Positions 1 to 64,000 of a stretch of DNA of 64,000 bases are shown here, in pieces. This stretch comes from an uncultured Planctomycetales bacterium. Its GTDB lineage: Bacteria > Omnitrophota > Gorgyraeia > Zapsychrales > JAHFFX01. Numbering within the stretch: the stretch's first letter is position 1; the number at the start of each line of letters is the position of its first letter. A program made the position numbers and the translations under genes. The notes below the pieces were generated by a model. That model saw nothing but the letters and a program-made list of their open reading frames with translations. It was not told where the DNA came from and did not search any database. The DNA lies in the NCBI GenBank assembly GCA_964612665.1, contig CAZTCI010000001.1:508896-572895 (forward strand). The letters run 5' to 3'.

Positions 1-3000
1 ATGCAGCACACTTCCTAAACTGTAGTAATTGGGAAGCGGTCGCGTTAAAACAGCGGTCAAGAGACCTTCGACCCAGGCGAGGCGAATGTCGACGTGCTCT
101 GTTAAAGAAGTGATTTGATAACCAGGCTGGCTTTTAATAAATTCCCACTGCTGCTTGATTTGACGCACAAATGAAACGACGCGGTCAAACACCGACTTGA
201 TTTCGCCAGCTATATTGTCGTGCTGTCTTTTAATTGTTTCGTTGATCTCTTTAATTAAGTCCATTAGGTTTTCATAACTGAACTCTTCTTTAATGGCCAA
301 TGAACTTTCTCTTTGAGTGGCAGCATCAGTTATCTCATCCCAATAAGACTGCACAGTTTCAGTAATAAGCTCCAGGGCGTTTCTCACATCATGCAAGCTG
401 AATAGCATTACTGCTTCAGTTTCTTTACCTTCTTCTTTATTCTCCGACGGAGGGATCTCCTCTCCAAAAAGACCGGCCACCAAATTACAGAGTCTTTCTC
501 GTCCAGCGATCTTCGGAATACGGATGACCTTACCTTTATAATCTTGGTTAGGTTCAACTTCAGTCCAGTATAAAGAATCTGTAATACCATACCCTCTAAA
601 ATCATAAGCCAGGATATCGTCGTCTTCACCACTTCGAATGATCATGGGATTAGGGAATCCGATTCTTTTCATTTCCACAATCAATTCAATGCCCGCATTA
701 TTCTTTCCCATCTGATTATCCGTCAACAATAAGTCAACGAGTTTTCCTTCTGCCAAAAGCTGATGATACGTTGATAAAGCCTTTTCCTTGTTGGCAGCCG
801 TATATACTTGATAACCTCTTTGTATTAAATCATTGGATATTGTCTCAAGCACGTCTTCGTCGTCGTCAACCAGCAAAATTAAGCGTTTATACGCCTGAAC
901 ATTGGGAGTTAAAATGGATAAAAGAACAATCATCATTAACCAATCTAACGACACAAAAATGCCTAATGTGGCTCTGGACTCCACTCGCGTTGAATTCTCC
1001 AACCCATTGAACCACCGTTCGACAATTAGCTCGAAATTCCGCAGTTTCGGATCGAATTGCGCTCTCATTTGGATCAGAAGCGATTGGATTTCCTCAATAT
1101 CTCTGAGCGAATTCATTCTAAAATCGGCTTCAAGAATTTTTCGTAAGGAATCAATTAGATATTGTTTCCCATCGGGGATAAAGGCCTTAAGTAATTCTAC
1201 GATTCTGGTCCTCGAGAATCCTCTATTCATCAAGCGCAAAACATGTTGGTTATTTAAAAAGGCCACAATATTAATTGCCGCAAGAATGTCGACATCTTCT
1301 AGGAGGAAAAGCATTTCGTTTAGTGAAATAAATTGCCCGGCTATTCTTAAATGCCAACTGAAAGAAGTCTTAAATTCTTCTTTTCTCGGCAGGCGATCCG
1401 CTTTATTTACAATCCGCATAAAACGCGCCAGCGAATTGATGCCCATTAGATAACCATCAAACGGTCCTTGTTTTAAGAGTTGCATTGCGAATATATCAGT
1501 CAAAAACTGCGGCGTAAGATCCTTTGTGTCCGTCGTCGAATAAAGTGGAGAGCTACGATTGAAAAGCTCTCGAAGGAACTCATAATAGGACAACACATTT
1601 TTCTGAATGTCCTGATAATCAGAAACTCCCGCATCAACAGCCAGCGCCACGGCCTGGCCAAGCAAAGCCAAGTACTGCGGCTGGCTGATTCCGACGGGTT
1701 CAGTGAGTCTCCATAAATCAGAAATTAGCGTGTCGACACTTACTGGAATATTATCTACCCCAATTATGTGCTTGAATCGATTGAAGCTGGCAGCGACCAG
1801 ATTCTCATCGTTCCTAGATTTATCCAACCAAACTTTCTGCCACTTTTCAACCGATGAGAAGAATTCCACCTGAACAGCCGCAGGTTGTCCAATATCAGCA
1901 TCTAAATTCTCCTCGAGAATACGACCGTTGCTCAACACCAAATAATTAACAGGAAGCATTCGGATATAATCCAAATACATCAAACGATCCTCATCCCTAA
2001 AATCTTCAATCGCCGGTTCGATGAGAATGATTTGGATCGGTACTTTGAGACCAAACACCGCCTGCATGAGGGCAATAGCAAACTTCTTAAAAATGCAGTC
2101 AAATGCGGTACTGCCGATCAAAAAGACAGTCAATTTCTTGGAGTCTCGCTCTTGATTTTCAATTAAAGATTTCAAAAACTGGGCGGTTGAATGTCGCGAA
2201 TTGCTTGCGTGCCAGCGCTGAATTATGCGGTCAGGGCCGACGGGAGGATTCTCCGATTCGATGGCCGAGGAGAGAATTTTGCAAGGTTGCTGTGCCACTG
2301 AAAGTTCTTTCACGTCAACCGTTTTTTGATTCCACAAAATGGAACGTAAAAGATTGCCTGCTATTTTTGCGGCACTTCCTTTTGGCGAAGCCGAATAATC
2401 ATTAACAACATCGATTCCAATGCCCCGTACCGCCGCGATAGCTCCTACTGATACGAACAAGCCTGTCACAGCGCTTAAAACTGTCGGCAAAATCTGCGCC
2501 AGCATCCATAGGAAGAAGGTTAGAATATCACCGTGGGGTAAAACGATCATTTCATAACTTTCTTCATCCGACGACATAAATAGTTCTTGACCTTCCAACT
2601 CTTCTTCTAACGATGACAGCCCTTGAAACTCCTGCGTCAGATGTTCCCAGCTAAGTGGTATCTGTCTTTCTTGTGCCTGTATCATGACCAACTTTGCTTT
2701 TTCTTCATCCACACCTAATTGTTGAGCCAGGGCTTTGGGATTATTAATTAGCTCGTACCATTGTTTTTCTGTTACTTGTTTTTGCAAACGCCAGTAGCGA
2801 AGTAATTCTTGGGAGTGACCAAATTTCGCTTCCAATAAGCGTTTAACCACGTTTCTAAAAACAGCTATTACCATGTTATAAGTTAACGCGCCTAGGGCCA
2901 TGAGATAAAATGAGAAATGGAAAGAATAAACTGCTTTTGCTTTTGCTTTTGCTTTATCTTTATCCATCTTGAACTCTGCATCGGTAAATGCCAGCAAATC

Positions 3001-6000
3001 TGTGAATATAGAAATTCTGACTTGCCATTGACTGGAAAGTTTATTCCACGCTGTTGGCTTGCCATCAAATGTAATGATTGATGGCAATTCGTAAGATTGG
3101 CCCTGGACTTCTGAAATCCAATATTGTCGTATCCGGGATTTACCGAGAAATGTTTCGTCACTTCCAACAACAACGAGTTCTTCGATCAGTAATATTTCGA
3201 TAAAAACTCCCTTATCTTTCGCATAATCCATAATAATAGCGGCGGCATTCAAGAGACAATCGCCATATTTCCCGCCGAGCAGAACAACCTGAATACCGTT
3301 TTCTTGGAGAAGGAGATCTAAGAATTTATAAATACGCTGACGGTCTTCTTTAGAAGATTCATGAATTTTTTCGGGCTTGGGTTCTTCTAATTCTTGAACT
3401 ACGATCCCACGCTTTTTTAATAAAGTAACCAAAGATTTAAAAATCGGCTGCATCTCTCTTCCCAAATCACCAGAAACGCTACGATAATCCCTAACTTCGA
3501 AAATTCCAATTGTGAGAGACCTGATTCGATTTATAGCTACAAAAGATTCTTGAGATGATGTGTATTGATTTCGGCGTTTTTGTCGTTGAATAATAATAAA
3601 CTTGCCAAATTCAAAGATAACTATGCCCAAAATAATACTAACCATTCCCACAGTAAATCCCAACATCCCGGCCGTTTCTTTGGTGGCCTTTAAATAAATA
3701 ACATCCGCCGATAAATCTTTATGACCACCCACATTGATAATCATCTGCTGTTCATACGCTAAAGAAAGCGCGGCCGCTTCGTTGATTTCAAATCCGGCGG
3801 ATTTGACCTGAGCGATCAGTTGGTCTTTAAGTTCGCCGAGCGGACCAAAGGATTCTTCAATCATTTCACCATTGAAGGAGACGAGATGTTTAGTTGCCTT
3901 AATAATATGTATTTCACCTCCATGGGAAAGGACGTTATAAACCTCAGATAAAACTATGGACGGCCTCGTCGATTCAAGCACGAAACTAAGCAAGGCCACA
4001 TCAAACGTCTCTGGCGCAAACGACAAATGCTGGGCGTCTCCATTCACCCAGAGACCATCGCTTACTGTGTGTTGCACGATGCGTATCTTTGAGAAATTAT
4101 TATCTAATCCAACAACGACATTCCCCTGTCTTCTTAACTTACCGGCGATGCCGCCGGAACCAGTACCTACATCCAAAATACGATGACCGCTCCCAATTTC
4201 CTGCAGATACCAAAACGAGAGCATAAAAGAATTATTAATAGTGTGCCGCAACAAATCCTCCAACGTTATGATGATGGGCTTACGCACGGCGGCAACAGAG
4301 ATCATTACTACAAGCAGCATCCATTTTATTAATCCGACGAACCAGATCATCGAAATCAAAGAATAAATATCTACATACAGCGAATTATATTGGCCTTGTT
4401 TATAATGTTCATTCGCACGCCTGATCAATTCTTCATGGATCCGATCACCAATCGGAATCATCCCTCGCCGGTGATTATCGGCCAAATATCCGAGCGCCTC
4501 TGCCAATGTTTGCGCGGCGATGCCGAAAAATAGGCGGACATCATTTGTGCCCATTATGCGGGCCGCGGGATTGGGCGCTGGGGGTTTTTCACGCGCGATA
4601 AACTGGCGGATTTCTTCCAGGACATTGAAGACTTCGGTGAGTTGTTTGAGTGTCTTGACCGATAAATGCGGTTGCGGTTCAACAAAGACAATTGAGTTGA
4701 CCAAGGCCAGCAGATGGTTTTGAATTTGATATGCATAATTATCCAGGTCTTTTATATTGGTCTGCTCGGCAACATGCATTTCATAATCTAAATCTTGATT
4801 AGGAAGATCAAGGATTTTGATCGACAACAGCCCTTTGTGTTGCATCTGTTCCAAAGCCGTGTACAAGGCGGCCATTGATTCCATGAAACCTTCACCCGAC
4901 GGAATATAAGTTTGATTCTTTAATTTCGGACCTTCGCTTCTCTTATCTTTCTTGGGCACAGACTCTTTCTGCGTGTAAGGTAAGAAAACGGCGCCTAATT
5001 TTTGGTTGTCTTTCTTGCCATAAAGGAAAAATTCAATCGCCAGCTGCGGAAAGACCCGGACCGTTTTGGGCAAAGCATCAATAGAAAATCTTTGTATTGT
5101 GACGTCCGCTTTCTTAATCGAGACATACTTGGGGTCCTTAAAGAAAATGACCGCTTCTCCATAATCCGTTGAAATCAGGAACTCAACCTTTTCGCCGGCT
5201 GCAAGATTTTGCTCAACCGCTTTCAAATTGATCGTCAATTCAGACTGGGAATTCTGTTCAAGTACTTCTTGTTGGGAGATCGGCTGTCGTCGAGGATGAT
5301 AAGAAGCAACGTCGAATGAACTTCCTTCCAGCAGCATAAGGATAGTTACGACCAAATAGATATTTTTGAAAAGTTGGAATGAAGATTTAAAGCGCGACGC
5401 GAAAACAGCAATTAAAACTAACACCGCGATAATTACCCAAAACTCTTGTGAATGAATAAGGGAAAAATTACTTCCCTCATCAACAGCATTCAAATCTCCA
5501 TTCTTGGCTCGAACTTCCCAAGTTTTATCAGCTTGTTGGTAAGAATTCTTTTGAATCGCCTCTCTAACTCTTTGAGTCAAATCATTTTCGTCGATGCCGC
5601 CAACGTCGATCCAATTCACGAAGGCAGCAATAATATGCTCCTGAAATTCCTCCGAACTTGCCGACATCCTCACTCCGATTTCCATAAATTCTTTGGCCGC
5701 CCTTTTGAGTTCTTCAATGGCTTGACTGCGTAATGACAAATCCTCGATGCTTCTCGCCAGCGTCCATCTCAGCTGATTGTTTAAATACCGTATGAACGTC
5801 TTTAATTTCTCCATATCTCCCTCGAGTAACTTAATTTTCCATAATTGATTGGCCAGCCGGCTGATCGTTTCAAATGCCTTTTGCCAGGTCTTTTCCGACG
5901 ATGAAAGCGAAAGACGCTCTGCCATTAAAAGCAAAGTCTCATCCAAATATTTCAACTCATTCGATGGATAAAAAAATAAATAGCTATCGTAATCATCCAT

Positions 6001-9000
6001 GCGTCCCATTGCGTGGCTATGATAAAGATCTCGCTCGGGAACAAGGGCGATATTCAAAACATAATCTCTGAACGGTGCTTTTTCATAACTGCAATTTTTT
6101 TCGTATCTAAGCCAACCATCGAGATTTTCCATCGCCATTGAAAAAGATCCACGAAGTCCCGGGTTCGCCCTCCAAGCAACGATTTTCAGTAAGAGCTCTT
6201 TCAGTTTGTGATTTTCAAGTAACCGGCCCGTCGCTTGTCCTTGCCAGTTTAGTTCTTCCACATTAAACAACATCTGCGCCAAATATTGCGGAATCGAATT
6301 TAGTCGCCCTTCGGTCCCCCAAAGATCCAGGGCATTTGTTGACTGAGGATCGTTCGAGATCGCAGGATCAAATGTTTTGAAGTCCAGCGCCTCTTTGAGC
6401 ATCCATAACGTTAGATCCTCATAAGTAAAATCGGAAAATCCGCCATTACGCAAAGACAACGGCTGCTGTAATTGTTCACTCATAACAAAATAAAGTCCGA
6501 TCAATCGTCGGAGGCCTTGAATCAGCGGCGGGAAGTCAATCGGATAAGTTCTTTCTTTATCAAAGTGCATTCCAATTGTTCGCACATGCAACAAAAAGAA
6601 TATCGATGTCCAGGCGGTTAACCATTGTTCTTTCAGTTGTCCACCTGCCCAAAACCACATTCGTCGGGTTCCTATTTCAAATGGTTCGACATCCTCAAGC
6701 GAAGCCAAGCGCACAATATCCTGATTGGGATGACCATACTTTGATAACCAGCCTCTGGCTTTCCAATACCGACGCAGACAATCGCCGATCAATGAAAGCT
6801 CTTGCTCCGAAAGTGGGAGCAAATGACCATCTCCTGTCTCACTATCCATTCTTTCAGAAGTAGCATTCACAATTAGATAACCTAAGAGCTTTGTGAAACG
6901 TTGACTCTCGTGAGTGAGAGAATCAAAAATGGTTGAAGCATTAGCATTATGCAGGCTATACAAAACATATCTTCTCTGCTTTTCGTTATAATGTTCCGTA
7001 TTCAAATCTATCTTAGAATCTAACGTAAATTCCCACGCAGGTGGAAGTAACATGCCTTGCGAATTGATATACCCTAGTTGAACAAGATCATTAAATAACT
7101 GTGGCAAGTCTTTGTCAGGAACAATCCCCTTAAAACTTTTCAAGCTTACCGCATCATATTGATCGAGGAGGTTTGTCAGTGTTTCGATCCATTGCGCAAC
7201 GGGCCGCGATGTATTCTGAGCATTGGAATCAGTTAAAGTAACTTTCTGCTGTCTGACTGAGAGACGACGCCAGAAACTCTCTCCCCATGACAACTTCAGC
7301 ATCATCAAAATCCCGAAGACAATCAGCGCAAGCCATCCCCAACTTCCTTCCGCACCCGTCGTTGGCCAGAGAATCAGATGGCTGCTCAATTCATTTCCCG
7401 ACGCTGATTGAGCACTCAACATCACGATCCCCATCGCAGCGGCAATCATTCCGCCGCGCAGGCGTCCCCAAAATCCTCGTACTAAGCGAATTGCTAACGT
7501 AACAACGAGACCCGCAGTAATGACGGTCAATAATCGATTGAGAATAGATTGCAAAAGGTTTGAAAAAATAGGGTTGTGCTGCAGGAAGGAAAGAAGCGGA
7601 GTATCTTTTTTGCCGACGGGCGGGGCGTTGGGCTGCATCTTAGCATAGTGCCACACAATCAAAATACTAACGCCAATTAAAATCAATAGATATTGCACGA
7701 GTGAGTAGGTGTCCATGTTGAAAATGTTATTTGTTTTAGTCTCCCGATCAAAACCTCCATCCCGTTCGGCGAGCATCAGAAAAGCCGTCTCGGCGATGTG
7801 CATGTCGCTGATGCCGTGATGCAGATAGATTTTATGCACGCTGCGCGTCGAAAGACCGTTTCTGACGAGGCCCAGGTCCCAAACGCCCTGTCCTAACCGC
7901 AACCGATCACCGATTCCAGCGAGAAACTCCGGCGATGCATCCGCGACGGTAACAACCGGGGTGAACTTCCGTTCAGTCTTTGGAATTAATTTTTCTAATT
8001 GTTCGAATAGATTTTCTCTTCCTAACCGTCCAAGAAGAAGATTGGGGCTCGTCACCACAATCACATTGGCGTAAATGGGATAATTTTTATGAAGTTTCAA
8101 AAGCTCGTCGGACGCGGACAAGGCGGCCTGGACCATAGGACCGATGGCGACGATGTTAACCACATTGTCATCGGGATGGTAATCAGGAAGATGGCTGTAA
8201 TCGACGAGCCGGTAACCGCCTTTGAGAATTTCTGGGCCGAGACGCTTGATGGCGGCGGGTTCATTAAGGCCGGAATAAGTTTTCTGTTCCCGCAACCGCC
8301 GGAACAATCCGCTGCGTTCAACCAACAGGCTCGATGCGCGGATATACACGGCGTTACGCCCGTGGTCATGGCCGGTCAACATAAGTTCAAAGGTTTTTTT
8401 CAATATATAATCTAACTCGTCAAGAAAAGCCGGTTCCCACATAACCGTGTTGGGCATCGCCCGGCCGATGTCCGCCGAGACACTCGATTGATGTTGAGCA
8501 CCGTCGGTGGCCAGCGTTGGGCCGGACGGTGTTCCGACAGCAATAAATTGTGAACCCCAGTACTGGGCGTAAAAAAATTGATCCAGCGCCCGGCGGAATA
8601 AAAACATATCATAGATCGTAACAACCGGAATCAAACGCACGCCAAACAAATCATAAGCCTTGCCAAAAGCCGCCGCCAAGGTCACGGCGTTCATTTCTGT
8701 AATGCCAATGCGTAAATGATTTCCCGCAAATGAATCGGCGCTGACAACACCTTGAGTGGCGCCAGGAGCAATCATTCCCGTAGATGATCCAACATCCGGA
8801 GAAATCGTGACCAACCGCGGCGCTATTTTCTGCCAGAAGCGATCGTCTTCGGAAAGGTCCGCCGCCGCCGATTGACTGAGTAGACCTTTCACCCTATTAA
8901 TCGACATACCCAGATATGTCTGCGTTGGAATTCTCCCGCGGGCCGGTGAATAAAGTTTTTCCGGCCAGATTTGATTCTTTAATTCTGCTTCAAACGCCGC

Positions 9001-12000
9001 GCGGTTTGCATCGATCATTTGCTGCGCTTCGGCGGCTTCATGATCTAAACGTGAACGGACATTCTTAAGTGTCTTAAACTCGACGGAAGTTTCATTGAAA
9101 TTGGGGAATGGATTATCTTGCGGCATGCCTAATTCGTTACGGACCTGCGCCAATTCTTCGGGAGTCAATAACTGCGAATGGTTTCCTTCCTGACCAATCA
9201 TCGGTCTTAGACCCCAGCCTTTGATCGTATGCGCAATAATTACCGTCGGGCGATCGCTGGCGCGGGCTTCGCTCAAGGCTTTGATTAACTCAACCAAATC
9301 ATGGCCGCCCAAATCGGTAAAGAGCTCATAGATTTTTTCATCGCTGTATTTCTTCAAGAACCGCTTTATTGGCCTTTTCCTTTCCAAAGAGAGTTTCTTA
9401 TTCTTATCATCCAAGGGAAAAGGCCTAATATTGACTTTTGTTTCTTCCTTTGGATTCACAAAAGTCAATAAAGAAGAACGTTGTTCGATCATCCAAGCGC
9501 GGATTCCGGCGCCGTTTTGAGCGGAAAGATTTTGGTAAACTTTCTGGTCGATTGTTTCCATAACTTTCCTAAAGACACTTCCCCCTCGTCGGGCAAAAGC
9601 CGCTTGCAATTTTCGGCCCCAGCGCAGTTCAACGACTTGCCATCCAGCCGCCGCGTACATTCCGCGCAGTTGATCCAATTTCCAGTTTTCGGTATTTCCG
9701 TCGAGTGATTGGCGGTTGTAATCGACAATATGCGTCACGCGGTCCAAGTTAAATTCTTTCACTAACGTCAGAATCTCCCGCAGGTTTCCTTCTTCAGATT
9801 CAGCATCACCCAAGACCGCGAAGAAATGCGAATCAGAAACCGCATGGCCATGCGCCTTGAGCCATTTCCAAACAACGTTAAGTGCTAAGGCAACCGCCGG
9901 CCCTATGCCAACCGAGCCCGTCGGAATTTTGACGCCGTCCGGGTCCGCCATTCCCGGATACGCGTGCAGGCCTGGTTTGTCTAATTCATCCGTGTTGACT
10001 TCCGGATGCTTGGCGATGAAGGCGGCTTTTAATTCTTCAAGTTCTTTTAAGACTTCTGGCGCAAGACGGCCCCTGATATCTTCAGCCCTGAAATCAACCG
10101 GCAGCCGGACAGCGTTATCACGCAAACGATAAAGTGTATCGACGGGTAATCGACCTAAAAGATATTGAATGGCATGATACACCGGCGCGGCGTGCGGTTT
10201 GTGGGCGACAAAATCATGACCGCGCATGACAGCCAGCTCGAGGGCGATCATAATGTGCAATGCAGACGCGGATGCAGCCTGGTGCCCGCCGGTTTTAGGC
10301 AGTTCATATTTAATTTTATTGGCTTCATCAATTTCACCGATTGAAATCCCAAGCGCCCGACGGGCGATGCTTTCTAAAGCTTCGATGTCCTTCGGTGCAA
10401 ATCCTTCCGGAATTTTATCATTTCTATTTCGGGGAGGCCGGTGTCCGGATGAGCTCATTGCAACAATCATCATCGTGGACAAGAACAACGCAGCCACATG
10501 TCCACCTACGAAGTAGGACACAGCCAATAGTCCATCCAGTGCCAGCGCGATGAGGACAAGCGCAGTTGCAAATACGGTGGAGAGGTTTTGATCTGAGCAT
10601 TCTTTTATTCCATTTTTTGTTTTTTTGGTTTCCTGAGCTGAAAACTTTTTCCACCAGGCAAACGTTTCACTCAAACCCGTCCCAATATTCTTTTGTCGTC
10701 TCAACTTGTTGACAATCAAAATGATTAATGTTATGTTGGCGTCGAAAAGATCATTGATCAATAATTGCGTGGCCCTCTTTGAAAGATGGGAGAATCGTAA
10801 GTGAAGATCTGGGAATTTGAATGGGACAACTGGAATATTGAGCATATTGCTAAACATTCCGTAAAATCTCAAGAGGTAGAAGAAGCTTGTTATCGCCGCC
10901 ACGTCGCTAAGAAAACTAAAGATGACATTTATCTTGTCTATGGTCAAACGTATTCTGGCCGTTATCTTTTCATCGTTATTAAATATAAATCTAAAGGAAT
11001 TGTTTACCCTATAACCGCTCGAGACATGACTGATTCTGAGCAGAGATTCTTCCTTAAACGGAGGTAACATATGATTAAGAAGTCTTCTGTAATCCCAAAA
11101 TTTAAGAATGTCGCCGATGCGGCTGAATTCTTCGATCAACATGATACGACCCAGTTTCTCGACGAATTGCAACCAGCGCATCTTAAGTTCCCTAAGCCCA
11201 AGCATCTTTTGATCACCTTGAAACCTAAACAAATAACGAGGCTCAGACGCTTGGCCGACAAAATGGGTAAACCTTCCGATCAAATTGTTGAGCAATGGAT
11301 CACCCAAAAACTTGCCGAAGGGTAATGATCTGCCCAATGTGGCACGGCTCAATTTCTTTACAATCTCTTTAAAAACGCCTTTCGCTTTATCTGAGGATTT
11401 GGTTCGAATCGTCAGTATCAACAGCAACACATCAACGGCCAACACAAGGAACATCAAATGTAATCCCGGTCCCGGAACAAAATATCCTTTAAACACAACC
11501 ACCGGACGTTCCTCATCAGGCAGAAAACCTAATTCCTCGCGGATCTCCTCGGGAGATATTCTTAAAATATGTATGGGCTGAGGATGATCTTCAAAATATT
11601 TTAAGAACAGGCTTGTAATCGTTTGTCCGTTATCAGAAGCAATATGAAGACGGCCCAGAATAAAAAACGTGTCTTTAGCAGCTTTTCGGCCGCGCGATAA
11701 GATATTGATCATATTGGGGAACATGAATGGTTCCCTTAGGTCAATAGCGAATCTAAAGTTCTCCGAGACATTGATCCCTTTCAAAATTTCTTGAACAGCG
11801 GGCTCGGCCTGGCCGACGACATGATTTTCGCGTTTGGCTCTGGCCATGAGGGCTTTTATAAAAACAACAGTCAAATCACGCCAAGTTGTCAAGTCTTTAA
11901 GCATGTCCGCTGAGTTATCCGGGGGCAATGTTACGATCGCGGAAAAAACGAGACTGTTCCGGGTGTTGTAATAAAGAGAAATGCGTCTGTATAACGTTGT

Positions 12001-15000
12001 AACAGGGTGCATATAGCCGGGAGGTAACCATTGGGCCAAATCCTGCCACGTGGGAAGGATGAACAAATTCAACGCAGAATGAATAAATCCTCTTTTTAGC
12101 GATTGCAGTTTATCTAAAGAAACCTTCGAAGGGTCGGACAGCCATTGTTCATATTGCAGATAGTCATCTAATCGGGTGGCCAATTCATAACTCAAAATCT
12201 CCTCGACGCCAAACAAATGTCCTTTGGTACTACGGTTAAAATGGGTCGACACATACCACAGTTCGTCTTCTTTAAACCGGGCCACTCCTTCGACACCCGC
12301 AAAGATTTTCTTGCGTGCGGCCAGGAGATGGATCTCTTCTCTAAATAATTCATGCTCGGGATTGGTATGGTTTTCCCCGATTAAAAACAATCGCGGTGCG
12401 GATTCGGGTTTCAGGCGGACAGCGAGGAAAATTAATGTGCTCAATAAAAACGTCAGGTTTAAACTATTATCGAAACCATGGACGGCAATAAAGAAGCTCT
12501 TGAAATTTTCAGTCTTTTCCAATTTTCTTGACGACAATTCTTTATTGATCTTGTTGCGTTCTGATGACACATAGGCCAGGACAGCATCCAAAAATTTTCG
12601 ATGGATTGAATCTGTGGGTTTTACAATACGGCCATATTCCGCATATAACGATACAGCTTTATCAAAGGAAACTTCCCAACGGAAGCTGACAGTCTTTTGC
12701 CAAACAATGATTTGGCCCCGCCCGACAGATGACAAGAAGGCATTGGCTTTCTCGTCCGACGGGTTTTTCCGCGCCTGCAGCAAAACACACTCTCCATTAA
12801 ATGGAGGATAAAGAACCATCCGGTAAATAAAACCCAAATCACCCCCAAATTTTTGTTTCCTAAATAAATTTTCCAGTGCCTTGAAATGATGTTGTCGGTT
12901 GGAAATATCTCCCCCTCCTTTAGGAAGATATCCGGCAGCAGCATTAATCTTTGACCAAATTGCTTGAACGGCTTTTTGTTTGACATTAAATCTTTCCGCT
13001 ATCTGTTGATCACTTAGACCTTCAACGAAACCATATAAAATATTCAATTGTTTTTCCGTAAATACTGGTTTTGCCACATCGAATTTTGGAAACGGAGGCC
13101 TCCGGTCGACAAGTCCTAACTTTCTCGCTTTTTTGATAAGTTCCCTTCGCTCCGACGTCACAGCCAACACTTTATAAAGTCTCGAAATCTTTGAGCGTAT
13201 ATTGATTGCCGGTGAACTCAGCGCCTGGCCGATCTCAATCGTAGTATTTCCTTTATTAAGCAATCTTAAGATATGAAGTTCAAGCTCACTTAGGATGAAC
13301 GCATGTTTTTTTGCGAAAAGTTGTTTAGGTTTAACCAGCCGCTCAGACGATCCGAAAATCGCCACGCGGTATTCTTCATGCTGATTGAAAAATTTCCAAA
13401 GAAGATAAGGGTAATCATTATTAAAGTCGCGGGGTCCGCTTTTAATTTCCAGATTTAAAAGTTGATGAATTTGGCTCCTTGACTTGCGGATGGTTTCGGA
13501 CCCTGTCTCAAGCTGAGCGGCAATGTCCTTGTCATTTAATCCAGCATAAAGGCCTTTTAGAATGGCTATGTGTCGCGAAGAGAGTTCTTCGACGGACGCA
13601 CAAGATTGAACGCTGCGCGCTATGGCCGCGAGGACAGCGACAAAGATAAAACTGAAATTGGATAAATAATCCGATGGATTTGTAAGGATAAAAAAGTTAT
13701 GCTCTCGCTGCAACCCTGGCAAAAGACTTTGATTATCTCTTTTACGAAAGACTTCAAAGGGTTGAACAAACATAAACTGCGCGCCCGCTGTTCCCCTGCT
13801 AGTTTTAAAAACTTCACTTTGCCTAATCTGATTATTCAACGCATCGAGCGCTTCTTTAAGCGGTTGCGAGGTAATCAAATCTTTCCAGCCTCTTAAGAAG
13901 CCTATCTGTTCGAGCGCGCCAAAGATCCATGGTTCTTCATCAAACACAATAATGGTATCACTAGACCTTAAATCCCTTAATGTATTAAGCAGCCTAACCA
14001 CGACTGGTTGATCGATCCAAAAAGTTCCTTTTAGAATAACAGTCACACTTTCTTGTCCAGCTCGACGTAGAAATTCGACAATATCATCCAGCGCGTTGTC
14101 GATGTGTAACGTTTCCTTAGGGTAAATTCTATTTAGCAAAATTTTTTCTGGCTCCATAAACTGATTCACGAATGATTGCAGCTCCTTATAAGCTCTTTGC
14201 CGGTCTTCATGGTCATAGAGCCGGTCAATTCCGAGGACCAATTGGGCCGGCAGCTCCGCCACAAAAATGTCAACGCCTATTGCGGGATAAATCCGATACG
14301 GTTTTAAGAGACCAACCGCCGCTAAGACTTCTAACTCTCGCCGCCAGGCCTCGGCCAATGGCCCATAATCAACGCTTCCCCGCGATGCCAACCGTCTGCC
14401 TTGTTCTTCAACTATCATGGAAATCGCTTGAATCTGCTGGAGAATTTCTTCTTCGGAAATTATTTTGCCTCCGGTCCGTCTTGTGCTCTTTCGTAACGCT
14501 CGAACCAAAAATATAACCAGCGCGCTAATTGAAATTAGAGCAGCTGCGGCATAAATAAAACCAGTATCAACTAACATCGACGATGATTCTGGATATTTCG
14601 CGTCATAAGTTTTCGCTAATTGATACAACGTCCGCTCTACACGGTCTTTAAGACGGAGGAATTGCCTTTCTGATAGGGTCAATGTCACCATTATCTCTGG
14701 CCAGGAGCATGTCAGAATATGATTATTATTGTTTTTCTCAGCGAAATCACTTTGGCTTGTATCACTGACCGCATCCATAAGGACTTCCAGTTCTAATAGC
14801 GCTTTGACAATTATCTGACTTGTTTCTTCACCTCGACGATAAACATCGGTCATATCTTGTTTGGTTGGCTCCAACCTTTCATCCGTTGAAGGTTCCGGAA
14901 CATTTTCAAGTTCCGTCTCAAAATCAAAAACTTGCTGCTCCAGTTCTCTTCCCTTCTTAACAGCCCAATCCAAGACCGACGCTTTATAAAACAAAAGTAC

Positions 15001-18000
15001 AAATTTCGGCCCGCGCAAATTATGCTTTAAAATATTTAAAATCCTTTCGGCTTCTTCTTGCATCTGGACATAAGAAATCTGGTCTTCATAAATCTGACCC
15101 ATGAGTATCTCAATCAGCTTTCGTTGATCTACATTTATTCTTTCCTCTCTCCAAATTCTCTCGAGGATTGAAGATGTTCCCGACAACTGGACAACCGGCA
15201 TCAGAGTCTCATAAAATTGAAACACCCTCTTTATCATTTCTGATATTTTTTCTGTTCTTTGTCCTTCATGCTGAGGCTTGAACCAAATATCGACTTCCGA
15301 CGTCACAATAAAATTCTTCATCTCTTCGTAATTGGTATTGATCTTTTCTCGAAAACTCTCAATCTTTTCTAATATAACGTTAAAGACTTTGTCCCACCCG
15401 ATTTCAGCTTCGGTTTTGTTTTCATCGGCCGATTTTGTGTCTCCCTCTCGATCCCCTGCTATGCCTTCCGAATGATTTTCAGTGACGATTACCACTATCA
15501 CTGCTCCCACCCACAACATAAAAGAAATGACCGAGAGATCTAAGAAGGAATGCTCATTGTTCCGGTTTCTGTTTCTGAAATTTCTCCTCCGGCCTGATGA
15601 ATTAAATCTTTCTGTCAACCGCCGTAGATCCTCTAAGTTTGCACTCATGCTCAAACCGTAGTCATTAAAAATATCTCTCAGCGTTTCGGTGACTTTGGAA
15701 ATTCCAGAAAAATCGACCTCTTGGCTCAATGAAAGCATTTCCAAGTTATATTGCCGCAGCCAGCCCTGAAATTCCGCGGGGGTGATTCCACGGGATTCCA
15801 AAGCCTCCCAAAGCCGGAGTAATACAATTCCCATTTCTTCGATTGTTTCCGATTGCTGCCGTTCTATTAAATATTCTCCGCTTGTCGCGGGTTCTGGCAA
15901 TCTTGCCGGTTTTTTTCTTGTTTTTTCCGGCCGGGGAATTCTATGGCGAGGAAAGGCATTGTAAACAGCGCGCTGTATATTTACGAGTTCAGTCACTCCG
16001 CTGCTGATGGCATTTTCAGCCGCATGCAATGCCTTTGTGAATTTACTCCGGCTGGAATTGAAAGACTCGAGGAGCCATGGAATAACTTGTTGGTTCAAAA
16101 TTTCTTCACCACGGCGTCTGGCTTCTTCGCTTAAATTAACCTGATGGGATAAAGAAATTCTCTTATTCATCCAGCGGTCTGCGACGACTAATCCTAAGAA
16201 TTTATATTCAGGATACTCATAAAGATAAACACTGTAACGCGGCTCGTCTTCATTCAATTCGACTAACCGGTATGACCTGCCTTCGCCCCGAAAATCTTCA
16301 TAAATTCCTTCACCCAAATCTCTCAAAGAAAACCAGACAAACTCTCCATCTCTAATCTTGAAGATATCCTCCAGCCATCTTCTTTCTTTTGTTATCTGAA
16401 CGAAATACTTTCCGGCCTGCAATTCTTTGGGGGTGGAATTTTGGGGATTAGGTTTCCGGCGTGTGACTAATGTAAACCACAGCCATTCACTCTGATCGCC
16501 GCGTGCCGTAACGATTTTGGCTTTCAGGGAAACATAACCTCGAGTTCCCCATGAATACCAAAGATCAGCGAATCCGCCTAAATACGCGTCTCCGACGTAA
16601 ATTTTATCTAAACGGTAAAGACCTGTAGATACTCTTGGGTCAACAGCTTCAATCCCTTGGCCTTTCTTAATAATCATGTCGAAACCCTTGCGGTGAAAAT
16701 CAGCGATGTCTTTTCTCACATGACTACTCCGCGCTTTAAGCAGCTTTTGTTGCTTTCCTTGAATGCCCCAATAGTGAAGAATCGGGGAACGTTGTAATTT
16801 TCCGCCGATATTTTCTTCAAACCATACCGCAACATACTCGGAATAAACTGAAGACCAGCGCAGCCCTAAGTTTCCATAACGCTTTCGGACTGTAAACGTC
16901 GAATATCTTTTTCCAAAGAGCGGAATCTTTCCGTCGGCGGTAGTTTTAACATTCTCAATCTTAAGCAATTCATATCCTTGGGCAGACCATCGCTGCGCCA
17001 GTTCAAGACTAATGACACTGTATTGGCCCAAATTTTTTTCACGTTGTCCTTCGCGTTTCGATCCTTTAACGACCAGAATTAAACGCTGTTGACGATCGAC
17101 CTCATGCAGCACCATTTCCTGCTTCACTCTTCTCCATAATTTTGTCCACAACCGTATCCAATCTCGACGGCGCGGATAAATCCGTCCAATTTCAATATCA
17201 TTAATAACTCTGGCACTAATGTCTGCCAAAAGGCCGGCGTCTTTTTGGGACATTCCTAATGACTCCCGCACGGCTTTTAATCTCTTCCCTGGTTCTTGAT
17301 AGAAGTGATCCAACAATATCTTCCAGTCTCGCACCCCCCATCTTACCCGTGCCCCTTTTTCTAATCCCTTAATTTTGAAAGGAGTGGTATTGGATAAGTC
17401 AGCGATTTTTTGCGGCGAGAGTTCTAATATATTCCTGAATAACTTTAACTCTCGTCGGGCTTCTTCATACATTGTATTCAACAATAATGCCAAATCATCG
17501 GCTTTCCATCTGGCATTCTTTGACTTTAAATCATTAATTCTATTTCTACTGATATGCGCAAGAGCCGCGAGTTCTTCTGGCGACATTCGCAAAGCTTCCC
17601 GCAATATCTTTAATTGCCGACCGGCCTCTTTATGCAGTTTATTCAATATAATATTCCAACGGTCAACACTCTCCCTAACATGACCATTCTCTAAAGCACT
17701 AATGCGTCTGGCCCTAACCTTGCTCAAAGCACCAACATCTTTTGCCGTCATTCTCAAAGACTTTCTTAATACCTTTAATTGCCGATGGGCCTCTTCATGC
17801 AGGTCCTCGAAGTTCCATAATTCCGATCGGGACATGTTGAGTAATTCTCTGGATCTCTCTAACAGTTCAATCGATTTTTTATCATCTTGCCCCTGTCTTT
17901 GGGAAGAAGCCGCCATGCCAAGAATCACTAAGGATAAAACGGAGTATACCATCCATAAATTGCTTATAATTTGAACAACCGTTAAGATAATAATCGTCGT

Positions 18001-21000
18001 CGGTAAAATGATCAAGATTTGGGCAGATGAGGTTTTGTCGCGATAAGTCTTTTCAAATTTTCTAAGTGATTTCTCGGTTTTAGAAAGGACGTCATTATAT
18101 GAAACAACCATGAAGACCGCTGCTGATACAAACATCAACAACGGCAAAACAAAATGCCCAGTTCCCCGGACACTTTCCCATCCGGTAAAGATCGGCACCA
18201 GAAAGGAATTTTCCACCTCAACATCGGAAGTTGAGGTCATTTTGCTCTGATTTTGCAGGATCCGAGCTATCCGGGAAAGATAGAGAACATAAATAACGCT
18301 TGCGAAACCAATAAGCAACGTGAACAATTCTCCATTGAAAGCAATCATTCCGAAACCAAACAACTTTGTACGATCTTCCATGAATGTTTTAAGGAAATCT
18401 CTCATCTTTTCTTGAATTTGAGATCGAAAGATATCCTGAACCCGGCGAGGCATAATATTCATACGGGTGCCCGCTTGTTTCCATGCTTCAAATTTTTCTT
18501 TGGTGAATTCTGCCATGAGCCATTGATCTTCTTCGATGGTCTTCAACATGCCACCTTTTTGGGGGTCAAACATTTCACCCAAAACTCTTGAAAAGTCATT
18601 CACATCAAAAGCGACCATGCGACCCAGCTTTCCATCATGAGAAAATGTCAGACCGTAATTTTCTCGCCAATTATGAAAATCGCGATCAACCAGTCCATAT
18701 GTCCAAATCCGACGCGTCAAATTCGAGAATTCGTTTTGAATGTGCCGAAGCTCCATTTGCAAAGCACTCACCTCATCCCACTGTTTATGTTTCTCAGAAA
18801 TCTTTATACGACGGGCAATGGCATCCAGCACTTCTCCAACGGGATGCACGCGTTCTTGAACAATCACATAAGGGAAACTGGTAAGTTTCTCATCCACGAC
18901 AATCGTCAAGTTATTTAAAATAGTCAACGTCATGGCAAAAAGATGGCCCAAATGTTCTTTAACCAATAGGTATCCAGGCAACACTTCTCTCTCGAAGTCC
19001 ACGTCGGCCTTCGGGACCTTGATAATAAGATTTGGAAACGCATAGGAGTAATATGCTTTCATCAGCCCGCCTTGGTCCAAATAATGAAAGGTATGACCTC
19101 GTAGAATACCTTCAACGGTGGTGATTCGAATGTGGTCAAGGTGTTCCTGTAAAACAGTATCCTCTATTCCCATTCTACGCCCCCATTGCATCAACCTTTC
19201 AGGCCAGCCCTCCATATAATTGTCCAATAGCGCTTCCAGAAGAGCATCTTTTAAATTGTTCCTGATCCGACGTGATATAGGTTGGAGGTGGCGTTGAATT
19301 AGTTTTTGATATAACCATCTGAGTATTAATATTAGAGTAACAGCAGTAACTGCGATCAACACCCCTACACGCCACCCATGCATCAGCTCGCTAGAAATAA
19401 GCTGGGCGTTGGATTTTTCCGTTGTTACATCAACCTGCGGGGCCGAAACAGATGAAAACATTTCATCCACCAGCCGTTTGGCTTCCTTGGCCGCATCCAT
19501 GCTTGAACTCATTTTTCCCGAAAAAATGGAAATCTCTCGCGGACTTAAATGCTGAACCGTCGTCGGCCGCGCCGCATTCTGAACCGAACTCACCAGAAAA
19601 TCTTTGAGGGTAAAGATCGAACCAATATGGATCGGATTGAAATCGTGGAAGAATCGATGAGCTTCTTCTTTGATTTGGTCAAATGCCGTCACCGTTGGAT
19701 TCCAGATGATATCGCGTCCCAGTAAATCTTTATACTCATCGGGAATTTCTGGAAATTTGCCAACGTTGAGATGATGAATCGAGTGCTTCACATGAGCGAT
19801 AAAGTGCGCATTATTGCCTAAAGGATTGATCCCGACAAACGGCCCGTCCATAATCAAAATACTTTTGCCCCGGAATGCCGGAGGAAGAAGGACGACAGGC
19901 AACTCAAAAACTTCGAATTGATAGTTTTGCTGATTGGCCGGTTCCGCAATGAACCGATTAATATCGCTGTAAACGGCGTAGACAACGGCATCATAGTTCT
20001 TTAATTTTTCCGGAGTTGCCTCCTGAATGAGCACCTGCACATTGAATTCCTTAAGTTTATCAACGGAGATCTCCGCCAGCTTGCGGATGTTCATAAAGTC
20101 TTCCCCAACAAGCAGCGATAATCCCACAGAATTTTGTTTTAACACCTCCGGATACTTTGTCTCGTAAGGCAAATTAAAACGATTTAATAAAGTCAAATAC
20201 TGCTCGGGCGTAACCGCGCTTCCTTCCGCGGCGATTGCATAGTATTGTTCCAAACTCAAAACCGCTTCACCGAAGACACTCAAAAAGCTTTCACGAGAAT
20301 TAATGACTTCTTGGACAGTTTCTGGACTGCGCGGGTGATGATAGCCGCGATGCAAGCGGCGATCCCAATTGCCGGACACGCCGCCGAAGAGTTTGTTGCG
20401 TTCATACAAAGTCACATCGTATCGAGAATCTTGAGCAATAAACCATGCGGCCGTGATCCCGAAGATTCCGCCTCCGATGACAGCGACTTTGCGTTTCGAT
20501 GGAGCAACAAACGCAGAACGGGACGCCGAAGGAGGTATCCCGGCATCGGCACTCAAATCGAAATCAAAGTATGGCTCCTCAAGCATGTCATCCAAATCGA
20601 TTCCCTCGAAGACCTCTCCCGAATTATCATTAGATTGAACAACTTTAGGATTCACGGGTTCTTCATCTTTCCAATTCCATCCGCCCGCTGCGATCTTTTC
20701 ATCAAACAACCGATGCGGATAACGCATAATGACCGCGTTGACGCCGGCGAATCCGCCCATGCCGTCGTGAACATCGTAACGGCCGCGGATGATGTATTCG
20801 CGATTCCAACGCACCGCTCCGTTTTTCTCGTGATAGCCTTGCGCCGCGTCGGGACTGTAGGTCAGCAATTCTTCCAGAGCATCGCGCCAGGCTTGCAAAG
20901 CTTGAATGTAAATGACCGCAGTGCCGATCCCGCCGACTTGCTTGCCTCGCACGCGATAATGATCGACCCGCGGATGTTTGGCCACAGCCAAGACCGATGG

Positions 21001-24000
21001 AATCGGCGCTCCGACGGAAAAATTAAATCTGACATTGCCATCGTTGTCCTGGATTCCTTCTCCAGCGAGCGTAAAGCGATTCGTCAGCGTCTGAACGTGT
21101 TCCAAAAATGTGCCTCGAAATTCCTGCGCGTCACCATGCTGAATCAAGTCGATCATCTCCGGCGTTAGTTTTTTCTGAATGCTCCAGATCACCGCGCCGA
21201 TGTAACGTCGAGTCACTGCCGAGCGAATCATTTTCCCATCGGCATCCAACGGGTGTTCGAAGACCTCCGCGACCACATGTCCCGTTGGGTGATTCAGAAT
21301 CATGGAACGAATTTGACGCGGACGGATCTGTTCGTAGGGCTGATTGACCCACGCGTCGTTATGAACCTGATAAAGTTCAAGGACATTCTCCAACGTCGGC
21401 CAGCGATACACAATCGTAATCCCCTGCTCCGGACGCTCCTCGCGCACGAACAGCGCCAGGTCGTCCAGCGGAATCTGCTCTATATTAGGAAAGAAGCGCT
21501 GCAGGGCATGATTCAATGTCGTGGGGATGTCTTGCCTTTGGAGCGCCAGCGGCGACGGAGCGGTGGACTCAAAATTCTTGATGCGGAATTGATAATATTC
21601 ATCTAAGGTGCTAAACCACGTTGAGAGCGGATGGCGATTGTTCTGGCGCCGAGCCGCTTCAAGAAGGCGGGAAGTTGAGCCAGAGAAGAACATCGTCGTC
21701 AAATGGCCGTTCAGATGGAGAGCTCTGGTATGAAGGATGGATACAACAAGGACTAAAATAATAGCCAAATTCAAAATCATCATCCATCCCCTGTCGTCAA
21801 AACCGTGGATGGCGAGGAAGTAGGTATGGGTGTTAGAATCGGCCGGACGAGTTACATAAGAACTCTGTCTAAGGACGGTCGCAATCAAAGCGAAGGCAAC
21901 GACAATGTATATATTAGAGAAGATACCTCGAACCTTTTTCTGATCTCCTCCGAACGCCTGCTCCATCGTTTTAGTCTCGAGACGGCCGGGATTGAATGGC
22001 GTCCGATCTTCCATCACTTTCCTTAGAATTCTCAACCGCCCGCCCAAGGCCAGTTCGCGGGATTGTCTGGCCGTAATGACATCCACATCCTGATCCGTAA
22101 ATCCGCGGGTTTGGAAATTGGAAATAGGATGCGCGTTAAAATTCTTGAGACGGGAATATTGTGCGTCGGTCAACCGGGCCTTGGCTTCATCCACATAACG
22201 GCCGGACGCAATCATTTGATCGGCTAATCCTTGAGGAGCAAAGACCCCGAATCGGGTCGGATGCTCCCAAACAACAATGATCACTCCCATTGGAAGACTC
22301 GCTAAAAATTCTTCTGTCCATCGCCGCGTCGATTCCAAGGGCGAAATGGTTCGATCGAGTTTGCGCGTTAGCCAAATATAAATATATTCATAAGCAAATT
22401 TTAAAAACACAACGTCCGCCGGCTTTATGTCTCGAACAAACGCTCTCATTTCATCTCTCGACATCAAATCACTCATATGATGATGAAGAGGCGCCAACTT
22501 TTCCAATCGCAGAATCGGATGACCGACGATCCCGACCAATTTTTCTTTCAGTCTTTTAAAACCCATCGTGATATCCCACTCACTCAGCCGATTGTCCACA
22601 GTTGTCATGGACGAAACATAATAACCGGCAAATAAATCAATCCCGGAAAGGATGTTGTGGAGTTGCGTATTGTTACGATTGAAGATCCCGATGGCGGAAA
22701 GGAGTTGTAATTGCAGGAAATAAATTCTGACTTTGATCGGAATCACGCTGTGTACGGTGAGCTGATCCTCACCGAGCCGAATCTGCTCTTCAATTTTACT
22801 GAGGATTTTTCGAACCGATTTTAGTGAATGGAGGAATTTAAATTTGAAAATGGAAACGACCATGAGTAACACGATGGCCAAATTCAAAATCATCATCCAT
22901 ACCCCGTCGTCAAAACCGTGAGTGCCGAGAAAATAGGCTTTGGTGTTGGAATTAGGAACCATGCACGGCATGTTCCACCCGATCATCATGTATCGGTTAA
23001 AAACAGCGATATCATGGTTCCCATCAGGTTTGACACCTCCAGTCATGTGTGTTATTCTTCCTTCACCGGAGGGGGACAACCAATGCATAAACGAAAGGAT
23101 AAAAACATGAACGCCATCAACATGACGGACATCGTCCGCAAGTCGATGCAAGAACTTGTTGTCCCTGAGTTGAAAATCTTGCAGGGTGATGTTCAGAGTC
23201 TCTAGAATGACAATCTTGAGATCAAGGCTGATCTTCGGATCCTCAATAACCGTGTCGACAATCTGGAAAAATCTTTGAACAGCCGGATGGATTCTCTCAA
23301 CAGCCGGATGGACTCCCTCGAGAAAAGGCTGGATAACTTGGATAAAAGGGTTGACGGCCTTGAAAGGCAAATTCATAGCATGCGCGAGGATTTTAAGCTC
23401 GCGCTCGATATTCATGAGCGGCTCACTGCGCTTGAAGTCAAAATTTCTCATCATAATTAGGCAGTGGTTTTGTTGACGAATCATCGCCGGGCCGATTTCC
23501 TCAAAGTTATATAAAGGAAATCGGCCCGTTGTTTTTTGGTTGCTGTATACGATTTTATAGAACGCCGTCACTGTCGAATCCCAGATCATATCGCGCCTAA
23601 GTAAGTCTTTATATCCCATCCCACCGGATTGACCATACCAAATGAAATAAACCAATGCCCATAAAACCAAGGCCACATCAATTCCAACCATGTATGATAA
23701 ATATGCCGATTGAACGCTGTTTTTATTTTGATCTGGCTCAAACGCAAACAAGCGCACGGACAGACGCGAATTCATATTCCTTAAAAGTTCATTTTGCTCA
23801 TTTATGATTTTTTCCAAATTCAACCGTCTCGCGATGGCCGCCGCGCCCACCAGTGCGACAATAACTTGGATCTCCCGTTGACCGGGCAGCCAGTTTTCCT
23901 GAAAATGCAGACGATTCATCTTCTTGATCAATTCTTTCTTCAAATTTAATTTTATTGATCGAATTTTGCCGGCCCGGGACGACAGAGGCACGTCAAAACT

Positions 24001-27000
24001 TTTGACTTCCACAAAAACTAATCGGTGGTTAGAGTCGATCAACACAGCGTCGATTTCGAACGACTTGTTTTCTCGATGGGGATCAGCGATTTCTTTATTC
24101 AAACTCACTACTTTGAAATGAAAATCCATCAGCAACTTGTGTACCGCCCGCAACTCATTGAGCGTGCCAAATCGTAACCCTTTTTTGATGCGGTAAAGAG
24201 CTTTCTCGATACCGTCCTCATTTAGGAATCTTTCCACCAACGAGGCCTCATTCACATTCAACGTCGGTTTCACCTCAGACCAAAGTTGTTGAATGTACGT
24301 TCGCCTGTCTTTCTGATGCTGTTTCCAAACCCGCTGATAAAATCCGCCATCAATCCATCCGTGCTCTAACGATAATCCCAGCCATCGCTCTTGTTTTTCC
24401 CACCGAGAAAAGATAAGCGGCTGGAAGAATTCTCGCGCCTGCAAAAAGGCCTGCACATCTTCATTGAGAAGCTCGTCGGAGTTCTTTAAAGGAGAAACAG
24501 CGCGGCTCAATTCATGCCGCAACAATAGCTTGAGCCATAACCGGCCGGTGCCAGGTTGCAATTTATTGAACATCTTCACAATCCTCTCGACCTGCCGGTG
24601 AATCAAAATGACGTGGTGTTGCGGATCATAGTCAGACATCAGGTCGATCAGTTCTCCCGTTGCTAATGGACACAGAATATGGTCTGCCCACAAAACCGTT
24701 GTAACCTTGGCCAAACGACTGTAATCCAAATTAAAGCTCTCAATGTCTTTAACAGCGATATCAAACCTTTCCGGAAAGTAAAACGCCTTCCCGTCGGAAA
24801 ACTTCAATGTAAAATGTTCTCGCCAGTTTCCTTCGGCCAATGAAACTCTCTGCGTATCTTCGTCGGTTGACGATGATAAGGCTTGTTGAATGTCGTTGAA
24901 CAACGCGTCCGTCGCTCGCAGCGACGGGCCTGATGGCGTCTTTAAATAAACCCCTTCACCTTCTTTAATCAACTCCGGCGCAACAGCCTCAGGCCATATC
25001 GCCCAGTGCCGATGAGACATCTGCACAGCCGCCGCAAGAGCGGCAGACATCAAAACAAGACTTACAATGCCAGCCCAATGCCAAACAATCATTACAACCG
25101 CCACAATTAAAATAATCCCCATGAATAAACTTTGATTTTGGTCTTCGTTCTTTTTATCGACGGATGCGCAGGATGCGTTATGACCGTTGCCATCCGCCAA
25201 AACCAATTTGTGCCGGCGCCAAAATTCATCGAGCTTCTCGGGATAGTTCACGACCGTTTTTACATCCAGCAGTGAGAATTCTTTGAATAAACTAAAGGCC
25301 ATATTGACCAATTGCTGTTCCGTGACTGGAAGTGACGGTTTATAAAAACTTAAAACCGCGTGTTTAAGCATCCCTTTTTTGCCGTCGGTCGCAAATCCGG
25401 ATTTTTTCTTCATATCCGTCAGCGCCTTGCGGATCGCCCAAATTAAATCCTGGTTGTTTTCAAAAGCCCTGGCTTCTTCCGTCGATATAAATACAGCCTC
25501 CTGAATAGGAACGATGATTGTTCCATCACCGTTCTCAAAAGGTCCTGTCAGTTTAAACAATTTCCGTTTTTGATCGACCTCATAAACCCTGGCCATCGCA
25601 TAAATATTCGTCATCACATAAATTGCCCATTGCCGGCTAATCAAATCTAAATCTTCCGCTGACAACCATAAATGAATAGGGAAAGACGGCTTATGTTCGT
25701 GGTAGCCCATCGAAATTTTATTGGGATTGCTTCTGCCTAGGATAGCGGCCGCTTGTTTATGGGTGATGCCGGGTAAAAAGGCTTTAATCAAACGGAAGCG
25801 CTCACGCATCCCCATCCATTTATCTAAGACCCTCAACGACGGCTGGCCGCTTGCAGCTCGTCGCTGGTTAATTTCCACCACCCAGTGTGCGATTGTTCGT
25901 TTAGGAATATTTGTCATCTGCGCGAGCTCTTCGGCCCAGGTGATGGTCAATTGTTCAGCCATGGATTCAACTAACTCTTGGCCCTGGGCATGTGTTGTTT
26001 GTGGACGTCTTTGTGATTGCTCAACCCATCGCTCTAAGAAAGCAGTATCCTCGGCGCTTAAGGTAATTTTTAAAATAGACAACAGGTTTTGGACAGCTTG
26101 CGGTTTCGGAATAGTAAAGCCTCTTTCCCATCGGTCGTATCTTGCTTTGCGGATTTCCATTCCGGGCATAGCATTGAGCATAAAGTCAAGCTGACGTCTC
26201 GATATAGTTTCGTCCTGGCGTTCTTTCTCGATGAGTTCGAAGACGCGTTTCAGGAAATCTCTGTATGCCGCATCCCGGGTCCACGGCAAGTTGCCGCGCG
26301 TCAATTCCACAACAGCCATTACCCAAAAGATACCAAGCCCGAGCAGTCTAACGCCCCAACCGCTCCCCAACGTCTCCCATCCAATCACCGCCTTCGCTTC
26401 ATGATCGGATTTTCTTTCATCGGAATCAACCGGCGAAATTGAAAAATGATTGGCGTTTATCGATGGGCCATTTTCAAAATCCAAATACTGAATAAACTGT
26501 TCAAATCGCTTCCAGAAAACAATGGTGACATCTATATTCTTCGTCGGATGATTGGCTTTGATAGTCCAGAATCCGAAGGCCGTGGTCCATTTCAATGACT
26601 CGATAATTTTAAAATCGCGGGACAAAACATGCTGCAAATGGTAGGCATCTTCCATAGAAAAATGCGCCATTTTTCCAAACTGATAAATGGGCCCTTCAAA
26701 CGGCAGATGGAATTCCCAATGTCCTTCGGAACTTTTCGGCAAATTCGCAAAAAGATCCGCCATTTGCGCACTCAAACATAAGCTATTATTACCGCCCACC
26801 ACAATAACATGGTGCGCGTAAGGCCATAGCTCGTCGGTTAAGTACTCTGATTTATAACCCGCATGACTTAAATAACTATCATCTCCGTTCAGATTCTCAC
26901 TGACATTTTCAAAAACGGCAGTGATCCTGGGATTCTCTAAAAGCTTATTGATAGACGAAGCGGCTGTCTTCAAAGGATCAAACTCTTCGTTAGTATGAAC

Positions 27001-30000
27001 GATCACCAACGTCCATGGGTTAGGAACTTTTTTAGACAAATGCGCGGACAAATGATCTGAAATGGTTTCTTCCAGCGCACTCTGCCAGATATATCGTTGA
27101 GAACGACCGGCAAGAAGTTCGATTCTTCTGGATGAAGAAACGATATTTATATTAAGAAAATCAACATTCTGTTGCCTGTGGATTTGCTGTGCCGCCAGCT
27201 GGACAACGCTATGTAGGATAAGGCCGGCTAACGCGGGTTGATTGTTCAGTTTCAAAAGACCGACGACAAATCTGCGGGGAAGATAAATGACGGGGCCATT
27301 GTCATTCCATTCCGTCGCAGCGACAGCCACATGACGCCAGTTGTCCGCATAAAGGAATGGTTGGCTCTCATCTTCGCGATCGCGAACCAAGATCAATTGA
27401 CTTCGAAGAAGGATGTCAAACAAATCGCTCGCCGCGACGAAATCAAACAATCCTCCCCGAATTTGATCCCACGGGATATTCATCAACGCACTTAAACTCG
27501 CGTCGAGAATTGAGCGATGCAACTCCATGTGAGTTAATAACGGTTCAACATAACGTTCATTCCTTCGACGAACTTTGTCGATTAGTTCCTGGATTTTCTT
27601 GTACTCTATATTCCATGCCTTCACTAACCTGCCGTTCTCATGATTTGTCATGACACCTGCGGCGGCCATCAGCATGAGGGAAGCCGTCACCGCAATGAGA
27701 CTAAAAGACCAACCACCGCCGAGCTGCTCCCATCCCAACAAAGCCTTCGCTTGATGATCTTTGTGATTAAATCTTTTATCGTCTGAATTAACCAGGGGCG
27801 TAATATCTTGAGCCATGGGCAGCGGCTCGATATGATTTCCGTTCGTGGATTTTTCTCTTGGCTCCCGTAAAAGTGAAGCCTCGTAGCCAATACCTCGATC
27901 TTTTCCATTATTTGGCCATAAACGATATTTCTGCAAGAACGAAGGGTCCTTAAGACTCTTTTTCAAATTTTGAATCATGATTCGACTCTTTATATCGCTT
28001 TTGAGAAATTCATTCCTTAACCTCAGAATGATATTCACAAACTGCTGTTGAGTTACAAGGACTCTTGTTTCTTTAAGCATCTGGTGTCCATAATATTTTA
28101 TGGCCATGCTGATGAGTTGCTTGATATCAGACTTTCCACCGTATGAATTCTCACTATATTCCTCAATAACTTTTCTGATCGCTTCGATCAAACCTGGATC
28201 ACCTTCCACCCGTCGATATTCTTCTTCTGTGATATAAACTGCATTCTCCTCGGGAAGCAGCATGACATCACCATTCGCAAACGGGCCTTCTATTTTTAAA
28301 AGACCGTCCCGCTTGGCTATCACGTGGCCAACTTTATAATAACGGTGTTCGACATATAAAACATCATTCTTAACGGGGTTAAAGCGGCGTCCAGGCATTT
28401 GAAAACGCCACAGAGGATATAAATTCTTTTCCAATTTTGAGATGATCTTAAGACTTATTGGATAGAGCGTATTCTTGCGAGGCAATCTCGCGCCACGGAT
28501 TTTCGCAACGGAAACTTCACATATCTGAACAAGACGCTTATCGGAGATCTCCATTATTTTGGGATTGTCCATAAGGCGATTGAGCGCTTCGCGCGCCTCG
28601 ATGAGTTGTTTAAGCACCGGCCGCATCTTGGCGATCACGTTTTCAGATGGAGTGGCTTTTTGTAGACGATATAGCTTGGCATCACGAGAAACTTTGGAAC
28701 GCTGATTGATCTCTGAATCCGTAATGCCCAGTTGGTTGGCTTGCGTGAGCAGTTGAACCAGTTCTATTCGAAGTTTTTTGAGATCTGGCCTTTGTTCTTT
28801 GAAATATTCCGTCAGGGCCATAAGCAATTTAGAGATAGTCGATGCGTGCGGCAACGTCCTATTTCCGGCTGCAATCATACTGATCGTGGTCTGATCCACC
28901 CCAGATAATTTTGCCAAACTCTCCTGATTTAATCCTTGCTCAAAAGCGTTCGTCATCAAGACGAGTACACTTCTAAATTGTTCCGCCGGAGATCCTGCCA
29001 TAGGCAGTCGATCCAATTTACTTTCAATCGATGCAATCGTATCTCGCCTTAATTGCGCCGGAGCCTCTCCTAATATTTTGCGCAGCGTTTTGTCATCAAT
29101 ACCCAATCTCGCCCGGATGGCCCGTCCCGAATATTGGCCTTCCTTATTAAGTCTCTTGATGTAATTCTGAAGGTCAACGGGAAGAATCACCATCACAGCC
29201 AATCCCGACAGGATTTTTAATACAATTATTATTCCTTTGAGGCCGATCAAAAGCCACGTGGATTCGAGGGTGATCGAGGAGAGTTTCTCCGTGTTTTCGT
29301 TTGAAGATTTTTTCCCAGGTTTGTCTTCATACTGCGCCACTTCTTTTAATTTCGACGCCAAACGATCAATATAGTCCTGAGCCTCGTCGGTGACGACGTA
29401 ACCCTGAGCTTCCAGGACATCCAAAACTTCCAGCACAAAAGCGGCCATCATCAAATAATGAATCAAATTTCTACTTTTCCAAGAAGACCATTCTCGAGGA
29501 GAATTTTCTTCTACATAGATCGGTTGAGGAATCGTTTCAACACGGCCTCCCACTTCTCTCAATTGCGAATGAATATTCTCAATCTTAGGAAGATAATCAA
29601 CATACCGCCACAACACATTTTCTTCTGTCTCGATATCCACCCCTTCGCGGAAATAATTCCAGGCCGTCACGATCATTTTCTGATCATAATCTCGCTTTGA
29701 AACGATTCCTTCCCGTCGAAAAACGTACTCACGATCAATCGTGCCCGAAATCATATGCATATAATACAGATCAATATATCGTCGGCCGCCGTTATTCCAT
29801 GGTTTTAAGTCCAAGTTGAATCGTTGATTGGCCTGGAAAATAACCTCGGGGTTAATCAATGTTCTATACAATAGAAGTTCCGTACCAATGGAATCGATGG
29901 TTCTCGTATCCGTGTCGATGAGTATAATTCGGTCTGTTTCCGGAGATAAAATCCCCTCGTCGTGCCAGTATTTGACAAAAAGGACCGCTTGAAGTGAATC

Positions 30001-33000
30001 TTGCCGAACGGCTTGGTCATTGTGCATTGTCGCCCAAACACTATGCATGCGCTCTTCAGGAAATTCTTCTGTAATTCTGGTGTAAATCTTTGACATTTCA
30101 AAAAGCGGTTCGGCTCCTGCTCGCAAGAACACAATACGCGTGTTCTTCCGGTATTGCTTATTCTCTTCGTGGGATCGAGGATATTCTTTGATACGCATGA
30201 ATACGTGTTGTATGAAATCCATCAATCCCAGTCTGCGCTCGGCGCCATGACCCAAAAATGTCGTCAAATGTTTAGTATCCAAATAGTGTTGATACGCTTT
30301 GGCAAACATTGCTTGATCCCCCGCAGAAAAGATTCGTCCGAGGGATTGAATACTCTGATTACGCGCGCGAACATTATCTTCATGTAATCTGAGTCGATTT
30401 AATCTAACCGAGGCAATGGCCGCAAATCCTGCCAGGATTTTAAAGATCAGCATTACACCCTTGATGCCGATTATGATCCACGCGGCGTCGAGGGTGAGGG
30501 CGGGAAGCTTTCCAACATCAGATGTTGGAAAGGGCGGGTTCAACCTGCGGGGTTGATGTCCGTTGGCATGCTTCTCTTGCGGATGGGTGAACTTTTCCGA
30601 GGAAAACTTCTTTATATCTTGGTCGCTCCACTCTTCTCCAAACACCTTTTTTAAATCCGATTTATTTCCGTTCTTTCCGTTCCTCTCCTTCTTTGCCAAA
30701 TCGTCATAGAATTTTTTCATGATCTCATCTTGCCGACGATCGAACTCCTCGGCGGAGAGAGACCAGTCATCTCGCTCTCGTTTGTATGCTTCCTCCGGTT
30801 TCCGATTCTGATTTAACCAAACGTCCTTAAGAACATCGTAGAGATTACACAACATGCGATTCCCCGCAAATTGCCTTAATCCCTCCCGATTGTCCTTATT
30901 CTTCAATATAATGCGGGCCATTTTAGTCTTCTCGAGATCCTGCTTGAGAAGGTGAACTAGGGCTTCATGGCGTCCGAGGTTTATTTTGGCCTCCCCGAAC
31001 ATGTCTTTCACAATTTGAACAAAAAGCTCAGGACCGATCTCCCTCATCGATAGCCAGGCATGCAAGACGATTTCTACTTTTTCTTCCTCGCTTTGAATAC
31101 GATGATGCCAAATCCAGATTTCATCAGAATTTTTGAGACCGCCAGAGGCATGGGAAGATCGAGAAAGGTCCCCATAGATCACACCGACGACGAAGAAGAC
31201 CACGATCAACATTTGTATCGGCGAGAGAACCGTCGACTCCACTCCCAATCCCAAGGCATTCATGGCCGTTGGTTTCCCGGGCCCGCGGAATGCTGTGAGT
31301 TCATTCAACCTGCGGGGTTGATGCCCGTCGGCAATTTCATTCGAAGACTTGATGTGGCGGAATCCTCGGTCGGAGATGTTCAATGTGAACCCATCCTCAT
31401 CAGAGAAACTACTGTAAAACAAAATCTCCCGGGCCAAATACGTTTCGTTAAACTCGATGACCAGCGCCTCACGCTTTTGGCCCATCTCCAACAGATCGTT
31501 CCACAAGAATGTTCTTGAAAAACGAAGTTCGCCAGCACCGATACGAAACGTAATGATGATGTCATTTCCGATGAGCCGGCCTTTCACAAAATAGATCCCT
31601 TGATCTTCCGTCACAATCCGGATTCTGGAATGTCTCAACAGCGTTGAAATCGGCAATTTGATTACTTCTCTGATATGATAAACTTTCTGGAGGGAATATT
31701 CGGCGTAGAAGGACAGCTCGTCTGCATCTGGAAGATGAAGGATAAAGTCATGAATCGGCGGCAATCCGCAGGCGGAATTGGTGAGCATGGCCATGATCAT
31801 AAAACGGATCAGCGTCGGGCTGCGAGTGAAACCAGCGACCTTAAGCCAGAATAGCCATACGATCATTGCCGTAATCAAAACGGCGAGGAAATATGCTAAG
31901 AAAGCAGCTGATAATTTCTCCTCAGAAGACGTCTTCCACCAGGTATATTTTTCCTTCATCTCATGATAGGAATTCAAAATAAGATTTAACGTTCCCTTCA
32001 CGCTTTGTTCCGTTGTCCCCCGCTCGGTGCTGATGTCTTGAATCGTCCATCCATTTAAGATCAGCGTAATAATCTCGCGCTGCGGCGGCGACATTTGATT
32101 CAATAGGGCCCGACGATGTGGATCCAATGATTGAGAATCGCGGATAATTTCGCCCAGGATTTGTTTCCGTTGAGAAGCACCCGCGCCTTGGAAATGAATG
32201 TTGATGCCTTCATGCAGCGGATATAATTCATCGCACCTTTCTTCCCGTTCAATTTGTTCTCTTAGGGGTTTCAAAGACAATTCGTTCTTAAGATCACGGT
32301 ATCTGAGTAATCCTCGACGGGCGGTGATGATCACCGTAGTCCACTTAATCTGCAATAGTCGGGCCACATCCGCCGGATGATAACCTGCAATGGCAAACGG
32401 AAGAATTTCTCGCTCCTTTTCCTCCAGCTGATCAAAGATCTCTCGATGGTCCAAGAGAAAATCTTGTTTAACCTCTCTGAGAATATTGATGAATTCTCGA
32501 CGGTTGGGAGATTTCAGGAAGAAATTGAATTCCGCATCTCGATCGTTGCGGATAACCATCATGGCCAACATGCCGGGTAAAAGGAGTATGACCAAAAAGT
32601 AAAGGCCCTGTATTTCTATAAAAATGATCTGTGTAAACGCGATCAAGACAAGCACGGACGGGAATACGGCGGAAAGTTTTTCCACCTTCCGATCTTGCGA
32701 TGTGGGGGCCAACTCTTTCTCAACAAGCTCCCCACGATATACCATCCGCTGAACAAGGCCCATCGGATAATTGATTTCTTTTAAGTCACCCTTATAGGCT
32801 TCACGCCGGATAACTTCATTGAGCAGGCGAAGTTTCTTTTTGATCTTTTGGACCTGATCTTTTTCTTGCGCACTTAAACTTTGATGATTAACGTATTTTT
32901 TGTGAAGTGTATAATCGTAAACGCTGAGCGAGATCGTCTGTTGTTCTTCTCCAACAATAACGACATTACCTTGATCCCCGGCTGGTTCGATGAAGAATTG

Positions 33001-36000
33001 ATACACAATTCCCTCAGCATAGAGATAATATTGGATTTGTGCATGGCTGTTATTAAAAATGCGGATATCATCAACCGAAAGATAATGCGGCCCATCAGGA
33101 TGATTGTGCAGGTCCAAATAAACGAGGGGATAATCTGGATTTAGTTCCGGACCGACGGAATCCTTATCGCCTTTGACGATACTGTAAAGGTCCCCTTCCA
33201 AGGATTGATGGGAAACTTCAAAAGGTAAATATCCAGAGGCGACGGTGTAAAAACGATCAATCGCGCGCCAGAACTCCGGCGTCCCGACGGCCGCGGCAAA
33301 TGGTCGAGCGCTGTAGCGTGTTCCTTCCTTCGCACTAATAATATCCTGCTTTATCTGATCGAGCGTCATGACTGGCCGACGCTGGATCCGGGAGATAAAC
33401 TTCCGACGGATGAATTCCTGGGCTTCCAGTTCATGGACGGCCATACCGATTATCGCGACCGCCGTCAGGCCGAGCAGGCTAAGCCAATCGGTATAGGCGG
33501 AAAGTTTTTCCACCTTCCCAACCCCGGAGGTTGGGGAGGATAATAATTTTTGGCTAAGATCTGCAGCCACATCCAAGTTTTCCAACACTTTCGTCGCATC
33601 TTTAGAACTTTTAATAAAGACAACCGCCTGAGAAACCGCCGCCGATATTGTTTCTATTTCGCCGATCATCGGAAAACTTCTCTTCCAAATAGCAAACTGG
33701 TGATTCCACGCAGCCAAACGCAGTTTGATGGCCAGATACCTCTTATCGGCCCATAACTCCTTCACTTGATCTCGGGCATGGACCATCGACGGGATTCGGT
33801 CCAAGGACAGGAGCAATCTTTCCTGATTTTCCCGTCGTTGTGCTTCCTGAAGTTCCCGTAATTCTTTTCTAATTTGCTGTAGTTCTTTTAAACTATGGAA
33901 CAATTGCTCAGTGGACGGGCCTTTAAGGACCGTCCGCGACATAGCTGCTGCCATTGCCCCCATCCCAGCAGAGAGCAATATCTTTCCGACGGGGATTCCA
34001 AACCATAACGCGGTCCCCCCATCTACACCTACGAGGTAAAGATGGATCCCCACTCCATACAACGCCAGTGCAATCATGACGGATGGAAATATGGCGAAAA
34101 GTTTTTCCACCTTCCCAACCCCGGGGGTTGGGGAGGATCTGAGGATCACCGCCAGCATTTCAATTAGTCCAACCAATCCCTTAAACACAATCCAAATCCA
34201 CACGGCTTCGATCGTGACGGCGGAGACGTTCTCGATGGGATTGTGATCGAATTCTTCTAGCGCATCGATTTTTCCGTATAAATATTGGGCCAAATGGCGG
34301 ATATCTTTTCGATAGTCGTGCGTCTTAACCAAATCCCAGAGGTTCAATTGTTCCCATTGATCGCCGGCAGCTTCGAGAGCTGCTTGGATTATCTTTAACC
34401 ATTCCTTCGCATAGAATTCTCGATGACGGAAATTGGACGCCACAATCCAGTGCAGTAATTCTTCTTCGGAAGATGTCTTCAACATCTCAATCGCGGCCCG
34501 GCGTTTGGCTGGCGAAGTGACCACCAAATCATTCATCCGCAAATGCTCGTTGAGAATGTGCTTCAGGCGCCGAGTCCTGGCAGAATTCGCCAAGCTGGTT
34601 TTATTTGTGAAGTCATCAAGAGAATTGAACGGATTGTTTAGCTTGCGAACCATCACCACAAATTCGGTCTGCGTCATTGTAAATCCACTCAAAAGAAAAT
34701 CCACCTCATCAGCGTAATTAAGGAAATATAGAATTTGTTTTTTGGTGTTTTTCGGGTGCTTCTGCAATTCTCGACGATGTTGCTCCGCATTTTCTTTCTT
34801 CTCTTTTCGTCTTTCGTTCTCTTTCTCTAAATCCGCCCGTGCCCTTTCACGAGGATTCTGAAATAGAATCTCTCGACGGTTTTCGGACGTTCGTTCCCAC
34901 GACATCGCAAAGACAAAGATATATGCCAGCAACATCCACGGACTGAACAGATAAGTACGAACTCCGGAATGATGGACGATTTGTTTCTGTGGAGTTTCTT
35001 CTTTAGTTGACAAGCCAACTTTCAGGGCTTGGGCGCGGCTGGCGGAGAGGTAAATCAACCGTTGAACAAACATGCCCGCGATCATCAGCACCGTAAAGAC
35101 ACTCATTCCCGTCGATAAATCGATCGTCACGGCGCGGTGTTTTTCGATATCAGAAGAACGACTTGGTGTTTTATCTTGTGCATTCAACCTGCGGGGTTGA
35201 ATGGACATCCTGTTCCCCTTCACACCTCCGAGGCGCGAAAGAGCATTATTTCTTAGCTTTTTACGAATACTTATAATTTTTAACACTGAACGAATATGCC
35301 ATTCTCTTAGCCCCAACCGCTCTTCCCGGATTTCTAATCTATCCCCAGGATATTTTTCAAAATCTGCAGTCACAATTTCGATAAGCCGTTCCCTTTTTTC
35401 TAGCTTTTCTCTTAAACGCACTCCCGCGGCTTTCTGCTTTAAGAACGTTAAATCATAATCCGGCCATATTTTGCTAATAATGTAATTCGACACTTGTTCA
35501 ATGTATTGATGCGATGATCCCATCTGTTCGACAATGATGCTTGATGATTGATCCAAAGCTATTTTGCGGACTAACACTTCTTTTTGCGGGAGCGTTAGTC
35601 CATACCTATCTCCTATATCGTTAAGGGTCCTTACAAGTCCTTCTTTAGTGATGGCATAGCCACTACTCTCCATAATGTCGCGAGCAAAACTTACTCTATT
35701 ACCATGCTCCATCGCTGTCTCCTGAGACGATAGAGAAGATCGGTATTCCTGGATCCCTTTTTGGCGATCTCGGTTTCGCGCATATGTATTTCGTTCGCCT
35801 CGAATTTTTAAATTAATTCCATTAACGACATATGTCAATAAGCCTACGCCATTGCGCCGATCAAATTTGATCACACTGCTGCGAATAGTTTTAATGAAGT
35901 CATCTGTTCTTTCCTTTAGGAAGGATCTATTCCATCTCTGTTTAACTAAGGGCATTTCTGTCAGACCGGCGATGAGGACTTCCATCGCCAAACCATCTTT

Positions 36001-39000
36001 CTTATCTTGAATAAGGTCAATTAAACGGCTCTGTTGCTCACGGCTTAAATATCCTCTGGAATGACGTGGCATGCCCAAGATCGTATTGACAGCGGCTTCA
36101 TCTCTTTGCTGAGGAGCCCAAATAATTTTAAGTTTAGACTCTTTAATAACCGGCACAGGAGGATTCAGCCCGTACCATTTCTTCATTTCATAAAGAATTT
36201 CTACTGAGCTTTTTCCTTTTAGATCGTGATTTTTTGCCCAGTTCAGCAGAAGCCCCTCTAAACATTTTCCTCCAAACCCTGGAATACCTGTATGAATAAT
36301 ATCGCCCACTTTTAAATCTACTATCTTCCCTGCACGGCGATGATTGGCTAGATGTTGAAGGATCGCCCATTGCAACCGCTCTTCAAGTTTGTCCCAGGAG
36401 AATTTCCTCGCCCGTCGGAATTGATCCAATACCGTTTCCAATTCTTCAAGGGTTACTGGTTTTTCTTCTGCCATCGTCATAAGAACAGCAGATGCGCAGA
36501 GGACTGCTATCCACGCTTCCGCACCTACGAGGTGCTGATGGGTAACCATGGCGACGAAAGCGGCGGAAATGATGATAAAGCGGAAGACTCCGTCGAGGAA
36601 ATCATTCAGTCGGCTGGGTTGAACAAATACAATTCGACGCAAAATGGAATTCACATTGTCTTGGCCGACATACGCAAGCGCCGCCGCAATTCCTACCAGA
36701 ACAAAAATCCATAAGGATGGACCAACGGCCATCAGTTTTATCTCTCGATCCCAAAACTGACTTGGCCCACACCGGCGGACAACAAATTTCTTTTCCAAAT
36801 CCTCTTTGACCGTCGTCACATCTTCTTGGACGATCGCGTCCGCCACACGTAAAGAAAATCCCATTTGCAGGGCCTGACGGCCGGGCATGGATGGGCTATA
36901 TCTCAAGCGAAGCCCCTGAATCAACGCGCGATAGGGCGCTTCCTGTCCCCGGAGAAACTTAAGGAAGGCAAACTGTTTGATTTCTTTGGTGGATACGGAG
37001 GTTTCAATATTATTTCTAAGATACGCTAAAAATTCTTTGTAATAACTGACCCAGTGCTCAAGGATTCTTTCCAGCCCCAACTCATTTAATTGTTTGTTCA
37101 AACGATTTGTGTTCCCAAAGACCAAATCTGTCGGTTTAAATTTATCAAATGTATCGGAGGTAATAGGACTCAATAAACAGCGCTCATTTAACGTTGATAC
37201 ACTGAGCTCATGCTTTTCGCCCCCGATTCTGACCCACCGCCCCAATCCCCGTCGGGCCAGGGCAATGAGATATTCGGGTTCGATATCAAATTGATCTTTC
37301 CCTTGATAATAAACGTGAATGTCCAGGTCCTTGATCATGGACCACAATGGGATTTGATTTTCGCTAAAAAGATAGGTCGAGGAGCCGGTGACCGTGATGA
37401 TCGGAGCCTCCACAATGGATAACGTAGCGACTTGCTTTAGAAGTTCGATTAAATCGACCGGCGGTAAAGCTGGATTGTCTGGCTGAACAATAAACTGGCG
37501 CTCAGGACGATAGTAGGAAATGTGTTCATCTTGGTCCACGATCAAAACAGGCCAATGCACTGTTTGGACCGCCGCCAGTAATATCAGCGCGTAGACCGCC
37601 TCGTTCAAACCGATCAGATCTCCGTGGGCCAAAAGACCGGATAAAGCCGCGAGGATGGCGATAGGGCGGAAGAGTTGTGCGATCAACCTGCGGGAGTGAA
37701 CAGACTTGATAAAGCGGAAAATTCCGTCGAGGAATAACATCACCCTCTCCGACGGCGGCGAAGTCTTGAGAAATTCGTAAAACGCGCGGAGGTTTTCAAG
37801 GATGACGCGGGATTTGGAGATTAGAACAGCGGCCATCAAAACAATAATGAGAATTTCCGCGAGGTGAAACACATTATTCGACGAAAAATTTGATTTTCTC
37901 GTCGGTCTTATCCGTGCAGTCGAAAGGAAATCGATTCGATGGGCGTTCAACGTCGCGGCATCTAATAATTCAAACCCTGGGAATGTTTGATCGACGATAT
38001 GTTTAATCAAATCCGCCAACTGATCCGCAGGGATTTTGATTAGATATCCTGGAATTCGGTGCATCTGCTGAGGACTAATTTCCCTCATCTCTTCTGCAGT
38101 CAAAAATTGAACCGCGGCCATCGATACAACCCGGCCTTCTAATCTGTTGACAGTCCATTTTCGCGACATTATACTTTGAATCGAAAAGGAGATAGATTGA
38201 TGACTTCTCTTCAAGATGCTATGAAAATCATTAAACCGCTTCAAAACCGTTTCAAGAAAAGCCATAAGTCCAGAAGAAAAACGAAGATTGCCGACGATCT
38301 TTTGGGTGCGTTCAAAGGTGCGACCGAAGGTAAATCTTCCAGTCAATGTGTTCGAGAATTGAGAAATTCTTCTTATGGTAAGTTTAAATAACCCTTCCTT
38401 GCTCTTGGACTCCGATGTCCTTGTCAGCTGGTTGACGCTCGAAGAAGATATTCTTACCCATAAAAAGCTCTGGGAAGCTCCCCACAAAATAATGACAATG
38501 GTTGAGGAAAATTCTTCTCTCGGTTGTTCAACGATTATCAATCTTATGGAAATCAGGTTTGTGTTGCGTGCTAAGAAGAAATTCAGTGAGCATAAGATTA
38601 CATCTTCTCTTAATAAACTCTCCGAGATTCTGAAGCTATTCATTCCAGATGAAATCAACCTATTAAAGGCGAATGAACTCCAGTCCAAATATCTTTCATT
38701 ATCGCCAACCGACGCTATCCTTCTGTCTGTGGCCACAACCCTAGACAATGTTGTCCTAATCACCCGCGATCGAGAATTATTGAAAGCTGCCTCAAAAATT
38801 GTCTCCGCATCAACTCCTGAAGAATTTCTGGCGAAACGCTGATCTCTTCTGTTCCAATAAAAATTCCCCACCAGCATTGCAATTAGCCCAACCACTCCCT
38901 TAAACACAATCCAAATAAAGCGGAAAATTCCGTCGAGGAATAACATCATCATCTTCGACGGCGGTGAGGTTTTAAGAAGTTCGTAGAACGCGCGGAGGTT

Positions 39001-42000
39001 TTCGAGGATGACGCGGGATTTGGATAGCAGAACAGCGGCAACCAAAATAATGATTAGAATTTCCGCGAAGTTAAAGGAGTTATTCGTTGGAGAATTCGAT
39101 TTACCCGTCGATCTCGTGGCGAGAGCTCTGCTGTCCTGAGATCTTCTTTCTGTGGTGACGAAAGTTCCTACCCTTCTTAAAATTTTGATAACTCTATCCC
39201 TTCCCTGAAGGTTATTAGAACTCTGTCGAGATTGGGGTTGTTCAACGATCGGCAAAGTGACGAAAAAGCTGGCGCCCTGGCCCAACTCGCTCTCCACATC
39301 AATCTCTCCATTGTGCGCCGTAATAATGCTTTTCACAATGTAAAGTCCCTGGCCGGTCCCGTCTTTTCCTTTCGTCGTGAAATATGGCTCGAAGATTTTA
39401 GAGACCAGCTCGGGCGCGATCCCGGGGCCATTGTCTTTCACCTCGAATTGCACGAGGGGCGCATTGTCGATTGGCGTGACGATCAACTCAATCTTTCCGT
39501 CTGGTATCTGCGCTAAGGTATACACCGCATTCTTTAGGAGATTGATAAACGCATGCGTCATCTGAATTTGTTCGACATCGATTCTAATCCCGGCGGCAGC
39601 GGAAAAATCAATCTGAAGTTGCTGTGGATCGAAGAGAGCGAAGATCTCTTCAAAATGTCCTCTAAGATTAGTCAAGAATTCCTCGACGGAAATGACTTTC
39701 TTCTTACCTTTCCCGGAATAACTGAGATAAAAATCAATGATTATTTTAAGCCGGTGGGTAACGCTGTGGAGGGTTTTGAGGACTTCACGCTTGGCTTTAG
39801 GCTCAACGATACCTTGATCGATATTTTTGTCTTGCGGATGCTGGCGGAAATCTTTGACGAGCTGCTTCCAGGCGCGATGAAACTTTTTCAGTTCAGGTAA
39901 ATCATCGAGAAGGATTTGCAACGCCAACATAATTAACCTTTCGCGCTGTTCTTGTGTAAACGGTTGGGCATAATTTTCAAGCACCTGTTGTAATGCCGGA
40001 TTGAATAACCCACCTATTGGCCTTTTCTCTCTTAAAGATAAGGTTGTTCTGTCATGCTCGGGGAGAAAAGGCCTAATACTAGACTTTTGCAATGCAAAAG
40101 TCAGTAATAACTCCGCTCGCTGTTCTCCTGTAAGCAGCTCAGCATATTTTTCAAGCATCGCCCGTTTTAATTCTGGGTTTGATAATGACTGAATATCGAC
40201 ATAAGGTTGATCAGATGCGGCATGGTTGCGAAGAATCTTCAAATCATTAATTTTCTCGAGAAGATTTAAATCCATAATATTCTCACTCAAAGATTGCATA
40301 GCGGATTTGAATGGTTCCGGCAAAATATCGGCATTACCGTTTGCCGGATCAAAGAATAAAGTAATCACGGTCAAATCATTGCCGATTTCATGCAGGAAGA
40401 CCGGCCCCAAATCAGCGATGATCCCCTGCCAATAATCTTCTTTTGGTATCCGCATTACCATAACGACAACCATCGATAGTCCCAGCAGCCAATTGAACGG
40501 CATAATGTATACGGCGTTTCTCTCGGTTGGGAGCTTCATAAATACATATTCCCTTCTGGCCACTGTCTGAATTTCAAGACCAAGCGGCTTTCGGTTTAAC
40601 GTTTTGAGCATTTGGGTGATAAAGTTTATCCGCCGCAAAACTGATGTGATCGGCATGCTGCTGCCATCACCCAACGTCGTCCCTGGTTTTTCTTCCAGCA
40701 GCATCTCCATGGTCTGCCCAATAACTGTCAAGGCCCCGGACAGATTTATGACGACGGGCCCGTCTGTAATAGAATTTCTAAACGCCGTCCCCATCACATT
40801 GCTTTTCCGCACTAAAGCGATCAAATCCTTGGCCTTTGGTGTCGTATCATTGCCAAACACAGGGTCGGATTCTGCCTCCTGCTTGACGTTTAGCATTGCT
40901 TCCAAAATCAATCTTGCGGACTCGCGTGCCCGTGTCGGATCTCCTAACGCTTCGCGTTGGCCATTAACAAATTTAACGAACTTAACCAGCTCCGTGCGCA
41001 GAGCCTTAATCCATTGCGGCCATTCTAGGTAATAAAATAATTGTTCCAGGACTGCCATAATAAGGAGCGTGCGTTCTCCGACGGGTTGGATTGGATTTCT
41101 AGATATTTGTTCTTCTTTCTGTTCAATGTCTAGAATCAAATGCCAGACTGGCTCTACAAATGCTTTCCTCTCAAGCAAGCCCCTTGTATATTTGAAGAAA
41201 TCATTCTGAGATTCATGATGACGCAATACTCGACGGGCAGCCAAACGGGCCATGGGATATTTCATGGAGCCGATTAAATCAGTCAACGTAAGATAATTTT
41301 TTACAAAGCTGCGCAATCCTGGCTCTTCAATCAATCCTTTAAACTCAATCAGCTCGGAAATAAAACGGAAATAGAAAACAAACCGTTCTCCGCCGGCCTT
41401 ATAAAGGATCCGTTTCCTTCCCGTGGCGGAAATAGGCCTATCATTTAAAACTTCGATCAGCCAAGCAGCGATCAAAAGTCTTAATGCCTCCATGTCCTCA
41501 TCCTCAACCGGCCCACTTAAAATCCACGCGCGTTTTTCGTCGGTGGAAAGGGCCAGGAGATTATCGAGACCAGTATACTGGCCGCGCACCGCCATCAAAA
41601 ATACCGGAGCGCTCAGCAACATCAAAGACATTCCCATCCATAAAACGGTTTTGATGGCGAGTATAACCAACATCAATCCGCCCACGGCGCCGACCAAGGC
41701 GATGGAATGCAATTTCTCCTCGAGCTGCGCGATTTTATTTTCTATTCCATTTGTCTTTTCAGATTCTTGGTCTTTCTTCCCGTTTCCATTCAATTCAGTG
41801 GAATACGCTGTCAGAGTGAATAATTCTTTTAAGTCCTCTTCCCATTGCTTATGAAAAGGAAGGCTCTCTGCATATTCCTGGAAGAGACCTGCGCGCAGCT
41901 GACGCCACACCATATGGTCGAGCAAGACCTGACCATTGATGACAAATGCCTGCGCAAAGTGTCTTAATTCCTCGACGTAGGCCGGATATTTCTGTGAGAT

Positions 42001-45000
42001 CTTTTGTAAAGAAGACAATTCCTCGGATAGAGAATCTTTCTTAAGCAAAGCATCCACGTATTGTTCAATCTGTTGGCTTTTAGCATAGTCATGGTCTTGC
42101 GATAAACGGATACGTTCTTCAATACGATCCGTGGCTGTTTCAAAAGCAATGATCCAATCGGCATCAGAACCGGAGAATTCCGAGACATAGCTTGATACCC
42201 TGGACTTTAATAAAAGCCTGTGCGTCGTCCCGGCCTCACCGTTACGGGCGATACGGGCCATGATTTGTCGCATATCACGTTTGGAAAAAAGAACGTTGTA
42301 AAGAACAGCCACAACGCCGGAGGCAACATTGGTCAAAATATTCACCCCTCGGCCTCCCATGGGACTGGTAATAAGAATCGTAATCTGTAAGCGGCCTTTC
42401 TGGTTAATAACATAACCGGCCTTTTCAAATTGACCGGCTTCTTCCCTGCGCTTTTCAGGATTTTGATCGATCCCTAAAACAGTCTCAATCTTGATATCAT
42501 TGTTGGGCCGGCCTCTTTCCAAGATGGCGTTTAATAGTTCCTTGACATGATGGGCCGAAGCGATATCTTCCGTCGCGATAAAAACCGGCCTTCCTGACAA
42601 TAAAGCATTCATAACAATTTCGATTAAGCTTTGGTCCATCTCTTCCACGGTCTCATATCCGATGGAGGAATGATCAACCCGGATGGATTTGATATCGGAG
42701 GGTTGAACATACACTTGCATGTTCAATCTTTTCTTTAAATGCTGTTCAATCGTCGGACTCATCTCTGAACCACTGACCGCGGCATAGCCATGTCTATACA
42801 ACTTTAAAAGGGAGTGATACGTCAAGGCCGCCAAAAGCCGGCGCGGATTCTTTTCATTGTCGATACCGGAACGCGCTTCTATCATACGTTGTACCTCGGG
42901 AGAATAAACACGCAAAATGTCCGGGCGTTTACTATCGTCGGGAATAGGCAATACATTTTCACGTTTAGCATCTAAACAAAAATCATGATCCTCTTTAAGG
43001 TTCCAGCCAATCACCGCAAAGTCCGCCAGCTGACGCAAATGCGCATCAGAGATTTCATCTAATTCCCGACGATTTCTAAGAAATTCCATAATCTTCCGCG
43101 GGTCACGCCAAACCACTTGTCTTCCCTGATCGGAAGAAATAATCTCTTCGGGATTCGTAGCCCAATCTTTCAACAAAAAGAAGACGTCCTTATCAAAACG
43201 ATGCCACGCTGTATAGGCTGCGATAATTCTCTTCACTAATTCTTTATCCTTACCGTTGACGATGATGTCGATCGACAGAGTATTCAAGACGGAGAAGATA
43301 TCCCAAAGATAATAATCCGCCTCATCCAATAAAGCCCGACGATCAATGGTCAATGGTTGTTCTAAACTTTTTCTGGTCGAAATTTCTCGCGCCAGGGCTG
43401 TTAAAGAAATATATCGGATCTGTGCTTTGCCGGCTTCAGCCCAGAGAGAGGAACCAAAAAATCTAGTGAACCTTTTTGACTGGCCCGGAATAAGTAGTGT
43501 ACGGGACCCTTCGGTGATGCAGCTTACGGAATGCCCCAAAGAAGCCAAAATCCCGGCCTGACTGTTAAAGCCGTCTTGGGCCAAATGATCTGTCGTGGTG
43601 ACGATATCCGTTGATACACCCATTTTCTCCAGAGCATCGGCCGCCATCGACAAGGCCATGGTTTTTCCGGCGCTGGTATCAAACTTGACAAAATATCCCC
43701 GCGATCCGTCTTCGGTCCTCGGTTGCATCAAGAGTTCAGCAGTTTTAAGTTGTGCGGGGCGGCGTTGATACTTAATCATAATATTCTTATCAGCCATCCT
43801 TCGACGCGCAATGACCTCAAATTCCTCTAATGATTCCCTAATTACGTCGGGAAAATATTCGCTCAAGGATAAAGGCAGATCGGTCCACGCCACGCCATTT
43901 TGTATCGATGTTTTAATAATTTCTTTTTGTTCACTGAATACGTTCAGTTGAGGGGTGGGAGTCTCGTCGATCTCCCCAATGATATTCGCGGGCGTAGATA
44001 AAGATTCCATCTGAAGTCTTTCTGCCTCCTCTTCCAACGGCGAAACTTTTTCCGGACGCTGGAACTCAAACGACATCTCGGGTTCAGGAGGCTGAAAAGC
44101 AATTCCAAAATAATGGGCGAGATGATGGACTGACTTAAAGAATCTTTCCATTGATATCTCAAATCTTCCTTGTTCATAATTCTTCACTGACGACTGGCTT
44201 AATTGTAGAATTTCGGCAAATTGAGTTTGAGATAAGTCCAGCTCCTTACGAAGATGGGTTAAATTCAAGAGATATTTTTTCAGTAAAGCATTCTGTTGGC
44301 TGTTTGGAGAGGATTTCGCTTCTTGTTGAACATCATTGATGAATTCTTTCACTTCCGTCGGGACCTCACTGGAAACATTGTCCATTAAGAAATCTATAAC
44401 CTTCTTCATTGACTTTGCGCTAAGTTTCCATGCCTTGGCAGAACTTGCGTGATCTACAATATATTTTTGCCCTCCCATCGACGCGATCATTGTCTCGACA
44501 GAGTATCTCTGCTTAAAACGATTTAGTAAATGCTTAATCGGCTCGCTCAATCTCTTAAAAATTTCGCGTCGTTCTTCTCTTGATGCACGCAAAGCTTGTG
44601 CATACAAAAGCTGTATCTGCTGCTTCCACTGCTTAATGTCTCGAGACCACTCACCAATGGGCTGAACATCCTCATTCTGCCCACCGAAAGTAGAGATGAT
44701 GATAGATTCATCGATGAGCTGAACATTCTCATTCTGCTCAAAAGCGATAGGAATCTCGTCCGCCTCTTGTAATGAAATCAAGCTAGAGATTGGCTTTTCT
44801 TCTTCAATGAACTGAGTATCCTCATTCTGCTTACCGATCAAACTTTCATCGACCTCAGGCAAAGTTAATTCAAAAGTCGTTTCTTCATCGCTTTCTGGAG
44901 TAAGGATGATGATAGATTCATCGATGAACTGAACATTCTCGTTCTGCTCAAAAGCGATAGGAATCTCGCCCATCTCCCCAATTCCATTCGTGGGCGGAGA

Positions 45001-48000
45001 TAAAGATTCCATCTGAGATATTTCCGCCTCCTCTTCCAACGGCGAGACTTTTCCCGGAAACTGGAACTCAAACTTCATCTCGGGCTCAGAAGGCTGAAAA
45101 GCAATTCCAAAATAATGGGCGAGATGATGGACTGATTGAAGAAATCTTTCCATTGGTATCCTAGATCTTCCCAGTTCATATTCCGACACTGACCACCGGC
45201 TTAATTTTAGAATTTCGGCAAATTGGGTTTGAGACAAGCCCAGCTTCTTACGAATGCGGGTTAAATCCGAAAAATATTTTTTCAGTAAAGCATTCTGTTG
45301 GCTGTTTGGAGAGGATTTCCCTTCTTGTTGAACATCATTGATGAATTCTTTCACTTCCCTTGGAACCTCACTGGAAACATTGTCCATTAAGAAATTGATG
45401 ACCTTCTCCATTGACTTTGCGCTAAGTGTCCCCGCATCGGCAGAACTTGCGCGATCTACGATATATTTTGTTACTCCCATCAACGCCATTTTCTCGACAG
45501 AGAATTCTTGCTTAAAGCGATCCAGTAAATGCTTAATGGGCTTGCTCAATCTCTTGCGTTGTTCTTCTCTCGACGCACGCAAAGCTTGGACATACAAAAG
45601 CTGCATCTGATGCTTCCACTCGTTAATGTCTTGAGACCACTCACCCATGGGCTGAACATCCTCTTCTTCTTTCCGTAGAATTTCTTCCGTCCGTTGGGAC
45701 TCAAACTTCGTTGCGGGCTCAGAAATCTGAAAAGAAATTATTGAAAACTTTTGAAAATAATTCTCCACAATTCTTTCTAATAACGGTGTTTCCTGCATCC
45801 TCCAAGGACGAATTGTTTTGCCTTTGTCCAAATCATTCTCATCGCGATGAGAAAACTTCGCCATCCCCAACATCACGCCCGCGAATCCCAGAAGATTAAT
45901 GAACGCGATGAAATCCATTGCATAAAAATGCGCCGTTCCGATCATGGCCAGGATGGATGCGATGATCTTTACAAAAATTCCGTTGATCATTGTAAACAGC
46001 ACCATCGCTCCCATAACGACCGACCAAACCACCCAACCACCGGCCACGTTGAGAAATACGATAGAAGACAATGTGCTTATCCCCGATGGGACCAATTCAA
46101 GTTGCTCTGGATTGGTTTGAGCAATATAAGATCTAAATATATATAGTTTCTCAAAGTAACTTTTATTTATGTCGGAAACGAGATAATCTAGACGATGATG
46201 ACTAATTCCCTTTAATCCTTCCAACCGTAACATCGCATTAACAAAATTCATGGCTAATGAATTATTGCCTTTGCGGAATAAAAACCATTGGCTCGATTCA
46301 TCGTGCCCAAAAGTGCCTAAATAGAAACCAAAAATGCGTTCAATACGACTATTGATATCCTTCTGTTGCTGACCGTCCTTGACCCATTCCCCCAGATGAT
46401 TCATCATCTTGAGAATCCGTCGATGAATATCCTCTTTGGATCTCGCTCTCAGTTCTCCTGCGACATTCAAGGCATAATCCTCACTTGGATAAAAGCGTTT
46501 TCCGTCCTTGCCTAACAGAAGAATGATATTAAAATTCTTAAGCCAAATTAAGAAATCTTGGGTCGTGGTTATACGGTCCGAGACGAAATTGAATAACAAA
46601 CGCAAAATCTCTCCTCGAACTTCGTGGGAATTAATCCAATAATTCCTCTGCTCATCCATCGACGGCCATATTGCTAAAGTCGAAGGATCCGGGTTTCTGA
46701 TCATTTCTTCTTTAGGTAGCTGTAAGGCATTTTCCCAATTCCAAGTCGGCATGGCCCGTTTGAACATCGCCAGTTCTTTTGTCGCCACATCAACAGAAAC
46801 ATCCCGGTCTTGCTGAAGAACCGGATCAAAAATCACAACAGTTGGATTTTCCGAAGTCCCCTTCACTGCCATCCTCACAGCACCCGCCATAACGATCGAT
46901 GCGATCCCCAGATAACCAATCATCGAATGCCCAAGCCAGGCAGCCGTCAATACCTCCAAAAGCCCGGTAATTCCGACGATAAGAACCCAGTGATACCACT
47001 TTGCTTGAGCCAATAGCTCATGGAAAAATTCCTTTGTGTCTTGAACGATGACCTTCCAACTCAGCCTGGTCCTCCATGCCCGTTTCCACTCCATGACCAA
47101 GATGAGGAATTGAATCAAAATAATCAGGCCTGTTACGATTGTGATGACAAGATCGGCCGTCGGTGAAAGTTCCTGTTGGGGCACCACATAGGCCGCCTCG
47201 GTCAAGCTTGGCAGAATCCCCTGCAAAAACAAAACGCCGGCAAGCACCAACAACAGCGCAATAGCCACGAATACGAAATCAAAAATTCCTGCTACCGTTA
47301 CCAGATCTCCAAATCTCTCAGAAAACTTCGAAGATAAAATCCGTGCATTCCAGCCAAACGGAGAAACGAGGCCTTCATCCCCTAGGTGGATTTCCGGTAA
47401 ACGTCTCAAATCCAAAATCAAATGATCCTGGCCAGCCACTTGGCGTTCTTTTATTTGGTAAATTCCTCTGAAAAAGTCATTGTTCCGTAAGAGAAGATAA
47501 TCAAATTGGGCGGCTAATGTTTTAAGGAAATTGTTTTCTGGTTTGAAGAAGTCCCGCGCTCGACGGTACATTCTTTGTTTGGCCTGCGTTTTGTTCAGTC
47601 CTTCATGTTTTTGATAATAGGCGCGCACGGCCTCGTGGTTATATCCGGCCATATGATAGACGCCGAGCTTAACGATCCTTTCGTTGAAATAAAGCTCAAG
47701 CGATACGAGACTTGACTCTTTAGATGATCCGAATAGATCAATCGAGACAAGATTTAAATTTTCATTAACCTCAATCTGTTGAACACCGTCCCAATCGTGA
47801 GTTAATTCCAAAACCCATTGCTTGAAGGATTCTGATAATTGATCATCATTAACAAATCGCATCGATGCCAGCGTCGAAGAATTTTGGTCCATCATTCCCG
47901 CGGTAACAAAAATCATCGCCCACAACACCCCGATTCCACCTACGAGGTGGAACGTGGTCCAAACGGCGATTAGGAAGGAAGGTATAACGGTGAAGCGGAA

Positions 48001-51000
48001 TAATTGATCGAACAGCGGCGCCGAAATCTTCGCCGGGACTTGGGTACGTTTGGCGGTATTTATAATCAACACAATAATGACAACCGCCAGCGCCAACATG
48101 GTAACAGCAAGAAATTTCTTATTTGTTGATTCAGGATTGCTTTTTTGGACCGATGGTAAGGATGTCCACGGCATTAAGACTCCATCGACTGAGAATCGCG
48201 CTGCCAAGGCTTCCGGCGACACGACGTAATTTTGCGGGAGAAATATATCCGCCAGAAAGTTCGGGTCTTTTTGACTTCGACCTTCTGCAGTTTCTACTCT
48301 GATCAGTAAAGAAAAGACATAAACCTGAAGAGGTATGACATTTATATCTGTCTTTGCGTCTTTCAAGACGGCTCCGATATGATGGAAACTAACAATCTTA
48401 TAAATTGTTTCATCATCAGAAAAAGCAGCCGTATCGTGGAGAACACCCGCCAACCATTCTCCATAACCGATACGCTTTTGAAGGTCCATGAGATGCTCGG
48501 ACCGGATGCCTCCAGCTTTCTCATATTTAATATCTTTGATATACCCTGCCCCTTCCATTCGCATAATTATAGCGGCCATCACTTTAATAAAGTCGCCAAA
48601 TAAAGTATGCGCCAAATCCTCCGACGGAATATCAGATACATTTCGAACACCTTTCTGAGCGTAATGTTCCAGTATGCTAAAAAAGGCCTTACGACCTTCT
48701 CTCAATGAGCGACCGAGATAAGGAAATTGAGTTAAATAATCGGCACCCGCCAGTTCCTTGACCAACATGCCAAGAAGAATCGTCTTTAAAATCTTGCTTT
48801 CTTCGCTCGAATCCTTTGTATAACGAATTAAAACAGGAATAATCCTCGGATTAATTAGAAAATCAAATTCAAGATATCCTTCACTGTTGATTGCGAATCC
48901 TTGATCTGTCATCTGGGGAACAATCGCGATGGGTGATTTGGAATCTCTGGGAAGAAAATCAAACTTACCGGTCATTCGCTTTAGGATTTCAGCCCAGCGC
49001 CGTTCGCGCTCATCGGAAGAATGAGCCCATTGAGCGGCTGTTGTCTGGAAAAATTGTCTAATAACCCGTTTAATTTCTTCGGGAGAATCAGGTAAAGATT
49101 CCTTTTCCTTGCGGGAAACAGCAGGAACGGAATTCGATGGTGCGGCAAATATGAGCGTTGATGTAAAGAGGAAATGAACGGCCGTCAGAAGAATCAAGAT
49201 CTTCTTAGAAATCGGCGGCGGTGAATTCTTCTGACGTTCAAAATAGCGTCGAAACTCGCTTAGACTCATCAATCCGCCGGCGAATCTTCTCCCAATAAAT
49301 ATAAGCATTACAACAACCACGCCCAGAATCGCATACCCATCTACACCCCGGAGGTGTAGATGGGTAACAGGATTTTTCTCTGACTCAAAATCACTTTCAG
49401 CAAAAGCACCTTCCAAAAGTGCGCCGACACGTTTCAGCCAAACATCAAAGTCAATCGCTTCATGCTGTGCCAACCACATAATGGCCTGCTCGAGCACTTT
49501 CACATGCCGAGGAAGTGCTTTTTGTTTCCAGGCCGGTAACGCGTTATAGGCCATGACATCCACTTGGACGCGGGCCGTTGTCCAATTTTCCTGTATGAGC
49601 AATGCGCGTACACTGCGCAAGACGTCTGCGCAATTTTCTATACCAATCGCATCAGTGAGAAATATGTCGATGTGCGTTGCATTCTCTTCTTGGGCTTCTA
49701 CCTTGGCCCATACATGAACAGCCGAAAGGTCGCGGTATTCAGCGACGACGGAATTCACCAGATCAATCAACGCGCTGCGGTCGTCGCGGTGCATGGTCAA
49801 TGCAATGTCCTGATTTTCCAAAACATCTTTGAGATGAAGCAGGAAGCTTACAACTTTATACGTGCCGGCCTGCGCAGCGAGTTCGATGCCTCTGGAGACA
49901 ATTTCCATGCGGACAACTGGATTGCGAAATTCAACAGCTGTCAGACCTAAAAGATCGTTGAGCGCAACAACGCTCGGTGATCTGTGAATCTCGTCGGATA
50001 ATTGATTCATAACAGTCAAGACACGATCCATTTCTTCTGTTTGAGCTTCGATAGCCGCTGACAAACCGTTAAGTATGTATAAAATCCAACGGAATTCTGG
50101 ATTATATTGCTTAGTCATCGCTGATACTATTGCCTTCGCCTGTCGAAGCGGCGCTCGAGCCAGATCTATTTGATCATTTGAATAGTGACTCCAGGCCAAG
50201 TACACGTAAGCAGCCACTTTTTGCGGTTCTAAAATATTTAATGATGTGATCGACGTCCAGCGTCTCACAGCTTCATCATATTCTTTTTGTTCAAAACTAA
50301 TTCTAGCCTGAGCGATTGCGGTCAAAGACAACACGCGGCCCTTTATGCCCAAATCGGAATACTGCTGGCTCCATGCTTTCAGAAGCCTGATTCTCTCGAC
50401 GGCAGATTCGAATTTCTGTTCCGTAATATCTATGATGATTCTGTAATAATTGGCCAGAATGTCCAACTCGATATAGCTAAAGTGGGGATGAAACTTCTGG
50501 GTCAGCATTGGCTGATAATGTGTCACATACCGATTGTTGATAGCGAGCGCCTGCACAAACGCTTGATTAGCTTCTACATAATGTTGCTGATCAAAATGAA
50601 TCATGCCTTTAAACAACGTAAACCATGCTTGTTCCAAGGAATCATCAGGGAATTTTTTGATCGCTTGATCGGCGGCCTGCAAAGCGGCTTCAAATTCTTC
50701 AAAAAGGGCCAAATGTAAGACCTTTCCAGTCAACTGCACAGACATGTCATCATCTTTTTCTGTCCTTTGTACCAAAACGCTCTGTTCCTGACGTGACAAC
50801 CATATCTCGACGGCATTTTGCACTTTCGCGACATCCAGGTTTTTCACTCTCGTCGCTTTCGAAAGAACAGCGCGTACCGTCGCTTCGTTTTGAATGCCAG
50901 CGACCAATGTTCTTAACTCCTGATCACTCGGCTGACCGCTTGGCAGATTCGGCAAAACATTCCGCAAGGCTCGACGCAGAGACGCATAATCTGTTTTGGG

Positions 51001-54000
51001 TCTGCCGGATGATATGGCCATGGCGAATATGAACATCAACAAGATAACCATCTCTAAAGACACAGGGTGGGCTTGCATCTGGTTGTTACCGTCGGCCAAT
51101 CGCATTGATCGGTTGTGTTGCGGATGTTTTGTTGCCAGGTTATTCTTTTGTGGACTGCCACTGACGACTTGTTCTGCCGCGATAAGACATTTCGTTCTGT
51201 CTTCTTTAGGTAGATACAAACACTTCACAACCAAATCAAGATACTGTCTGGCCAGCTCTGGATTATCAGAATTACTGCTCATTTGTCTAGTACGCTCGAG
51301 TACTATCCCCGCGAGAATGAGGGTTCCTTGTGGCCCTGTCCATAGAATGCGTCTGGCTTCCACGTTTTCTAATCTTTCTTCCGGTCGGAGAATTTGCCGC
51401 ACAAGAAAGCGGCCGGATTCAATCCAATCCAGCTCATCACGATTCCAGGCAATACTGCCATCCGCCGCCGCGTTCACGGCCCGGTAAGCGCGATTAAATG
51501 AGGTGTCTTTGCTATACCAAGGAATATTGCTCAAGATAATTGACCCGATGAAAAACACAACAACAGTCCTGCCGGTCATATTCAACAATCGTCTTATCGA
51601 TTCTCGCCATGACCATCCTAGCATCGTCGAGGGCCTCGCAAATTCCCGATGACTTTCGAAGTAATCAGAAAGCAGTAACCACACAACAAAAACCACAAAC
51701 AACCAAACACCATAGTGCTCAAAGAACGGCTGTATCAACTGTATATCGAAAAGATAATTCTTGTTTTCGACAACTTTGAAAATCTTCCAATCATGAGTTG
51801 AATAAGATCCTAAAGGATCTGTGCCGATAGACCCTTGGGCCACTTCTACCAATTGCCGTCGGGCTTTGTTAAGCAGTGTATTTAATTGATGCAGGTAGAC
51901 CTGAGTATCTTGCCATTCGATTGAAGATCTTTCTCCAGTTTGTTTATCGGTAACTTCCTCATAGTGCGTATACCATCCGACAATAAAATAACCGTTTAAT
52001 CTTAATATCCGCGCGATTGAATCAAGCATGCGTCTTTTAACGTCTTCCTTAATATAAGGACTCGAAAAAATGCTCATGGCAACGATTACAGCCACTGACT
52101 CTTTGCCTAACAAACTGTTTTCAAAATAAGCTTGAGCCCGTGGAAGGACCTGGAGTTTAGGCTCTCGGGCTGCACGGTTCTGCCAAATTTCATGGGAATT
52201 AATTTCTAGCGGATTGGCATCGGAATCATCGGAGGGTTGATAGATGATCAATTGATCGATGTGACAAAGAAGCATATCCTCCCATGGGATCTGATAAAAG
52301 TCTGACGGATTAGCGCTGGGTCCGATTGAAACCGCCCGCTCCCATCTGGATTTTTCAAGAGCGTTAATGGCGTTTCGCGCCCGCTGATAATACTCGGGGA
52401 CAAACCCGCTCGCCAAAAGTTCGCGTATACGAGTTCTCCTCTGCATTAGATCAATCCGCCTTTGCCGTCGAATTTCTTCCTGAAACTCTAAAATTGAACC
52501 TCGAGGATGTGCCCCTGTTATCCGTGCCCAAATATAATTCGCCCCAAGAACGAGGAAACCAAACACAATAATCAGGATTATTACTGCGGTTGAGTTATCA
52601 GGGATAACATTCTGCTGAATGAGAACATCCGTGATCGCTCCGGATGAGATGGCGCGATTAACTTGGGCGGTACGAGGAGAAGGAATCGGGATAATCTGCT
52701 CGCGCCATGCCATCAGCGGTTGATTAAACTCCACATTTGGATTTCGGAGTTGGACGGCTTCCCACATCATCTGTCTGATCTCTTCCTGCCTAAACTGACC
52801 ATCAAAATAATTATGTGAAATACCGTTGAGGTTATGAAGCCGCAATAAGGCGTTAACAAAATTCATAAATAAAGAGTTGTTACCTTTTATCATAAGGTTC
52901 ACGGCACGATTATTCAGATGTCTAGAAGAACCGATATATCCATTGATAATAAAATCAACGATTTCAGCCAATCTCAAATCGGAGGCTTCCGGAGTTAAAA
53001 TAGGAATGAAACGTTGCCAGATGGCTGCCGATAGTTGTAGAGAGAATTCTTTGGGATAACGTGTTGTTCCGGCGACGAAGCGGATGGAGCGTTCGTCCCG
53101 CTTTTGGGCGCCGATCATGGTGGGGGTGATGTAGTATGAATCGCCCAGTCCGATGATAACAATTTTGTTCAAGTACCGGAACCATTGCAGAATGTCTTCT
53201 GGACTGCCGATTGTTCCTTCGTTTTGTGCCAGAATCATCTTTAGAATTTCTGGCCTTACAGTTTTCTGATTTTTCCAGTAATTTTCTTGGTTGGGTGTTT
53301 CGGGCCTAATTTGACGTTCAGGAAGTCGAATAACTTCGTTCCAAGGCACCTCCAAGGCCTTTGTAAAATTAAAATAAGGGAATGCTTCTTGGAATCTCTT
53401 CGCCAGATTTTCATGGTCTTCTGCAGAATCCCCCGCAACACTACCGACGGCAACCGCCAATGCCGCTGCCCAAACCCAAGCGCCGGACAATCCGGCCGTC
53501 CATAACTTAATCAGTGCCATGATTACAGCAGTCACGGCAACCGGCCCTGCGCGAAGTTTGATTGTCAGGACGATAATCGCCAGAATAACGAGGAATCCGC
53601 CGATGAGATACGCCGATGATTCTTCTTTTTTGCTTGAAGTATTTTGAACGAGACTCGAAATCGATTGTGCCTTCTCTTCTTCCGCTTCCTTGCGCAAGCG
53701 TTGCCACATCCTTCGAGTTTGTGTTTGAAATCTGGGAGTTTGAACTCGTCGATATAATTTATTCAAAATATATTTGGCTTCCGATGATAACTGATGAGAT
53801 TGCTGCACCAACTCCCCTTGACGCAGGTTCAGCACATACTGCAAATCTTCTTCTCCTAATAAAAATGCAAAACGCAATTCTTGCAATAAAACATGCGGGT
53901 GGGCATGCATTTCTTCATAGTACCGTGACAGTAATCTCATTCTAGCCGCTCTTCCTCTTGACCAAGAAGGATTGAACACCTCATTCCAAATATTTCTAAA

Positions 54001-57000
54001 CGAATCAGAAATAATTTCTCTCCACGTTGTGCGATACGATAACTCCAGAATTCCGTTTCCGCGATAGCGCGTGTGATCGTAAACCATCTCAAATAGCTCA
54101 TGGACAAATGCAGCCTTGTCCCTATTGGGCGACGTCGGTTTGGGTTTCTGGTAATAGAATTGTCCCGATCTGAGGAATTGATTTTTGAGCGCAACCCAGA
54201 CTTGGCCTCCCTCAGTCACATAAAACATGTCACTCAAAAATGCGTACTCGGGTCCTTCCAAAAGAATGGCCCCTAACGTTTGGCCGAATTCATCGAAGCT
54301 CATCGCCTTGATCTCGTTGATCGTGCCCAGCCGCGCAATACGCAGCCAGGCCTGGTGAATCAAACGATCATCGTGGCGTTTCATTGGCCGATAATCTCTA
54401 AAGTACCAAAACAATAGCTGTGTCACGGATATCGCCAGAATATTAACGGAGAAAGGATAATTTTTAATTTCTTCCATAAGCAACGAAGCCATCGTCATGA
54501 TGATCGTCGGCGCGGTTAGGTGCGTCACACCCACTACGACGATGATGATAAGAATCGCTATCGAACAAACCCATAACATTCCATGCAGTTCCTGCTCGGA
54601 GGAATTTGTTTGAACCTTCTTCGCATTGGCGTTGAATTGTTTTCCAAACACCTTCTCCTGCGCCTCTTGAGCAGAAACTTTGTCGGCGCGCAGATTAATA
54701 TATTCGAGCGCGAGATCTATTTGATGACCACTCAATTCCCACGCGATGCCGGCGAGGATCAGGCCGTAGGCTTCTTCGTGATTTTCGATATCGTTCAGCA
54801 CCTTCTTAATGACGGCTTCCCGTTGATCCACATCTCTGATTCCCGCCAAGGTCATGGCGGTCTCAATTAACTCACGGTCTTCTTCCGGTTCGATTGTGTT
54901 CAATCCATCAATGGCCATCCATTGCACATATGTACGGGCATGCTTGTAGGGATCCGTGATCTCCTGCGCCCAGGAGACTTTGCTAGACAACACAAAGGTA
55001 GCAATTAGAAGTAGCAATTCTCGACGATGAAATGCAGATCTATTTTTTGTGCTGATAGAAGATGTATTCGTGATTGTAGTTGATCGGGTGTAAGATTTGA
55101 GGAGCCAAAGAAGAAGGACAATCAGCAGGAGATCAATACCTAACGAAACTATCCAGACTTTTTGTTTTAATAAATCTTCAAAATCCGAAAGACCATCATC
55201 TTCCTCATCAATTTCTAAATTATTCTTACTTCTCGCCATCGAGATCATACTCATCGTTTGGTTAAACAATACCTCTGATCTCCGCTCTTCCTCTTCTTTC
55301 TGTGTCAAAACTTTGGGCCGCAGTTGCTGCTGTTCGGCGATCGCCATTAATGTTCCAAAATAAATCGGATAAAGTGAAGATGATTCTCTAAGAATCAGCA
55401 TGCCGTGACCATCATGGAATTCTCTATTTTTGAGCTGCTGAATCTGACTTAATGTTGCCAGGGCATTCATCGCTTGAACAGTGAACGGCTCATCGTATTC
55501 AATCGCCTGTTGAACAAATTCTGCCTTCAAAATTGGACTGTCAGCGTACGCATGAGGATTCGGTAAAATGATCTCAACTTGGATATTACTTTCTGCATCC
55601 TGATAAATAAATCGTGTGGCTCCATCCACTATCTCCTGAGTTAACTGATCAAACCTGATGTCATGACGCAGATTTTCTGTCGTATAAATCATGACATCGT
55701 TATAAAGGGTGAGGACGGCTCTTGAGATTTGACTGAGCGCATAACGGCCCCCAATGTCATCCATTTCAAGATCAGACCCATCCAGAACTTGAGTTTCATC
55801 CGCATCAGATCGTGGAGCATTAAATTCAGCGATTAGACTTTCTATTCCAAACTTTACCATTCCGAAAATTTCATCCAAATCCGCCTGACGAACTTTCACA
55901 TCAAATTGGCGTCCTGAAGAATATATACTTGAGGCTCTTTTTAAAAAGTAATCGATAAACTCTTGCTTATCAACTCCTGTATTTAAATCTTCAAAATTTT
56001 CTTTCCTATTAAGAAATACTTCCCAGCTGTCTTTAATAAAAGAATTCATCTTCTTGATTAATGAAGGTAAGGTCAATGTAGAGCTTGACCATATTTGGTG
56101 AGGATAAAATTCCGTATTGAAAAATTCTTTCCGATAATCATTCAAATATTGATTTAAAACAGGGACACTTAAAACGAGGCCATTGCCACCTAAGACTTTG
56201 CGCAAAATATCATGGATAATCCGCCCGCCGTTATTTTCTCCCATTTTTATAAAATAAATGTCTCTAAAGGTCGGCGGTACATTGTGGTTTGTGTAATTCA
56301 TATTCATCAGTGTCAACAAGGCACGAACTCTAGAGATTGTTTCTGCGCGACTTTGATTTTTTTCTAGCGCCGGTAAAAATCTGCTGGCGAGGTTCGGATA
56401 ATTCATGATTCCATCAAAAGAACGTTTACCAGCAATGGACACTTGAAATGCAAAATGTTCACTGGTCATAATCATCTTTCGAATTGCGTATCCCTTGACG
56501 AACCAATTTTGTTCAATCAGTTCTTCTCGAGCCGGAACATAAACAATTAACATCTCAATGATCAGTTCAGCCATGGCCAAATTCTGTTCAAACAAAGCAT
56601 CCTGTTCTGGATACATCCGACGGGATAGAATGACAGTATGTTGCAGCGCTGAAAGAATTCTAACGGCCGGCCAATGATCGATGCTAAGCAATGCGGTTCT
56701 CAATTGCCTGACCTCCTCGATCAAATTAGACAGATAAGACATTTTTGAAATTTCTGGATATTCTCCGACAATCGCTTCCAACTCCTGAAGAAGCGGCTCG
56801 ATGAATTCCGGGATAACATAATACCGTTCGTAGGTCGGTTTATTCTTCGTCCGCGTTAGAGTCACCATCCGTTTCTCTTGCTGGCGCTGTCGCTGTCTTA
56901 AATGATTCACGATCGGACCGTAGTCATTTTGAATTCCTTTAAAACGAGAGACCGTTTTGGATGAAAGGGGCGTCGTCGTTTCTAAGGTCACGACAGCGTC

Positions 57001-60000
57001 GAGAATGGATTTCAAACTCTCTAATACATGTTCGGTCTGCGTCAAAACGTCCGATTCCTCGGCTTCAAGCTTATCGGCCTCAGCCATTAATTCTTCAACC
57101 TTATAGGCTGGAGCCCTATGCGTTTTTAAAGCTGCCTCCATGTGAACCATTCTCGTCCTGGCCGCATCAATGAGTGCGATGGCTCGTTTTTCTGAAACCT
57201 CTTGCATGTATTGGGTCAATGTCTTCCCGAGTGCGTCCTGATCACTGGCTAATGTTTGTAATTCATTCCGTCCTTCCTCGGAAATCTTGGATTGATGAAC
57301 GGTGATGGCACTGATCGTCAGCGCTGCTTTACTCACATCATCCGTCATCGTCTTAAGCCTCTGATAAAGATCATTAAACTCCGTCAACAAGACGCCCATA
57401 TTATCATCACTGACGATTAGTGTCTTCTTTAGATAAGTGGCTACGGATGCATTGATCTCTAAAGACACAACGTTGCGCATCTGCGTCAATCGATCCTTCG
57501 TTTTTTCCATTAAATCTTCGAGCGTAATAAATCGATGACCAGCTTCAAAAGAGTCCTGAAGCAAGATCATTTGCGTCTCTTGCGTTCCTTGATAGACATT
57601 GCGGGTCTCCTCAATCAGCGTCTCAATGGATTGAGGATCTTGCTGCAGAATTTGGGCCGCTCTTCTTATTTCCGCCACGGCCAGCGTCCAGAGATCCTCG
57701 TCGGCCTGATCCATCAAACGTTGCGCCCAAGCGATAAATTCAAATTCCATCAACTCTTGATTCCAAGACGAACTCAATTCGTGAATCAATTTAATCGTTT
57801 CAAATTCGGGAGACTCTTTTAAATAATCTCGTCGAACCATTCTTAAAATACGTGCCTCGATGACATCGAATTCATCCCAATTAGAAATTTGTCGATCAAT
57901 GAGGAACTCGGCGACCTCATCCAGCGTTTTGAGTTTTACGATCGCCGTCAACAATTCTCGCTCTTGTTTCGATTCTGTCTTCTCTTCTTGTTGCAAGTTT
58001 TCGTTCGATTCTCCGTTTGCACGGAAAAGTTCGTTATGCTTTGCAGATCCTTCTTCGATCGATTCGTTAATGGCATTCGCCAATACTCGTCGGGTGTTTG
58101 GATCAAAAGCCACATTGTCCGGGAGATCTCTGCGCATGCTAAAGTAAACAAATAATATTTCGCGCCGTTCTCCTTCCCGCCAGCTATATCTGAAAAAGAT
58201 TCGATATGGTTTCCAATGAAGTTCTTGTAAGTTCAAGTAATTAATTCCAAATCCCATAATCACCTTGCCCAACGCCTTCCCATGCTCAATTTGCGATGCC
58301 GACGTCATCCATCGATCGATCTCATCCAGTAAACGCTTCTTTTCTTTCTCGTTGAGTTCGGATATGTTTTCATAAAATTCTTCCGAGGCCCTAGCTCGTA
58401 AACGTTTCAATGATGTGCTGCCATTGGCATAAATTGCTGTGCCGACAATAATGCCAAGGATAAACATCCATGAAAACGACGTGTCGATCATAATCCCCAC
58501 CACCGCTCCGATGAGAATCATGCGGAAGAGGTGATCCGCCGTGAGATGGTAGAGATGACGAAGGACGTAGGCGGAGACGCCGATAAAGAGGATGCTAATG
58601 AGCAACACTGGCGAGATCGCTTTGAGATTATGATGTTTCGACGGGTTTAACTCACCAGCCTTCTCATCCAAATGCTGAGTGATGTCTTCAACGGGAATGG
58701 CAAGACCATAATAACGTATAATTTCTGATAAATTGACAAAAGTGGTTTGGGCTTCATCCCATTGTTTCAGAGTTTGAATCTGTGATACCTGTTGCGCCAG
58801 TTGATGAATCTCTTCGACCATAACATCATGCAGCGCGTCTTTCCGAATGGCTTGACGGCGAGATTCAATCTCGTCGATCATCTCTTGGAAGGTCTGACGA
58901 TAAGCATCCAGAGCTTCCTTTGTCGATTGATATTGATCATCCAGCAAGGATTGCTGTTTTTGTAAACGCGACTGCAACAATCGTACGCGCTCAAGGGGAT
59001 CTTGAGGATGACGTCGCTTCGCCTTCGCTTTGGATATCGTTTTCCGCCCATGAGGATATCCTACAAATTTTTGATCACGAATCACGCGCCGGACGGCTTT
59101 CCCCTGCGTTTCTCCTCGCTGATTCTTTCCGGTGATGAACTGAATCGCACTTCGCCTTTTATTCCAGATGTTATCCGAACTGATTTCAACCGGCAAACTG
59201 ACTCTGATGGCACTGTTGGGCCAGATGCCTTCGGAGGTATCAATTCCAAAAGACAGCCGGATGATTTCAGCGGCCGCCGAATCTTTCCCTTGCAACTCCG
59301 CATATCTTAAACGCATCGCCTCAGCCTCGGGAGTATCGATCTCACCGCGGAAAACCTTTCTCAATTCCAAATCTCGCGCATTCAACACGACCGCTTTTTG
59401 CTTAATCGCCAGAACCTCCTTTTTCCTGGCCTCAGGCAGAAGCAAGATGGTTGACAACGGAACATTGAAAGCTGCGGCAAATTGAGGCAACGCACTGATC
59501 GAAAGCGTGCCGTCTCTCATTTGCTTCTGAAGATTTTGATAAAACATCCCGATCCGCTTGGCAAAATCTTCTTCGGTTAAATCGCGTTCCAGGCGAAGGA
59601 CCAGAAGATTGGCGAAGATTAAGCGTACAAATTCTTTTCCATCCGTCGGGCCGATGAACGGATACTCGGCTTCGTCTAAATTATCCAAAAAGAAAAGCAA
59701 TGGATTTCGCTGCAAGATATTCGCTATCTGGACAATTTTCGCCACCTGCGTGAATTGCAAATTATTTTCAATCCGGCGAATAGAATTCCCCGACATTCCC
59801 AGTTTTGTCGCGAGCCCTTGACGGGCTAAATCTGATGACGATGCTTCACGATATTTTTCAACCTGAGCGCCCACCCATTGACCATAGCGTTCAATTTCTT
59901 CCAATTTCTCGGGAGTGAAAATACTCGTCCTCGACTTCCTATCCACTCTGGCCATCCCGGCGAGGAACATCAGGTTAAGACCAAGGGCGGTGAGGGATAG

Positions 60001-63000
60001 CGATGAGAACAACATCCCCATTCCCGTCGATAATCCGGAAATGATTTTGGCGAGGGCGAGAACGGTGATCACAACAGGGGTCAATGCGACAAGGCTCAAA
60101 CGGCTTTCGGTGATCGATGGAACTGGATCGAATCTCGCTTCTCGCCGCGGAAACTTTTTGCGCAATTTCTCTAAAATCGATTCCAGCGTTTCATTCTTCG
60201 GTAATCTTTGGATAGTAAGGCAAAGGCGGCCTTCCTCAACTCCTTTTAATACCTCGACGAGGTAACACGCGGAGGGTGGCTTGAGGATCTTTCTTAAAAT
60301 GAATGGGAGTCTTTCTTTATCTGATAACGTCAGGCCGGGCGCCGCTTTAATCTCCTGTAAAATTTCTTCGAGCGTGCCCTGGAATTTGAAGGACTGAATT
60401 TTGAGGTGTGGATTTTCTTGTGTCCCAGCATCCGGCGCAGAGGTTTCGAGATAAACATTGATAGAACTATCATTGGAAGGGACCATCGCGGATTCGTTCG
60501 GCACCGTGACAAGGAAACGAACAACCGCCGCATGCAGTGCTAAACTCAACATCAACGCCAGGATATTCACTTTGCGGTCGGATAAAATTCTCAACGAAGA
60601 TGCAAAGATACGCGACATCCGCTGCGTCGGTGACCGGATCATGCCCGCCACAAAATACAAAACGAGGAACAATCCGATGATAAGGATGCCCGCCCAAGAA
60701 AGATTATTGAATCCTTCTCCAATGAAATAGGCCTTCAGTTTTTCCTGCTGGGCTTGATCCAAATTCGATTCTGATCTCACGCGGATCGGCAACAGATTTT
60801 CATGCTGGGCAATTTCCTTGAGCATGCCCAAGGCAGCTTCTGATTCGACTGATCCCTTCTTTAGTAAACCATCTTCACCTTGCAGTTCATTGTGCTGATG
60901 AAGGAAAAACATTTGATAAATCGTCCCGGCAAACAAAGCGCGCTGAGTAAACTCTGGATGCATCGTGGCCGCGGATTTAAATATGCGCTGCTCTTCTGTT
61001 TCTTCAGACTCCGATGAAGGCGATGAATCATCGCGGGAAACTTGATAGGCTCTCCAATCTTCCACAATAAAGCCGACATGGACAAATTCGTTCTCAAAAT
61101 AAAATCGCGTTGACTTACCGTCGGAGTCTGAAATTTCTATGTCCTCATACTTGACACCCAAATGCGGTCGCAACATATAGTGTTGTACCTGGACGTAAGT
61201 ATCAATAAGCACTCTGACAACCTTGAGTAAATTCTTTCTGGCTGTAAGAATTTCCAATCCAGCCAGATCGCCCTCACTTTCCATCTTTGCCTGCAGTTTC
61301 GCAATGGTTTCCCCCACACCTTCTTTCTTATCCAGCATATTTTTGGTTGTATTCAGGATAATTTTTCTATTGTATGGATAACGTAAGTGCTTTTTGAATA
61401 CCTCAAAGCCGTTGGGGACCAATCCAGTCTTGTTGTAATCTTCAATAAATTCGTGCCATATTGCAAGGGCCTCATTAATCACCTCCGGAATTTCATAACT
61501 CGACCGCGGTCTTCTAACATGCGGCAGATTCTTATTGCGAAAGGCGGACAAAATTCCAGTCTTTTTCTTTTTTAATTTTGGATCAACCCACTCCAACTCT
61601 GGGAACAGTTGCAATCGTTTTAAAAAGAATAAATAAATGCTCATCATAAATGGACCAAGATCCATATCGTGATAATAGGAGGTAATCAAAACCATAGGTT
61701 CAATGCCAAAAATGATCATGGCCATTTCTCGAGCAATAAATCTGGCTCTATTTAACTGAGTCGCCAGATTTTTATTAAATGTCATCGCTGGTTTTAATAA
61801 ATTTGAAATATTAACTCTACAATAAATCAATGCTTCAAATTCTTCATCTGTAGAAATGGTCTTTATTTTTTGAATGATCCCAACGTTGATTTTCTCCGCT
61901 CCCTCAAAACGAACGATTCTCGCTCTCGCCATGGCATATTCTTGAAGCATTTCCACAGCCAGCATGGATATGGCGATGCGGCCACTTAGCTCATCTAGAT
62001 ATTCCTGTAGCTCAATGCCCTGGCTAATCGCTTGCTTTTCAAGTTCGTTTCTTACTAAAGGATTGATTTCATCGAGAGTCTTAAATTTCTGTTCAATAAC
62101 ATCATCATCAAATCCAAGGAAATACAAGATACGCTCCAAAGCAGCACGCAAAACGTCAAGAGGGGCAAATGAATCTGCATCGTCGAGATGACGCAGCGAT
62201 TCTCTAAAATCCTCAACGTCAATGAATAAATTCATCGACGAAGAGAAGAGTGTCAGTGTGGGGGCAAACCGGATGGTGTCTTCAATGACCTGAATGGCTT
62301 CTTCGACCAATGGAGGAATGGAATAATAACGATCAAAACTGGACTCATCGGCGACTTTCTTCTTTTGAAGTTGATTCAACTTAGTCGTGAAGTCTTTTTG
62401 CTGGGCCTTGAATTGTGCGGCGAGCTCTCCATATTGTAATTCCAAAGTGTTAATCCGGGTTTTGGTGGCATCAGAAACCTTTTGTTGATCTTGCTTTATG
62501 ATATTTAATAATCCTCGGCTCCATCGCATCAAAACTTCGCATTTTTCCACAAATCTTTTCTGCGATTCAATAATGGCATTCACATCTTGTAAATCTGTTT
62601 CGGTGATTGTCGGCTGACCATGTCTCAAAATTATTAAGAACTGGCCTGCTTGCATTTCAAAAGCTTCAATTTCCAACGCCACGATCGCTTCATACCCGGC
62701 GGTGATGACTTGTTGAACAGAAGCGGTCAACTGCGCAAATTCATTTTGAATGACAGAAATATCTTCGGTCCAGCCATTCTCAATCCCCGTCGCAATTTCT
62801 TTTAACAAAGCAACCGCGTGGCCGATTGATTGCAAATGATTCTTAACTTCTGTCTGCCTCCCTTCGATCACATCCATTTGATCCAAAACGTCTTTTTGTT
62901 CGCTCCAGGGCTTTGTCGGATCGATATGGCGTGTCAGCTGCACAACAGGCCAGCTGGCCACGACAGTGGATAACGTTTGAATTTCCGTCTGAGTTCTTGC

Positions 63001-64000
63001 GATCAGTCCGGAAATTGAAATCTTTTCTTGTGACTCCAAACGAAATGGATCTCTCACCAATACATCCATATCCTTCGGTTCCGACGGATTAGCCGCCTCC
63101 AACGCTTCTTGAATCAACGCGCTCACCGCGGATTCATCCATTTCCAGAATTTTTCCGGCTTCTTCAATTTCCAACGACGCCACGGCGATCAAATCTGAAT
63201 CCCCTTCGGTATTTTTATAACTCAACAATCGGCTGCCCCATAATGTAAATTCATGTTCAATCAGCGTGCTTAAAAAGATCGACTCGCTGTGATCGATGAT
63301 GGATTTTAGACGTTGGAATTCCGATGAGCTCGGATTGCGAAAGGCCTCGCGAATGCGTTTGGCGGCGCGTCGTTCAACAAATGCGGCTTCTTCACCTTCC
63401 ACATATTGCCTGAGGAAGAACTGTTCGACATCCTCAATACTCTGCATGGCCTTGACGCTTTGAACCAATGCCTCAGATAAATTCGCATTTGGCATTGAAT
63501 CTCCATTGGTCTCAGAGATATCTTCAACCTGGATATATCTCAACAACCGCTCATCCAATCGACGAATCATGTCGACTTCACTCACGGGATCGAGAATATC
63601 CCCGAGCACTCTCATAAGAATATCATTTATTCCTATCTTGGCGCGGGGGCTGTTAATGTCTTTCCTAAGCGTGTAATACAATAAAGTGATCTCCCGTTGG
63701 CGCCATTCGTATTGGAAAAAAATGCGATGGTCGCTCCACGGCAATTCCTGAATATGAGTCTCTGCGAAAATACTTGTGAACGCCTTTCCGATACTTTTCG
63801 GCTCGATCATCTGATTAACCCCACTGATCCAACGGGCGAGTTGATCCAAAATTTGATTTGTTTGATCGGCTGTCAATTCGTTAAACATCTGGCGATAAAA
63901 CGCAAGCGAATACCGCAGGGTTAATGGTAGAATCGCCGTCGTTCGAATCTCCGACGATTCATGGACCTGACCATTTCCATTATTTTTGATCGATTCTTTT
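1..64000 (-). CDS. Giant multidomain, probably membrane-tethered protein. One continuous reading frame covers the whole window, partial at both ends, with at least 21,333 codons in view.
   Basis: Minus-strand frame with codon first bases at positions divisible by 3. The provided track has zero complete ORFs in this frame, versus 24 and 8 short ones in the other two minus frames. About 15 manual spot translations between 600 and 64000 are all stop-free, in the same frame, and give recognisable domain motifs. No in-frame start or stop lies in the window. Confidence 0.85.
545..890 (-). other. Response-regulator receiver (REC) domain within the giant ORF.
   Basis: Translation of the reverse complement of ~900-560 reads KRLILLVDDDEDVLETISNDLIQRGYQVYTAANKEKALSTYHQLLAEGKLVDLLLTDNQMGKNNAGIELIVEMKRIGFPNPMII. 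This carries the acidic pocket DDD, the phospho-acceptor in LLLTDNQM and the conserved K. Confidence 0.8.
2933..2956. repeat. Simple hexanucleotide repeat (ttttgc)x4, encoding a (KA)n / DKDKAKAKAKA low-complexity stretch in the giant ORF.
   Basis: gcttttgcttttgcttttgcttt is seen directly. Minus-frame translation gives KMDKDKAKAKAKAV. Confidence 0.8.
3900..4215 (-). other. Class I SAM-dependent methyltransferase domain embedded in the giant ORF.
   Basis: The reverse complement of 4206-4141 reads LQEIGSGHRILDVGTGSGGIAG, which is motif I (GxGxG). Downstream are VVGLDNN and VNGDAQHLSFAPETFDVALLSFVLE (motifs II/III), ending near HGGEIHII. Confidence 0.75.
7720..10440 (-). other. Pyruvate-dehydrogenase E1 (AceE-type, homodimeric ThDP enzyme) domain of about 900 aa. 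It sits in frame within the giant ORF, with hydrophobic helices on both sides.
   Basis: Manual translation matches E. coli AceE along its length. GGHQAASASALHIMIALE...HKPHAAPVYHAIQYLLGRL aligns with GGHISSFASAATLYD...GHISPGVYARAFLEGRL. GIGPAVALALN...FAVLGDAESEEGNL...DGNTENWKLDQLRGMYAAAGWQVVEL aligns with MGLGPIGAIYQ...LGDGEMDEPES...DGPVTGNGKI...GAGWNVIKV. IIAHTIKGWGL aligns with ILAHTIKGYGM. A C-terminal GLSTRSVHKIYLHHGISDMHIAE is present. There is no stop before or after the domain. The flanks are LVLIALALDGLLAVSYFVGG on the N side and YSLVQYLLILIGVSILIVW on the C side. Confidence 0.8.
10709..10737 (+). promoter_or_regulatory. Sigma70-like promoter for the nested brnTA operon: TTGACA-N17-TATGTT.
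   Basis: ttgaca at 10709-10714, a 17-nt spacer, then tatgtt at 10732-10737. A palindrome TTGATCAA at ~10763-10770 lies between the promoter and the start codon and is a possible operator. The GTG start is at 10801, preceded by GGGAGAA. Confidence 0.55.
10801..11067 (+). CDS. brnT: BrnT-family (DUF497) type II toxin, nested antisense inside the giant ORF.
   Basis: The 88-aa product MKIWEFEWDNWNIEHIAKHSVKSQEVEEACYRRH...GRYLFIVIKYKSKGIVYPITARDMTDSEQRFF has the BrnT signature (FEWDxxKxxxNxxKHxV...EA, a GR.L.VV core and a C-terminal ARxxxxxE). It has a GTG start and is followed 3 nt later by brnA. Confidence 0.85.
   Translation: MKIWEFEWDNWNIEHIAKHSVKSQEVEEACYRRHVAKKTKDDIYLVYGQTYSGRYLFIVIKYKSKGIVYPITARDMTDSEQRFFLKRR
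11071..11325 (+). CDS. brnA: BrnA-family antitoxin (ribbon-helix-helix C-terminal region).
   Basis: The 84-aa product reads ...FKNVADAAEFFDQHDTTQFLDEL...LRRLADKMGKPSDQIVEQWITQKLAEG. The FK.xxEAxEFWDxHDxTDY N-terminal motif is typical of BrnA. A strong SD (aacGGAGGTaacatATG) precedes it, and it is operonic with brnT. Confidence 0.85.
   Translation: MIKKSSVIPKFKNVADAAEFFDQHDTTQFLDELQPAHLKFPKPKHLLITLKPKQITRLRRLADKMGKPSDQIVEQWITQKLAEG
12930..13600 (-). other. Three tandem LuxR/GerE-type HTH motifs within the giant ORF.
   Basis: The reverse complement of 13296-13100 reads ILSELELHILRLLNKGNTTIEIGQALSSPAINIRSKISRLYKVLAVTSERRELIKKARKLGL. Upstream is LSSRHIAILKGLYAGLNDKDIAAQLETGSETIRKSRSQIHQLL, and downstream is LNILYGFVEGLSDQQIAERFNVKQKAVQAIWSKI. 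Confidence 0.55.
17350..17950 (-). other. Four consecutive ~48-aa helical repeats (XRE-like HTH pattern) in the giant ORF.
   Basis: LKVLRKSLRMTAKDVGALSKVRARRISALENGHVRESVDRWNIILNKL, LKILREALRMSPEELAALAHISRNRINDLKSKNARWKADDLALLLNTM, LKLFRNILELSPQKIADLSNTTPFKIKGLEKG.. and LKAVRESLGMSQKDAGLLADISARVINDIEIGRIYPRRRDWIRLW. The first two units are each 48 aa as written. Confidence 0.45.
19450..20520 (-). other. FAD/NAD(P)-binding Rossmann oxidoreductase-like domain (DAO-type) in the giant ORF.
   Basis: The reverse complement of 20520-20401 reads RSAFVAPSKRKVAVIGGGIFGITAAWFIAQDSRYDVTLYE, then RNKLFGGVSGNWDRRLH. This is a GxGxxG dinucleotide-binding motif followed by an acidic residue ending the second beta-strand. 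Confidence 0.6.
23030..23058 (+). promoter_or_regulatory. Sigma70-like promoter TTGACA-N17-TATTCT upstream of a nested small plus-strand ORF.
   Basis: ttgaca at 23030-23035, a 17-nt spacer, tattct at 23053-23058, then GGAGGGGG at 23068-23075 and ATG at 23083. Confidence 0.45.
23083..23205 (+). CDS. Small nested ORF of 40 aa (MHKRKDKNMNAINMTDIVRKSMQELVVPELKILQGDVQSL) ending at TAG. It may be the N-terminal part of a ~125-aa coiled-coil protein interrupted by an in-frame TAG.
   Basis: It has its own promoter and SD. It is in plus frame 1, so it is codon-aligned antisense to the giant ORF. The heptad pattern continues directly across the TAG into the next ORF. Confidence 0.4.
   Translation: MHKRKDKNMNAINMTDIVRKSMQELVVPELKILQGDVQSL
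23275..23460 (+). CDS. Coiled-coil small protein (NSRMDSL NSRMDSL EKRLDNL DKRVDGL ERQIHSM...), in the same frame as and contiguous with the upstream 40-aa ORF.
   Basis: This is track ORF 23275..23460 with a TTG start. The in-frame sequence from 23206 reads NDNLEIKADLRILNNRVDNLEKSLNSRMDSL..., clean heptad repeats. No TTA/CTA/TCA codons are used, so the antisense giant frame stays open. Confidence 0.4.
   Translation: MNSRMDSLNSRMDSLEKRLDNLDKRVDGLERQIHSMREDFKLALDIHERLTALEVKISHHN
28830..28960 (-). other. HTH_XRE-like motif in the giant ORF.
   Basis: The reverse complement of ~28945-28860 reads QGLNQESLAKLSGVDQTTISMIAAGNRTLPHASTISKLLMAL. Confidence 0.5.
33517..33536. repeat. GC-rich palindromic element cccaaccCCGGAggttggg (7-bp stem, 5-nt loop). 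A near-identical copy at 34114-34133 shares the flanking aaagtttttccaccttc.
   Basis: Both copies and their 17-nt upstream flank are seen directly. The flank alone recurs near 32,680. In the giant frame the copies encode SSPTSGVGKVEKLSA / SSPTPGVGKVEKLFA, just before hydrophobic helices. Confidence 0.6.
37715..37875. repeat. Left copy of a ~160-bp direct repeat (~88% identical to 38915-39075) bracketing the nested vapBC-like locus.
   Basis: aagcggaaaattccgtcgaggaataacatca...cgcgcggaggttttcaaggatgacgcgggatttggagattagaacagcggccatcaaaacaataatgagaatttccgcgag matches 38915-39075. In the giant frame both copies encode a linker module AEILII.L.AAVL.SKSRVILENLRAFYE.LKTSPPS...MLFLDGIFRFI. Confidence 0.7.
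38147..38175 (+). promoter_or_regulatory. Near-consensus sigma70 promoter TTGACA-N17-TATACT driving the nested VapB-like/PIN operon.
   Basis: ttgaca at 38147-38152, a 17-nt spacer, tatact at 38170-38175, then AAAGGAGA at 38185-38192 and ATG at 38200. Confidence 0.6.
38200..38391 (+). CDS. Small basic antitoxin-like protein of 63 aa (MTSLQDAMKIIKPLQNRFKKSHKSRRKTKIADDLLGAFKGATEGKSSSQCVRELRNSSYGKFK), upstream partner of the PIN-domain gene.
   Basis: It has a strong SD, and its 3' end overlaps the PIN ORF start by 17 nt (38375-38391), as is typical for type II TA operons. Family assignment of the antitoxin is uncertain. Confidence 0.6.
   Translation: MTSLQDAMKIIKPLQNRFKKSHKSRRKTKIADDLLGAFKGATEGKSSSQCVRELRNSSYGKFK
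38375..38842 (+). CDS. vapC: PIN-domain (VapC-like) toxin, nested antisense in the giant ORF.
   Basis: The 155-aa product is MVSLNNPSLLLDSDVLVSWL...MEIRFV...SPTDAILLSVATTLDNVVLITRDRELLKAASKI. The acidic residues are arranged PIN-style (LLDSDVL, E in the middle, TDAILL, TRDRE). It overlaps the upstream small ORF. Confidence 0.75.
   Translation: MVSLNNPSLLLDSDVLVSWLTLEEDILTHKKLWEAPHKIMTMVEENSSLGCSTIINLMEIRFVLRAKKKFSEHKITSSLNKLSEILKLFIPDEINLLKANELQSKYLSLSPTDAILLSVATTLDNVVLITRDRELLKAASKIVSASTPEEFLAKR
38915..39075. repeat. Right copy of the ~160-bp direct repeat bracketing the vapBC-like locus.
   Basis: See the left copy at 37715-37875. Confidence 0.7.
39250..39565 (-). other. GHKL histidine-kinase ATPase (HATPase_c) domain in the giant ORF.
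   Basis: The reverse complement of 39561-39521 reads MTHAFINLLKNAVY (N box). The reverse complement of 39435-39421 reads DNGPG (G1). Then GTGQGL (G2) and a C-terminal GASFFVTLP follow. Upstream helices resemble a DHp region. Confidence 0.6.
42200..43750 (-). other. SF2 helicase-like module (DEAD-like Walker A/B motifs) in the giant ORF.
   Basis: The reverse complement of 43680-43661 reads DTSAGKT (Walker A). The reverse complement of 43329-43303 reads LDEADYYLW (motif II, DEAD). The reverse complement of ~42280-42242 reads RDMRQIMARIARN (a motif-VI-like arginine finger). Confidence 0.55.
43960..45700. repeat. Tandem direct duplication of a ~1 kb unit (~85-90% identity), plus internal 65-bp sub-repeats at ~44697-44760 and ~44905-44968.
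   Basis: gataaagattccatctga(a/g)...cctcctcttccaacggcga...aaaagcaattccaaaataatgggcgagatgatggactga... recurs at ~43995 and ~45000, and the similarity continues for ~700-1000 bp. The sub-repeat gatgatgatagattcatcgatga(g/a)ctgaacattctc(a/g)ttctgctcaaaagcgataggaatctcg encodes DEIPIAFEQNENVQ(L/F)IDESIII. Confidence 0.8.
44150..44290 (-). other. HTH_XRE motif, with one copy per tandem-repeat unit. The second copy is at ~45150-45290.
   Basis: LTHLRKELDLSQTQFAEILQLSQSSVKNYEQGRFEISMERFFKSVHHLAHYFGI. Confidence 0.55.
50160..50700 (-). other. TPR-like helical repeats in the giant ORF.
   Basis: The reverse complement of 50640-50581 reads SLEQAWFTLFKGMIHFDQQH, continuing YVEANQAFVQALAIN..., with further W/Y...A...F...A spaced units downstream. 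Confidence 0.4.
59700..59870 (-). other. HTH_XRE motif in the giant ORF.
   Basis: SSSDLARQGLATKLGMSGNSIRRIENNLQFTQVAKIVQIANILQ. Confidence 0.45.

Follow-up and report, generated by a model that had tools for sequence, protein, structure and literature searches.

Toxin-antitoxin cassettes nested antisense within a stop-free giant reading frame resembling those of Omnitrophota

INTRODUCTION

Thousands of proteins of at least 10,000 amino acids (10 kAA) have been reported, with maxima of 85,804 and 147,155 amino acids (10.1101/2023.11.21.568195; 10.64898/2026.06.07.730766); published genes of this size number 5,761 in Nielsen & Lui. Those of Omnitrophota carry many transmembrane (TM) helices and a divergent SecA DEAD domain that lacks the scaffold and wing (West-Roberts et al. 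2023, 10.1101/2023.11.21.568195; Nielsen & Lui 2026, 10.64898/2026.06.07.730766), and the same two bioRxiv papers place PF08241, PF02518, and PF00072 among their commonest domains. It has been proposed in the literature that the divergent SecA-like ATPase aids export or insertion of the giant protein itself and that giant proteins are processed by C39/S8 peptidases; sparse proteomic support has also been noted. Proteins over 30 kAA are known in other phyla too, including Verrucomicrobiota, from published giant-gene surveys.

Genes embedded antisense in other genes are likewise known: Pseudomonas aeruginosa has long overlapping ones (PMC8850804), and further examples come from Escherichia coli O157:H7 (PMC9927249, PMC5960689). 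The published embedded genes are young and have arisen by overprinting within an older “mother” gene (PMC8850804; PMC9927249, PMC5960689).

Here, we analyze a 64-kb stretch of DNA (the window), which we read, with a probability of about 75%, as an internal piece of a real giant gene of the Omnitrophota type, into which mobile toxin-antitoxin (TA) cassettes have been inserted and are read through.

RESULTS

One frame is open across the entire window

The initial annotation held that the window is a single stop-free minus-strand reading frame and predicted no stops in 21,333 codons. Exact re-translation bears this out: the minus frame whose codons begin at multiples of 3 (the first is 63999..63997; whole frame, 1..63999) contains no TAA, TAG, or TGA in its 21,333 codons, against 849, 906, 1222, 1344, and 1212 stops in the five remaining frames, in which the longest open stretch is 978 nt. 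Even if the lowest stop rate among the other frames is assumed, a stop-free minus frame has a probability of only ~1e-376. The frame contains neither start nor stop within the window and, as had been argued, is invisible in the supplied ORF listing because it runs off both ends.

The frame is also coding-like throughout. GC1 exceeds GC3, which exceeds GC2, in all 1,000-codon blocks except codons 8001-9000, the block containing the PIN cassette described below, where GC3 is slightly above GC1; codon usage in each full block diverges from that of the whole frame by at most 0.021; and both off-frames are stop-dense in the coding-signal scan. The open frame, its uniform coding signal, and its in-frame domains support the proposal of a single gene of more than 64 kb that begins and ends beyond the window, although its translation as one unit is inferred. 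The accompanying suggestion that the product would be among the largest prokaryotic proteins survives only loosely, given the thousands of reported giants and their maxima: at no fewer than 21,333 amino acids, the frame is well inside the known prokaryotic range, and its true length is unknown.

A frame of this kind might instead result from a chimeric or collapsed assembly, or from an artificial concatenation from which stops had been removed, and it does string together domains that normally occur in separate cytoplasmic proteins. We regard such an artifact as highly improbable, since composition and codon usage are homogeneous over the 64 kb, and the roughly 90% of the frame that is non-domain sequence has the same coding signature as the rest. 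The window holds no long exact repeats; its repeats are all diverged (74 to 96%) and at most 300 nt long. Those at 44-45.7 kb and 37.7/38.9 kb, for which long-read verification had been advised, exist but are diverged (DNA, 84 to 91%; protein, 76 to 78%). Moreover, independent assemblies show both AceE in long cysteine-poor ORFs and the PIN cassette in stop-free frames. There is thus no sign of collapse or chimerism in the sequence, which, as no reads were available for the assembly, is not proof. No tRNA or Rfam families were detected in the window.

Domains and membrane segments follow the Omnitrophota pattern

All of the domain signatures named in the initial annotation were recovered in the frame by Pfam: Response_reg, Methyltransf_11, Transketolase_N/PDH_E1_M (AceE), DAO/NAD_binding_8 (the GxGxxG motif), SecA_DEAD/P-loop_SecA, HATPase_c, GerE (LuxR), and several HTH_3/HTH_31 domains (XRE). 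Each of the modules that follow is on the minus strand, and residue numbers are those of the giant frame. A divergent SecA-like ATPase motor (42085..43713, residues 6763-7305; SecA_DEAD and P-loop_SecA) retains a Walker A motif (SAGKT) and recognizable motifs V/VI. Of its sequence matches in the PDB, 22 of 22 are SecA (best, 1.3e-8), and an exhaustive HMMER search gave a best E value of 4e-11, with SecA_DEAD in all six of the matches sampled, five of them canonical full-length SecA. On sequence similarity, the exhaustive-search matches are only weak SecA relatives; a word-indexed homology search with this segment returned no matches. The SecA wing/scaffold (PF07516) had no match in any tile of the window frame, and the preprotein-binding domain (PF01043) was undetected in the giant frame.

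The remaining modules are those of enzymes, signaling proteins, and DNA-binding proteins. They include a response-regulator receiver (577..879, residues 21041-21141; E = 3.5e-10), an S-adenosylmethionine (SAM) methyltransferase (Methyltransf_11; 3910..4176, residues 19942-20030; E = 5e-14), the start of a FAD/NAD(P)-binding Rossmann domain (DAO/NAD_binding_8; 20302..20490, residues 14504-14566), a GHKL ATPase (HATPase_c; 39247..39570, residues 8144-8251; E = 2e-22), and tetratricopeptide (TPR) repeats (50131..50712, residues 4430-4623). A diverged tandem duplication with a unit of ~1 kb (43951..45663; DNA, 85 to 91%; protein, 76%) carries one XRE-type HTH_3 domain per copy (45145-45258 and 44101-44259). 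More modules of DNA-binding type lie within 13450..32109, namely, Sigma70_r4_2 (31987-32109), two HTH_3 domains (28813-28941 and 26059-26232), HTH_31 (17149-17289), and GerE (13450-13587), and a further HTH_3 falls outside this span (59701-59856). A 46-nt double-hairpin repeat occurs in three in-frame copies (at 32668, 33496, and 34093, spanning 32668..34138), each encoding SSPTxGVGKVEKLxA and adjoining hydrophobic segments. A scan for internal starts lent no support to the idea that the many HTH and enzyme modules of the sense strand originated as small genes taken up in frame, with relic start signals still attached.

Hydrophobic regions are in excess of expectation, with 48 at a Kyte-Doolittle (KD) threshold of 2.0 or above (10.1 ± 3.3 in shuffles) and 73 at 1.6 or above (38.6 in shuffles). 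An initial figure of ~92 TM segments was inflated, as shuffles of this hydrophobic composition yield ~39 at the same threshold, and some calls correspond to Rossmann strands or to antisense read-through. The 21,333 codons therefore probably encode about 40 to 75 TM helices, an estimate from a crude hydropathy method and not from TMHMM. A positive-inside test yielded no clear topology (K+R density was 0.144 beside short loops, against 0.162 beside long ones), and the membrane topology of the product remains inferred.

In these features, the frame matches the Omnitrophota giants. It is a single ORF of tens of kilobases that, at 21,333 codons or more, exceeds the 10,000-residue mark; it has numerous predicted TM helices along its length and a divergent SecA DEAD-type motor without wing or scaffold; its scattered PF08241, PF02518, PF00072, and TPR domains correspond to the “multi-enzyme / signal-transduction” architecture; and it consists mostly of unannotated, fast-evolving sequence with diverged internal duplications and is unique over its full length. 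It differs from them in having no glycosyl transferase, glycoside hydrolase, peptidase, NUDIX, dockerin, or TSP3 domain in these 21 kAA. Within this portion, the Archaeovorin subtype (West-Roberts 2023), in which the first four of these domain classes accompany methyltransferases, is not satisfied, as only the methyltransferase is present, nor is the dockerin-type/tandem-repeat scaffold subtype, in which dockerin, TSP3, or other repeats dominate, as the window has only a few diverged two-copy duplications. The N-terminal region, where a signal peptide or a C39 or S8 peptidase would be expected, falls outside the window. Conversely, AceE modules, HTH domains, cysteine depletion, and opposite-strand nested genes are unmentioned in the main text of both papers on Omnitrophota giant genes.

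An embedded AceE module suggests a possible link to Omnitrophota

The giant frame contains a full-length pyruvate dehydrogenase E1 (AceE; 7744..10416, minus strand, residues 17862-18752), identified by Pfam and by homology, that aligns with ordinary AceE proteins (~900 aa) at 31 to 36% identity over 100% of the query. Alignment to the E. coli E1 shows that the GD(x)nN ThDP motif and the residues matching E571 and H640 are kept; E. coli H407 falls outside the aligned stretches. The best database match is an Omnitrophota fragment (41%), and the five closest loci (41 to 49%) comprise three contigs of Omnitrophota metagenome-assembled genomes (MAGs) and two labeled “uncultured Planctomycetales.” The ORFs in which these closest relatives are themselves embedded measure 1,459 to >4,923 aa and contain 0 to 0.14% cysteine, the corresponding value for the window frame being 0.16%. 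A colinearity comparison found AceE to be the sole part common to the window and the Omnitrophota AceE loci, so those loci are not the window gene in split or fused form. None of them carries nested cassettes.

The scarcity of cysteine extends into the AceE module, which has none, free AceE relatives having ~0.8%; this regularity is unexplained. We rejected as its source a bias against codons that a single change would turn into a stop, as TTA, TTG, CAA, GAA, AAA, TAT, and TGG are used freely.

The initial annotation had noted a resemblance to the giant genes of uncultivated lineages without assigning the frame to any of them; the resemblance holds, and the architecture and AceE relatives suggest Omnitrophota. 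Because this link rests on one module plus architecture, with no marker gene in the window, the frame could be real and yet belong to another PVC phylum (Planctomycetota or Verrucomicrobiota) or to an unrelated phylum with giant genes, particularly in view of the two Planctomycetales labels and of the proteins over 30 kAA known elsewhere. We consider such an origin unlikely but well worth keeping in mind: the labels come from automated third-party MAG records, the majority of the closest AceE loci, including the best database match, are from Omnitrophota MAGs, and a SecA DEAD domain without wing or scaffold, combined with TM helices and PF08241, PF02518, and PF00072, is the published Omnitrophota combination. 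The affinity of the AceE module to long ORFs of Omnitrophota and PVC bacteria is observed directly, and assignment of the window gene as another member of the known Omnitrophota type is supported by these sequence comparisons; the giant gene itself would then not be new.

Three plus-strand units are nested antisense in the giant frame

The opposite-strand operons of the window were missed by the initial annotation. The first (cassette 1; 38147-38842, plus strand) is an intact antitoxin-PIN/VapC pair. It begins with a sigma-70-type promoter (TTGACA-17 nt-TATACT, 11/12 matches; 38147..38175) followed by a Shine-Dalgarno (SD) sequence, and then an antitoxin-like ORF of 63 aa from its ATG (38200..38391), antisense in the giant frame, that overlaps the start of the PIN gene by 17 nt. 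This small ORF matched no Pfam family and shares 36 to 46% identity with its counterparts upstream of PIN in five related loci. The PIN-domain (VapC-type) toxin gene (38375..38842; 155 aa; opposite residues ~8387-8542) is intact, is offset by one base from the codon-aligned antisense of the giant frame, and matches Pfam PIN above the cut-off (9.5e-9). It has 24 homologs with identities of up to 66%, and D12, D14, E59, D113, and D132 are invariant across the 25 family sequences; an AF2 model (pLDDT, 94.5) has VapC, FitB, and PIN toxins as its top Foldseek matches. The same gene pair occurs in an ordinary archaeal-type genome, and more distant family members in ordinary genomes adjoin a MazE-type or a 61-aa antitoxin.

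Cassette 1 thus resembles VapBC operons in having a small upstream ORF that overlaps a 155-aa PIN gene, catalytic acidic residues, a VapC-like predicted fold, and its own promoter. On sequence and structural modeling, it qualifies as a putative VapC/PIN toxin with an upstream antitoxin and a promoter of its own; toxicity, neutralization, and expression are inferred. It is bracketed by direct repeats (37709..37908 and 38915..39114), the first of which codes for a hydrophobic hairpin in the giant protein; the copies are 84% identical and spaced 1206 nt, i.e., 402 codons, apart. Analogous, locus-specific repeats bracket the cassette in the related loci L010 (spacing, 1023) and L016 (spacing, 1089).

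Cassette 2 (10709-11325, plus strand) is an intact, putative BrnT/BrnA pair. Downstream of a promoter-like site (TTGACA-17 nt-TATGTT; 10709..10737) are a BrnT-like ribonuclease toxin ORF of 88 aa with a GTG start and an SD (10801..11067), codon-aligned antisense to the giant frame, and a BrnA/CopG-type antitoxin ORF of 84 aa, preceded by GGAGG and beginning with ATG (11071..11325). The BrnT_toxin match covers the entire profile (1-77/77; 9.2e-7) at 29.5 bits, below the curated cut-off of 34.5, and the CopG_antitoxin match (profile 3-78/79; 5e-9) scores 37.2 bits, above its 28-bit cut-off. The gene order, BrnT first and the CopG/BrnA antitoxin second, is canonical for BrnTA, and each ORF is preceded by an SD.

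The third unit (23030..23460, plus strand) has a TTGACA-17 nt-TATTCT promoter, GGAGG, and an ATG at 23083 that opens a coiled-coil ORF, which is broken by an in-frame TAG (23203-23205) where the giant frame reads CTA-Leu; this gene has probably decayed. No bracketing repeats flank the third unit or the BrnTA cassette. In a sense/antisense codon score, BrnTA is the lowest in the window and the third unit the second lowest; the test assumes codon-aligned antisense and is valid for these two units but void for PIN. None of the other 161 off-frame ORFs of at least 70 codons matched a family, and no ORF follows the fourth perfect TTGACA site (42542). Promoter-like sites in the window number 17, against 17.7 in shuffles. 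Read-through of these small opposite-strand operons, stop-free but not native coding sequence, makes up ~3% of the giant frame; opposite cassettes 1 and 2, it covers residues 8386-8618 and 17559-17764, respectively.

Nested cassettes recur and lack stops in the giant frame

The PIN cassette is present on five contigs that represent four independent metagenome lineages (L010 and L011 are the same gene) at 51 to 57% identity. On all five, a minus frame without a single stop extends over the whole contig, in a phase identical to that in the window. Free-standing PIN relatives have 1 to 5 antisense stops in the cassette and 18 to 38 in its flanks. Nested cassettes have none in six of six cases, where synonymous resampling expects 2.3 to 4.4 for each; the probabilities of a stop-free copy by this procedure are 0.029, 0.018, 0.024, 0.0025, 0.077, and 0.006, values that are less independent if the four PIN lineages stem from one ancestral insertion. 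The exclusion of stops from the cassettes is itself evidence that it matters to the cell for the giant frame to be translated without interruption. The PIN frame is also the better conserved of the two frames read from the same nucleotides (10 of 10 pairs), and L009, L015, and L016 retain the -35, -10, SD, and ATG, which are weaker in L010, although the upstream sequence is unalignable.

These observations bear on whether the plus-strand ORFs are dead, unexpressed relics of insertion in a region where only the giant frame functions. Decay clearly does occur, as the internal stop of the third unit attests; promoter-like sites are overall at chance level, the BrnT score is under its curated cut-off, and there are no expression data for either strand. 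Relics are nevertheless an improbable explanation of a PIN-antitoxin pair that is intact (start, stop, and SD) in four independent lineages as diverged as these as well as in the window, that retains its catalytic acidic residues throughout the family, a confident VapC-like predicted fold, and control signals conserved downstream of unalignable sequence, and whose toxin frame is clearly the better conserved. Cassette 1 and the giant frame thus appear to constitute an antisense embedded pair, in that both frames are open and each bears sequence evidence of selection; expression of both strands is inferred.

The open frame could also be maintained without yielding one polypeptide, its segments being transcribed or translated from internal starts or the product being cleaved into many, in which case “giant protein” would be an overstatement. 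Convergent promoters inside the gene could interrupt transcription, C39/S8 processing has been proposed, and proteomic support is noted as sparse. Internal initiation has little to rest on: only 8 in-frame ATG or GTG codons among the 21,333 are accompanied by an SD-like motif, and, apart from a weak pair in the tandem duplication, none stands upstream of a domain. The absence of stops over 64 kb and the purged cassettes fit a dependence of downstream translation on upstream translation, and we judge a segmented product to be quite unlikely, noting that posttranslational cleavage could still take place and would not conflict with our reading of the window as part of one giant gene.

DISCUSSION

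The giant gene alone would be of modest interest, as one more fragment of a class catalogued in thousands. What is new is the set of three plus-strand units nested antisense within it, each with a TTGACA promoter and an SD; we found no prior report in the literature of TA operons nested antisense in a giant frame. Unlike previously described VapBC and BrnTA systems, both operons lie wholly inside a larger opposite-strand ORF, and their codon choice avoids stops in the giant frame. The arrangement resembles that of the embedded genes of P. aeruginosa and E. coli in that a protein-coding ORF is wholly contained, antisense, in a second coding frame, that neither frame is interrupted, and that there are signs of selection. 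However, the embedded families here are old, widespread, and evidently inserted, with the giant frame reading through them, and the overlap comprises a whole two-gene operon plus its promoter and recurs in several diverged lineages.

We envisage the giant product as a single polypeptide that would be threaded many times through the cytoplasmic membrane, with a SecA-like ATPase and ordinary enzyme and signaling modules lying between long, fast-evolving, cysteine-free spacers; its cellular role can only be inferred. The most likely history is that mobile TA cassettes were inserted into a very large, insertion-tolerant gene. The insertions that survived would be only those that left the giant frame in phase and stop-free; later selection may then have held that frame open through the cassettes, with the toxin gene remaining under selection at the protein level.

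For a possible role of the cassettes, the closest analogy is to the TA cassettes of sedentary chromosomal integrons (PMC7167474, PMC11551772), which are likewise small, carry their own promoters, and reside in large, recombination-prone DNA; by analogy, the nested units could penalize deletions that remove them. In the giant gene, they are inside a coding frame and not between cassettes, and the comparison extends to the possible role only.

The nested cassettes provide evidence, drawn from sequence alone, of selection for an uninterrupted giant frame, and they bear on whether giant ORFs are translated as predicted. The long antisense overlap is unusually clean: the majority of those claimed are short, of recent origin, and contested, whereas the embedded genes here belong to well-known families, with a confident fold and catalytic residues, in an arrangement that recurs at just 51 to 57% identity. 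Because overlaps of this sort are suppressed by gene callers, nested cassettes would have escaped the existing catalogues.

The cassettes further suggest links between TA systems and how giant genes are maintained or regulated. That nested TA operons belong to giant-gene biology as a recurrent and selected component, and are not mere tolerated passengers, is a tentative proposal, one that may well prove wrong. If it is true, one possibility is that they act as in-gene addiction modules guarding a huge, recombination-prone, and costly gene against deletion; another is that they are convergent-transcription switches that couple or oppose production of the giant protein and of a growth-arresting RNase. 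In that case, they would also be among the clearest homology-backed examples of long antisense dual coding in prokaryotes and would offer a built-in indicator of continuous translation of the giant frame.

An open frame of at least 64 kb

Exact six-frame re-translation bears out the initial annotation, which had read the window as one stop-free minus-strand frame: with codons counted from 63999-63997, there are 0 TAA, TAG, or TGA codons in 21,333, and each of the five remaining frames holds 849 to 1,344 stops, with a longest open stretch of 978 nt. Taking the lowest off-frame stop rate, the probability of such a stop-free frame is ~1e-376. As that annotation supposed, the ORF track is blind to this giant frame because ORFs running off the source are not listed, and periodicity and codon usage are coding-like along the whole length: GC1 > GC3 > GC2 in all 1000-codon blocks except codons 8001-9000 (the block with the PIN cassette described below), the Jensen-Shannon distance of codon usage between any full block and the whole frame is <= 0.021, and in the two other minus frames, each block holds 37-80 stops. 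Searches for tRNA genes and Rfam families found none in the window. Its DNA repeats are all diverged (74-96% identity over <= 300 nt), no inverted repeats emerged from the same scan, and the sequence gives no hint of a collapsed or chimeric assembly, though proof would take reads. The window contains neither end of the gene and comes without expression data, a taxonomic marker, or reads.

Modules and composition of the giant protein

Pfam families account for ~10% of the 21,333 residues in a tiled search, in which each of the domain signatures that had been named from the sequence was recovered and thus proved real. The matches, all on the minus strand and numbered here by residue of the giant frame, are XRE-type HTH domains at 1382, 6248, 6581, 11687, 12590, and 15571 (with a weaker one at 15466), TPR repeats (4430-4623), SecA_DEAD plus P-loop_SecA (6766-7224), HATPase_c (8144-8251), Sigma70_r4_2 (10631-10671), the start of a DAO/NAD-binding Rossmann domain (14504-14566), GerE/LuxR (16805-16850), a complete pyruvate dehydrogenase E1 (17862-18752), Methyltransf_11 (19942-20030), and a receiver domain (21041-21141). 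For a membrane-threaded protein, DNA-binding-type domains are unusually many (about 7 XRE HTH, 1 sigma-70 region 4, and 1-2 LuxR/GerE, at nucleotides 13450-59856 of the minus strand); no relic start signals were found upstream of them, and the two giant-gene preprints say nothing of HTH domains in their main text.

The SecA-like segment (residues 6600-7600) gave no match in a word-indexed search and only weak relatives in an exhaustive HMMER search (best E value, 4e-11; 108 matches at E <= 1e-3). All six sampled HMMER matches contain SecA_DEAD, five being canonical full-length SecA and the sixth a 1,932-aa protein with SecA_DEAD as its only domain, and all 22 matches to solved structures are SecA (best, 1.3e-8). 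A Walker A motif (SAGKT) stands at the start of the segment, and the structure alignment extends through NBD2, where motifs V and VI are recognizable; no tile of the giant frame matches the SecA wing/scaffold family.

Along its whole length, the AceE segment (residues 17900-18700) shares 31-36% identity with ordinary AceE proteins of ~900 aa. It retains the ThDP-binding GD...N motif and the residues aligned with E571 and H640 of Escherichia coli E1. Its best match, at 41%, is a "partial pyruvate dehydrogenase E1" that occupies an entire 3.6-kb contig of a Candidatus Omnitrophota MAG. Scanning GTDB genomes with a two-sequence alignment yielded five relatives, in three Omnitrophota MAGs and two labeled Planctomycetales, that are 41-49% identical, and a metagenome scan added one more. 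In these relatives, the module always lies within a long ORF, of 1,459, 1,862, 4,636, or >4,923 aa, and it is the sole part held in common with the window, the flanks being unrelated. The affiliation with Omnitrophota, which rests on one module and on architecture without a taxonomic marker, is thus inferred and not demonstrated. Among the AceE-bearing contigs, L008 (metagenome contig Ga0154339_1126) has antisense ORFs identical to those of L002, an Omnitrophica WOR_2 GWA2_47_8 scaffold; one organism or region was apparently sampled twice.

Helix-length hydrophobic segments are distributed along the entire giant frame. A first count of ~92 TM segments was too generous, since composition shuffles give ~39 regions at the same threshold; with the cutoff raised to KD >= 2.0, 48 regions remain versus 10.1 +/- 3.3 by chance, and the true number is likely to be roughly 40-75, from a crude hydropathy scan. 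A positive-inside analysis of the frame did not resolve its topology.

Internal duplications are few and old, among them two tandem 1-kb copies at 43951-45663, whose protein sequences are 76% identical, and a 67-aa hydrophobic hairpin in two copies 402 codons apart. A 46-nt repeat occurs in three in-frame minus-strand copies (32668-32713, 33496-33541, and 34093-34138) spaced by 828 and 597 nt, each divisible by 3; it folds as a pair of adjoining hairpins (~ -21 kcal/mol), encodes SSPTxGVGKVEKLxA beside hydrophobic segments, and is possibly a small in-frame palindromic element. Motifs of the "SSPV" type turn up again in the open frames of two metagenome contigs discussed below, L009 and L010. 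A hydrophobic motif, W-I/L-x-I/V-x-K-G-..., lies at several module boundaries (residues 8358-8376, 9925-9955, 11168-11200, and 11576-11608), and in one pair of copies, 52 nt of DNA are repeated with 90% identity (34146-34197 and 38865-38916); these copies could be recombination-prone linkers.

Cysteine makes up only 35 of the 21,333 residues of the giant frame (0.16%) and is absent from the 891 residues of the embedded AceE module; in 115 ordinary AceE homologs, the median is 0.81%, with just one below 0.2%. The long AceE-bearing ORFs of the related contigs have 0-0.14% Cys, versus 0.7-2.6% in most neighbors on the same contigs. Avoidance of stop-prone codons as the cause is rejected by the codon usage of the giant frame. 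Exclusion of Cys is known in exported proteins of bacteria without disulfide-forming machinery, and the depletion seen here would fit extracytoplasmic exposure, but it is still unexplained. The main text of neither giant-gene preprint mentions it.

The giant gene itself belongs to an already described class, the window being filled by one coding frame that runs unbroken for at least 64 kb and carries the hallmark modules of giant proteins of the Omnitrophota type. ORFs of Omnitrophota reach 85,804 aa and contain divergent SecA DEAD domains along with numerous TM regions (West-Roberts et al. 2023, bioRxiv 10.1101/2023.11.21.568195). Long proteins reach 147,155 aa, with thousands of at least 10 kAA; they are mostly sequence-unique, 94% have TM helices or a signal peptide, PF08241, PF02518, and PF00072 are among their commonest domains, and PF07517 (SecA DEAD) defines one architecture cluster (Nielsen & Lui 2026, bioRxiv 10.64898/2026.06.07.730766). 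The initial suggestion of a protein among the largest known in prokaryotes, if translated as a unit, holds only loosely, since a size of at least 21,333 residues is far from the record. The window fits the "multi-enzyme / signal-transduction" architecture of Nielsen & Lui (2026); in the part of the protein seen, it differs from Archaeovorin in lacking the set of glycosyl transferases, hydrolases, peptidases, and NUDIX and from the dockerin/TSP3 giants in lacking such repeats.

A toxin-antitoxin operon nested antisense in the giant frame

Checking the six longest plus-strand ORFs brought up a 155-aa ORF with an ATG start (38375-38842) whose match to the PIN domain spans almost the entire profile (E value of 9.5e-9, above the curated cutoff). 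Just upstream, and overlapping it by 17 nt, is a 63-aa ORF from ATG 38200, which has TTGACA-17 nt-TATACT (agreeing with the consensus at 11 of 12 positions) and a Shine-Dalgarno sequence ahead of it. The 24 homologs of the PIN ORF (144-170 aa, <=66% identity) are all PF01850, and D12, D14, E59, D113, and D132 are invariant in 25 of 25 sequences. An AlphaFold model built from the homolog alignment (pLDDT 94.5, pTM 0.87) most resembles VapC, FitB, and other PIN toxins, and distant relatives in ordinary genomes adjoin a MazE-type antitoxin or, in an archaeal-type genome, a 61-aa upstream ORF. On these grounds, the cassette (38147-38842, plus strand) is a genuine VapBC-like operon lying wholly antisense within the giant frame, at residues of about 8386-8618.

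The only named relatives of the nested toxin (P0249 and P0252; 38-42% identity) come from Methanomicrobia/Euryarchaeota MAGs, and one distant homolog (L018) is in an archaeal-type genome; the closest homologs carry no taxon label. These archaeal relatives are intriguing in that the cultured Omnitrophota relative preys on methanogens.

Recurrence of the cassette and selection on both frames

Five closer homologs, at 51-57% identity to the PIN protein of the window, lie on metagenome contigs L009 (2,934 nt), L010 (1,685 nt), L011 (1,672 nt; the same gene as L010 from a different sample), L015 (911 nt), and L016 (1,267 nt). All five contigs have the small upstream ORF (36-46% identity to that of the window) and one minus frame that is stop-free end to end, in the same phase to PIN as in the window. 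Free-standing cassettes have stops in that phase (one in L017, five in L012/L014, and four in L018/L019), and their surroundings have 18-38. A stop in this phase requires a plus-strand Tyr after a pyrimidine-ending codon or a His or Gln after a T-ending codon, so the PIN family is naturally stop-poor there. With the protein sequence fixed, synonymous resampling predicts 2.3-4.1 stops per nested copy, and the probabilities of observing none are 0.029, 0.018, 0.024, 0.0025, and 0.077; nested copies may share ancestry, which would make these values less independent. Over the same nucleotides, the PIN frame is more conserved than the giant frame in 10 of 10 pairs (by 8.8 identity points and 1.1 BLOSUM units per column), and the -35, -10, SD, and ATG are alignable across nested copies, further upstream sequence not. 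Together, the stop-free copies, the conservation of the PIN frame, and the aligned signals indicate, from comparison of sequences alone, that selection acts on the toxin gene at the protein level and, at a minimum, keeps the giant frame open.

Similarity between minus-frame translations of the nested loci ends at the cassette borders. Diverged direct repeats, made of host sequence particular to each locus, lie on either side of the cassette in all three loci where enough flank is available (window, 200 nt, 84% identity, spacing 1206; L010, 89 nt, 87%, spacing 1023; L016, 88 nt, 78%, spacing 1089), every spacing a multiple of three. This pattern fits either insertions at different sites with long target duplication or one old insertion whose flanks have diverged, and it does not decide between them. 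The open frame around the L009 cassette has diverged repeats of its own (1413-1894, 185 nt, spacing 297; 91-154/1666-1729, 64 nt, spacing 1575), likewise at multiples of 3.

A second cassette and a probably decayed third unit

Scanning every off-frame ORF of 70 codons or more (161 in total) recovered a second cassette (10709-11325, plus strand), which opens with a promoter-like TTGACA-17 nt-TATGTT at 10709. It encodes a BrnT-like toxin (10801-11067; SD and GTG; E value of 9.2e-7 over the whole profile, below the curated cutoff) and a BrnA/CopG antitoxin (11071-11325; GGAGG and ATG; E value of 5e-9, above the cutoff). Codon-aligned antisense to the giant frame, it contains 0 TTA, CTA, or TCA codons versus 4.4 expected (P(0) = 0.006 by synonymous resampling) and has the lowest sense-versus-antisense codon score in the window. 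The second-lowest score coincides with a third plus-strand unit (23030-23460), comprising TTGACA-17 nt-TATTCT at 23030, GGAGG, and a coiled-coil ORF from ATG 23083 that has only generic coiled-coil matches in Pfam and is broken by one TAG, read as Leu in the giant frame. This nested gene appears to have decayed without the giant frame being closed.

Promoter-like sites over the whole window are no more frequent than chance (17 versus 17.7), and three of the four perfect-TTGACA sites on the plus strand are the promoters of the three nested units; the fourth has no ORF downstream. The units make up ~3% of the window and were scored as slightly AT-richer (GC of 0.40-0.455 versus 0.447). No nested cassettes were found at the Omnitrophota AceE loci examined, and nesting is therefore not universal. 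The longest plus-strand ORF (20245-21168; 307 aa, TTG start) has no family match and a low sense/antisense codon score (z of about -2.4); the giant frame is GC-rich there, and this is probably a chance antisense ORF.

Implications for giant genes

Intact toxin-antitoxin operons lie nested antisense in the giant frame, and statistical and comparative evidence, from sequence alone, supports maintenance of both frames. Known embedded antisense genes of bacteria are young products of overprinting (PMC8850804, PMC9927249, PMC5960689), the reverse of the situation here. Giant ORFs with genes antisense to, nested in, or overlapping them do not come up in the main text of either Omnitrophota preprint, one noting an antitoxin merely among flanking genes, and a full-text literature search for operons nested antisense in giant genes returned nothing relevant.

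The product of the giant frame is inferred to be a membrane-threaded mega-polypeptide, with enzyme and signaling modules displayed along the membrane and a SecA-like motor that might power its own insertion or export, as proposed for such proteins (West-Roberts et al. 2023). It remains open whether the nested cassettes affect expression of the giant gene through convergent transcription and fully complementary RNAs and whether they might also stabilize it against deletion, by analogy to the role proposed for toxin-antitoxin cassettes in large integron arrays (PMC7167474, PMC11551772). Most simply, the cassettes would be mobile addiction modules inserted into a very large target, surviving only where the giant frame stayed in phase and stop-free; that they remain stop-free speaks for a deleterious effect of any break in giant-frame translation.

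Follow-up and report, generated by a model that had tools for sequence, protein, structure and literature searches.

The 64,000-base window, that is, the whole stretch of DNA analysed here, is probably part of the interior of a real giant gene, one of the membrane-threaded multi-module class found in Omnitrophota and neighbouring PVC-type phyla. To judge from its sequence, the gene would have grown, be expressed and be stitched into the membrane as proposed below.

One open reading frame spans the window

1..63999, minus strand: giant ORF, internal slice of 21,333 codons, open at both ends (0 stops and a uniform coding signature)

Read in minus-strand frame 1, the window is a single open frame with 0 stops in 21,333 codons, while each of the remaining five frames carries 849-1,344 stops over the same length. 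The expectation from base composition alone is a log10 P(no stop) of about -560. Codon-position GC (~0.52/0.35/0.47) is even along the whole ORF, and the giant frame came out top of the six in 704 of the 709 windows of a codon-usage scan. All Pfam-type domains of the mosaic sit in this one frame. Because the ORF overruns the window at both ends, 21,333 aa is a lower bound; a chain of at least this length exceeds the 10,000 aa that define a "large" protein, the "giant" class beginning at 30,000 aa. Internal paralogues, TM-containing linkers included, gave dN/dS values of 0.25-0.63, and no domain could be recognised in about 80% of the chain.

Internal initiation within the ORF was rejected, since Shine-Dalgarno (SD) motifs are not enriched before its in-frame Met codons. 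Strong SD+ATG sites number only two, at aa 6330 and aa 6664 in the tandem XRE region. The idea that Cys is depleted through avoidance of stop-adjacent codons was also rejected, as Trp and Tyr show nothing unusual in their frequencies. No Rfam families, tRNAs or notable tandem repeats were found in the window, and plasmid and phage collections matched it at the domain level only.

Divergent modules along the chain

Module positions were obtained by a Pfam profile search of the giant-ORF translation and are reported in amino acids of the ORF. At least 14 divergent modules lie in the giant frame, about ten of them of HTH type, and their motifs are mostly intact.

59700..59856, minus strand: XRE-type HTH, aa 1382-1433 (Pfam HTH_3, marginal: 23.8 bits, cut-off 23)
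50130..50610, minus strand: TPR-like stretch, aa 4464-4623 (TPR_16 and TPR_2, weak, under the gathering threshold)
43956..45669, minus strand: tandem XRE modules, aa 6111-6349 and 6441-6683 (HTH_3 at aa 6248, HTH_19 at aa 6581)
42217..43704, minus strand: SecA-like ATPase module, aa 6766-7261 (Pfam SecA_DEAD and P-loop_SecA, aa 6766-7224; PDB matches all SecA)
39232..39858, minus strand: histidine-kinase core, aa ~8048-8256 (HATPase_c at aa 8144-8251, E 8.8e-22)
38901..39119, minus strand: direct repeat copy 1 (219 bp), aa 8294-8366 (internal repeat comparison)
37695..37913, minus strand: direct repeat copy 2 (219 bp), aa 8696-8768 (78% aa identity to copy 1)
31987..32109, minus strand: Sigma-70 region 4 HTH, aa 10631-10671 (Sigma70_r4_2, E 1e-08)
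28813..28941, minus strand: XRE HTH, aa 11687-11729 (HTH_3, E 3.4e-12)
19360..20532, minus strand: FAD/NAD(P)-binding Rossmann module, aa ~14490-14880 (DAO and NAD_binding_8, aa 14504-14566)
17149..17805, minus strand: two adjoining XRE-type modules, aa 15399-15617 (HTH_31, two stretches)
12928..13587, minus strand: three LuxR/GerE-type HTHs, aa 16805-17024 (GerE E 1.9e-12 at aa 16805; the other two read by eye)
7720..10413, minus strand: E1-like ThDP module (AceE/transketolase-fold), aa 17863-18760 (Transketolase_N, Transket_pyr and PDH_E1_M at 18014-18543)
3886..4191, minus strand: class I SAM methyltransferase module, aa 19937-20038 (Methyltransf_11, aa ~19942-20030, E 2.4e-14)
577..879, minus strand: receiver (REC) module, aa 21041-21141 (Response_reg E 1.1e-09, profile positions 1-95 of 111)

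The sequence-only reading had described unrelated signalling, DNA-binding and enzyme modules split by hydrophobic segments, and this picture holds. Pfam recovered every module on its list, from which the Sigma70_r4_2 match had been overlooked; among its three LuxR HTHs, one has a profile match.

Several modules are repeated. The tandem XRE duplicates are 76% identical, with a dN/dS of 0.63 between copies, and the two adjoining XRE-type modules form an internal repeat at 36% identity. The 219-bp direct repeats, whose copies differ with a dN/dS of 0.35, bracket the vapBC segment described below. In the kinase core, the N, G1, F and G2 boxes read as intact and NCBIfam AtoS/PhoR-type full-length HK models align over ~190 aa, covering DHp and CA; Pfam HisKA was not detected there, and which His accepts the phosphate is ambiguous. 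Motifs I-IV can be identified in the methyltransferase, and the REC module keeps its DD...D...S residues, its C-terminal Lys region having diverged. In the FAD module the GxGxxG beta-alpha-beta motif alone is recognisable, and the PDB match is confined to the N-terminal 50 aa.

The module previously called an SF2 helicase was recovered and is more specifically SecA-like, since its PDB matches are exclusively SecA chains. It carries the motifs TSAGKT (Walker A), LLDEAD, IEARSGI, GRPVFIAT, MGGRGVNI and ARIARNGEAG. Like the SecA preprotein translocase, it combines Walker A and DEAD with a PPXD-length insertion, IEA(K/R)xG, NBD2 motifs and an arginine-finger region; unlike canonical SecA, to which it is ~24-27% identical, it is internal to a larger chain. 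Its helical tail is short, and Pfam detected neither SecA_SW (scaffold/wing) nor the SecA C-terminal domain. A word-index homologue search with this module returned one weak canonical SecA and nothing else, and an AlphaFold model built on an alignment of two sequences was too poor to use (pLDDT 36.5).

The E1-like module is the best-conserved module of the window. A complete E1 enzyme had been claimed, and the claim is borne out: the module is full-length, an alignment of 30 sequences shows its catalytic residues to be invariant, and its AF2 model (pLDDT 81.7) has E. coli PDH E1 as best PDB match (TM 0.70). The accompanying remark that E2/E3 partners are missing agrees with Pfam, which found no E2 or E3 domain in the window. 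Compared with E. coli AceE (homodimeric type, PDB 1L8A), the fold is the same (TM 0.70/0.79), the ThDP/Mg motif GDA...DYNRQ is kept, and so are residues equivalent to Glu571 and His640 and further active-site His/Tyr. However, identity to AceE is only ~20%, the TIGR00759 score is 152.8 bits against an equivalog cut-off of 859.9, and the module sits inside a giant chain and lacks Cys. It belongs to a clade separate from AceE with stand-alone members in Bdellovibrionota and Acidobacteriota, and the stand-alone gene of Bdellovibrio sp. HCB274 does not adjoin E2 or E3. The nearest embedded relatives are in long ORFs of the Omnitrophota MAGs nzgw316 and nzgw299 (ORF L006, at 48% identity, and ORF L001), and one Elusimicrobia MAG also has an embedded E1-like module. 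The link to Omnitrophota through relatives rests on this single module.

No collinear orthologue of the giant ORF was found. Its relatives have only the E1-like module in common with it, plus the HATPase in one case, and module order is never kept.

Hydrophobic segments between the modules

A crude hydropathy scan gave 56-81 hydrophobic 19-mers (Kyte-Doolittle mean >=1.6-1.9), about one per 260-380 aa, and the linker strings quoted earlier are present in the giant-ORF translation. For 8 of the 12 cytoplasm-type domains, the K/R-rich flank of the preceding helix faces the domain; over all helices the K/R flank bias is not significant (p 0.07-0.7). Helix-count parity between cytoplasm-type domains is parameter-dependent, with 4 to 11 of the 13 intervals even. 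HTH modules lie 8-80 aa away from a helix, as with the one 28 aa downstream of the Sigma-70 region 4 HTH, and in the same scan no helix separates the two XRE modules from the SecA-like module. A search for similarity among the linkers revealed local duplications only, and at the module borders no cleavage-like motif was seen to recur.

In the relative L006, nested toxin-antitoxin (TA) genes translated in antisense account for 5 of the 9 hydrophobic 19-mers, so some "TM linkers" in such ORFs may be by-products and not real helices.

Nested cassettes on the opposite strand

The plus strand inside the giant ORF carries three cassettes, each with its own predicted promoter and SD site.

10709..11325, plus strand: brnT-brnA toxin-antitoxin operon (BrnT_toxin, CopG_antitoxin, promoter and SD signals)
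23030..23510, plus strand: coiled-coil ORF (promoter, SD, ORF, hairpin and T-run)
38147..38842, plus strand: vapB-like/vapC (PIN) operon (PIN profile, promoter, SD)

In the brnT-brnA operon, a predicted promoter (TTGACA-17-TATGTT) and an SD site precede brnT (10801-11064, GTG start), which is followed by brnA (11071-11322, GGAGG then ATG). The BrnT_toxin match covers profile positions 1-77 of 77 with E 9e-07, its 29.5 bits lying under Pfam's 34.5-bit cut-off; the CopG_antitoxin match of brnA (positions 3-78 of 79, E 5e-09) is above the Pfam cut-off. The coiled-coil ORF has the promoter TTGACA-17-TATTCT, an SD site, an ATG at 23083 and an in-frame TAG at 23203, and its cassette has a terminator, a hairpin and T-run, after 23460. 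The vapB-like/vapC promoter, TTGACA-17-TATACT, is the sole 11/12 match in the window, and an SD site, a small ORF and then the PIN ORF (38375-38842) follow. The PIN match spans profile positions 2-118 of 120 (E 9.5e-09; 36.4 bits, cut-off 23.6) with acidic residues present; the vapB-like partner had no family match. At this operon the coding signature switches to the plus strand.

Full-length matches to Pfam, genes in the right operon order and the presence of promoters, SD sites and a terminator lead us to judge the nested cassettes to be real genes. Adjacent small genes in canonical order, with family matches and expression signals of their own, are what defines a type II toxin-antitoxin system, and the brnT-brnA and vapB-like/vapC operons show this arrangement. 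The plus strand has a further 121 open stretches of 54-69 aa, which by eye look like noise. For the small TA proteins little was gained from the PDB and NCBIfam, the other loci compared contain no homologues of them, and no flanking repeat or attC-like motif common to the three cassettes was found. We consider these complete opposite-strand operons inside an ORF the most unusual feature of the window; the earlier account had passed over them.

The giant frame is stop-free through the cassettes, for which random synonymous codon choice gives P ~2e-4, and the coiled-coil ORF adds a further 0.004 to this stop-avoidance test. In L006, five antisense cassettes are likewise stop-free (product P ~1e-11); no nested genes were seen by eye in another relative, the 4,632-aa ORF L082. 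A giant frame that stays open across nested real genes points to strong selection on a single uninterrupted translation unit. The filler opposite the cassettes is junk-like and unlikely to fold, which is awkward for a purely structural role of the whole chain.

Chromosomal type II TA cassettes such as VapBC, BrnTA and HicAB stabilise cassette arrays, superintegrons among them. The operons here resemble those of superintegrons in being small two-gene units with their own promoters, scattered through an array of unrelated modules. They differ in lying antisense within a protein-coding frame that is kept open, with no attC-like flanking repeats found.

Comparison with known giant proteins

The combination of modules had been thought not to be a known architecture, a view that is not supported: giant Omnitrophota ORFs of this design are already described in three papers, and the window is probably a further member of that class. 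These ORFs are poorly conserved multi-TM mosaics, and among their divergent domains are SecA_DEAD, methyltransferase, HATPase and receiver (West-Roberts 2023; Seymour 2023; Nielsen & Lui 2026). They contain PF08241, PF02518, PF00072 and TPR, have ~1 TM per 370 aa and are mostly singleton sequences. Known examples include the 39,678-aa ORF of Velamenicoccus archaeovorus LiM and, from West-Roberts et al. (2023), the "Archaeovorin"-type giants; Nielsen & Lui (2026) delineated the class 1 "multi-enzyme" or Pfam module 1 giants. Further marks of the class are an N-terminal signal peptide or C39/S8 peptidase, a T2SS/T4P-like locus upstream and pilZ genes downstream, all at positions that for the present gene fall beyond the window.

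Like these giants, the present ORF exceeds 20,000 aa, has hydrophobic segments spaced much like their TM helices (about one per 300-370 aa), includes a divergent SecA_DEAD-type module whose wing domain is undetected by Pfam, and shares the methyltransferase, HATPase_c, REC and TPR content (PF08241, PF02518, PF00072). Its domains are highly divergent, most of its sequence is unannotated and it has no close orthologue, as in the described ORFs. Unlike the "Archaeovorin" subtype, the 21,333-aa slice has no HEAT, glycosyltransferase, NUDIX or glycoside hydrolase domain at E<=0.01, and dockerin is likewise absent. It also departs from the described giants in being unusually rich in HTH modules (XRE, LuxR, sigma-70 r4) and in having an E1-like ThDP enzyme. 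Within the giant-gene papers that were text-searched, there was no mention of HTH or E1-like terms, nor of nested antisense TA operons.

Proposed explanation and alternatives

We propose that the gene grew by local tandem duplication plus shuffling or capture of modules, because relatives keep single modules and never module order. It would be expressed as one translation unit whose start lies upstream of the window. Selection would act against stops in the giant frame, such that the three independently transcribed antisense cassettes use only codons that leave it open. One after another, the hydrophobic helices would act as signal anchors and stop-transfer segments, stitching the chain into the inner membrane with the ATP-, SAM-, ThDP-, FAD- and DNA-dependent modules on the cytoplasmic face, and the SecA-like motor may assist in inserting or exporting loops of the same protein. 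The result would be an array of regulatory and enzymatic modules tethered to the membrane.

The chain could also be a precursor, cut by its own or host proteases into separate membrane-tethered or soluble proteins with independent modules. C39 or S8 protease domains are reported at the N-termini of such giants, and West-Roberts et al. raised the polyprotein option for those bearing them. The modules here are functionally unrelated, the sequence opposite the antisense cassettes is junk-like, and the short distance of 8-80 aa between HTH modules and a helix fits a variant in which HTH release could resemble regulated intramembrane proteolysis. However, the Pfam search of all 21,333 aa turned up no protease domain at E<=0.01, and the linkers show local duplication in place of a recurrent cleavage-like motif; we regard processing of this kind as unlikely. 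Slightly more doubtful is that translation matters over its product, the frame being kept open so that the ribosome follows RNA polymerase over a >64-kb transcript, which would avoid Rho-type polarity and allow distal modules to be expressed. On this view the cell would tolerate much of the chain as filler, and the gene would be a sink accreting inserted DNA in either orientation. This would suit a frame that does not close even where coding lies on the other strand, a chain mostly free of recognisable domains, and relatives that are not collinear. Against it stand dN/dS values below 1 in unannotated and linker paralogues and the conserved catalytic motifs of several modules; it also overlaps our main explanation and does not exclude it.

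An artefact, whether an assembly chimera, an untranslated pseudo-ORF or independent genes taken for one ORF, seems very improbable. The failure to find a close orthologue, the real genes on the opposite strand and the absence of an exact 50-mer of the window from genome, viral and metagenome collections, which masking of the source would also explain, might suggest one, but errors and chimeras add stops and do not erase ~1,000 of them, independent genes require stops in the giant frame, where there are 0, and independent natural relatives repeat the same design.

Accretion as a possible mode of growth

Returning to the real giant gene that we favour, a tentative extension, which we hold with less than even confidence, is that giant ORFs are accretion genes, which take up foreign DNA whichever way round it inserts and remain stop-free tracks for translation. 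Captures in the sense orientation would become fused modules. Antisense captures, typically TA operons with their own promoters, would persist as nested genes with their complementary strand translated as filler, and selection or survivorship would clear every stop from the giant frame. For their part, the nested TA operons might protect the giant gene from being deleted, or their antisense transcription might modulate it. If this is true, some of the "numerous transmembrane helices" described in giants would be antisense-translation shadows of hydrophilic genes.

The window bears both on how bacterial giant genes grow and on whether they are translated end to end. For translation it offers a handle in the sequence itself: opposite-strand genes that are recoded or filtered to keep the giant frame open are hard to explain without selection for uninterrupted translation. 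For growth, it suggests duplication, module shuffling and cassette capture. Some predicted TM helices in giant proteins may come from antisense translation and call for caution. Because gene callers generally suppress genes inside a longer ORF, nested antisense operons, if common in giant ORFs, are probably unannotated.

Results

A stop-free frame and its modules

Frame 1 of the minus strand runs through all 21,333 codons of the window with zero stops, in keeping with the giant ORF of the sequence-only reading, while each of the remaining five frames contains 849-1,344 stops. Given base composition only, such a frame would be free of stops with a log10 P of about -560. Its codon-position GC (about 0.52/0.35/0.47) is steady from end to end, and a codon-usage scan over 709 windows, each 270 bases long, put it first of the six frames in 704. 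This very long coding frame without stops is real, and 21,333 aa is a lower bound because the ORF passes both window ends. No Shine-Dalgarno (SD) enrichment was found upstream of in-frame Met codons in the giant ORF, which argues for a single translation unit whose start would lie 5' of the window. Strong AGGAGG + ATG sites are limited to two in the ORF, at aa 6330 and 6664 (window about 45000 and 44000, respectively); they lie at equivalent positions of two 76%-identical XRE repeat units and may be fossil or functional internal starts.

Every module listed in the sequence-only reading was recovered by Pfam in its place, together with a sigma-70 region-4 module that was absent from that list.

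Table. Pfam modules of the giant ORF (minus strand; aa in giant-frame numbering).
aa 1382 (59.8 kb), XRE HTH, marginal
aa 4464-4623, TPR, below threshold
aa 6248 and 6581, tandem XRE modules
aa 6766-7224, SecA-like (helicase-like) module
aa 8144-8251, HATPase_c, E 9e-22
aa 10631-10671 (32.0 kb), sigma-70 region-4 module
aa 11687 (28.9 kb), XRE HTH
aa 14504-14566, FAD/NAD Rossmann motif
aa 15400-15617, two XRE modules
aa 16805 (13.5 kb), GerE
aa 18014-18543, E1/transketolase domains
about aa 19940-20030, methyltransferase
aa 21041-21141, receiver

Two more LuxR-type HTHs follow the GerE match, in agreement with the three LuxR HTHs proposed. The proposed SF2 helicase is present, but its family is specifically SecA-like, with PDB matches that are all SecA chains. 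Its motifs TSAGKT, LLDEAD, IEARSGI, GRPVFIAT, MGGRGVNI and ARIARNGEAG align to canonical SecA, and by the same alignment the helical tail is short, with no wing domain detected. The N, G1, F and G2 boxes of the kinase ATP-binding domain look intact, as do methyltransferase motifs I-IV, the Rossmann motif and the receiver motifs over most of that module; alignments to full-length sensor-kinase models span ~190 aa and take in the dimerisation region.

The AceE-like (E1-like) module had been read as a complete ThDP E1 enzyme without E2/E3 partners, and this holds: no E2 or E3 domains occur in the window, and the catalytic residues are intact. An alignment of 30 sequences, the module among them, shows no variation in the ThDP/Mg motif or at the positions equivalent to E. 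coli Glu571 and His640, and the fold is supported by an AlphaFold model (pLDDT 81.7) whose best match is E. coli PDH E1 (TM 0.70). The module is nevertheless far from true AceE, scoring 153 bits to TIGR00759 against a cut-off of 860. It belongs to a divergent clade of ThDP enzymes annotated 'pyruvate dehydrogenase' (loci L003-L080), of which stand-alone genes are widespread in Bdellovibrionota and Acidobacteriota; the gene of Bdellovibrio sp. HCB274 (L037 9983-12820) has no E2 or E3 genes beside it.

Antisense operons nested in the giant frame

A first pass covered the six plus-strand ORFs that reach 150 aa or more, and a second the 161 open stretches of 70 aa or longer in the alternative frames. 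The first gave the PIN/VapC ORF, and the second added the BrnT, BrnA/CopG and coiled-coil ORFs. Three cassettes were found, each with its own sigma-70-like promoter and SD site; both operons among them are complete.

Table. Cassettes nested antisense in the giant ORF.
38147-38842, plus, vapB-like/vapC operon
10709-11325, plus, brnT-brnA operon
23030-23510, plus, coiled-coil ORF cassette

The PIN/VapC ORF (38375-38842, plus) is full-length, above the Pfam cut-off (E 9.5e-09), and retains 4/4 acidic residues. The BrnT toxin ORF (10801-11064, plus) gives a full-length profile match of 29.5 bits, just below Pfam's 34.5-bit cut-off, and is followed one stop codon later by a BrnA/CopG antitoxin ORF (11071-11322, plus) above the cut-off. 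A predicted TTGACA-N17-TAxxxT promoter precedes each cassette. The plus strand has four promoter-like sites with a perfect TTGACA, of which these are three, the vapBC site being the only 11/12 match in the window. Each cassette also has a start codon beside its SD site, and the codon-position GC pattern marks the plus strand as the coding strand at vapC and brnT.

The giant frame stays stop-free across all three cassettes. When the toxin-antitoxin (TA) protein sequences were held fixed and synonymous codons drawn from the ORF's own usage, P(no stop in the giant frame) was 0.056 x 0.54 x 0.17 x 0.04, or ~2e-4, for the TA genes; the same resampling gave 0.004 for the coiled-coil ORF. The antisense operons are real, and their codon choice leaves the giant frame without stops. 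Text searches of the West-Roberts and Nielsen & Lui papers turned up no mention of such nested genes in giant ORFs. The locus merits follow-up for its nested TA operons and for the recoding by which the giant frame stays open.

A 219-bp direct repeat (37695-37913 and 38901-39119; 78% aa identity, dS ~0.5) brackets the vapBC segment, which suggests an old duplication linked to insertion. The coiled-coil ORF (23083-23457, plus) has a single in-frame TAG (23203-23205) after codon 40, holds the window's sole tandem repeat (23278-23319, two copies of 21 bp), and is followed by a predicted hairpin and T-run terminator; it may be a pseudogene, a readthrough case or the source of a 40-aa product.

Relatives of the giant ORF

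When the E1-like module and its flanks were used as query in an exhaustive phmmer search, the best relatives (~50% identity) lay inside other long proteins of 1,428-5,930 aa, which have only this module in common with the window ORF, apart from P0004, which also has HATPase. In a scan of species-representative genomes, the embedded copies most similar to the module came from two Candidatus Omnitrophota MAGs, nzgw316 and nzgw299. The nzgw316 locus (L006) has 48% identity, in an ORF that stays open over 4,870 aa or more, and the 6.5-kb nzgw299 contig (L001) is one ORF throughout, in which the E1-like module is present as a tandem pair. A further embedded copy was found in an Elusimicrobia MAG, whereas the genes of Acidobacteriota (36%) and Bdellovibrionota (31-33%) stand alone and encode 900-1,085 aa.

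Nesting recurs in L006, whose ORF (3-14612) is most likely the 5,930-aa protein P0004, judging from matching module positions. Five antisense cassettes lie within the 14.6 kb of this ORF that L006 covers.

Table. L006 cassettes (span 3236-12217, locus minus strand, antisense to the long ORF).
DUF433 + DUF5615 PIN-like gene
Aspartyl protease
Two hicAB pairs, either side of the E1-like module
ParE-like pair

Their strongest Pfam E-values are 5e-17 to 7e-21, with weak ParE-like and HicB-2 matches, and synonymous resampling as for the window gave a product of ~1e-11. In L001 a DUF5678 ORF (6242-6496) lies antisense; no nested genes were seen by eye in the related 4,632-aa ORF (L082).

The architecture had been called unknown, which was not borne out, since giant mosaic ORFs were described by West-Roberts, Seymour, Nielsen & Lui. 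According to West-Roberts et al., methyltransferases, TPR and HATPase_c are recurring, highly divergent domains of giant proteins, and CheY-like receiver domains are common to Actinobacteria and Omnitrophota giants. Most Velamenicoccia genomes have poorly conserved, sparsely annotated ORFs >20 kb, and the V. archaeovorus LiM ORF encodes 39,678 aa with 42 TM helices (Seymour et al. 2023, PMC10066038). A catalogue of 916 long proteins, the longest of 147,155 aa, distinguishes a 'multi-enzyme' class as well as a signalling module of domains built around PF08241 and PF02518, with PF00072 (receiver) assigned to a sugar-metabolism module (Nielsen & Lui 2026, bioRxiv 10.64898/2026.06.07.730766). Given this known architecture, and with no collinear orthologue and no match >51% identity found, we file the window ORF in the known giant-ORF class, with Omnitrophota as its putative taxon. 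None of three DNA collections contained an exact match to a 50-mer of the window. The mosaic of modules and hydrophobic segments stands, its novelty does not, and by itself it is unexceptional within a class that was described only recently and is still mysterious.

Hydrophobic segments and possible mechanism

Kyte-Doolittle scans at thresholds 1.9 to 1.6 gave 56-81 non-overlapping hydrophobic 19-mers, one per ~260-380 aa, among which the linker strings quoted previously were found. Linker similarities are local duplications (e.g. aa 8294-8366 and 8696-8768, 78% identity, which are the two copies of the 219-bp repeat around vapBC; aa 13683-13724 and 14054-14095), and dN/dS between such internal paralogues is 0.25-0.63; the paralogues are therefore under protein-level constraint in the giant frame. 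In the L006 ORF, five of nine hydrophobic 19-mers fall inside cassettes covering 20% of its length, so that in ORFs of this sort some 'TM helices' are hydrophilic genes translated antisense. Part of the TM segments predicted for giant ORFs may thus be shadows of opposite-strand genes; in the window only two such segments occur, both weak (aa 17692-17710 and 17746-17764).

The K/R-rich flank of the nearest upstream helix faces the domain in 8 of 12 cytoplasm-type domains, and 4 to 11 of the 13 intervals between such domains have even helix counts, a number that shifts with scan parameters. Among 30 isolated helices, K/R excess is on the C-terminal flank in 18 and on the N-terminal flank in 6, a skew not expected from strictly alternating membrane passes.

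The chain has grown by local duplication, and module order is not conserved among relatives. We propose that frame continuity is under strong selection, or acts as a strong survivorship filter on insertions, and that the hydrophobic helices would anchor the chain in the inner membrane, with the modules that depend on cofactors or DNA facing the cytoplasm. The protein's own insertion may be aided by the SecA-like motor, as proposed in the literature. Two less likely alternatives also agree with most of the data: proteolytic processing of the chain into separate proteins, and selection that acts on unbroken translation and not on the product as a whole. That the ORF is an artefact is very unlikely.

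About ten DNA-binding modules lie within this one putatively membrane-threaded chain. Several HTH modules (aa 1382, 10631, 11687 and 16805) are separated by 8-80 aa from a hydrophobic helix and lie on the side where its flank is rich in K/R, a predicted layout resembling membrane-tethered transcription factors. Cysteine, of which text searches of the West-Roberts and Nielsen & Lui papers gave no mention, is strongly depleted in the window ORF (35 of 21,333 aa, 0.16%; 0 in 900 aa of the E1-like module). Low cysteine is common to most long relatives (range 0-0.54%; 0 of 5,710 aa in P0007 and 0 of 2,647 aa in P0028), and most stand-alone homologues checked have ~1% (range 0.13-1.4%).

Follow-up and report, generated by a model that had tools for sequence, protein, structure and literature searches.

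Results

Organization of the brnTA locus

The window, which is the whole stretch of 64,000 nucleotides that was analysed, is spanned on its minus strand by one giant open reading frame (ORF), and a predicted toxin-antitoxin (TA) cassette of the BrnT/BrnA type lies on the plus strand inside it. The cassette occupies 10709..11325 and comprises a promoter-like site, brnT, and brnA. The features of the locus are given below.

1..63999, minus strand: giant ORF of at least 21,333 codons, stop-free across the window and extending beyond it on either side
From about 10416 downwards, minus strand: transketolase-like domain of the giant protein, homologous to other very large proteins
10453..10587, minus strand: two transmembrane-like hydrophobic stretches in the giant protein, a short distance downstream of the cassette as the giant gene is read
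10709..10737, plus strand: sigma-70-like promoter TTGACA-17-TATGTT, with TG before the -10 hexamer and 10/12 matches (a pattern match only)
10709..11325, minus strand: passenger segment, the part of the giant ORF (about 205 codons) that is read from the cassette's reverse complement
10750..10765, palindrome without strand: ATCATTGATCAATAAT, downstream of the promoter and ahead of the brnT start
10801..11067, plus strand: brnT, 88 aa, GTG start with GGGAGA upstream, predicted ribonuclease-type toxin of the BrnT/DUF497 family
11060..11065, plus strand: GGAGGT Shine-Dalgarno (SD) site of brnA, overlapping the brnT stop TAA at 11065..11067
11071..11325, plus strand: brnA, 84 aa, ATG start, CopG/ribbon-helix-helix (RHH) antitoxin
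11392..11481, minus strand: transmembrane-like hydrophobic stretch in the giant protein, a short distance upstream of the cassette as the giant gene is read

The codons of the giant frame end at coordinates divisible by 3, and translation of this frame gave no stop between 10400 and 11600, which bears out the sequence-only reading that the frame runs unbroken through both TA genes. The longest opening in any other frame of the window is at most 975 nt, and the gene that hosts the TA operon is longer than 64,000 bases, with both ends beyond the window. Reassignment of a stop codon was considered as the cause of the long frame and rejected, since stops are as dense as normal in the other five frames and TAA terminates the TA genes. 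With 63,999 nt open in the window, the frame is well above the length by which giant genes of Omnitrophota are recognised (a single ORF of >20 kb), and it combines their characteristic domain set with multiple predicted membrane helices. Pfam searches of the giant frame identified Transketolase_N/pyr, Methyltransf_11, HATPase_c, Response_reg, GerE, Sigma70_r4, and several HTH_3 domains, together with weak matches to SecA_DEAD, P-loop_SecA, and TPR under the respective cut-offs. This repertoire agrees with the published one of methyltransferase, HATPase_c, receiver, TPR, and SecA-DEAD-like domains (10.1101/2023.11.21.568195, 10.64898/2026.06.07.730766, PMC10066038), and the length well over 20 kb and the many hydrophobic segments likewise resemble the 'archaeovorin'-type or multi-enzyme giant genes. 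The brnTA cassette sits between transmembrane-like segments (Kyte-Doolittle, 19-residue windows, score ≥1.6) and outside any recognised domain of the giant protein.

Elsewhere in the 64-kb window, no tRNA or Rfam family was detected. A Pfam scan of the 93 further plus-strand ORFs of at least 60 aa recovered a PIN gene (see below) and one coiled-coil ORF only. The 307-aa plus-strand ORF at 20245..21168 has no Pfam match and appears to be a chance ORF of a GC-rich segment.

Identity of the toxin and the antitoxin

BrnT matches PF04365 over the full length of the profile (1-77 of 77, E = 9e-7) with 29.5 bits, under the gathering score of 34.5, and matches none of the NCBIfam models. BrnA passes PF12441 with 37.2 bits (cut-off 28; 3-78 of 79 covered) but reaches only 20.4 against the cut-off of 60 of the stricter NCBIfam BrnA equivalog NF047399. 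The two genes had been called unambiguous by sequence; profile scores alone do not bear that word, and it becomes justified once homologues and fold are added. A total of 43 BrnT homologues of 88-110 aa were collected at 36-74% identity, 41 of them with a PF04365 domain and one with the NCBI name BrnT family toxin; the nearest taxonomically named relative comes from Candidatus Omnitrophica MAGs. The AlphaFold2 model of BrnT (pLDDT 95) adopts the alpha/beta fold of PDB 3u97, and Foldseek returned only two strong PDB matches, 7vd7 chain A (a Salmonella toxin-antitoxin complex) and 3u97 (Brucella abortus BrnT), both with a probability of 1.00 and with TM-scores of 0.64-0.77 (for 3u97, 0.68 query-normalised and 0.77 target-normalised). 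In sequence, BrnT shares only 18-19% identity with the BrnT proteins of solved structure, and neither its profile nor BrnA drew a useful match when the PDB was searched by sequence. An exact-sequence look-up of BrnA found no database record.

The toxin gene comes first and the CopG/RHH antitoxin gene follows a few bases later, an order common to all relatives. This toxin-first bicistronic layout of about 88 + 85 aa, the antitoxin above its Pfam cut-off, the separate promoter, and the palindrome all resemble the type II BrnT/BrnA system to which the Brucella toxin belongs. Because the Pfam matches, the 43 homologues, the BrnT fold, and the conservation of promoter and SD site across eight cassettes of the clade agree with each other, 10801..11325 is, by homology and modelled structure, a real brnTA operon, with ribonuclease toxicity and neutralisation by BrnA as its predicted activities.

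The promoter and the SD site proposed earlier for brnA were both located, the latter directly before the ATG. Each of the clade's seven other cassettes has an equivalent promoter-like site with 9-11/12 matches, 28-36 nt upstream of brnT. The palindrome ATCATTGATCAATAAT is a candidate operator for the RHH antitoxin and could serve autoregulation. No terminator-like site was found, and a repeat search of the cassette's surroundings yielded neither terminal repeats nor a target duplication, only short matches of chance quality; no recombinase marks the cassette either. Past the brnA stop, no conserved sequence was seen in four aligned cassettes. An integron-type cassette array was rejected, as attC-like inverted repeats were not found at the cassette ends.

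Avoidance of antisense stop codons

The brnT and brnA genes share plus frame 1 (start mod 3 = 1 for each), are separated by a 3-nt spacer, and are codon-aligned antisense to the giant frame, as the sequence-only reading had it. The codons TTA, CTA, and TCA, which are the reverse complements of the three stop codons (forbidden codons hereafter), are indeed absent from the operon. Its 12 Leu codons are CTT (6), CTC (2), and TTG (4), and its eight Ser codons are TCT (6) and TCC (2); the giant gene uses the forbidden codons freely (TTA 20.6% and CTA 5.6% of Leu, TCA 15.6% of Ser). Given the amino acids and the synonymous usage of the giant gene, 4.4 forbidden codons are expected in brnTA and none is observed (P(none) = 0.0068). 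Across the eight cassettes of the clade, none of 113 Leu and 75 Ser codons is forbidden, and the host frames use TTA and CTA for 24-49% of Leu. Summed over the eight cassettes, log10 P comes to about -26; as they have a common ancestry, this combined value overstates their independence and sets an upper bound on significance. In a synonymous-recoding simulation, 0.6-7 giant-frame stops were expected in each of 16 nested genes, and every one of these genes has zero. Among unrelated BrnT genes, about 18% happen to have an antisense frame without stops along the toxin gene. In the nested cassettes, both frames are open over the whole overlap, beyond chance.

Nested and free-standing relatives

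Antisense nesting of this kind was seen in at least 10 independent assemblies, and four TA families show it. All eight cassettes of the BrnTA subclade, each from an independent assembly, have a spacer of 3 or 6 nt and zero TTA, CTA, or TCA, and for seven of them the surrounding minus-strand frame has no stop along the entire contig or fetched locus (up to 20 kb). The exception is locus L018, where the open antisense stretch measures only 768 nt and encodes a 247-aa ORF rather than a giant frame. Relatives at 54-73% identity by blastp (L002-L009, L016, L017, L019) have the minus strand open over the whole contig or fetched locus, and BrnT relatives in Candidatus Omnitrophica MAGs adjoin or lie inside giant ORFs. 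Free-standing homologues occupy ordinary gene neighbourhoods. In three free-standing operons, the toxin and antitoxin genes lie 4, 5, or 84 nt apart, each operon contains 4-5 forbidden codons, and every antisense frame meets stops; among the non-nested relatives from a metagenome scan, for which a 14-sequence alignment was the query, 0 of 76 are antisense-open across the operon. The lock to one frame and the restricted codon set therefore set the nested cassettes apart from the BrnT/BrnA system as represented by the free-standing relatives examined. Similarity between loci ends at the cassette edges, and the neighbours of brnTA vary (HicAB in L003, MNT/HEPN in L008, none in the window). These comparisons support the view that brnTA is nested antisense in an unbroken giant ORF whose antisense frame is kept open by selection. 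Such selection had been proposed from the window alone, where the evidence is modest (P about 0.007), and it is the related loci that make the case.

By TA codon position, substitutions per gene number 43-58 at third, 18-36 at first, and 10-37 at second positions, and 49-66% of third positions differ between cassettes. The excess at third positions of the TA codons identifies the TA proteins as the frames under selection. Between lineages, the passenger peptide keeps 20-43% identity versus 41-73% for the TA proteins, and it displays no conservation beyond what the TA frames impose. Judging from this pattern, purifying selection is acting on the TA proteins, and the giant frame over the cassette is constrained only to lack stops.

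The brnTA cassette is not unique and belongs to a recurrent phenomenon. The window contains one more TA cassette of this kind, likewise nested antisense.

38200..38842, plus strand: second TA cassette
38200..38391, plus strand: vapB-like antitoxin gene, codon-aligned with the giant frame
38375..38842, plus strand: PIN toxin gene, one base out of register with the giant codons

Nesting is also seen in the closest relatives of the PIN cassette, and in related loci the open minus frame also runs through HicAB and MNT/HEPN operons. One giant ORF holds two MNT/HEPN cassettes that are 73% identical over 796 nt and have unrelated flanks; such cassettes are duplicated as units of 0.6-0.8 kb. The density ranges from four TA operons within 10.5 kb of one giant ORF (L008) down to two in 64 kb in the window and one in 10 kb in L019.

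Discussion

We consider it probable, at roughly 0.85, that these are TA cassettes adapted, in structure and by evolution, to life inside giant ORFs. On this reading, the segment 10709..11325 is a self-contained type II cassette carrying its own promoter, a candidate operator, a toxin, and an antitoxin. For a ribosome on the giant mRNA to meet no stop, the cassette codons have to be frame-aligned and free of TTA, CTA, and TCA, and the BrnTA subclade would be compatible with such read-through by virtue of its single frame, its spacer of 3 or 6 nt, its alignment with the host codons, and its lack of the three codons. Read-through would add about 205 unconstrained passenger residues to the giant protein, and variants that create a stop would be purged because they would truncate it. 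We infer that the giant frame is translated across the cassette and that brnTA is transcribed. The host site may be the largest gene of a small genome, indispensable yet tolerant of insertions. That the cassettes persist there as addiction-type selfish residents is a narrower proposal to which we give about even odds; any stabilisation of the giant gene against deletion, or interference with its transcription, would then be a side effect.

The strongest competitor, although unlikely, makes the cassette a module that benefits its host, either as an anti-deletion anchor, since loss of the antitoxin frees a longer-lived toxin, or as a regulator acting through convergent transcription or double-stranded RNA with the giant mRNA. 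Every cassette has a strong promoter-like site facing the giant gene, and the density can be as high as in L008. Deletion pressure exists as well: between 99.5%-identical strains, the giant ORFs differ by in-frame indels and block replacements. However, none of the strain-level indels seen lies at a cassette edge, the density in the window and in L019 is low, and the present evidence does not separate benefit from selfish persistence. A broader version, that several TA families (BrnTA, VapBC-like, HicAB, MNT/HEPN) are specialised for the antisense strand and functionally tied to giant genes as anti-deletion anchors or antisense-transcription controls, helping genes of 60 to >400 kb persist in small genomes, seems to us more doubtful still. 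Its weaker form, in which the cassettes are a specialised guild compatible with read-through and no host benefit is claimed, is somewhat favoured.

How the cassette came to lie in the giant gene bears on a further alternative, namely that an intergenic cassette was swallowed when loss of a stop fused two minus-strand genes and was afterwards inherited vertically while its flanks diverged. The giant ORF is indeed a mosaic of normally separate proteins (transketolase, methyltransferase, histidine-kinase ATPase, receiver, sigma-70 region 4, XRE HTH), and loss of flank similarity is expected at the third-position divergence of the cassettes. Such an origin is nevertheless improbable, since an antisense frame open by chance at the moment of fusion has P of about 0.007 or less, with no qualifying case among the 76 free-standing operons; the same cassette family also occurs twice in one giant ORF between unrelated flanks, and the neighbours of brnTA differ from locus to locus. 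Arrival by insertion is a candidate reading rather than a demonstrated one: the genome-collection scan and an exhaustive homologue search found neither an empty site nor a cassette-free orthologous giant gene, and the scan with the downstream giant segment returned a single distant match in Deltaproteobacteria and no orthologous giant gene.

The frame might also be kept open without one functional polypeptide, if translation protects the long transcript from Rho-dependent termination and the passenger is cleaved or irrelevant. The position of the cassette between transmembrane-like segments and outside recognised domains would suit this, as would an antisense-coded peptide that shows no conservation of its own, but stop avoidance would still need ribosomes to read through, so that the proposal departs from the preferred one only after translation. 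Peptides have moreover been mapped to the giant ORF of V. archaeovorus, though not to a cassette segment (cited in PMC10066038), and we rate this possibility as slim. Finally, a coincidence or artefact, meaning spurious antisense brnTA-like ORFs or a genuine operon over a chance-open frame, could appeal to the sub-threshold Pfam score of BrnT, the P of 0.0068 for this cassette alone, and the 18% of unrelated BrnT genes, but it is already refuted within the limits of sequence evidence by the free-standing homologues in ordinary neighbourhoods, the BrnT fold of the model, the substitution pattern that puts selection on the TA frames, and the recurrence across assemblies and families (combined log10 P of about -26).

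We found no prior description of nested or antisense TA genes in giant genes in the searchable literature, and a full-text term search of 10.1101/2023.11.21.568195, 10.64898/2026.06.07.730766, and PMC10066038 gave apparently no mention of genes inside a giant ORF. The arrangement, a complete TA operon antisense in a giant gene with relatives alike in avoiding three codons, thus appears to be undescribed. Standard gene callers forbid nested genes, so the giant ORF is cut at each cassette or the TA genes are dropped; in public gene calls, the former is seen in Omnitrophica MAG annotations and the latter in this window. Giant-gene lengths and TA inventories of Omnitrophota are therefore probably both miscounted. 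If the cassettes are adapted to giant ORFs as we propose, they are an unusually clear example from nature of coding on both strands, with a selective signature that can be read off the sequence: three codons are banned clade-wide and the genes are frame-locked. They would also provide independent evidence that enormous ORFs are translated from end to end, because otherwise nothing would purge stops from segments without conserved host-protein sequence. Giant genes would be a new niche for TA cassettes, and the cassettes hint at how such genes could tolerate inserted DNA, accumulate it, or even come to depend on it.

Three known systems invite comparison. TA cassettes in chromosomal superintegrons have been proposed to stabilise the arrays, as loss of a segment removes the antitoxin gene and frees the longer-lived toxin. 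They share with the nested cassettes a small size, separate promoters, a common orientation of many members, interspersion in a long variable region, and cassette-sized duplications, but here attC-like inverted repeats are lacking and the 'array' is a continuous protein-coding frame on the other strand. Rickettsia palindromic elements are selfish, short, non-coding palindromes that lie in-frame in protein genes and are translated with the host protein. As in our case, extra DNA in an unbroken ORF adds a tolerated peptide, whereas the segment described here is a two-gene operon with a promoter, encoded on the opposite strand and subject to purifying selection of its own. Long antisense dual-coding gene pairs of bacteria and viruses likewise have both strands open over the same bases. 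They differ in that whole operons of old, known families are involved here rather than a young overprinted ORF, and in that the constraint here is asymmetric, on protein sequence in one strand and on the absence of stops in the other. The codon-aligned antisense phase is the one in which synonymous choice alone can avoid stops.

The brnTA cassette shares its triplets with an open giant frame

The minus strand of the window contains one frame, with codons ending at coordinates divisible by 3, that is stop-free from 1 to 63999, and the longest open run in any other window frame is at most 975 nt. It follows that the window lies wholly within a single gene, which must be at least 21,333 codons long. 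The sequence-only reading held that this giant frame runs unbroken through a plus-strand brnTA toxin-antitoxin (TA) cassette, and retranslation of the minus strand from 10400 to 11600 agrees, with 0 stops in the giant frame and 27 and 29 in the other two. The cassette comprises the following features:

10709..10737, plus strand, promoter-like site TTGACA-17-TATGTT (10/12 matches, TG extension)
10801..11067, plus strand, brnT (ORF listing; GTG start, 88 aa)
11060..11065, plus strand, SD sequence GGAGGT in front of the brnA ATG
11071..11325, plus strand, brnA (ORF listing; ATG start, 84 aa)

The promoter (as a pattern match) and the SD sequence had both been claimed and are both present. The start coordinates of brnT and brnA equal 1 modulo 3, so their codons share exact triplets with the giant codons on the opposite strand, the codon alignment that had been proposed. 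In this phase, antisense stops arise only from TTA, CTA, and TCA. None of these forbidden codons occurs among the 12 Leu (CTT 6, CTC 2, TTG 4) and 8 Ser codons (TCT 6, TCC 2) of brnTA, as had been reported, and the giant gene does use them (TTA 20.6% and CTA 5.6% of Leu; TCA 15.6% of Ser). Considering these features together with the relatives described below, we consider it highly probable (about 0.85), on sequence comparison, that the giant ORF encloses a self-contained brnTA cassette in antisense orientation, and that selection preserves both the TA proteins and the stop-free host frame.

The GC content is 0.40 in the brnTA cassette (10709-11325) and 0.41 in a second cassette (38100-38842), with flanks at 0.43-0.49. 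Despite this AT-richness, brnTA has no AT-rich TTA codon, and the PIN gene of the second cassette avoids in-phase antisense stops.

Identity of brnT and brnA

The two genes had been called unambiguous, which stands for their identity and for BrnA against PF12441 (37.2 bits; cut-off 28) but not for every profile: BrnT matches PF04365 over its full length at 29.5 bits, under the cut-off of 34.5, and BrnA does not pass the NCBIfam BrnA equivalog. Taken alone, the sequence models thus leave some doubt. A database search gave 43 homologues of the window BrnT (87-110 aa), 41 of them with PF04365 and one, from a Candidatus Omnitrophica MAG, named BrnT family toxin. W8, H15, G53, Y55, T72-A73-R74, M76, and E80 are invariant in the alignment of the window BrnT with the closer 38 homologues. 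An AlphaFold2 model built from the homologue alignment (pLDDT 95) has two strong PDB matches only, 7vd7 (Salmonella toxin-antitoxin complex) and 3u97 (Brucella abortus BrnT). Collectively, the homologues, the shared invariant residues, and the predicted BrnT fold indicate a genuine brnTA operon.

Relatives of the cassette keep the antisense frame open

Selection for an open antisense frame had also been proposed. For the window cassette, 4.4 forbidden codons are expected from its own amino acids and the synonymous usage of the giant gene, and the probability of none is 0.0068, which is suggestive but not decisive; the comparison of eight cassettes of the clade is decisive. Identities of nested relatives are blastp values. 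One minus frame is open through brnTA over the entire 1.2 kb ENA contig of L002 (73% identical), and over the whole fetched locus in five Omnitrophica MAGs (L003-L007, 59%; up to 14.8 kb) and at L008/L009 from Hainich groundwater (55%; 20.1 kb). A metagenome scan adds L016 (67%), L017 (64%), and L019 (55%; 10.3 kb open on a 306,619-bp contig). At every one of these nested loci the open frame is codon-aligned with brnTA, and 3 or 6 nt separate brnT from brnA.

The relatives L010-L015 from the homologue database search (49-56% identical) are free-standing in ordinary gene neighbourhoods, where the operons have spacers of 4, 5, and 84 nt, 4-5 forbidden codons, and stops in all three antisense frames. 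None of the 76 non-nested loci from the metagenome scan (tblastn identity up to 53%) has a long antisense frame; at about 14 of them brnT alone is antisense-open, in line with chance, and at none is the whole operon. The 66 distinct loci of this set average 2.3 forbidden codons per BrnT.

The eight cassettes pooled have no forbidden codon among 113 Leu and 75 Ser codons, and TTA plus CTA make up 24-49% of Leu in the host frames at the same loci. Single cassettes have probabilities between 1e-5 and 7e-3; the log10 values add up to about -26, a figure that overstates independence because the cassettes share ancestry. However, third codon positions differ by 49-66% between lineages, so forbidden codons would have reappeared without continuing selection. 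One clade member, L018 (1517-2260, minus strand), has a stop-free antisense stretch of only 768 nt, which forms a 247-aa ORF with a signal-peptide-like start instead of part of a giant frame; either the cassette has moved out of a giant gene or the frame of its host is broken.

Nested lineages differ from each other at 43-58 third positions of TA codons per gene, compared with 18-36 first and 10-37 second positions, and identity is 41-73% for the TA proteins and 20-43% for the antisense peptide. As read from these sequences, the conserved products are the TA proteins, and the giant frame across them would be a passenger that needs only to stay open. The loci resemble one another only in the promoter, brnT, and brnA; their flanks are unrelated in DNA and protein. 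All eight cassettes have an SD sequence and a strong promoter-like site (9-11/12 matches) 28-63 nt upstream of brnT.

Other cassettes nested in giant frames

A second nested TA cassette lies in the window:

38200..38391, plus strand, vapB-like ORF (63 aa; SD AGGAG; no Pfam match)
38375..38842, plus strand, PIN toxin (PF01850, 36.4 bits), one base off the giant codons

Its closest retrievable relatives, L096-L098 (52-56% identity), share the small upstream antitoxin, and each sits on a contig that is open along its entire minus strand. A 43%-identical relative is free-standing with a MazE antitoxin. The giant frame in L003 and L008 also passes through HicAB and two MNT/HEPN operons. Synonymous-recoding simulations of 16 nested genes gave 0.6-7.0 expected giant-frame stops versus 0 observed in all 16, with P(zero) down to 5e-5 for single genes. 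In L008, two MNT/HEPN (NTP_transf_2 + HEPN) cassettes (349-1138 and 9139-9928) occupy one giant ORF 8.8 kb apart; they share 73% identity over 796 nt and have unrelated flanks, so such cassettes multiply as discrete units.

Together with HicAB and brnTA, L008 has four antisense TA operons in 10.5 kb. A common two-gene cassette, whose second gene is DUF5647 (PF18882), is nested on the plus strand in an open minus frame in L016 (62-527) and L097 (1-415), adjoining brnTA and the PIN cassette, respectively.

The host protein and the maintenance of the cassette

Pfam matches of the giant frame (minus strand) include Transketolase_N, Transket_pyr, Methyltransf_11, GerE, Response_reg, HATPase_c, Sigma70_r4_2, several HTH_3, and DAO, with weak matches to SecA_DEAD, P-loop_SecA, and TPR. 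This is the repertoire reported for the multi-enzyme or 'archaeovorin' giant proteins of Omnitrophota, in which numerous membrane helices and SecA-like domains also occur (10.1101/2023.11.21.568195; 10.64898/2026.06.07.730766; PMC10066038). Hydrophobic, membrane-helix-like stretches flank the cassette:

11392..11481, minus strand, hydrophobic stretch of the giant protein
10453..10587, minus strand, two hydrophobic stretches of the giant protein

An exhaustive HMMER search with 1200 giant-frame residues around the cassette found homologues solely for the transketolase-like part downstream of it (coordinates 10416 and below), the best being other proteins of very large size, as long as 5930 aa; the passenger segment and the 490 residues upstream of it had none.

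The BrnTA subclade would have adapted to its antisense niche by keeping both genes in one frame, aligning its codons with those of the host, and restricting the codons it uses. There is about an even chance that the cassette is an addiction-type selfish resident, whose host gene would be very large, required, and able to accommodate additional peptide between its membrane segments. That the host benefits, through anti-deletion anchoring or control by convergent transcription, is possible though rather unlikely. An origin by engulfment during gene fusion seems still less probable. Searches of homologues and genome collections found no empty site (a giant gene without the cassette), and a repeat search around brnTA found no recombination signals.

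Giant Omnitrophota ORFs and BrnTA systems are already known. In the literature searched, including the three sources cited above, neither antisense operons within such ORFs nor TA cassettes recoded to remain translatable from the opposite strand were found to be described. Nested brnTA has parallels in phenomena already known, namely antisense dual coding, TA cassettes, and selfish insertions that keep the reading frame; it shows a very clean selective signature and bears on whether and how genes of giant size are translated and maintained.

Further observations on giant ORFs

Several small XRE/HTH_3-type domains and a single weak match to an antitoxin-type Xre-like HTH lie in sense orientation in the giant frame (minus strand) at 28813-28941, 17149-17289, 17479-17604, 44134-44253, and 45145-45258; these could be genes for regulators or antitoxins that were taken into the ORF. 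The longest plus-strand ORF (20245-21168, 307 aa), in the most GC-rich part of the window (0.51), has no Pfam match and is probably a chance ORF. An in-frame TAG at 23203-23205 breaks a codon-aligned plus-strand coiled-coil ORF at 23110-23457, which weakly matches DUF7310, HSBP1, and FlaC-type coiled coils and may be a decayed nested gene.

L003 and L006, strains that are 99.5% identical, differ in the giant ORF by an in-frame indel of 282 nt, or 94 codons (L003 6896-7177), and by a replaced block of ~1.2-1.3 kb (L003 11080-12400), the frame being open in both. Standard annotation treats nested genes and giant ORFs as mutually exclusive. The public gene call at L003 1-8929 truncates the giant ORF, using an internal start immediately ahead of the first cassette and leaving kilobases of open frame uncalled, and the window BrnA (11071-11325) is not on record as a called gene.

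Follow-up and report, generated by a model that had tools for sequence, protein, structure and literature searches.

Complete genes lying on the opposite strand wholly within a longer open reading frame (ORF) are known from Shigella flexneri 2a and enteroaggregative E. coli, where set1A-set1B (ShET1) are contained in pic (PMC3500342). The host ORF in that case is about 4 kb and holds one nested unit, an enterotoxin. The set1A-set1B genes reportedly have their own promoters. In Bacillus subtilis, comS is a small functional gene within a very large multi-module gene, srfA; it lies in another frame of the same strand and lacks its own promoter. Toxin-antitoxin (TA) cassettes of chromosomal integrons carry their own promoters, stand in arrays whose many unrelated cargo units are set apart by repeats, and are considered to stabilise the array. 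The type II systems BrnTA and VapBC are normally free-standing, intergenic or on mobile elements. Giant ORFs of the 'Archaeovorin' or multi-enzyme mosaic kind have been described in Omnitrophota, and opposite-strand genes, promoters or TA modules inside the ORF go unmentioned in these descriptions (10.1101/2023.11.21.568195, PMC10066038, 10.64898/2026.06.07.730766).

We analysed a 64,000-nt stretch of DNA (the window), throughout which one minus-strand ORF (1..63999; more than 21,333 codons) is open at both ends. The frame, with codons on plus-strand positions 3k-2..3k, has no stop across 63,999 nt (21,333 codons), as against 849-1344 stops in each of the remaining five. Its product carries about 60 hydrophobic TM-like segments and a patchwork of Pfam matches comprising SecA_DEAD/P-loop_SecA, HATPase_c, many HTH_3/HTH_31, Transketolase_N/pyr (PDH-E1-like), DAO, Sigma70_r4_2, GerE, methyltransferase and TPR; strong in-frame matches include HATPase_c (78 bits), Transketolase_N (79.5 bits) and PDH-E1 (E = 2e-29). 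With the Omnitrophota giant ORFs it shares a size far above 20 kb, many transmembrane helices, a divergent SecA DEAD-like segment, tiled unrelated Pfam domains (including PF02518, PF08241 and PF07517) and a near lack of sequence relatives. It is likely to be a membrane-protein ORF of the Omnitrophota multi-enzyme mosaic kind, an assignment to the phylum made by architecture only.

Three plus-strand units lie antisense inside this coding sequence, as originally predicted, and the giant frame runs stop-free through all of them. Promoter-bearing nested antisense units in an unbroken ORF of more than 64,000 bases are an arrangement without earlier description for giant bacterial genes. The likeness to pic is in the complete opposite-strand genes; here, however, the host ORF is more than 64 kb and the nested units are several, independent and include TA modules. 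As with comS, small genes are embedded in a very large one but, unlike comS, they are antisense and have their own promoters.

A whole-window scan of both strands for exact TTGACA-N17-TAnnnT found the plus-strand -35/17-nt/-10 arrangement exactly where it had been predicted, at 10709, 23030 and 38147, and once on the minus strand, at 35838, a site previously overlooked. The plus-strand promoters have the -10 hexamers TATGTT (unit 1, 10709..10737), TATTCT (unit 2, 23030..23058) and TATACT (unit 3, 38147..38175; 11 of 12 consensus matches), each 17 nt after TTGACA; those of units 1 and 2 are TG-extended (TGn ahead of the -10). The exact motif is in excess of random expectation, which is 0.1–0.3 matches: dinucleotide shuffles gave 0.29 on both strands, with four reached in 0 of 100 shuffles, while codon-order and synonymous shuffles of the giant ORF gave 0.20 (plus strand) and 0.11, respectively; P for at least three on the plus strand was <=0.0005. 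Looser sigma70-like matches were not enriched (36 observed versus 35.7 expected; 26 versus 28.3), and only the exact consensus at 17-nt spacing is in excess. When aligned to each other, the three plus-strand promoter regions showed no homology outside the hexamers; the promoters are therefore independent occurrences, in line with the original prediction.

Each plus-strand promoter precedes a Shine-Dalgarno sequence and a start codon: GGGAG (10788..10792), 8 nt ahead of GTG 10801, in unit 1; GGAGG (23068..23072), 10 nt ahead of ATG 23083, in unit 2; and AAGGAG (38186..38191), 8 nt ahead of ATG 38200, in unit 3. The predicted distance of 40-60 nt from promoter to start codon holds for units 2 and 3 (53 nt each from the start of the -35) but not for unit 1 (92 nt). 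A Shine-Dalgarno sequence followed by the ATG or GTG start of an ORF of at least 40 codons occurs 15-110 nt downstream of 2.4% of plus-strand and 6.6% of minus-strand background positions, and downstream of all four exact motif sites (3/3 on the plus strand), an association with a chance of about 1e-5. The three plus-strand sites are thus probably genuine sigma70-type promoters, each owned by an autonomous small-gene cassette.

Unit 1 (10801–11325, plus strand) is a brnT–brnA TA operon. Its brnT-like toxin gene (10801..11067; 88 aa, GTG start) is codon-aligned antisense to the giant frame, and the product covers positions 1-77 of 77 of Pfam BrnT_toxin (E = 9e-7, a score under the gathering cut-off). 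Among the tblastn matches listed, identity to annotated BrnT toxins was 38-43% over 86-94% of the query, with coverage of at least 80% in 32 of 33 BrnT records. The brnA-like (CopG/RHH) antitoxin gene follows after 3 nt (11071..11325; 84 aa), with its own GGAGG at 11060-11064; its product exceeds the gathering score for Pfam CopG_antitoxin (E = 5e-9) and matches NCBIfam BrnA weakly. The toxin-then-antitoxin order is that of the annotated brnTA pair of Leptospira L001. A palindrome in the leader, ATCATTGATCAATAAT (10750..10765, plus strand), is a candidate operator for the antitoxin.

Unit 3 (38200–38842, plus strand) is likewise a TA operon. A small ORF in the vapB position (38200..38391; 63 aa), which matched no family in Pfam or NCBIfam profile searches, overlaps by 17 nt a vapC-like PIN-domain toxin gene (38375..38842; 155 aa). 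The toxin scores over the Pfam PIN gathering threshold (E = 9.5e-9), is 31-35% identical to haloarchaeal VapC and, by inspection, has the PIN acidic residues. Both operons resemble type II BrnTA and VapBC systems in domain families, gene sizes, tight spacing or overlap of the gene pair, gene order (the toxin leads in brnTA and the antitoxin in vapBC) and possession of a sigma70 promoter, and unit 1 also in its leader palindrome. In contrast to free-standing systems, they are wholly embedded antisense in an ORF that restricts their synonymous codon choice. No recognisable terminators were found at units 1 and 3.

Unit 2 contains a coiled-coil ORF (23083..23460, plus strand; about 125 codons) that an in-frame TAG interrupts at 23203-23205; one of the three units therefore shows decay. 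Downstream lies an intrinsic terminator (23488..23539, plus strand) with a perfect 14-bp stem (23488-23501/23515-23528), a 13-nt loop and then TTGTTTTTTGG; the fold has z = -4.06. The giant-sense strand has no T-run after this stem, and the terminator is strong and one-way, built to stop plus-strand transcripts only.

In a codon-usage scan, the three promoter-bearing units were the only places where a plus-strand frame scored on a par with the giant one for coding potential; each plus-strand promoter heads a real-looking transcription unit. A further plus-strand peak, at 39201-39500, was read as an artefact, being antisense to the HATPase_c domain. Every nested plus-strand unit had been expected to bear a promoter; all three units do, but other long plus-strand ORFs, such as the 307-aa ORF at 20245-21168, have neither a promoter nor a Pfam match and score below the giant frame. 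Profile searches gave no family match in plus-strand ORFs other than the nested brnT, brnA and vapC.

Across the cassettes the giant frame is not coding-like, yet it remains stop-free. TTA, CTA and TCA are absent from those nested genes whose codons align with it; the out-of-phase vapC has four of each. Synonymous resampling gave probabilities for open antisense frames of 0.18, 0.04, 0.0004, 0.054 and 0.33, jointly about 5e-8; the giant frame is therefore kept open by selection. For the coiled-coil gene, with a chance of only about 4e-4 of arriving stop-free in antisense, long co-residence or pre-adaptation fits better than a recent random hit. Each cassette fills about 70-76% of one inter-TM loop of the giant protein. 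Unit 3 is flanked by two minus-strand copies of a TM-helix linker repeat (copy B, 37709..37908; copy A, 38915..39114; 84% nucleotide and 78% amino acid identity, spacing 1206 nt), and another such repeat lies beside unit 2 (22850..22952, minus strand; partner 21737-21839, 81% identity, spacing 1113 nt). Repeated elements and own promoters recall integron TA cassettes; unlike in integron arrays, the repeats encode TM-helix linkers and a single reading frame spans the entire array, and neither attC sites nor an integrase were seen in the window. Against an origin by insertion, no target duplications, terminal inverted repeats or attC-like sites were found as scars at the units, and a search for a related giant gene without cassettes found none.

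These results favour, with a probability of roughly 60%, a reading in which autonomous cassettes (brnT-brnA, vapB-like/vapC(PIN) and the coiled-coil gene) are lodged antisense in inter-TM loops of the giant ORF. Selfish or mobile cassettes, each bringing complete expression signals (-35, 17-nt spacer, -10, Shine-Dalgarno sequence, start codon and, in unit 2, a terminator), would have landed in, or been brought by recombination into, loops of a very large gene that tolerate added sequence. Insertions would have survived only where the giant frame stayed open, and codon-aligned nested genes keep it stop-free by avoiding TTA, CTA and TCA. The cassettes would persist as independently transcribed genes with promoters that the antitoxins presumably autorepress, in the manner of other type II systems.

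It is effectively refuted that the motifs and plus-strand ORFs are accidents of antisense sequence. Looser promoter-like matches do occur at the random rate, and the codon-aligned frame commonly has long antisense ORFs, such as the 307-aa one; but the shuffles, the Shine-Dalgarno association and the Pfam and tblastn family matches all stand against chance, and the motif sites coincide with the only three plus-strand coding peaks that no giant-frame domain on the other strand accounts for. The opposite possibility, that there are no true genes here besides the plus-strand units, the giant ORF being a mis-assembly, an artificial sequence or an untranslated region, is very improbable. In its favour, segments of the giant ORF have no relatives in any sequence collection searched, and one internal duplicate (75% identical) has substitutions evenly spread over codon positions (29/30/35). 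Comparable published giant ORFs, however, are mostly sequence singletons, in the other internal repeats third-position substitutions are in excess, and the stop-free length, the strong in-frame domain matches and a codon usage that is coding-like all along, nested units excepted, point to a translated gene.

Given real cassettes in a real gene, they might be decaying, with promoters that no longer fire and ORFs intact merely from too little elapsed time. In the giant frame the TAG of unit 2 reads as CTA (Leu) and is silent, which would be expected if that frame alone were under selection there; BrnT falls under its Pfam cut-off, and the nested proteins have no close homologues in 5.8 billion protein clusters. 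We nevertheless consider decay of all units improbable: two operons retain four complete, frame-intact ORFs with full-length profile coverage, the PIN acidic residues are still there, and all three promoters remain near consensus and all three Shine-Dalgarno sequences strong, although exact hexamers decay fast without selection. By sequence criteria, units 1 and 3, which are intact and family-assignable (CopG_antitoxin, PIN and BrnT matches), are therefore not fossils, in line with the original prediction, while unit 2 shows decay; expression of the units is predicted from sequence signals. Alternatively, the nested TA operons could serve the giant gene, as addiction modules penalising deletions in a huge, repeat-bearing, recombination-prone gene or, as first proposed, through convergent transcription coupling its expression to antitoxin supply. 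Chromosomal TA loci are known to stabilise neighbouring DNA, two of the three units are TA systems, and they adjoin repeated TM-linker segments, would-be deletion hot spots. With every unit antisense, RNA polymerases would collide head-on, and the unit 2 terminator would spare the giant mRNA; of the sequence features, that terminator alone bears on the coupling idea. Such a service seems unlikely: there are just three units in 64 kb, one of them broken and non-TA, TA cassettes occur commonly as selfish passengers throughout genomes, and antisense orientation of all three would arise by chance with a probability of 1/8 (1/4 counting all-sense too). Autonomous cassettes remain the preferred reading.

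That the organism uses canonical sigma70 signals, as had been claimed, is plausible, although the nested promoters could have come from elsewhere together with the cassettes. In its favour is the fourth exact match, on the giant-sense minus strand (35810..35838; TTGACA, 17 nt, TAATTT). Located 97 nt downstream of it are AGGAG, 6 nt and an ATG (35710..35723, minus strand; aa 9430), one of only two strong Shine-Dalgarno-ATG sites within the giant frame.

We scanned both strands of the window for exact matches to the sigma70-type promoter motif TTGACA-N17-TAnnnT (−35 TTGACA and −10 TAnnnT, which in this promoter type lie 17 (±1) nt apart). Matches were found on the plus strand at 10709 (−10 TATGTT), 23030 (−10 TATTCT) and 38147 (−10 TATACT), as the original prediction had claimed, and a fourth, absent from its list, lies on the minus strand at 35838..35810 (−10 TAATTT). 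Hexamers and spacer are exact at all four sites, and in two of them TGn precedes the −10. The chance level for the 64-kb window was 0.29 against the four matches seen, and none of 100 dinucleotide-preserving shuffles reached four. Because the whole window is coding on the minus strand, we redid the nulls with shuffles that respect the minus-strand frame. The plus-strand chance level was then 0.20 matches with codon-order permutation and 0.11 with a protein-preserving synonymous codon shuffle, and three or more plus-strand matches arose in at most 0.05% of 2,000 frame-respecting trials. The three predicted sites are thus above chance under three nulls, and the density of the exact motif is not the random one that would have spoken against the prediction (4 matches versus 0.1–0.3 expected). 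The excess is confined to the exact consensus; looser sigma70-like matches are no more frequent than expected at random (36 versus 35.7, and 26 versus 28.3).

Each plus-strand match heads a nested gene unit, antisense to the giant ORF that runs along the minus strand, and is followed by a start codon with a strong Shine–Dalgarno sequence (SD), as had been predicted, in three of three cases: GGGAG, 8 nt and GTG 10801 in unit 1 (brnT–brnA); GGAGG, 10 nt and ATG 23083 in unit 2 (a coiled-coil ORF); AAGGAG, 8 nt and ATG 38200 in unit 3 (a vapB-like ORF and vapC). With the minus-strand site included, SD and start were found 24–97 nt past the −10 at four of four motif sites, against a background of 2.4–6.6% of positions. 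The plus-strand background, counted as positions with SD and start of an ORF of at least 40 codons 15–110 nt downstream, was 2.4%, and the three of three plus-strand sites therefore have P ~1e-5. Measured from the first base of the −35, the start codon lies 53 nt away in units 2 and 3, within the predicted 40–60 nt, and 92 nt away in unit 1, outside that range; the claim that every nested unit carries the promoter is true, in the window, of the units that stand up as genes. No translation signals lie downstream of plus-strand variants with a spacer of 16, 18 or 19 nt or one −35 mismatch, and the single exception among relaxed variants is a minus-strand match at 51738, which has them. Comparison of the promoter regions of the three units revealed no homology past the hexamers, and shared ancestry of these regions was dropped as an idea. 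In the otherwise unrelated promoter regions of units 1 and 3 an octamer, TCGAAAAG, is common to both (10742–10749 and 38181–38188, plus strand); it begins 5–6 nt past the −10 hexamer, roughly at the expected start of transcription. That all three plus-strand motifs share a codon phase (start = 2 mod 3) has a chance probability of 1/9 and was given no weight as evidence.

The units lie in a reading frame of unusual length. The minus-strand frame with codons at plus positions 3k−2..3k contains no stop in 63,999 nt, and the remaining five frames of the window have 849–1344 stops. The window therefore lies wholly within an ORF that is open at both ends and over 21,333 codons long; its >63,999 nt exceed the 20 kb in a single ORF that mark the giant ORFs of the Omnitrophota type. 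The amino-acid composition of the frame is ordinary and its translation, to judge by sequence, looks like that of a real protein. A crude predictor (mean Kyte–Doolittle hydropathy ≥1.8 over 19 aa) found 68 hydrophobic windows, forming ~60 distinct segments, every few hundred residues along the frame. The recognizable domains are a mosaic of unrelated enzyme and regulator Pfams that includes PF02518 and PF08241: HATPase_c (78 bits), Transketolase_N with Transket_pyr, many HTH_3/HTH_31, DAO/NAD_binding_8, Sigma70_r4_2, GerE, methyltransferases and TPR. The transketolase-like segment matches pyruvate dehydrogenase E1 (PDH-E1) in the PDB and aligns to residues 168–678 of the 886-aa E. coli E1 (E 2e-29). 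A SecA-like segment scored 23.2 bits with PF07517 (SecA_DEAD), just below the gathering score of 24.6, and E 7e-4 with PF21090 (P-loop_SecA). A first protein search with this segment gave one weak match; its best relatives in the full library share 24–34% identity, and in the exhaustive library these SecA-like proteins match the giant ORF nowhere outside the segment. With a 1167-aa giant segment as query, histidine-kinase ATPase domains were the only protein matches.

The giant ORF matches published descriptions of Omnitrophota giant ORFs, a likeness of architecture. In these ORFs TM helices are numerous and the SecA DEAD domains divergent (10.1101/2023.11.21.568195), and their domains are few and poorly conserved (PMC10066038); in the ‘multi-enzyme’ class the commonest families are PF08241 and PF02518, PF07517 makes up a cluster, and sequence singletons account for 80% of long proteins (10.64898/2026.06.07.730766). 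Antisense genes, promoters and toxin–antitoxin modules within giant ORFs are not mentioned in these three sources. The frame is also compositionally patchy, its GC3 variance being 2.4 times the binomial expectation. Two GC-rich patches, at 8395–9960 and 20302–21999 (minus strand; GC ~0.50 and GC3 up to 0.59, window mean 0.446/0.47), coincide with the PDH-E1/transketolase-like segment and with a DAO/NAD_binding_8 N-terminal piece, and look like captured pieces of foreign genes.

Unit 1 probably encodes a toxin–antitoxin pair. The product of brnT (10801–11067, plus strand) covers the whole profile of Pfam BrnT, PF04365 (E 9e-7), with 29.5 bits, below the gathering score of 34.5; tblastn aligned 86–94% of it with annotated plasmid BrnT toxins at 38–43% identity (E down to 3e-10), and searches of PDB and NCBIfam gave no match. 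Adjacent downstream lies a CopG/RHH BrnA antitoxin gene, brnA (11071–11325, plus strand; CopG_antitoxin PF12441, 37.2 bits, above the gathering score of 28). The toxin-first order, with a 3-nt gap, is also that of an annotated Leptospira pair. Unit 1 alone has a clear palindrome, at 10750–10765, a candidate operator for the antitoxin.

In unit 3, a 63-aa vapB-like ORF with a strong SD (38200–38391, plus strand), which has no family match, overlaps by 17 nt with vapC (38375–38842, plus strand; 155 aa). The VapC product has a PIN domain, scoring 36.4 bits with PF01850 (gathering 23.6) and 28.1 bits with PF13470 (gathering 27), and shares 31–35% identity with annotated haloarchaeal VapC; no match was found in the PDB. 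The four acidic PIN residues, D12 (LLLDSD), E59 (NLMEIR), D112 (SPTDAI) and D131 (ITRDRE), were assigned by eye only. The coiled-coil ORF of unit 2 (23083–23460, plus strand) has ~125 codons and an in-frame TAG at 23203–23205. Downstream of it lies an intrinsic terminator, in which a T-run follows a stem of 14 perfectly paired bp (z = −4.06). On the strand in the sense of the giant ORF the hairpin lacks a T-run, and so it is predicted to terminate only the antisense transcript. The amber TAG (23203–23205, plus strand) reads CTA (Leu) in the giant frame and, if it arose from CAG by a C-to-T change, would have left the product of the giant ORF unaltered.

We slid a codon-usage log-likelihood trained on the giant frame across all six frames in 637 windows. 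A plus-strand frame rivalled the giant frame in 6 of these, five of them within the three units (10801–11100, 22901–23200 and 38301–38800) and the sixth antisense to the HATPase_c domain, and the codon score of the giant frame collapses at the same three units. As far as sequence can tell, the units would be complete antisense genes, each with its own promoter-like motif, wholly within an opposite-strand ORF. The plus-strand ORFs 902–1453, 20245–21168, 25721–26194, 31060–31518, 50996–51487 and ten more were rejected as nested genes: these fifteen other long ORFs have no significant Pfam match (one marginal, E 0.03) and no promoter, and at them the giant frame scores higher. The 307-aa ORF 20245–21168, antisense to the second GC-rich patch (20302–21999), appears to be spurious. 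The segment in which the giant frame scores lowest, 50926–51417, was also dismissed as the site of a nested unit, there being no supporting ORF.

The nested genes bear the mark of a double codon constraint. The codons of brnT, brnA and the coiled-coil gene are aligned with those of the giant frame, so that any TTA, CTA or TCA in these genes would be a stop in the giant frame. These codons, which together make up 4.0% of giant-frame codons, are used zero times among the 30 Leu and 16 Ser codons of the three aligned genes; vapC, which lies in another phase, uses TTA, CTA and TCA four times each. When synonymous codons were resampled at local usage, the antisense frame was open in a fraction of 0.18 of trials for brnT, 0.04 for brnA, 0.0004 for the coiled-coil gene, 0.054 for the vapB-like ORF and 0.33 for vapC, a joint probability of ~5e-8 in which promoters, leaders and terminator are not counted. 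The giant frame is therefore kept open by selection, even where it is non-coding-like. Such selection may be a filter on surviving insertions, later purifying selection, or both.

All three units lie between two hydrophobic segments and occupy ~70–76% of the loop: unit 1 (10709–11325) lies in loop 10585–11394, unit 2 (23030–23540) in loop 22915–23631 and unit 3 (38147–38842) in loop 37879–38859. TM-helix linker repeats adjoin units 2 and 3. The pair at unit 3 (37709–37908 and 38915–39114) shares 84% identity at a spacing of 1206 nt, and that at unit 2 (21737–21839 and 22850–22952) shares 81% at 1113 nt. Cargo differs between successive linkers, one module holding the antisense vapBC and the next HATPase_c. 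The first 28 nt of a TM-helix linker, TGATAAAGCGGAARAYTCCGTCGAGGAA, recur at 36573, 37707 and 38913 (window 36573–39114), and linkers with it separate modules of 1134–1206 nt with unrelated cargo; a second linker family is found at 21737 and 22850.

We favour, with a probability of about 0.6, the interpretation that the motifs are the own sigma70 promoters of autonomous antisense cassettes. These would be probably selfish small-gene units, lodged by insertion in permissive loops of a giant membrane-protein gene, independently transcribed from promoters that the antitoxins may autorepress, with the giant frame held open through them. What we observed directly is the excess of the motifs, the translation signals that go with them, the family assignment of the genes, the terminator and the codon constraint. 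The observation in the original prediction is confirmed, and its interpretation gains support in part.

An adaptive role for the units, either as addiction modules that guard a giant gene with repeats from deletion or as a coupling by head-on transcription, is a possibility that we hold to be doubtful. In its favour, two units carry toxin–antitoxin genes, two adjoin direct repeats, and the unit 2 terminator is predicted to act on the antisense transcript only; against it, unit 2 holds no toxin–antitoxin genes and is interrupted. It is less probable still that the units are decaying fossils; the in-frame TAG of unit 2 and the sub-threshold BrnT score are to be set beside an exact promoter motif and SD at every unit and PIN and CopG scores above gathering. 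That the giant ORF is not real we regard as very unlikely, given its 21,333 codons free of stops, its coding-like codon usage outside the nested units and its strong in-frame domain matches. Chance, to which the random rate of the looser matches would conform, is hardly credible for the exact motif with its start signals.

The autonomous-cassette interpretation may be part of a wider and more speculative one, in which giant ORFs grow as in-frame cassette arrays, with TM-hairpin loops as slots for whole promoter- and RBS-bearing genes in either orientation. Genes captured in sense would, after loss of their stop codon, be incorporated in the polypeptide as domains, and antisense captures would stay autonomous if their codons never spell a stop in the giant frame. 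Sense capture would explain the multi-enzyme mosaic, the GC-rich PDH-E1- and DAO-like pieces, and the promoter, SD and ATG at 35838–35710. In that stretch (35710–35838, minus strand) the fourth motif match is followed 97 nt on by AGGAG, 6 nt and an ATG that is in frame with the giant ORF (aa 9430); in all 64 kb the giant frame has just one other strong SD and ATG site. The ATG opens a stretch with a low coding score and an HTH-like product, ‘LTLPQKEVLVRKIALDQSSSIIVEQMG’, which has no Pfam match; the site looks like a promoter- and RBS-bearing sense gene that has been joined to the giant ORF, or a start within it for a shorter product. Similarly, the relaxed minus-strand match TTGATA-18-TATGGT at 51738 has an in-frame ATG with a weak SD 84 nt on, and is located a short way upstream of the segment where the giant-frame codon score is lowest (−2.3, at 50926–51417), for which no family match and no rival frame were found. 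These points suggest that sense-oriented cassettes may also have been taken up and fused into the polypeptide. If the array interpretation is true, the nested toxin–antitoxin modules both mark the capture process and help to protect the huge gene from deletion.

To our knowledge, few antisense nested bacterial genes are generally accepted, and the units add a clear, family-assignable case that involves toxin–antitoxin modules. In chromosomal integrons, toxin–antitoxin cassettes that bring their own promoters lie between repeated elements. In integron arrays, however, cassettes are bounded by attC imperfect inverted repeats and lie outside a common frame, whereas in the window one frame runs throughout, the direct repeats encode TM helices, and no flanking inverted repeats, integron-like attC sites or transposon ends were seen around the units. 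A complete antisense gene within a longer ORF is also found in pic/set1AB of Shigella (PMC3500342). What appears to be new is the combination: several independent, promoter-equipped, family-assignable operons antisense in an ORF of >64 kb, with a measurable codon constraint. Exact-protein look-ups found none of the nested genes on record, and the concatenate of all nested proteins matched nothing at E ≤ 1e-3. Genome, metagenome and viral contigs yielded no relative in locus searches, whether the query was vapC, a 901-aa segment of the giant ORF or the aligned pair of paralogous giant modules, and no known RNA families or tRNAs were found in the window.

For giant genes of the Omnitrophota type, it is a question whether ORFs of tens to hundreds of kb are really kept and translated as single units. 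The restricted synonymous codons of the antisense, probably foreign genes are direct sequence evidence of selection on the continuity of the giant frame, and provide a transferable test for published giant ORFs: a six-frame domain search, a promoter-motif scan and a count of TTA, CTA and TCA in nested genes. Autoregulated toxin–antitoxin promoters would fire head-on into a gene that needs tens of minutes to transcribe. The results also suggest that the domain mosaics of giant proteins may stem from whole-cassette capture into loops between membrane segments.

The giant frame contains internal repeats of its own. A nearby duplicate (43957–44679 and 44959–45669, minus strand; giant aa 6111–6347 and 6441–6681) has 75% protein identity, with substitutions spread evenly over codon positions (29/30/35) and 56 non-synonymous versus 19 synonymous codon changes, which suggests little constraint except an open frame; in other internal repeats, second-position changes are scarce, as is usual. 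Two paralogous modules (63640–63999 and 58030–58419, minus strand; aa 1–120 and 1861–1990) share 28% identity over ~330 aa, and both start with a motif, ‘YRIFF.Y.W’, that resembles RelE/ParE; one copy matched ParE_toxin with E 0.034. The giant ORF has six or more HTH_3 domains of the Xre type, and these repeats and the RelE/ParE-like modules are possibly absorbed remnants of sense-oriented toxin–antitoxin genes.

Follow-up and report, generated by a model that had tools for sequence, protein, structure and literature searches.

Toxin–antitoxin operons nested antisense in a giant Omnitrophota-like membrane-protein gene: candidate selfish cassettes compatible with read-through

The analysed stretch of DNA, a window of 64 kb, is traversed over its whole length by a single minus-strand open reading frame (ORF; window:1-63999), which is open at both window ends and contains no stop in 21,333 codons; the remaining five frames contain 849-1,344 stops apiece. 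The giant ORF claimed in the initial annotation is thus borne out and is larger than claimed. It encodes a transmembrane (TM)-rich mosaic protein with in-frame domains spread along its full length (SecA_DEAD-like, HATPase_c, HTH, sigma-70 r4, GerE, transketolase, methyltransferase, response-regulator and TPR). A divergent SecA_DEAD-like and SecA P-loop segment is encoded at 42328-43704 on the minus strand (E 2e-5 and 1e-4, marginally under the gathering scores), and a SecA domain is the hallmark reported for Omnitrophota giant proteins (10.1101/2023.11.21.568195). A search for homologues of the giant protein detected none. The window is thus an internal part of a membrane-protein gene of more than 64 kb that resembles the published giant genes of Omnitrophota, and we infer that its host belongs to this group.

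The window shares with the Omnitrophota giant genes ('Archaeovorin'-type; West-Roberts et al. 2023, 10.1101/2023.11.21.568195; 2026 preprint, 10.64898/2026.06.07.730766) an ORF of tens of kb, many TM helices, divergent SecA DEAD-like and methyltransferase domains, and mostly unannotatable, fast-evolving sequence. However, regulatory domains of cytoplasmic type (HTH, HATPase, receiver) abound in it, whereas glycoside hydrolases and peptidases were emphasised in the published genes. The analyses in these two studies were limited to domains and flanking genes; antisense, nested or opposite-strand genes are not described in either, and the sole antitoxin named in the giant-gene neighbourhood analysis is a flanking gene.

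Two toxin–antitoxin (TA) operons are located on the plus strand of the window. The first (10801-11325) follows a sigma-70-type promoter predicted from sequence (10709-10737, TTGACA-N17-TATGTT) and begins with an 88-aa BrnT-family ribonuclease toxin gene (10801-11067), the GTG start of which is preceded by a GGGAGA ribosome-binding site (RBS) at 10788-10793. The predicted toxin aligns with the entire PF04365 model (1-77/77, E 9e-7) at 29.5 bits, short of the gathering score of 34.5, and is 42% identical to the nested BrnT of a related locus, L036, which itself matches the Pfam family with an E value of 6e-11. The second gene of the operon (11071-11325; ATG start, GGAGG RBS) encodes an 84-aa BrnA/CopG-type ribbon-helix-helix (RHH) antitoxin that exceeds the gathering score of PF12441 (3-78/79, E 5e-9), falls far under the cut-off of the NCBIfam BrnA model (E 4e-4) and is 28% identical to the L036 BrnA. 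Both genes are antisense to the giant frame and in codon register with it, and BrnT contains no TTA, CTA or TCA codons. The toxin-first brnT-brnA order and the CopG/RHH antitoxin are common to this operon and BrnTA of Brucella; with its sub-threshold Pfam score, however, the window BrnT is a predicted toxin known here from sequence.

The second operon (38200-38842) is headed by a sigma-70-type promoter at 38147-38175 (TTGACA-N17-TATACT), an equivalent of which is kept in 11 of 12 nested loci. It consists of a small antitoxin-like gene of 63 codons (38200-38391, AAGGAG RBS) that overlaps by 17 nt the start of a nested antisense gene for a PIN-domain (VapC-like) toxin of 155 aa (38375-38842), the codons of which are shifted by one base relative to those of the giant frame. 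The PIN protein exceeds the gathering score of PF01850 (2-118/120, E 9.5e-9) and has 24 homologues with identities of up to 66%, with D12, D14, E44, D113 and D132 invariant. The antitoxin-like protein has no family match, including to VapB-type AbrB, RHH and Phd; three helices are predicted in it, and homologues with 42-47% identity are encoded 5' of PIN in L013 and L017. A PIN toxin with conserved acidic catalytic residues, encoded after a small overlapping antitoxin gene, is the arrangement of VapBC, from which this predicted TA operon differs in its three-helix partner outside the VapB families.

A third plus-strand gene (23083-23460), with a GGAGGGGG RBS, encodes a small protein with coiled-coil family matches only. 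It is broken by one in-frame TAG (23203-23205) and is probably a pseudogene; the same codon reads CTA (Leu) in the giant frame, which is thus unharmed. Both TA operons and this decayed gene lie wholly within the giant ORF, on the opposite strand, in loop regions between TM segments. The two operons are 27 kb apart, exactly at the borders of the region (10700-38900) to which the initial annotation referred. They had been described there as TA modules in cargo slots of the giant gene: the embedding is real, but the supposed slots are plus-strand genes fully nested antisense, so that the observation is partly confirmed, largely real although not as described.

The TA operons were also said to be kept ORF-compatible, and here the sequence agrees. 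Under synonymous resampling, the probability that all four TA genes leave the giant frame open is 5e-5. Furthermore, TTA, CTA and TCA account for 0 of 35 Leu and Ser codons in BrnT, BrnA and the antitoxin-like gene, all three of which share the giant codon register, compared with 12 of 46 in PIN, which is in another register (Fisher p = 8e-4). These figures support the view that selection maintains the compatibility of the nested operons with the giant frame. This avoidance of stops is our sole ground for inferring that the giant frame is translated across the cassettes. Codon usage and sequence conservation across the cassettes follow the TA strand: in a codon-usage scan, the plus strand beats the giant frame at PIN and BrnT only, and in near-identical contig pairs the TA coding sequence carries 1 substitution in 1,307 nt, synonymous for the antitoxin, while 1,261 nt of flank carry 15, of which 13 are nonsynonymous in the giant frame. 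The number of alternative-frame ORFs in the window does not exceed that in codon shuffles, and family matches among them are limited to the nested genes described above. The initial annotation had reckoned with the TA genes being inactive pseudogenes; the promoters, RBSs, invariant catalytic residues and lower substitution count speak otherwise, and the operons look functional.

The same arrangement recurs elsewhere. The loci compared were ascertained via the PIN gene, and those with a PIN at least 48% identical are located on Omnitrophota or PVC-labelled MAGs and on unbinned metagenome contigs. Each of the 13 retrieved has an antisense frame that is free of stops over its entire contig or locus (0.9-20 kb), and the relative register of PIN and this frame is identical in all 13. 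The nearest relatives of the window cassette are inside giant ORFs of Omnitrophota MAGs. Full-length PIN homologues with at most 47% identity have 1-6 stops in the equivalent register, occupy ordinary neighbourhoods and are not nested. Judging from these loci, the lineage of the PIN cassette is nested in giant genes in every case examined. The giant frames of the related loci, when compared, showed no similarity outside the cassette. Nested genes were sought in alternative frames of both strands in the window and on the antisense strand in the related loci; within this scope, every nested gene with a family match runs antisense to its giant ORF. The antisense matches in the related giant ORFs were to PIN (14 times), DUF433/DUF5615, HicA/HicB, DUF5647, BrnT/CopG, MazF and AF2212-like families, all of them TA or TA-associated, the sole non-TA match (Exo84_C, E 1.2e-4) being weak and taken as noise. 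In L014, four TA operons lie within 3 kb, and its giant frame crosses TA islands of up to 3 kb.

The premise of a recombination-prone, repetitive gene fared less well. Direct repeats cover 4.0% of window bases and are diverged, no exact direct repeat is longer than 46 bp (34 bp among those touching 10700-38900), and TRF found no tandem arrays in the window. Among the repeats that had been listed, the duplicated TM modules are present, namely a 200-nt TM-linker module, D2, with 84% identity between copies A (37709-37908) and B (38915-39114) at a spacing of 1,206 nt (402 codons), and a pair at 21737-21839 / 22850-22952 (81% identity). The 1-kb tandem duplication is real (~85% nt and 75% aa identity, with an in-frame minus-strand HTH_3 domain per copy) but is at 43951-45677, beyond the region to which it had been assigned; the 160-bp linker copies exist as four 165-nt units (17240-17802, minus strand, 62-78% identical) but code for XRE-type HTH domains, in tandem and in frame, rather than for linkers. 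The only pair to enclose a TA operon is D2, which flanks the PIN cassette; the 1-kb duplication, the HTH units and repeat D6 enclose none. Because similar repeats adjoin the PIN cassette in L015, L017, L006 and L003 (in L017, a 58-nt pair with 100% identity), D2 looks like the cassette's own insertion/duplication footprint. The proposed correlation between TA density and repeat content was not seen in 8 giant-ORF segments (rho 0.31, p 0.46, underpowered).

Several explanations for the nesting have to be weighed. The TA genes might be spurious antisense ORFs, or the long frame an assembly or compositional artefact, as the shuffle-like number of alternative-frame ORFs and the sub-threshold BrnT could suggest; this reading is effectively refuted by a 64 kb open frame with strong in-frame domain matches, BrnA and PIN scores above gathering thresholds in genes with promoters and RBSs, full-length PIN homologues with invariant catalytic residues, and reproduction of the arrangement in 13 independent assemblies. 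Alternatively, the giant gene could have grown by reading through intergenic TA islands between large same-strand genes, with nesting as a relic of fusion. Its mosaic make-up, with unrelated domains of cytoplasmic type (kinase ATPase, receiver, HTH, sigma r4, transketolase, methyltransferase) between TM segments, would fit such overprinting, as would the absence of a giant-frame coding signal in the TA segments and the traversal of whole TA islands in L014. However, the direct repeats that abut the PIN cassette, among them the perfect 58-nt pair, point to events of insertion or duplication at this place in an existing frame, and one cassette is found in many unrelated giant-frame contexts. Insertion and fusion both require later purging of stops and are hard to separate on that ground, but we regard a fusion origin as very improbable. 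A co-opted function, either as a phage-defence/abortive-infection island or in regulation or processing of the giant mRNA (transcriptional interference, antisense RNA, cleavage), is unlikely as well. The promoters conserved in 11 of 12 loci face into giant-gene transcription, the family-matching nested genes are all antisense, at least on the strand scanned in the related loci, the nested toxins of characterised activity (PIN, BrnT, HicA, MazF) are RNases, and the clustering of TA families, as in L014, resembles defence islands; many type II TA systems function in phage defence (PMC12548467). Yet antisense orientation may simply be the easiest way of keeping an overlapping frame open, and elsewhere these families are ordinary selfish TA modules.

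The initial annotation itself proposed anti-deletion insurance, with TA operons retained because killing of deletion-bearing cells protects a costly, deletion-prone giant gene. TA cassettes are said to stabilise chromosomal arrays. The concept derives from type II TA systems in long dispensable or costly DNA, the loss of which leads to post-segregational killing; TA-mediated stabilisation is described as established for the chromosomal array of the Vibrio superintegron (Iqbal et al. 2015) and for the ICE SXT (mosAT; Wozniak & Waldor 2009) where PMC12548467 cites them. In those systems, the TA genes have space to themselves, intergenic or in cassettes between attC repeats, and the array is repeat-rich, whereas the window operons overlap an other-strand coding frame over their entire length in a gene with few repeats. 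It speaks for insurance that nested TA operons recur, with several families together in related giant ORFs, that recombination between the repeats bracketing the PIN cassette in the window and in L017 would delete it, and that no TA-less allele was seen, the giant protein itself being without detectable homologues. Nevertheless, only two TA operons are present in at least 64 kb, most repeats enclose none, TA density did not track repeats in the underpowered comparison, and self-preservation of the cassettes covers the same data without a host-level benefit. Given sparse repeats and a TA-bracketing repeat that looks like the cassette's own, host-level insurance could therefore be at most a by-product of self-preservation, and in its original form we consider it improbable.

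Antisense overlapping genes of bacteria likewise place two coding frames on opposite strands, and their codon-aligned register is that of BrnT, BrnA and the antitoxin-like gene. To our knowledge, reported bacterial antisense overlaps involve single, short, usually young ORFs of debated coding status, whereas the nested genes considered here belong to old conserved families, the overlaps of 0.5-3 kb are recurrent, and the giant frame is the 'overprinting' partner, showing stop avoidance only. Rickettsia palindromic elements, non-coding repeats of ~100-150 bp, are reportedly translated in-frame within genes, and inteins splice out. In both cases, as proposed for the window cassettes, a selfish insert persists because the host frame and product survive; the window insert, however, would be a complete, separately transcribed opposite-strand operon with a proposed addiction mechanism.

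We favour, with a probability of roughly 0.6, an interpretation of the TA operons as selfish addiction cassettes that have become suited to residing in giant genes without blocking read-through. It builds on the observed anatomy, register, statistical recoding and recurrence, on the conserved promoters and on the more strongly conserved TA strand. The cassettes would pre-date the overlap, since free-living homologues exist, and would be mobile; the analysis revealed neither a transposase or integrase nor conserved cassette ends. Addiction would be the cause of persistence: a cell deleting a cassette would keep the stable toxin and lose the labile antitoxin, so that cassettes would be hard to lose once inside, and non-addictive insertions, such as the coiled-coil gene at 23083-23460, would decay. 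The selective agent would be read-through, as translation of the downstream part of the giant protein, two-thirds of it or more, would require ribosomes to traverse the cassettes; a stop in the giant frame would also uncouple translation from transcription. Selection would therefore forbid giant-frame stops across the cassettes, a ban that may be visible in the full avoidance of TTA, CTA and TCA by the TA genes that are in register, and the giant protein would be merely 'open' there, not optimised. Protection of the surrounding giant gene from cassette-spanning deletions would be a side-effect. The initial interpretation is partly supported, as regards nested, frame-compatible TA operons that look functional, but not as regards a highly repetitive gene guarded by them. 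Enrichment of TA systems inside giant genes, if true, would point to a host-selected role.

The minus-strand frame of window:1-63999 contained no stops in 21,333 codons, whereas each of the other five frames contained 849-1,344 (stop count per frame). Thus, the giant ORF described in the initial annotation is real and larger than had been proposed: it extends beyond positions 10700-38900 over at least 21,333 stop-free codons and is open at both ends of the window. An alternative genetic code and eukaryotic DNA were ruled out by the same count, in which only a single frame was free of stops. The giant protein is low in cysteine (35 of 21,333 residues, 0.16%, versus 0.2-1.1% in related giant frames) but otherwise normal in composition, and carries ~55 strongly hydrophobic, TM-like segments of 19 residues, or 2.6 per 1000 aa (Kyte-Doolittle scan). 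In-frame Pfam domains are spread over its whole length and include several XRE-type HTH domains (3-4 of them in tandem), sigma-70 region 4, GerE/LuxR, a Rossmann N-terminus, TPR repeats, HATPase_c (2e-22), transketolase N and Pyr domains (1e-23 and 4e-10, respectively), a methyltransferase (5e-14) and a response-regulator receiver. Weak matches to SecA_DEAD (E 2.2e-5; 24.3 bits against a cut-off of 24.6, marginally under the gathering score) and P-loop_SecA (E 1.4e-4; 22 against 27 bits, also under the gathering score) were obtained as well. More than 10 HTH, sigma-r4 or LuxR DNA-binding domains are combined with HATPase_c and receiver domains inside this one TM-rich protein, a DNA-binding and regulatory content that is odd for a supposed surface or predation protein.

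With its tens of thousands of codons, many TM-like segments and a methyltransferase, the window ORF resembles the giant genes of Omnitrophota, for which abundant TM regions and methyltransferases have been reported, along with an N-terminal C39/S8 peptidase, a signal peptide and glycosyl hydrolase/peptidase content (West-Roberts et al. 2023, 10.1101/2023.11.21.568195). A divergent SecA DEAD domain is also reported for these genes; the SecA-like matches in the window score marginally under the gathering scores. No GH or peptidase domain was detected with Pfam in the 64 kb of the giant protein analyzed, the N-terminus of which lies outside the window. A search of 5.8 billion proteins returned no match at E<=1e-3 for a 1,950-aa piece of the protein (window 19003-24852) and a single weak SecA-like homologue, P0001, for the SecA-like piece (window 42100-43902). 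Neither orthologues of the giant gene nor TA-less alleles were retrieved by protein homologue, genome-contig and metagenome-contig searches or by exact look-ups of BrnA and PIN, and an Rfam scan of the window yielded no match.

Across the window, 167 alternative-frame ORFs of at least 55 aa were scanned for families, a count equal to the codon-shuffle expectation of 150-187. Within region 10700-38900, the family matches were BrnT_toxin, CopG_antitoxin and PIN; the 93 alternative-frame ORFs outside this region matched no family. All toxin-antitoxin (TA) ORFs lie wholly within the giant ORF on its opposite strand, exactly at both borders of the region. The BrnTA operon consists of BrnT (10801-11067, plus strand; PF04365 1-77/77, E 9e-7, 29.5 bits, under the gathering score of 34.5) and the CopG/RHH antitoxin BrnA (11071-11325, plus strand; PF12441 3-78/79, E 5e-9, above the gathering score), with brnA starting 4 nt past the brnT stop. 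It is equipped with a TTGACA-N17-TATGTT promoter, a GGGAGA RBS for brnT and a GGAGG RBS for brnA. The toxin-first order, with a CopG/RHH antitoxin downstream, is that of BrnTA type II systems, BrnT itself being under the Pfam gathering score. The two proteins are 42% (BrnT) and 28% (BrnA) identical to those of a pair at the related locus L036, which is also nested in the codon-aligned register and includes a BrnT matching the family at 6e-11.

At the other border, a 63-aa antitoxin-like ORF with its own RBS (38200-38391, plus strand) overlaps by 17 nt the start of the PIN gene (38375-38842, plus strand; PF01850 2-118/120, E 9.5e-9, above the gathering score), and the operon carries a TTGACA-N17-TATACT promoter and an AAGGAG RBS. 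The catalytic acids of the PIN protein, the small overlapping gene upstream and the operon promoter are as in PIN/VapC-like type II TA systems. However, in contrast to VapBC, the partner has no Pfam or NCBIfam match and so falls outside the recognised VapB classes AbrB, RHH, Phd/YefM and MerR; it is predicted to form three helices (AF2 model, pLDDT 75). Judging from these signals and family matches, both operons appear to be real and functional-looking; the TA operons claimed for the giant ORF are thus present, although on its antisense strand.

No decayed TA remnants were found elsewhere in the window by tblastn with 37 nested TA proteins, and no toxin families in the giant frame itself (Pfam, E up to 0.5, 1000-aa pieces), where the only domains resembling TA parts were of the HTH type found in the DNA-binding parts of antitoxins. 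Plus-strand ORFs at 20245-21168, 25721-26194 and 31060-31518, which have no family match and are compatible with chance, were rejected as genes. A small coiled-coil gene with a strong GGAGGGGG RBS (23083-23460, plus strand), antisense in codon register and with generic coiled-coil matches only, is broken by one TAG (23203-23205), read as Leu in the giant frame, and is probably a nested gene that decayed while the giant frame remained open.

Because the codon registers coincide, any TTA, CTA or TCA codon in BrnT, BrnA or the antitoxin-like gene creates a stop in the giant ORF. None of the 35 Leu and Ser codons in these three genes is of this kind, compared with 12 of the 46 in PIN, which is in another register (Fisher p = 8e-4). 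Upon synonymous resampling with host codon usage, 5e-5 of the trials kept the giant frame open across all four ORFs. Thus, the TA genes are kept ORF-compatible, as had been suggested, to a greater extent than expected by chance. The remaining two antisense frames contain 2-14 stops per TA gene.

In a codon-usage scan, the plus strand clearly outscored the giant frame at only two places in 64 kb, PIN and BrnT, where the giant-frame score fell to ~0 from 0.26 ± 0.08. Judging from these scores, the coding signal at both places belongs to the TA strand, with the giant frame merely kept open. The scan revealed no further strong nested-gene candidates in the window; the third-ranked place on the plus strand, 52323-52562 (0.19 versus 0.13 for the giant frame), contains no ORF of at least 55 aa and has no family match. 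The constraint on the two strands was also compared in two pairs of near-identical contigs (99.4% identity) from different samples. Over 1,307 nt of TA coding sequence, a single site differed, which leaves the antitoxin residue unchanged and exchanges L for F in the giant protein; over 1,261 nt of adjoining giant ORF there were 15 differences, of which 13 alter the giant protein (Fisher p = 2e-4). Across the PIN clade, identity is 48-57% in the PIN frame, compared with 34-41% in the giant frame of the same DNA. Between two contigs with PIN homologues, L004 and L003, which come from different samples and are otherwise 99.4% identical, ten substitutions fall within 73 nt (L004, 62-134); most are C>T or A>G, and nine change the giant protein. 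Gene conversion among repeat units and diversification confined to this stretch are possible causes.

To our PIN protein, 24 homologues were identified, all stand-alone, about 150-170 aa long and up to 66% identical, and the catalytic acids D12, D14, E44, D113 and D132 were invariant in 18 sequences. Six contigs with close homologues (L002-L007), originating from five or six different samples and spanning 36-50% GC, each contain one antisense frame that is open from end to end of the contig (0.9-2.9 kb); the neighbours of distant homologues (36-43% identity) are ordinary genes. A clade-alignment scan with one genome per GTDB species returned 35 loci. In all seven scanned loci with a PIN at least 48% identical, four from Candidatus Omnitrophota MAGs and three labelled 'uncultured Planctomycetales', an antisense frame was stop-free over the entire 10-20 kb fetched. 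The assignment of these seven loci gives indirect support to an Omnitrophota host for the window. Without exception, in full-length homologues of at most 47% identity, from Nitrospirota, Elusimicrobia, many archaea and two Omnitrophota loci, every antisense frame is interrupted by 1-5 stops inside the matching segment. The homologues at L018 and L023 in Omnitrophota MAGs (45-46% identity) are not nested, with 3-4 antisense stops; thus, free-standing PIN relatives also exist in Omnitrophota. The open frame was in the identical register relative to the PIN codons in 14 of 14 nested cases, and in that register the full-length free-living homologues are never open, with 1-6 stops each. The antitoxin-PIN arrangement is also conserved in the related loci, and 11 of 12 nested ones retain a sigma-70-type promoter ahead of the antitoxin gene.

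The giant frames of the related loci encode real in-frame domains (HATPase_c, receiver, NTP_transf_2). Beyond the segment antisense to the cassette, they show no similarity to the giant protein of the window or to each other, and the cassette is in no synteny with neighbouring giant-frame domains across the loci. Transposon-like conserved cassette ends were not found, and similarity between loci ends at the operon borders. Among 122 antisense ORFs of at least 65 aa in these loci, the family matches were almost exclusively to TA components: PIN (14), DUF433 and DUF5615 (3 each), DUF5647, HicA and HicB (2 each), and BrnT, CopG, MazF/PemK and AF2212-like (one each), a TA density that is a biased estimate, the loci having been ascertained via the PIN gene. 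The sole non-TA match, to Exo84_C (E 1.2e-4), is weak and was taken as noise. In L014, ~3 kb (6789-9791) are fully tiled by four antisense operons (a DUF-type small gene with a retropepsin-like gene, DUF5647, HicB/HicA and antitoxin/PIN), across which the giant frame has no stop, so that its protein carries ~1,000 antisense-derived residues there. The same giant frame contains an in-frame NTP_transf_2 (MNT-like nucleotidyltransferase) domain at aa ~2263-2325. Members of this family are often TA components, a hint that giant frames may take up TA-type domains on the sense strand, too.

The simplest mechanism for the nested TA operons is one in which addiction cassettes would have colonised permissive inter-TM loops of the giant gene, selection for its unbroken translation would purge antisense stops from the cassettes, and addiction would account for the persistence there of TA operons rather than other genes. 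The initial annotation had viewed the operons differently, as anti-deletion insurance for a recombination-prone, repetitive giant gene, and the gene did not prove notably repetitive. TRF found no tandem arrays in the window, direct repeats of any kind cover 4.0% of its bases at 62-90% identity, and exact direct repeats reach 46 bp at most in the window as a whole and 34 bp at most where they touch region 10700-38900. The giant gene is a mosaic of mostly unique sequence. The 1-kb tandem duplication exists (43951-45677, minus strand; ~85% nt and 75% aa identity by protein self-comparison and repeat search) but lies outside that region; it encodes HTH_3 in each copy, with weak MqsA/YdaS/Xre-antitoxin-like HTH matches, and contains an internal ~33-nt sub-repeat at 44655-44954. 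What had been taken for 160-bp linker copies are four 165-nt units of 62-78% identity (17240-17802, minus strand; giant aa ~15400-15620) that code for 3-4 tandem in-frame XRE-type HTH domains, not linkers. Duplicated TM modules were indeed recovered, as two pairs, 37709-37908/38915-39114 (84% identity) and 21737-21839/22850-22952 (81% identity), and protein-level self-comparison and the repeat search added a few short repeated motifs. At window 29000-39100 (minus strand; giant aa ~8300-11700), diverged repeats of ~400-aa modules (23-37% aa identity) include two recurring TM types preceded by the conserved peptides HQPRRLN, SSPTSGVGKVEKLSA and HL(Y/H)LVGVDG, the DNA motifs of which resemble short hairpins. 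These hairpin-like motifs (TTCAACCTGCGGGGTTGA and others) were rejected as attC-like sites, since they code for the linker peptides HQPRRLN and SSPTSGVGKVEKLSA before TM helices.

A precedent for such a role is given by the TA cassettes that stabilise the Vibrio superintegron and SXT (PMC12548467). However, unlike superintegron-like arrays, the window is not rich in long similar direct repeats: its two TA operons are 27 kb apart, the repeats are few and diverged, and neither the 1-kb tandem, the HTH units nor the repeat pair D6 brackets a TA operon. The only pair that does, D2 (37709-37908/38915-39114), directly abuts the PIN cassette itself, a geometry that is a poor fit to repeats guarded by TA modules. 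A correlation between TA density and repeat content was likewise not observed in an underpowered comparison of eight giant-ORF segments (rho 0.31, p 0.46). Similar repeats abut the PIN cassette in L015 (about 215 nt, 68%), L017 (58 nt, 100%), L006 and L003 (by eye), and because they adjoin the same cassette in several loci, the flanking repeats look like a footprint of cassette insertion or duplication; they abut 4 of 19 TA blocks versus 4 of 100 random control positions. In L017, perfect 58-nt direct repeats (9670-9727 and 10468-10525) lie immediately around the antitoxin/PIN cassette, which suggests a recent insertion or duplication, or Campbell-type integration. Recombination between such flanking repeats would delete the cassette alone, a situation of classical selfish self-preservation. 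We consider host-level anti-deletion insurance improbable and place a defence or regulatory role of the nested operons at a similarly low level, whereas origin of the nested state by fusion appears very improbable.

Colonisation by addiction cassettes followed by purging of stops could also be part of a mutualism, which we put forward tentatively, as a rather unlikely possibility. Under this scenario, the giant genes of Omnitrophota would be the long-term home of a TA guild (PIN, BrnTA, HicAB, MazF, DUF433/DUF5615 and others) recoded for opposite-strand read-through; the cassettes would make a costly, otherwise deletable 100-kb-class gene hard to lose, and their insertion, duplication and decay would feed 'overprinted' linkers into the growing giant protein. 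If so, no larger recurrent set of true protein-coding genes that overlap in antisense would be known from bacteria.

Genes nested within giant ORFs, or antisense to them, are not mentioned in the Omnitrophota giant-gene papers searched or in a full-text literature search, and within this literature the TA layer inside the giant genes is unreported. Since standard (Prodigal-type) gene callers skip genes nested in a called ORF, the TA and defence content of giant genes is invisible in current annotations. Long antisense overlap of coding genes in bacteria is usually rare and disputed. Here, the overlap between an open frame and conserved, apparently protein-coding genes is long (0.5-3 kb), recurrent and statistically strong; the nested partners have clear homologues, and recoding of the host frame is measurable. 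The upkeep and growth of 100-kb genes, as well as the stabilisation of host genes by selfish addiction modules, can be addressed with existing complete genomes and metagenomes. Finally, our results suggest that the inter-TM loops of the giant proteins can accommodate virtually any sequence of some hundreds to a thousand residues, which limits how the folding and function of these proteins can be modelled.
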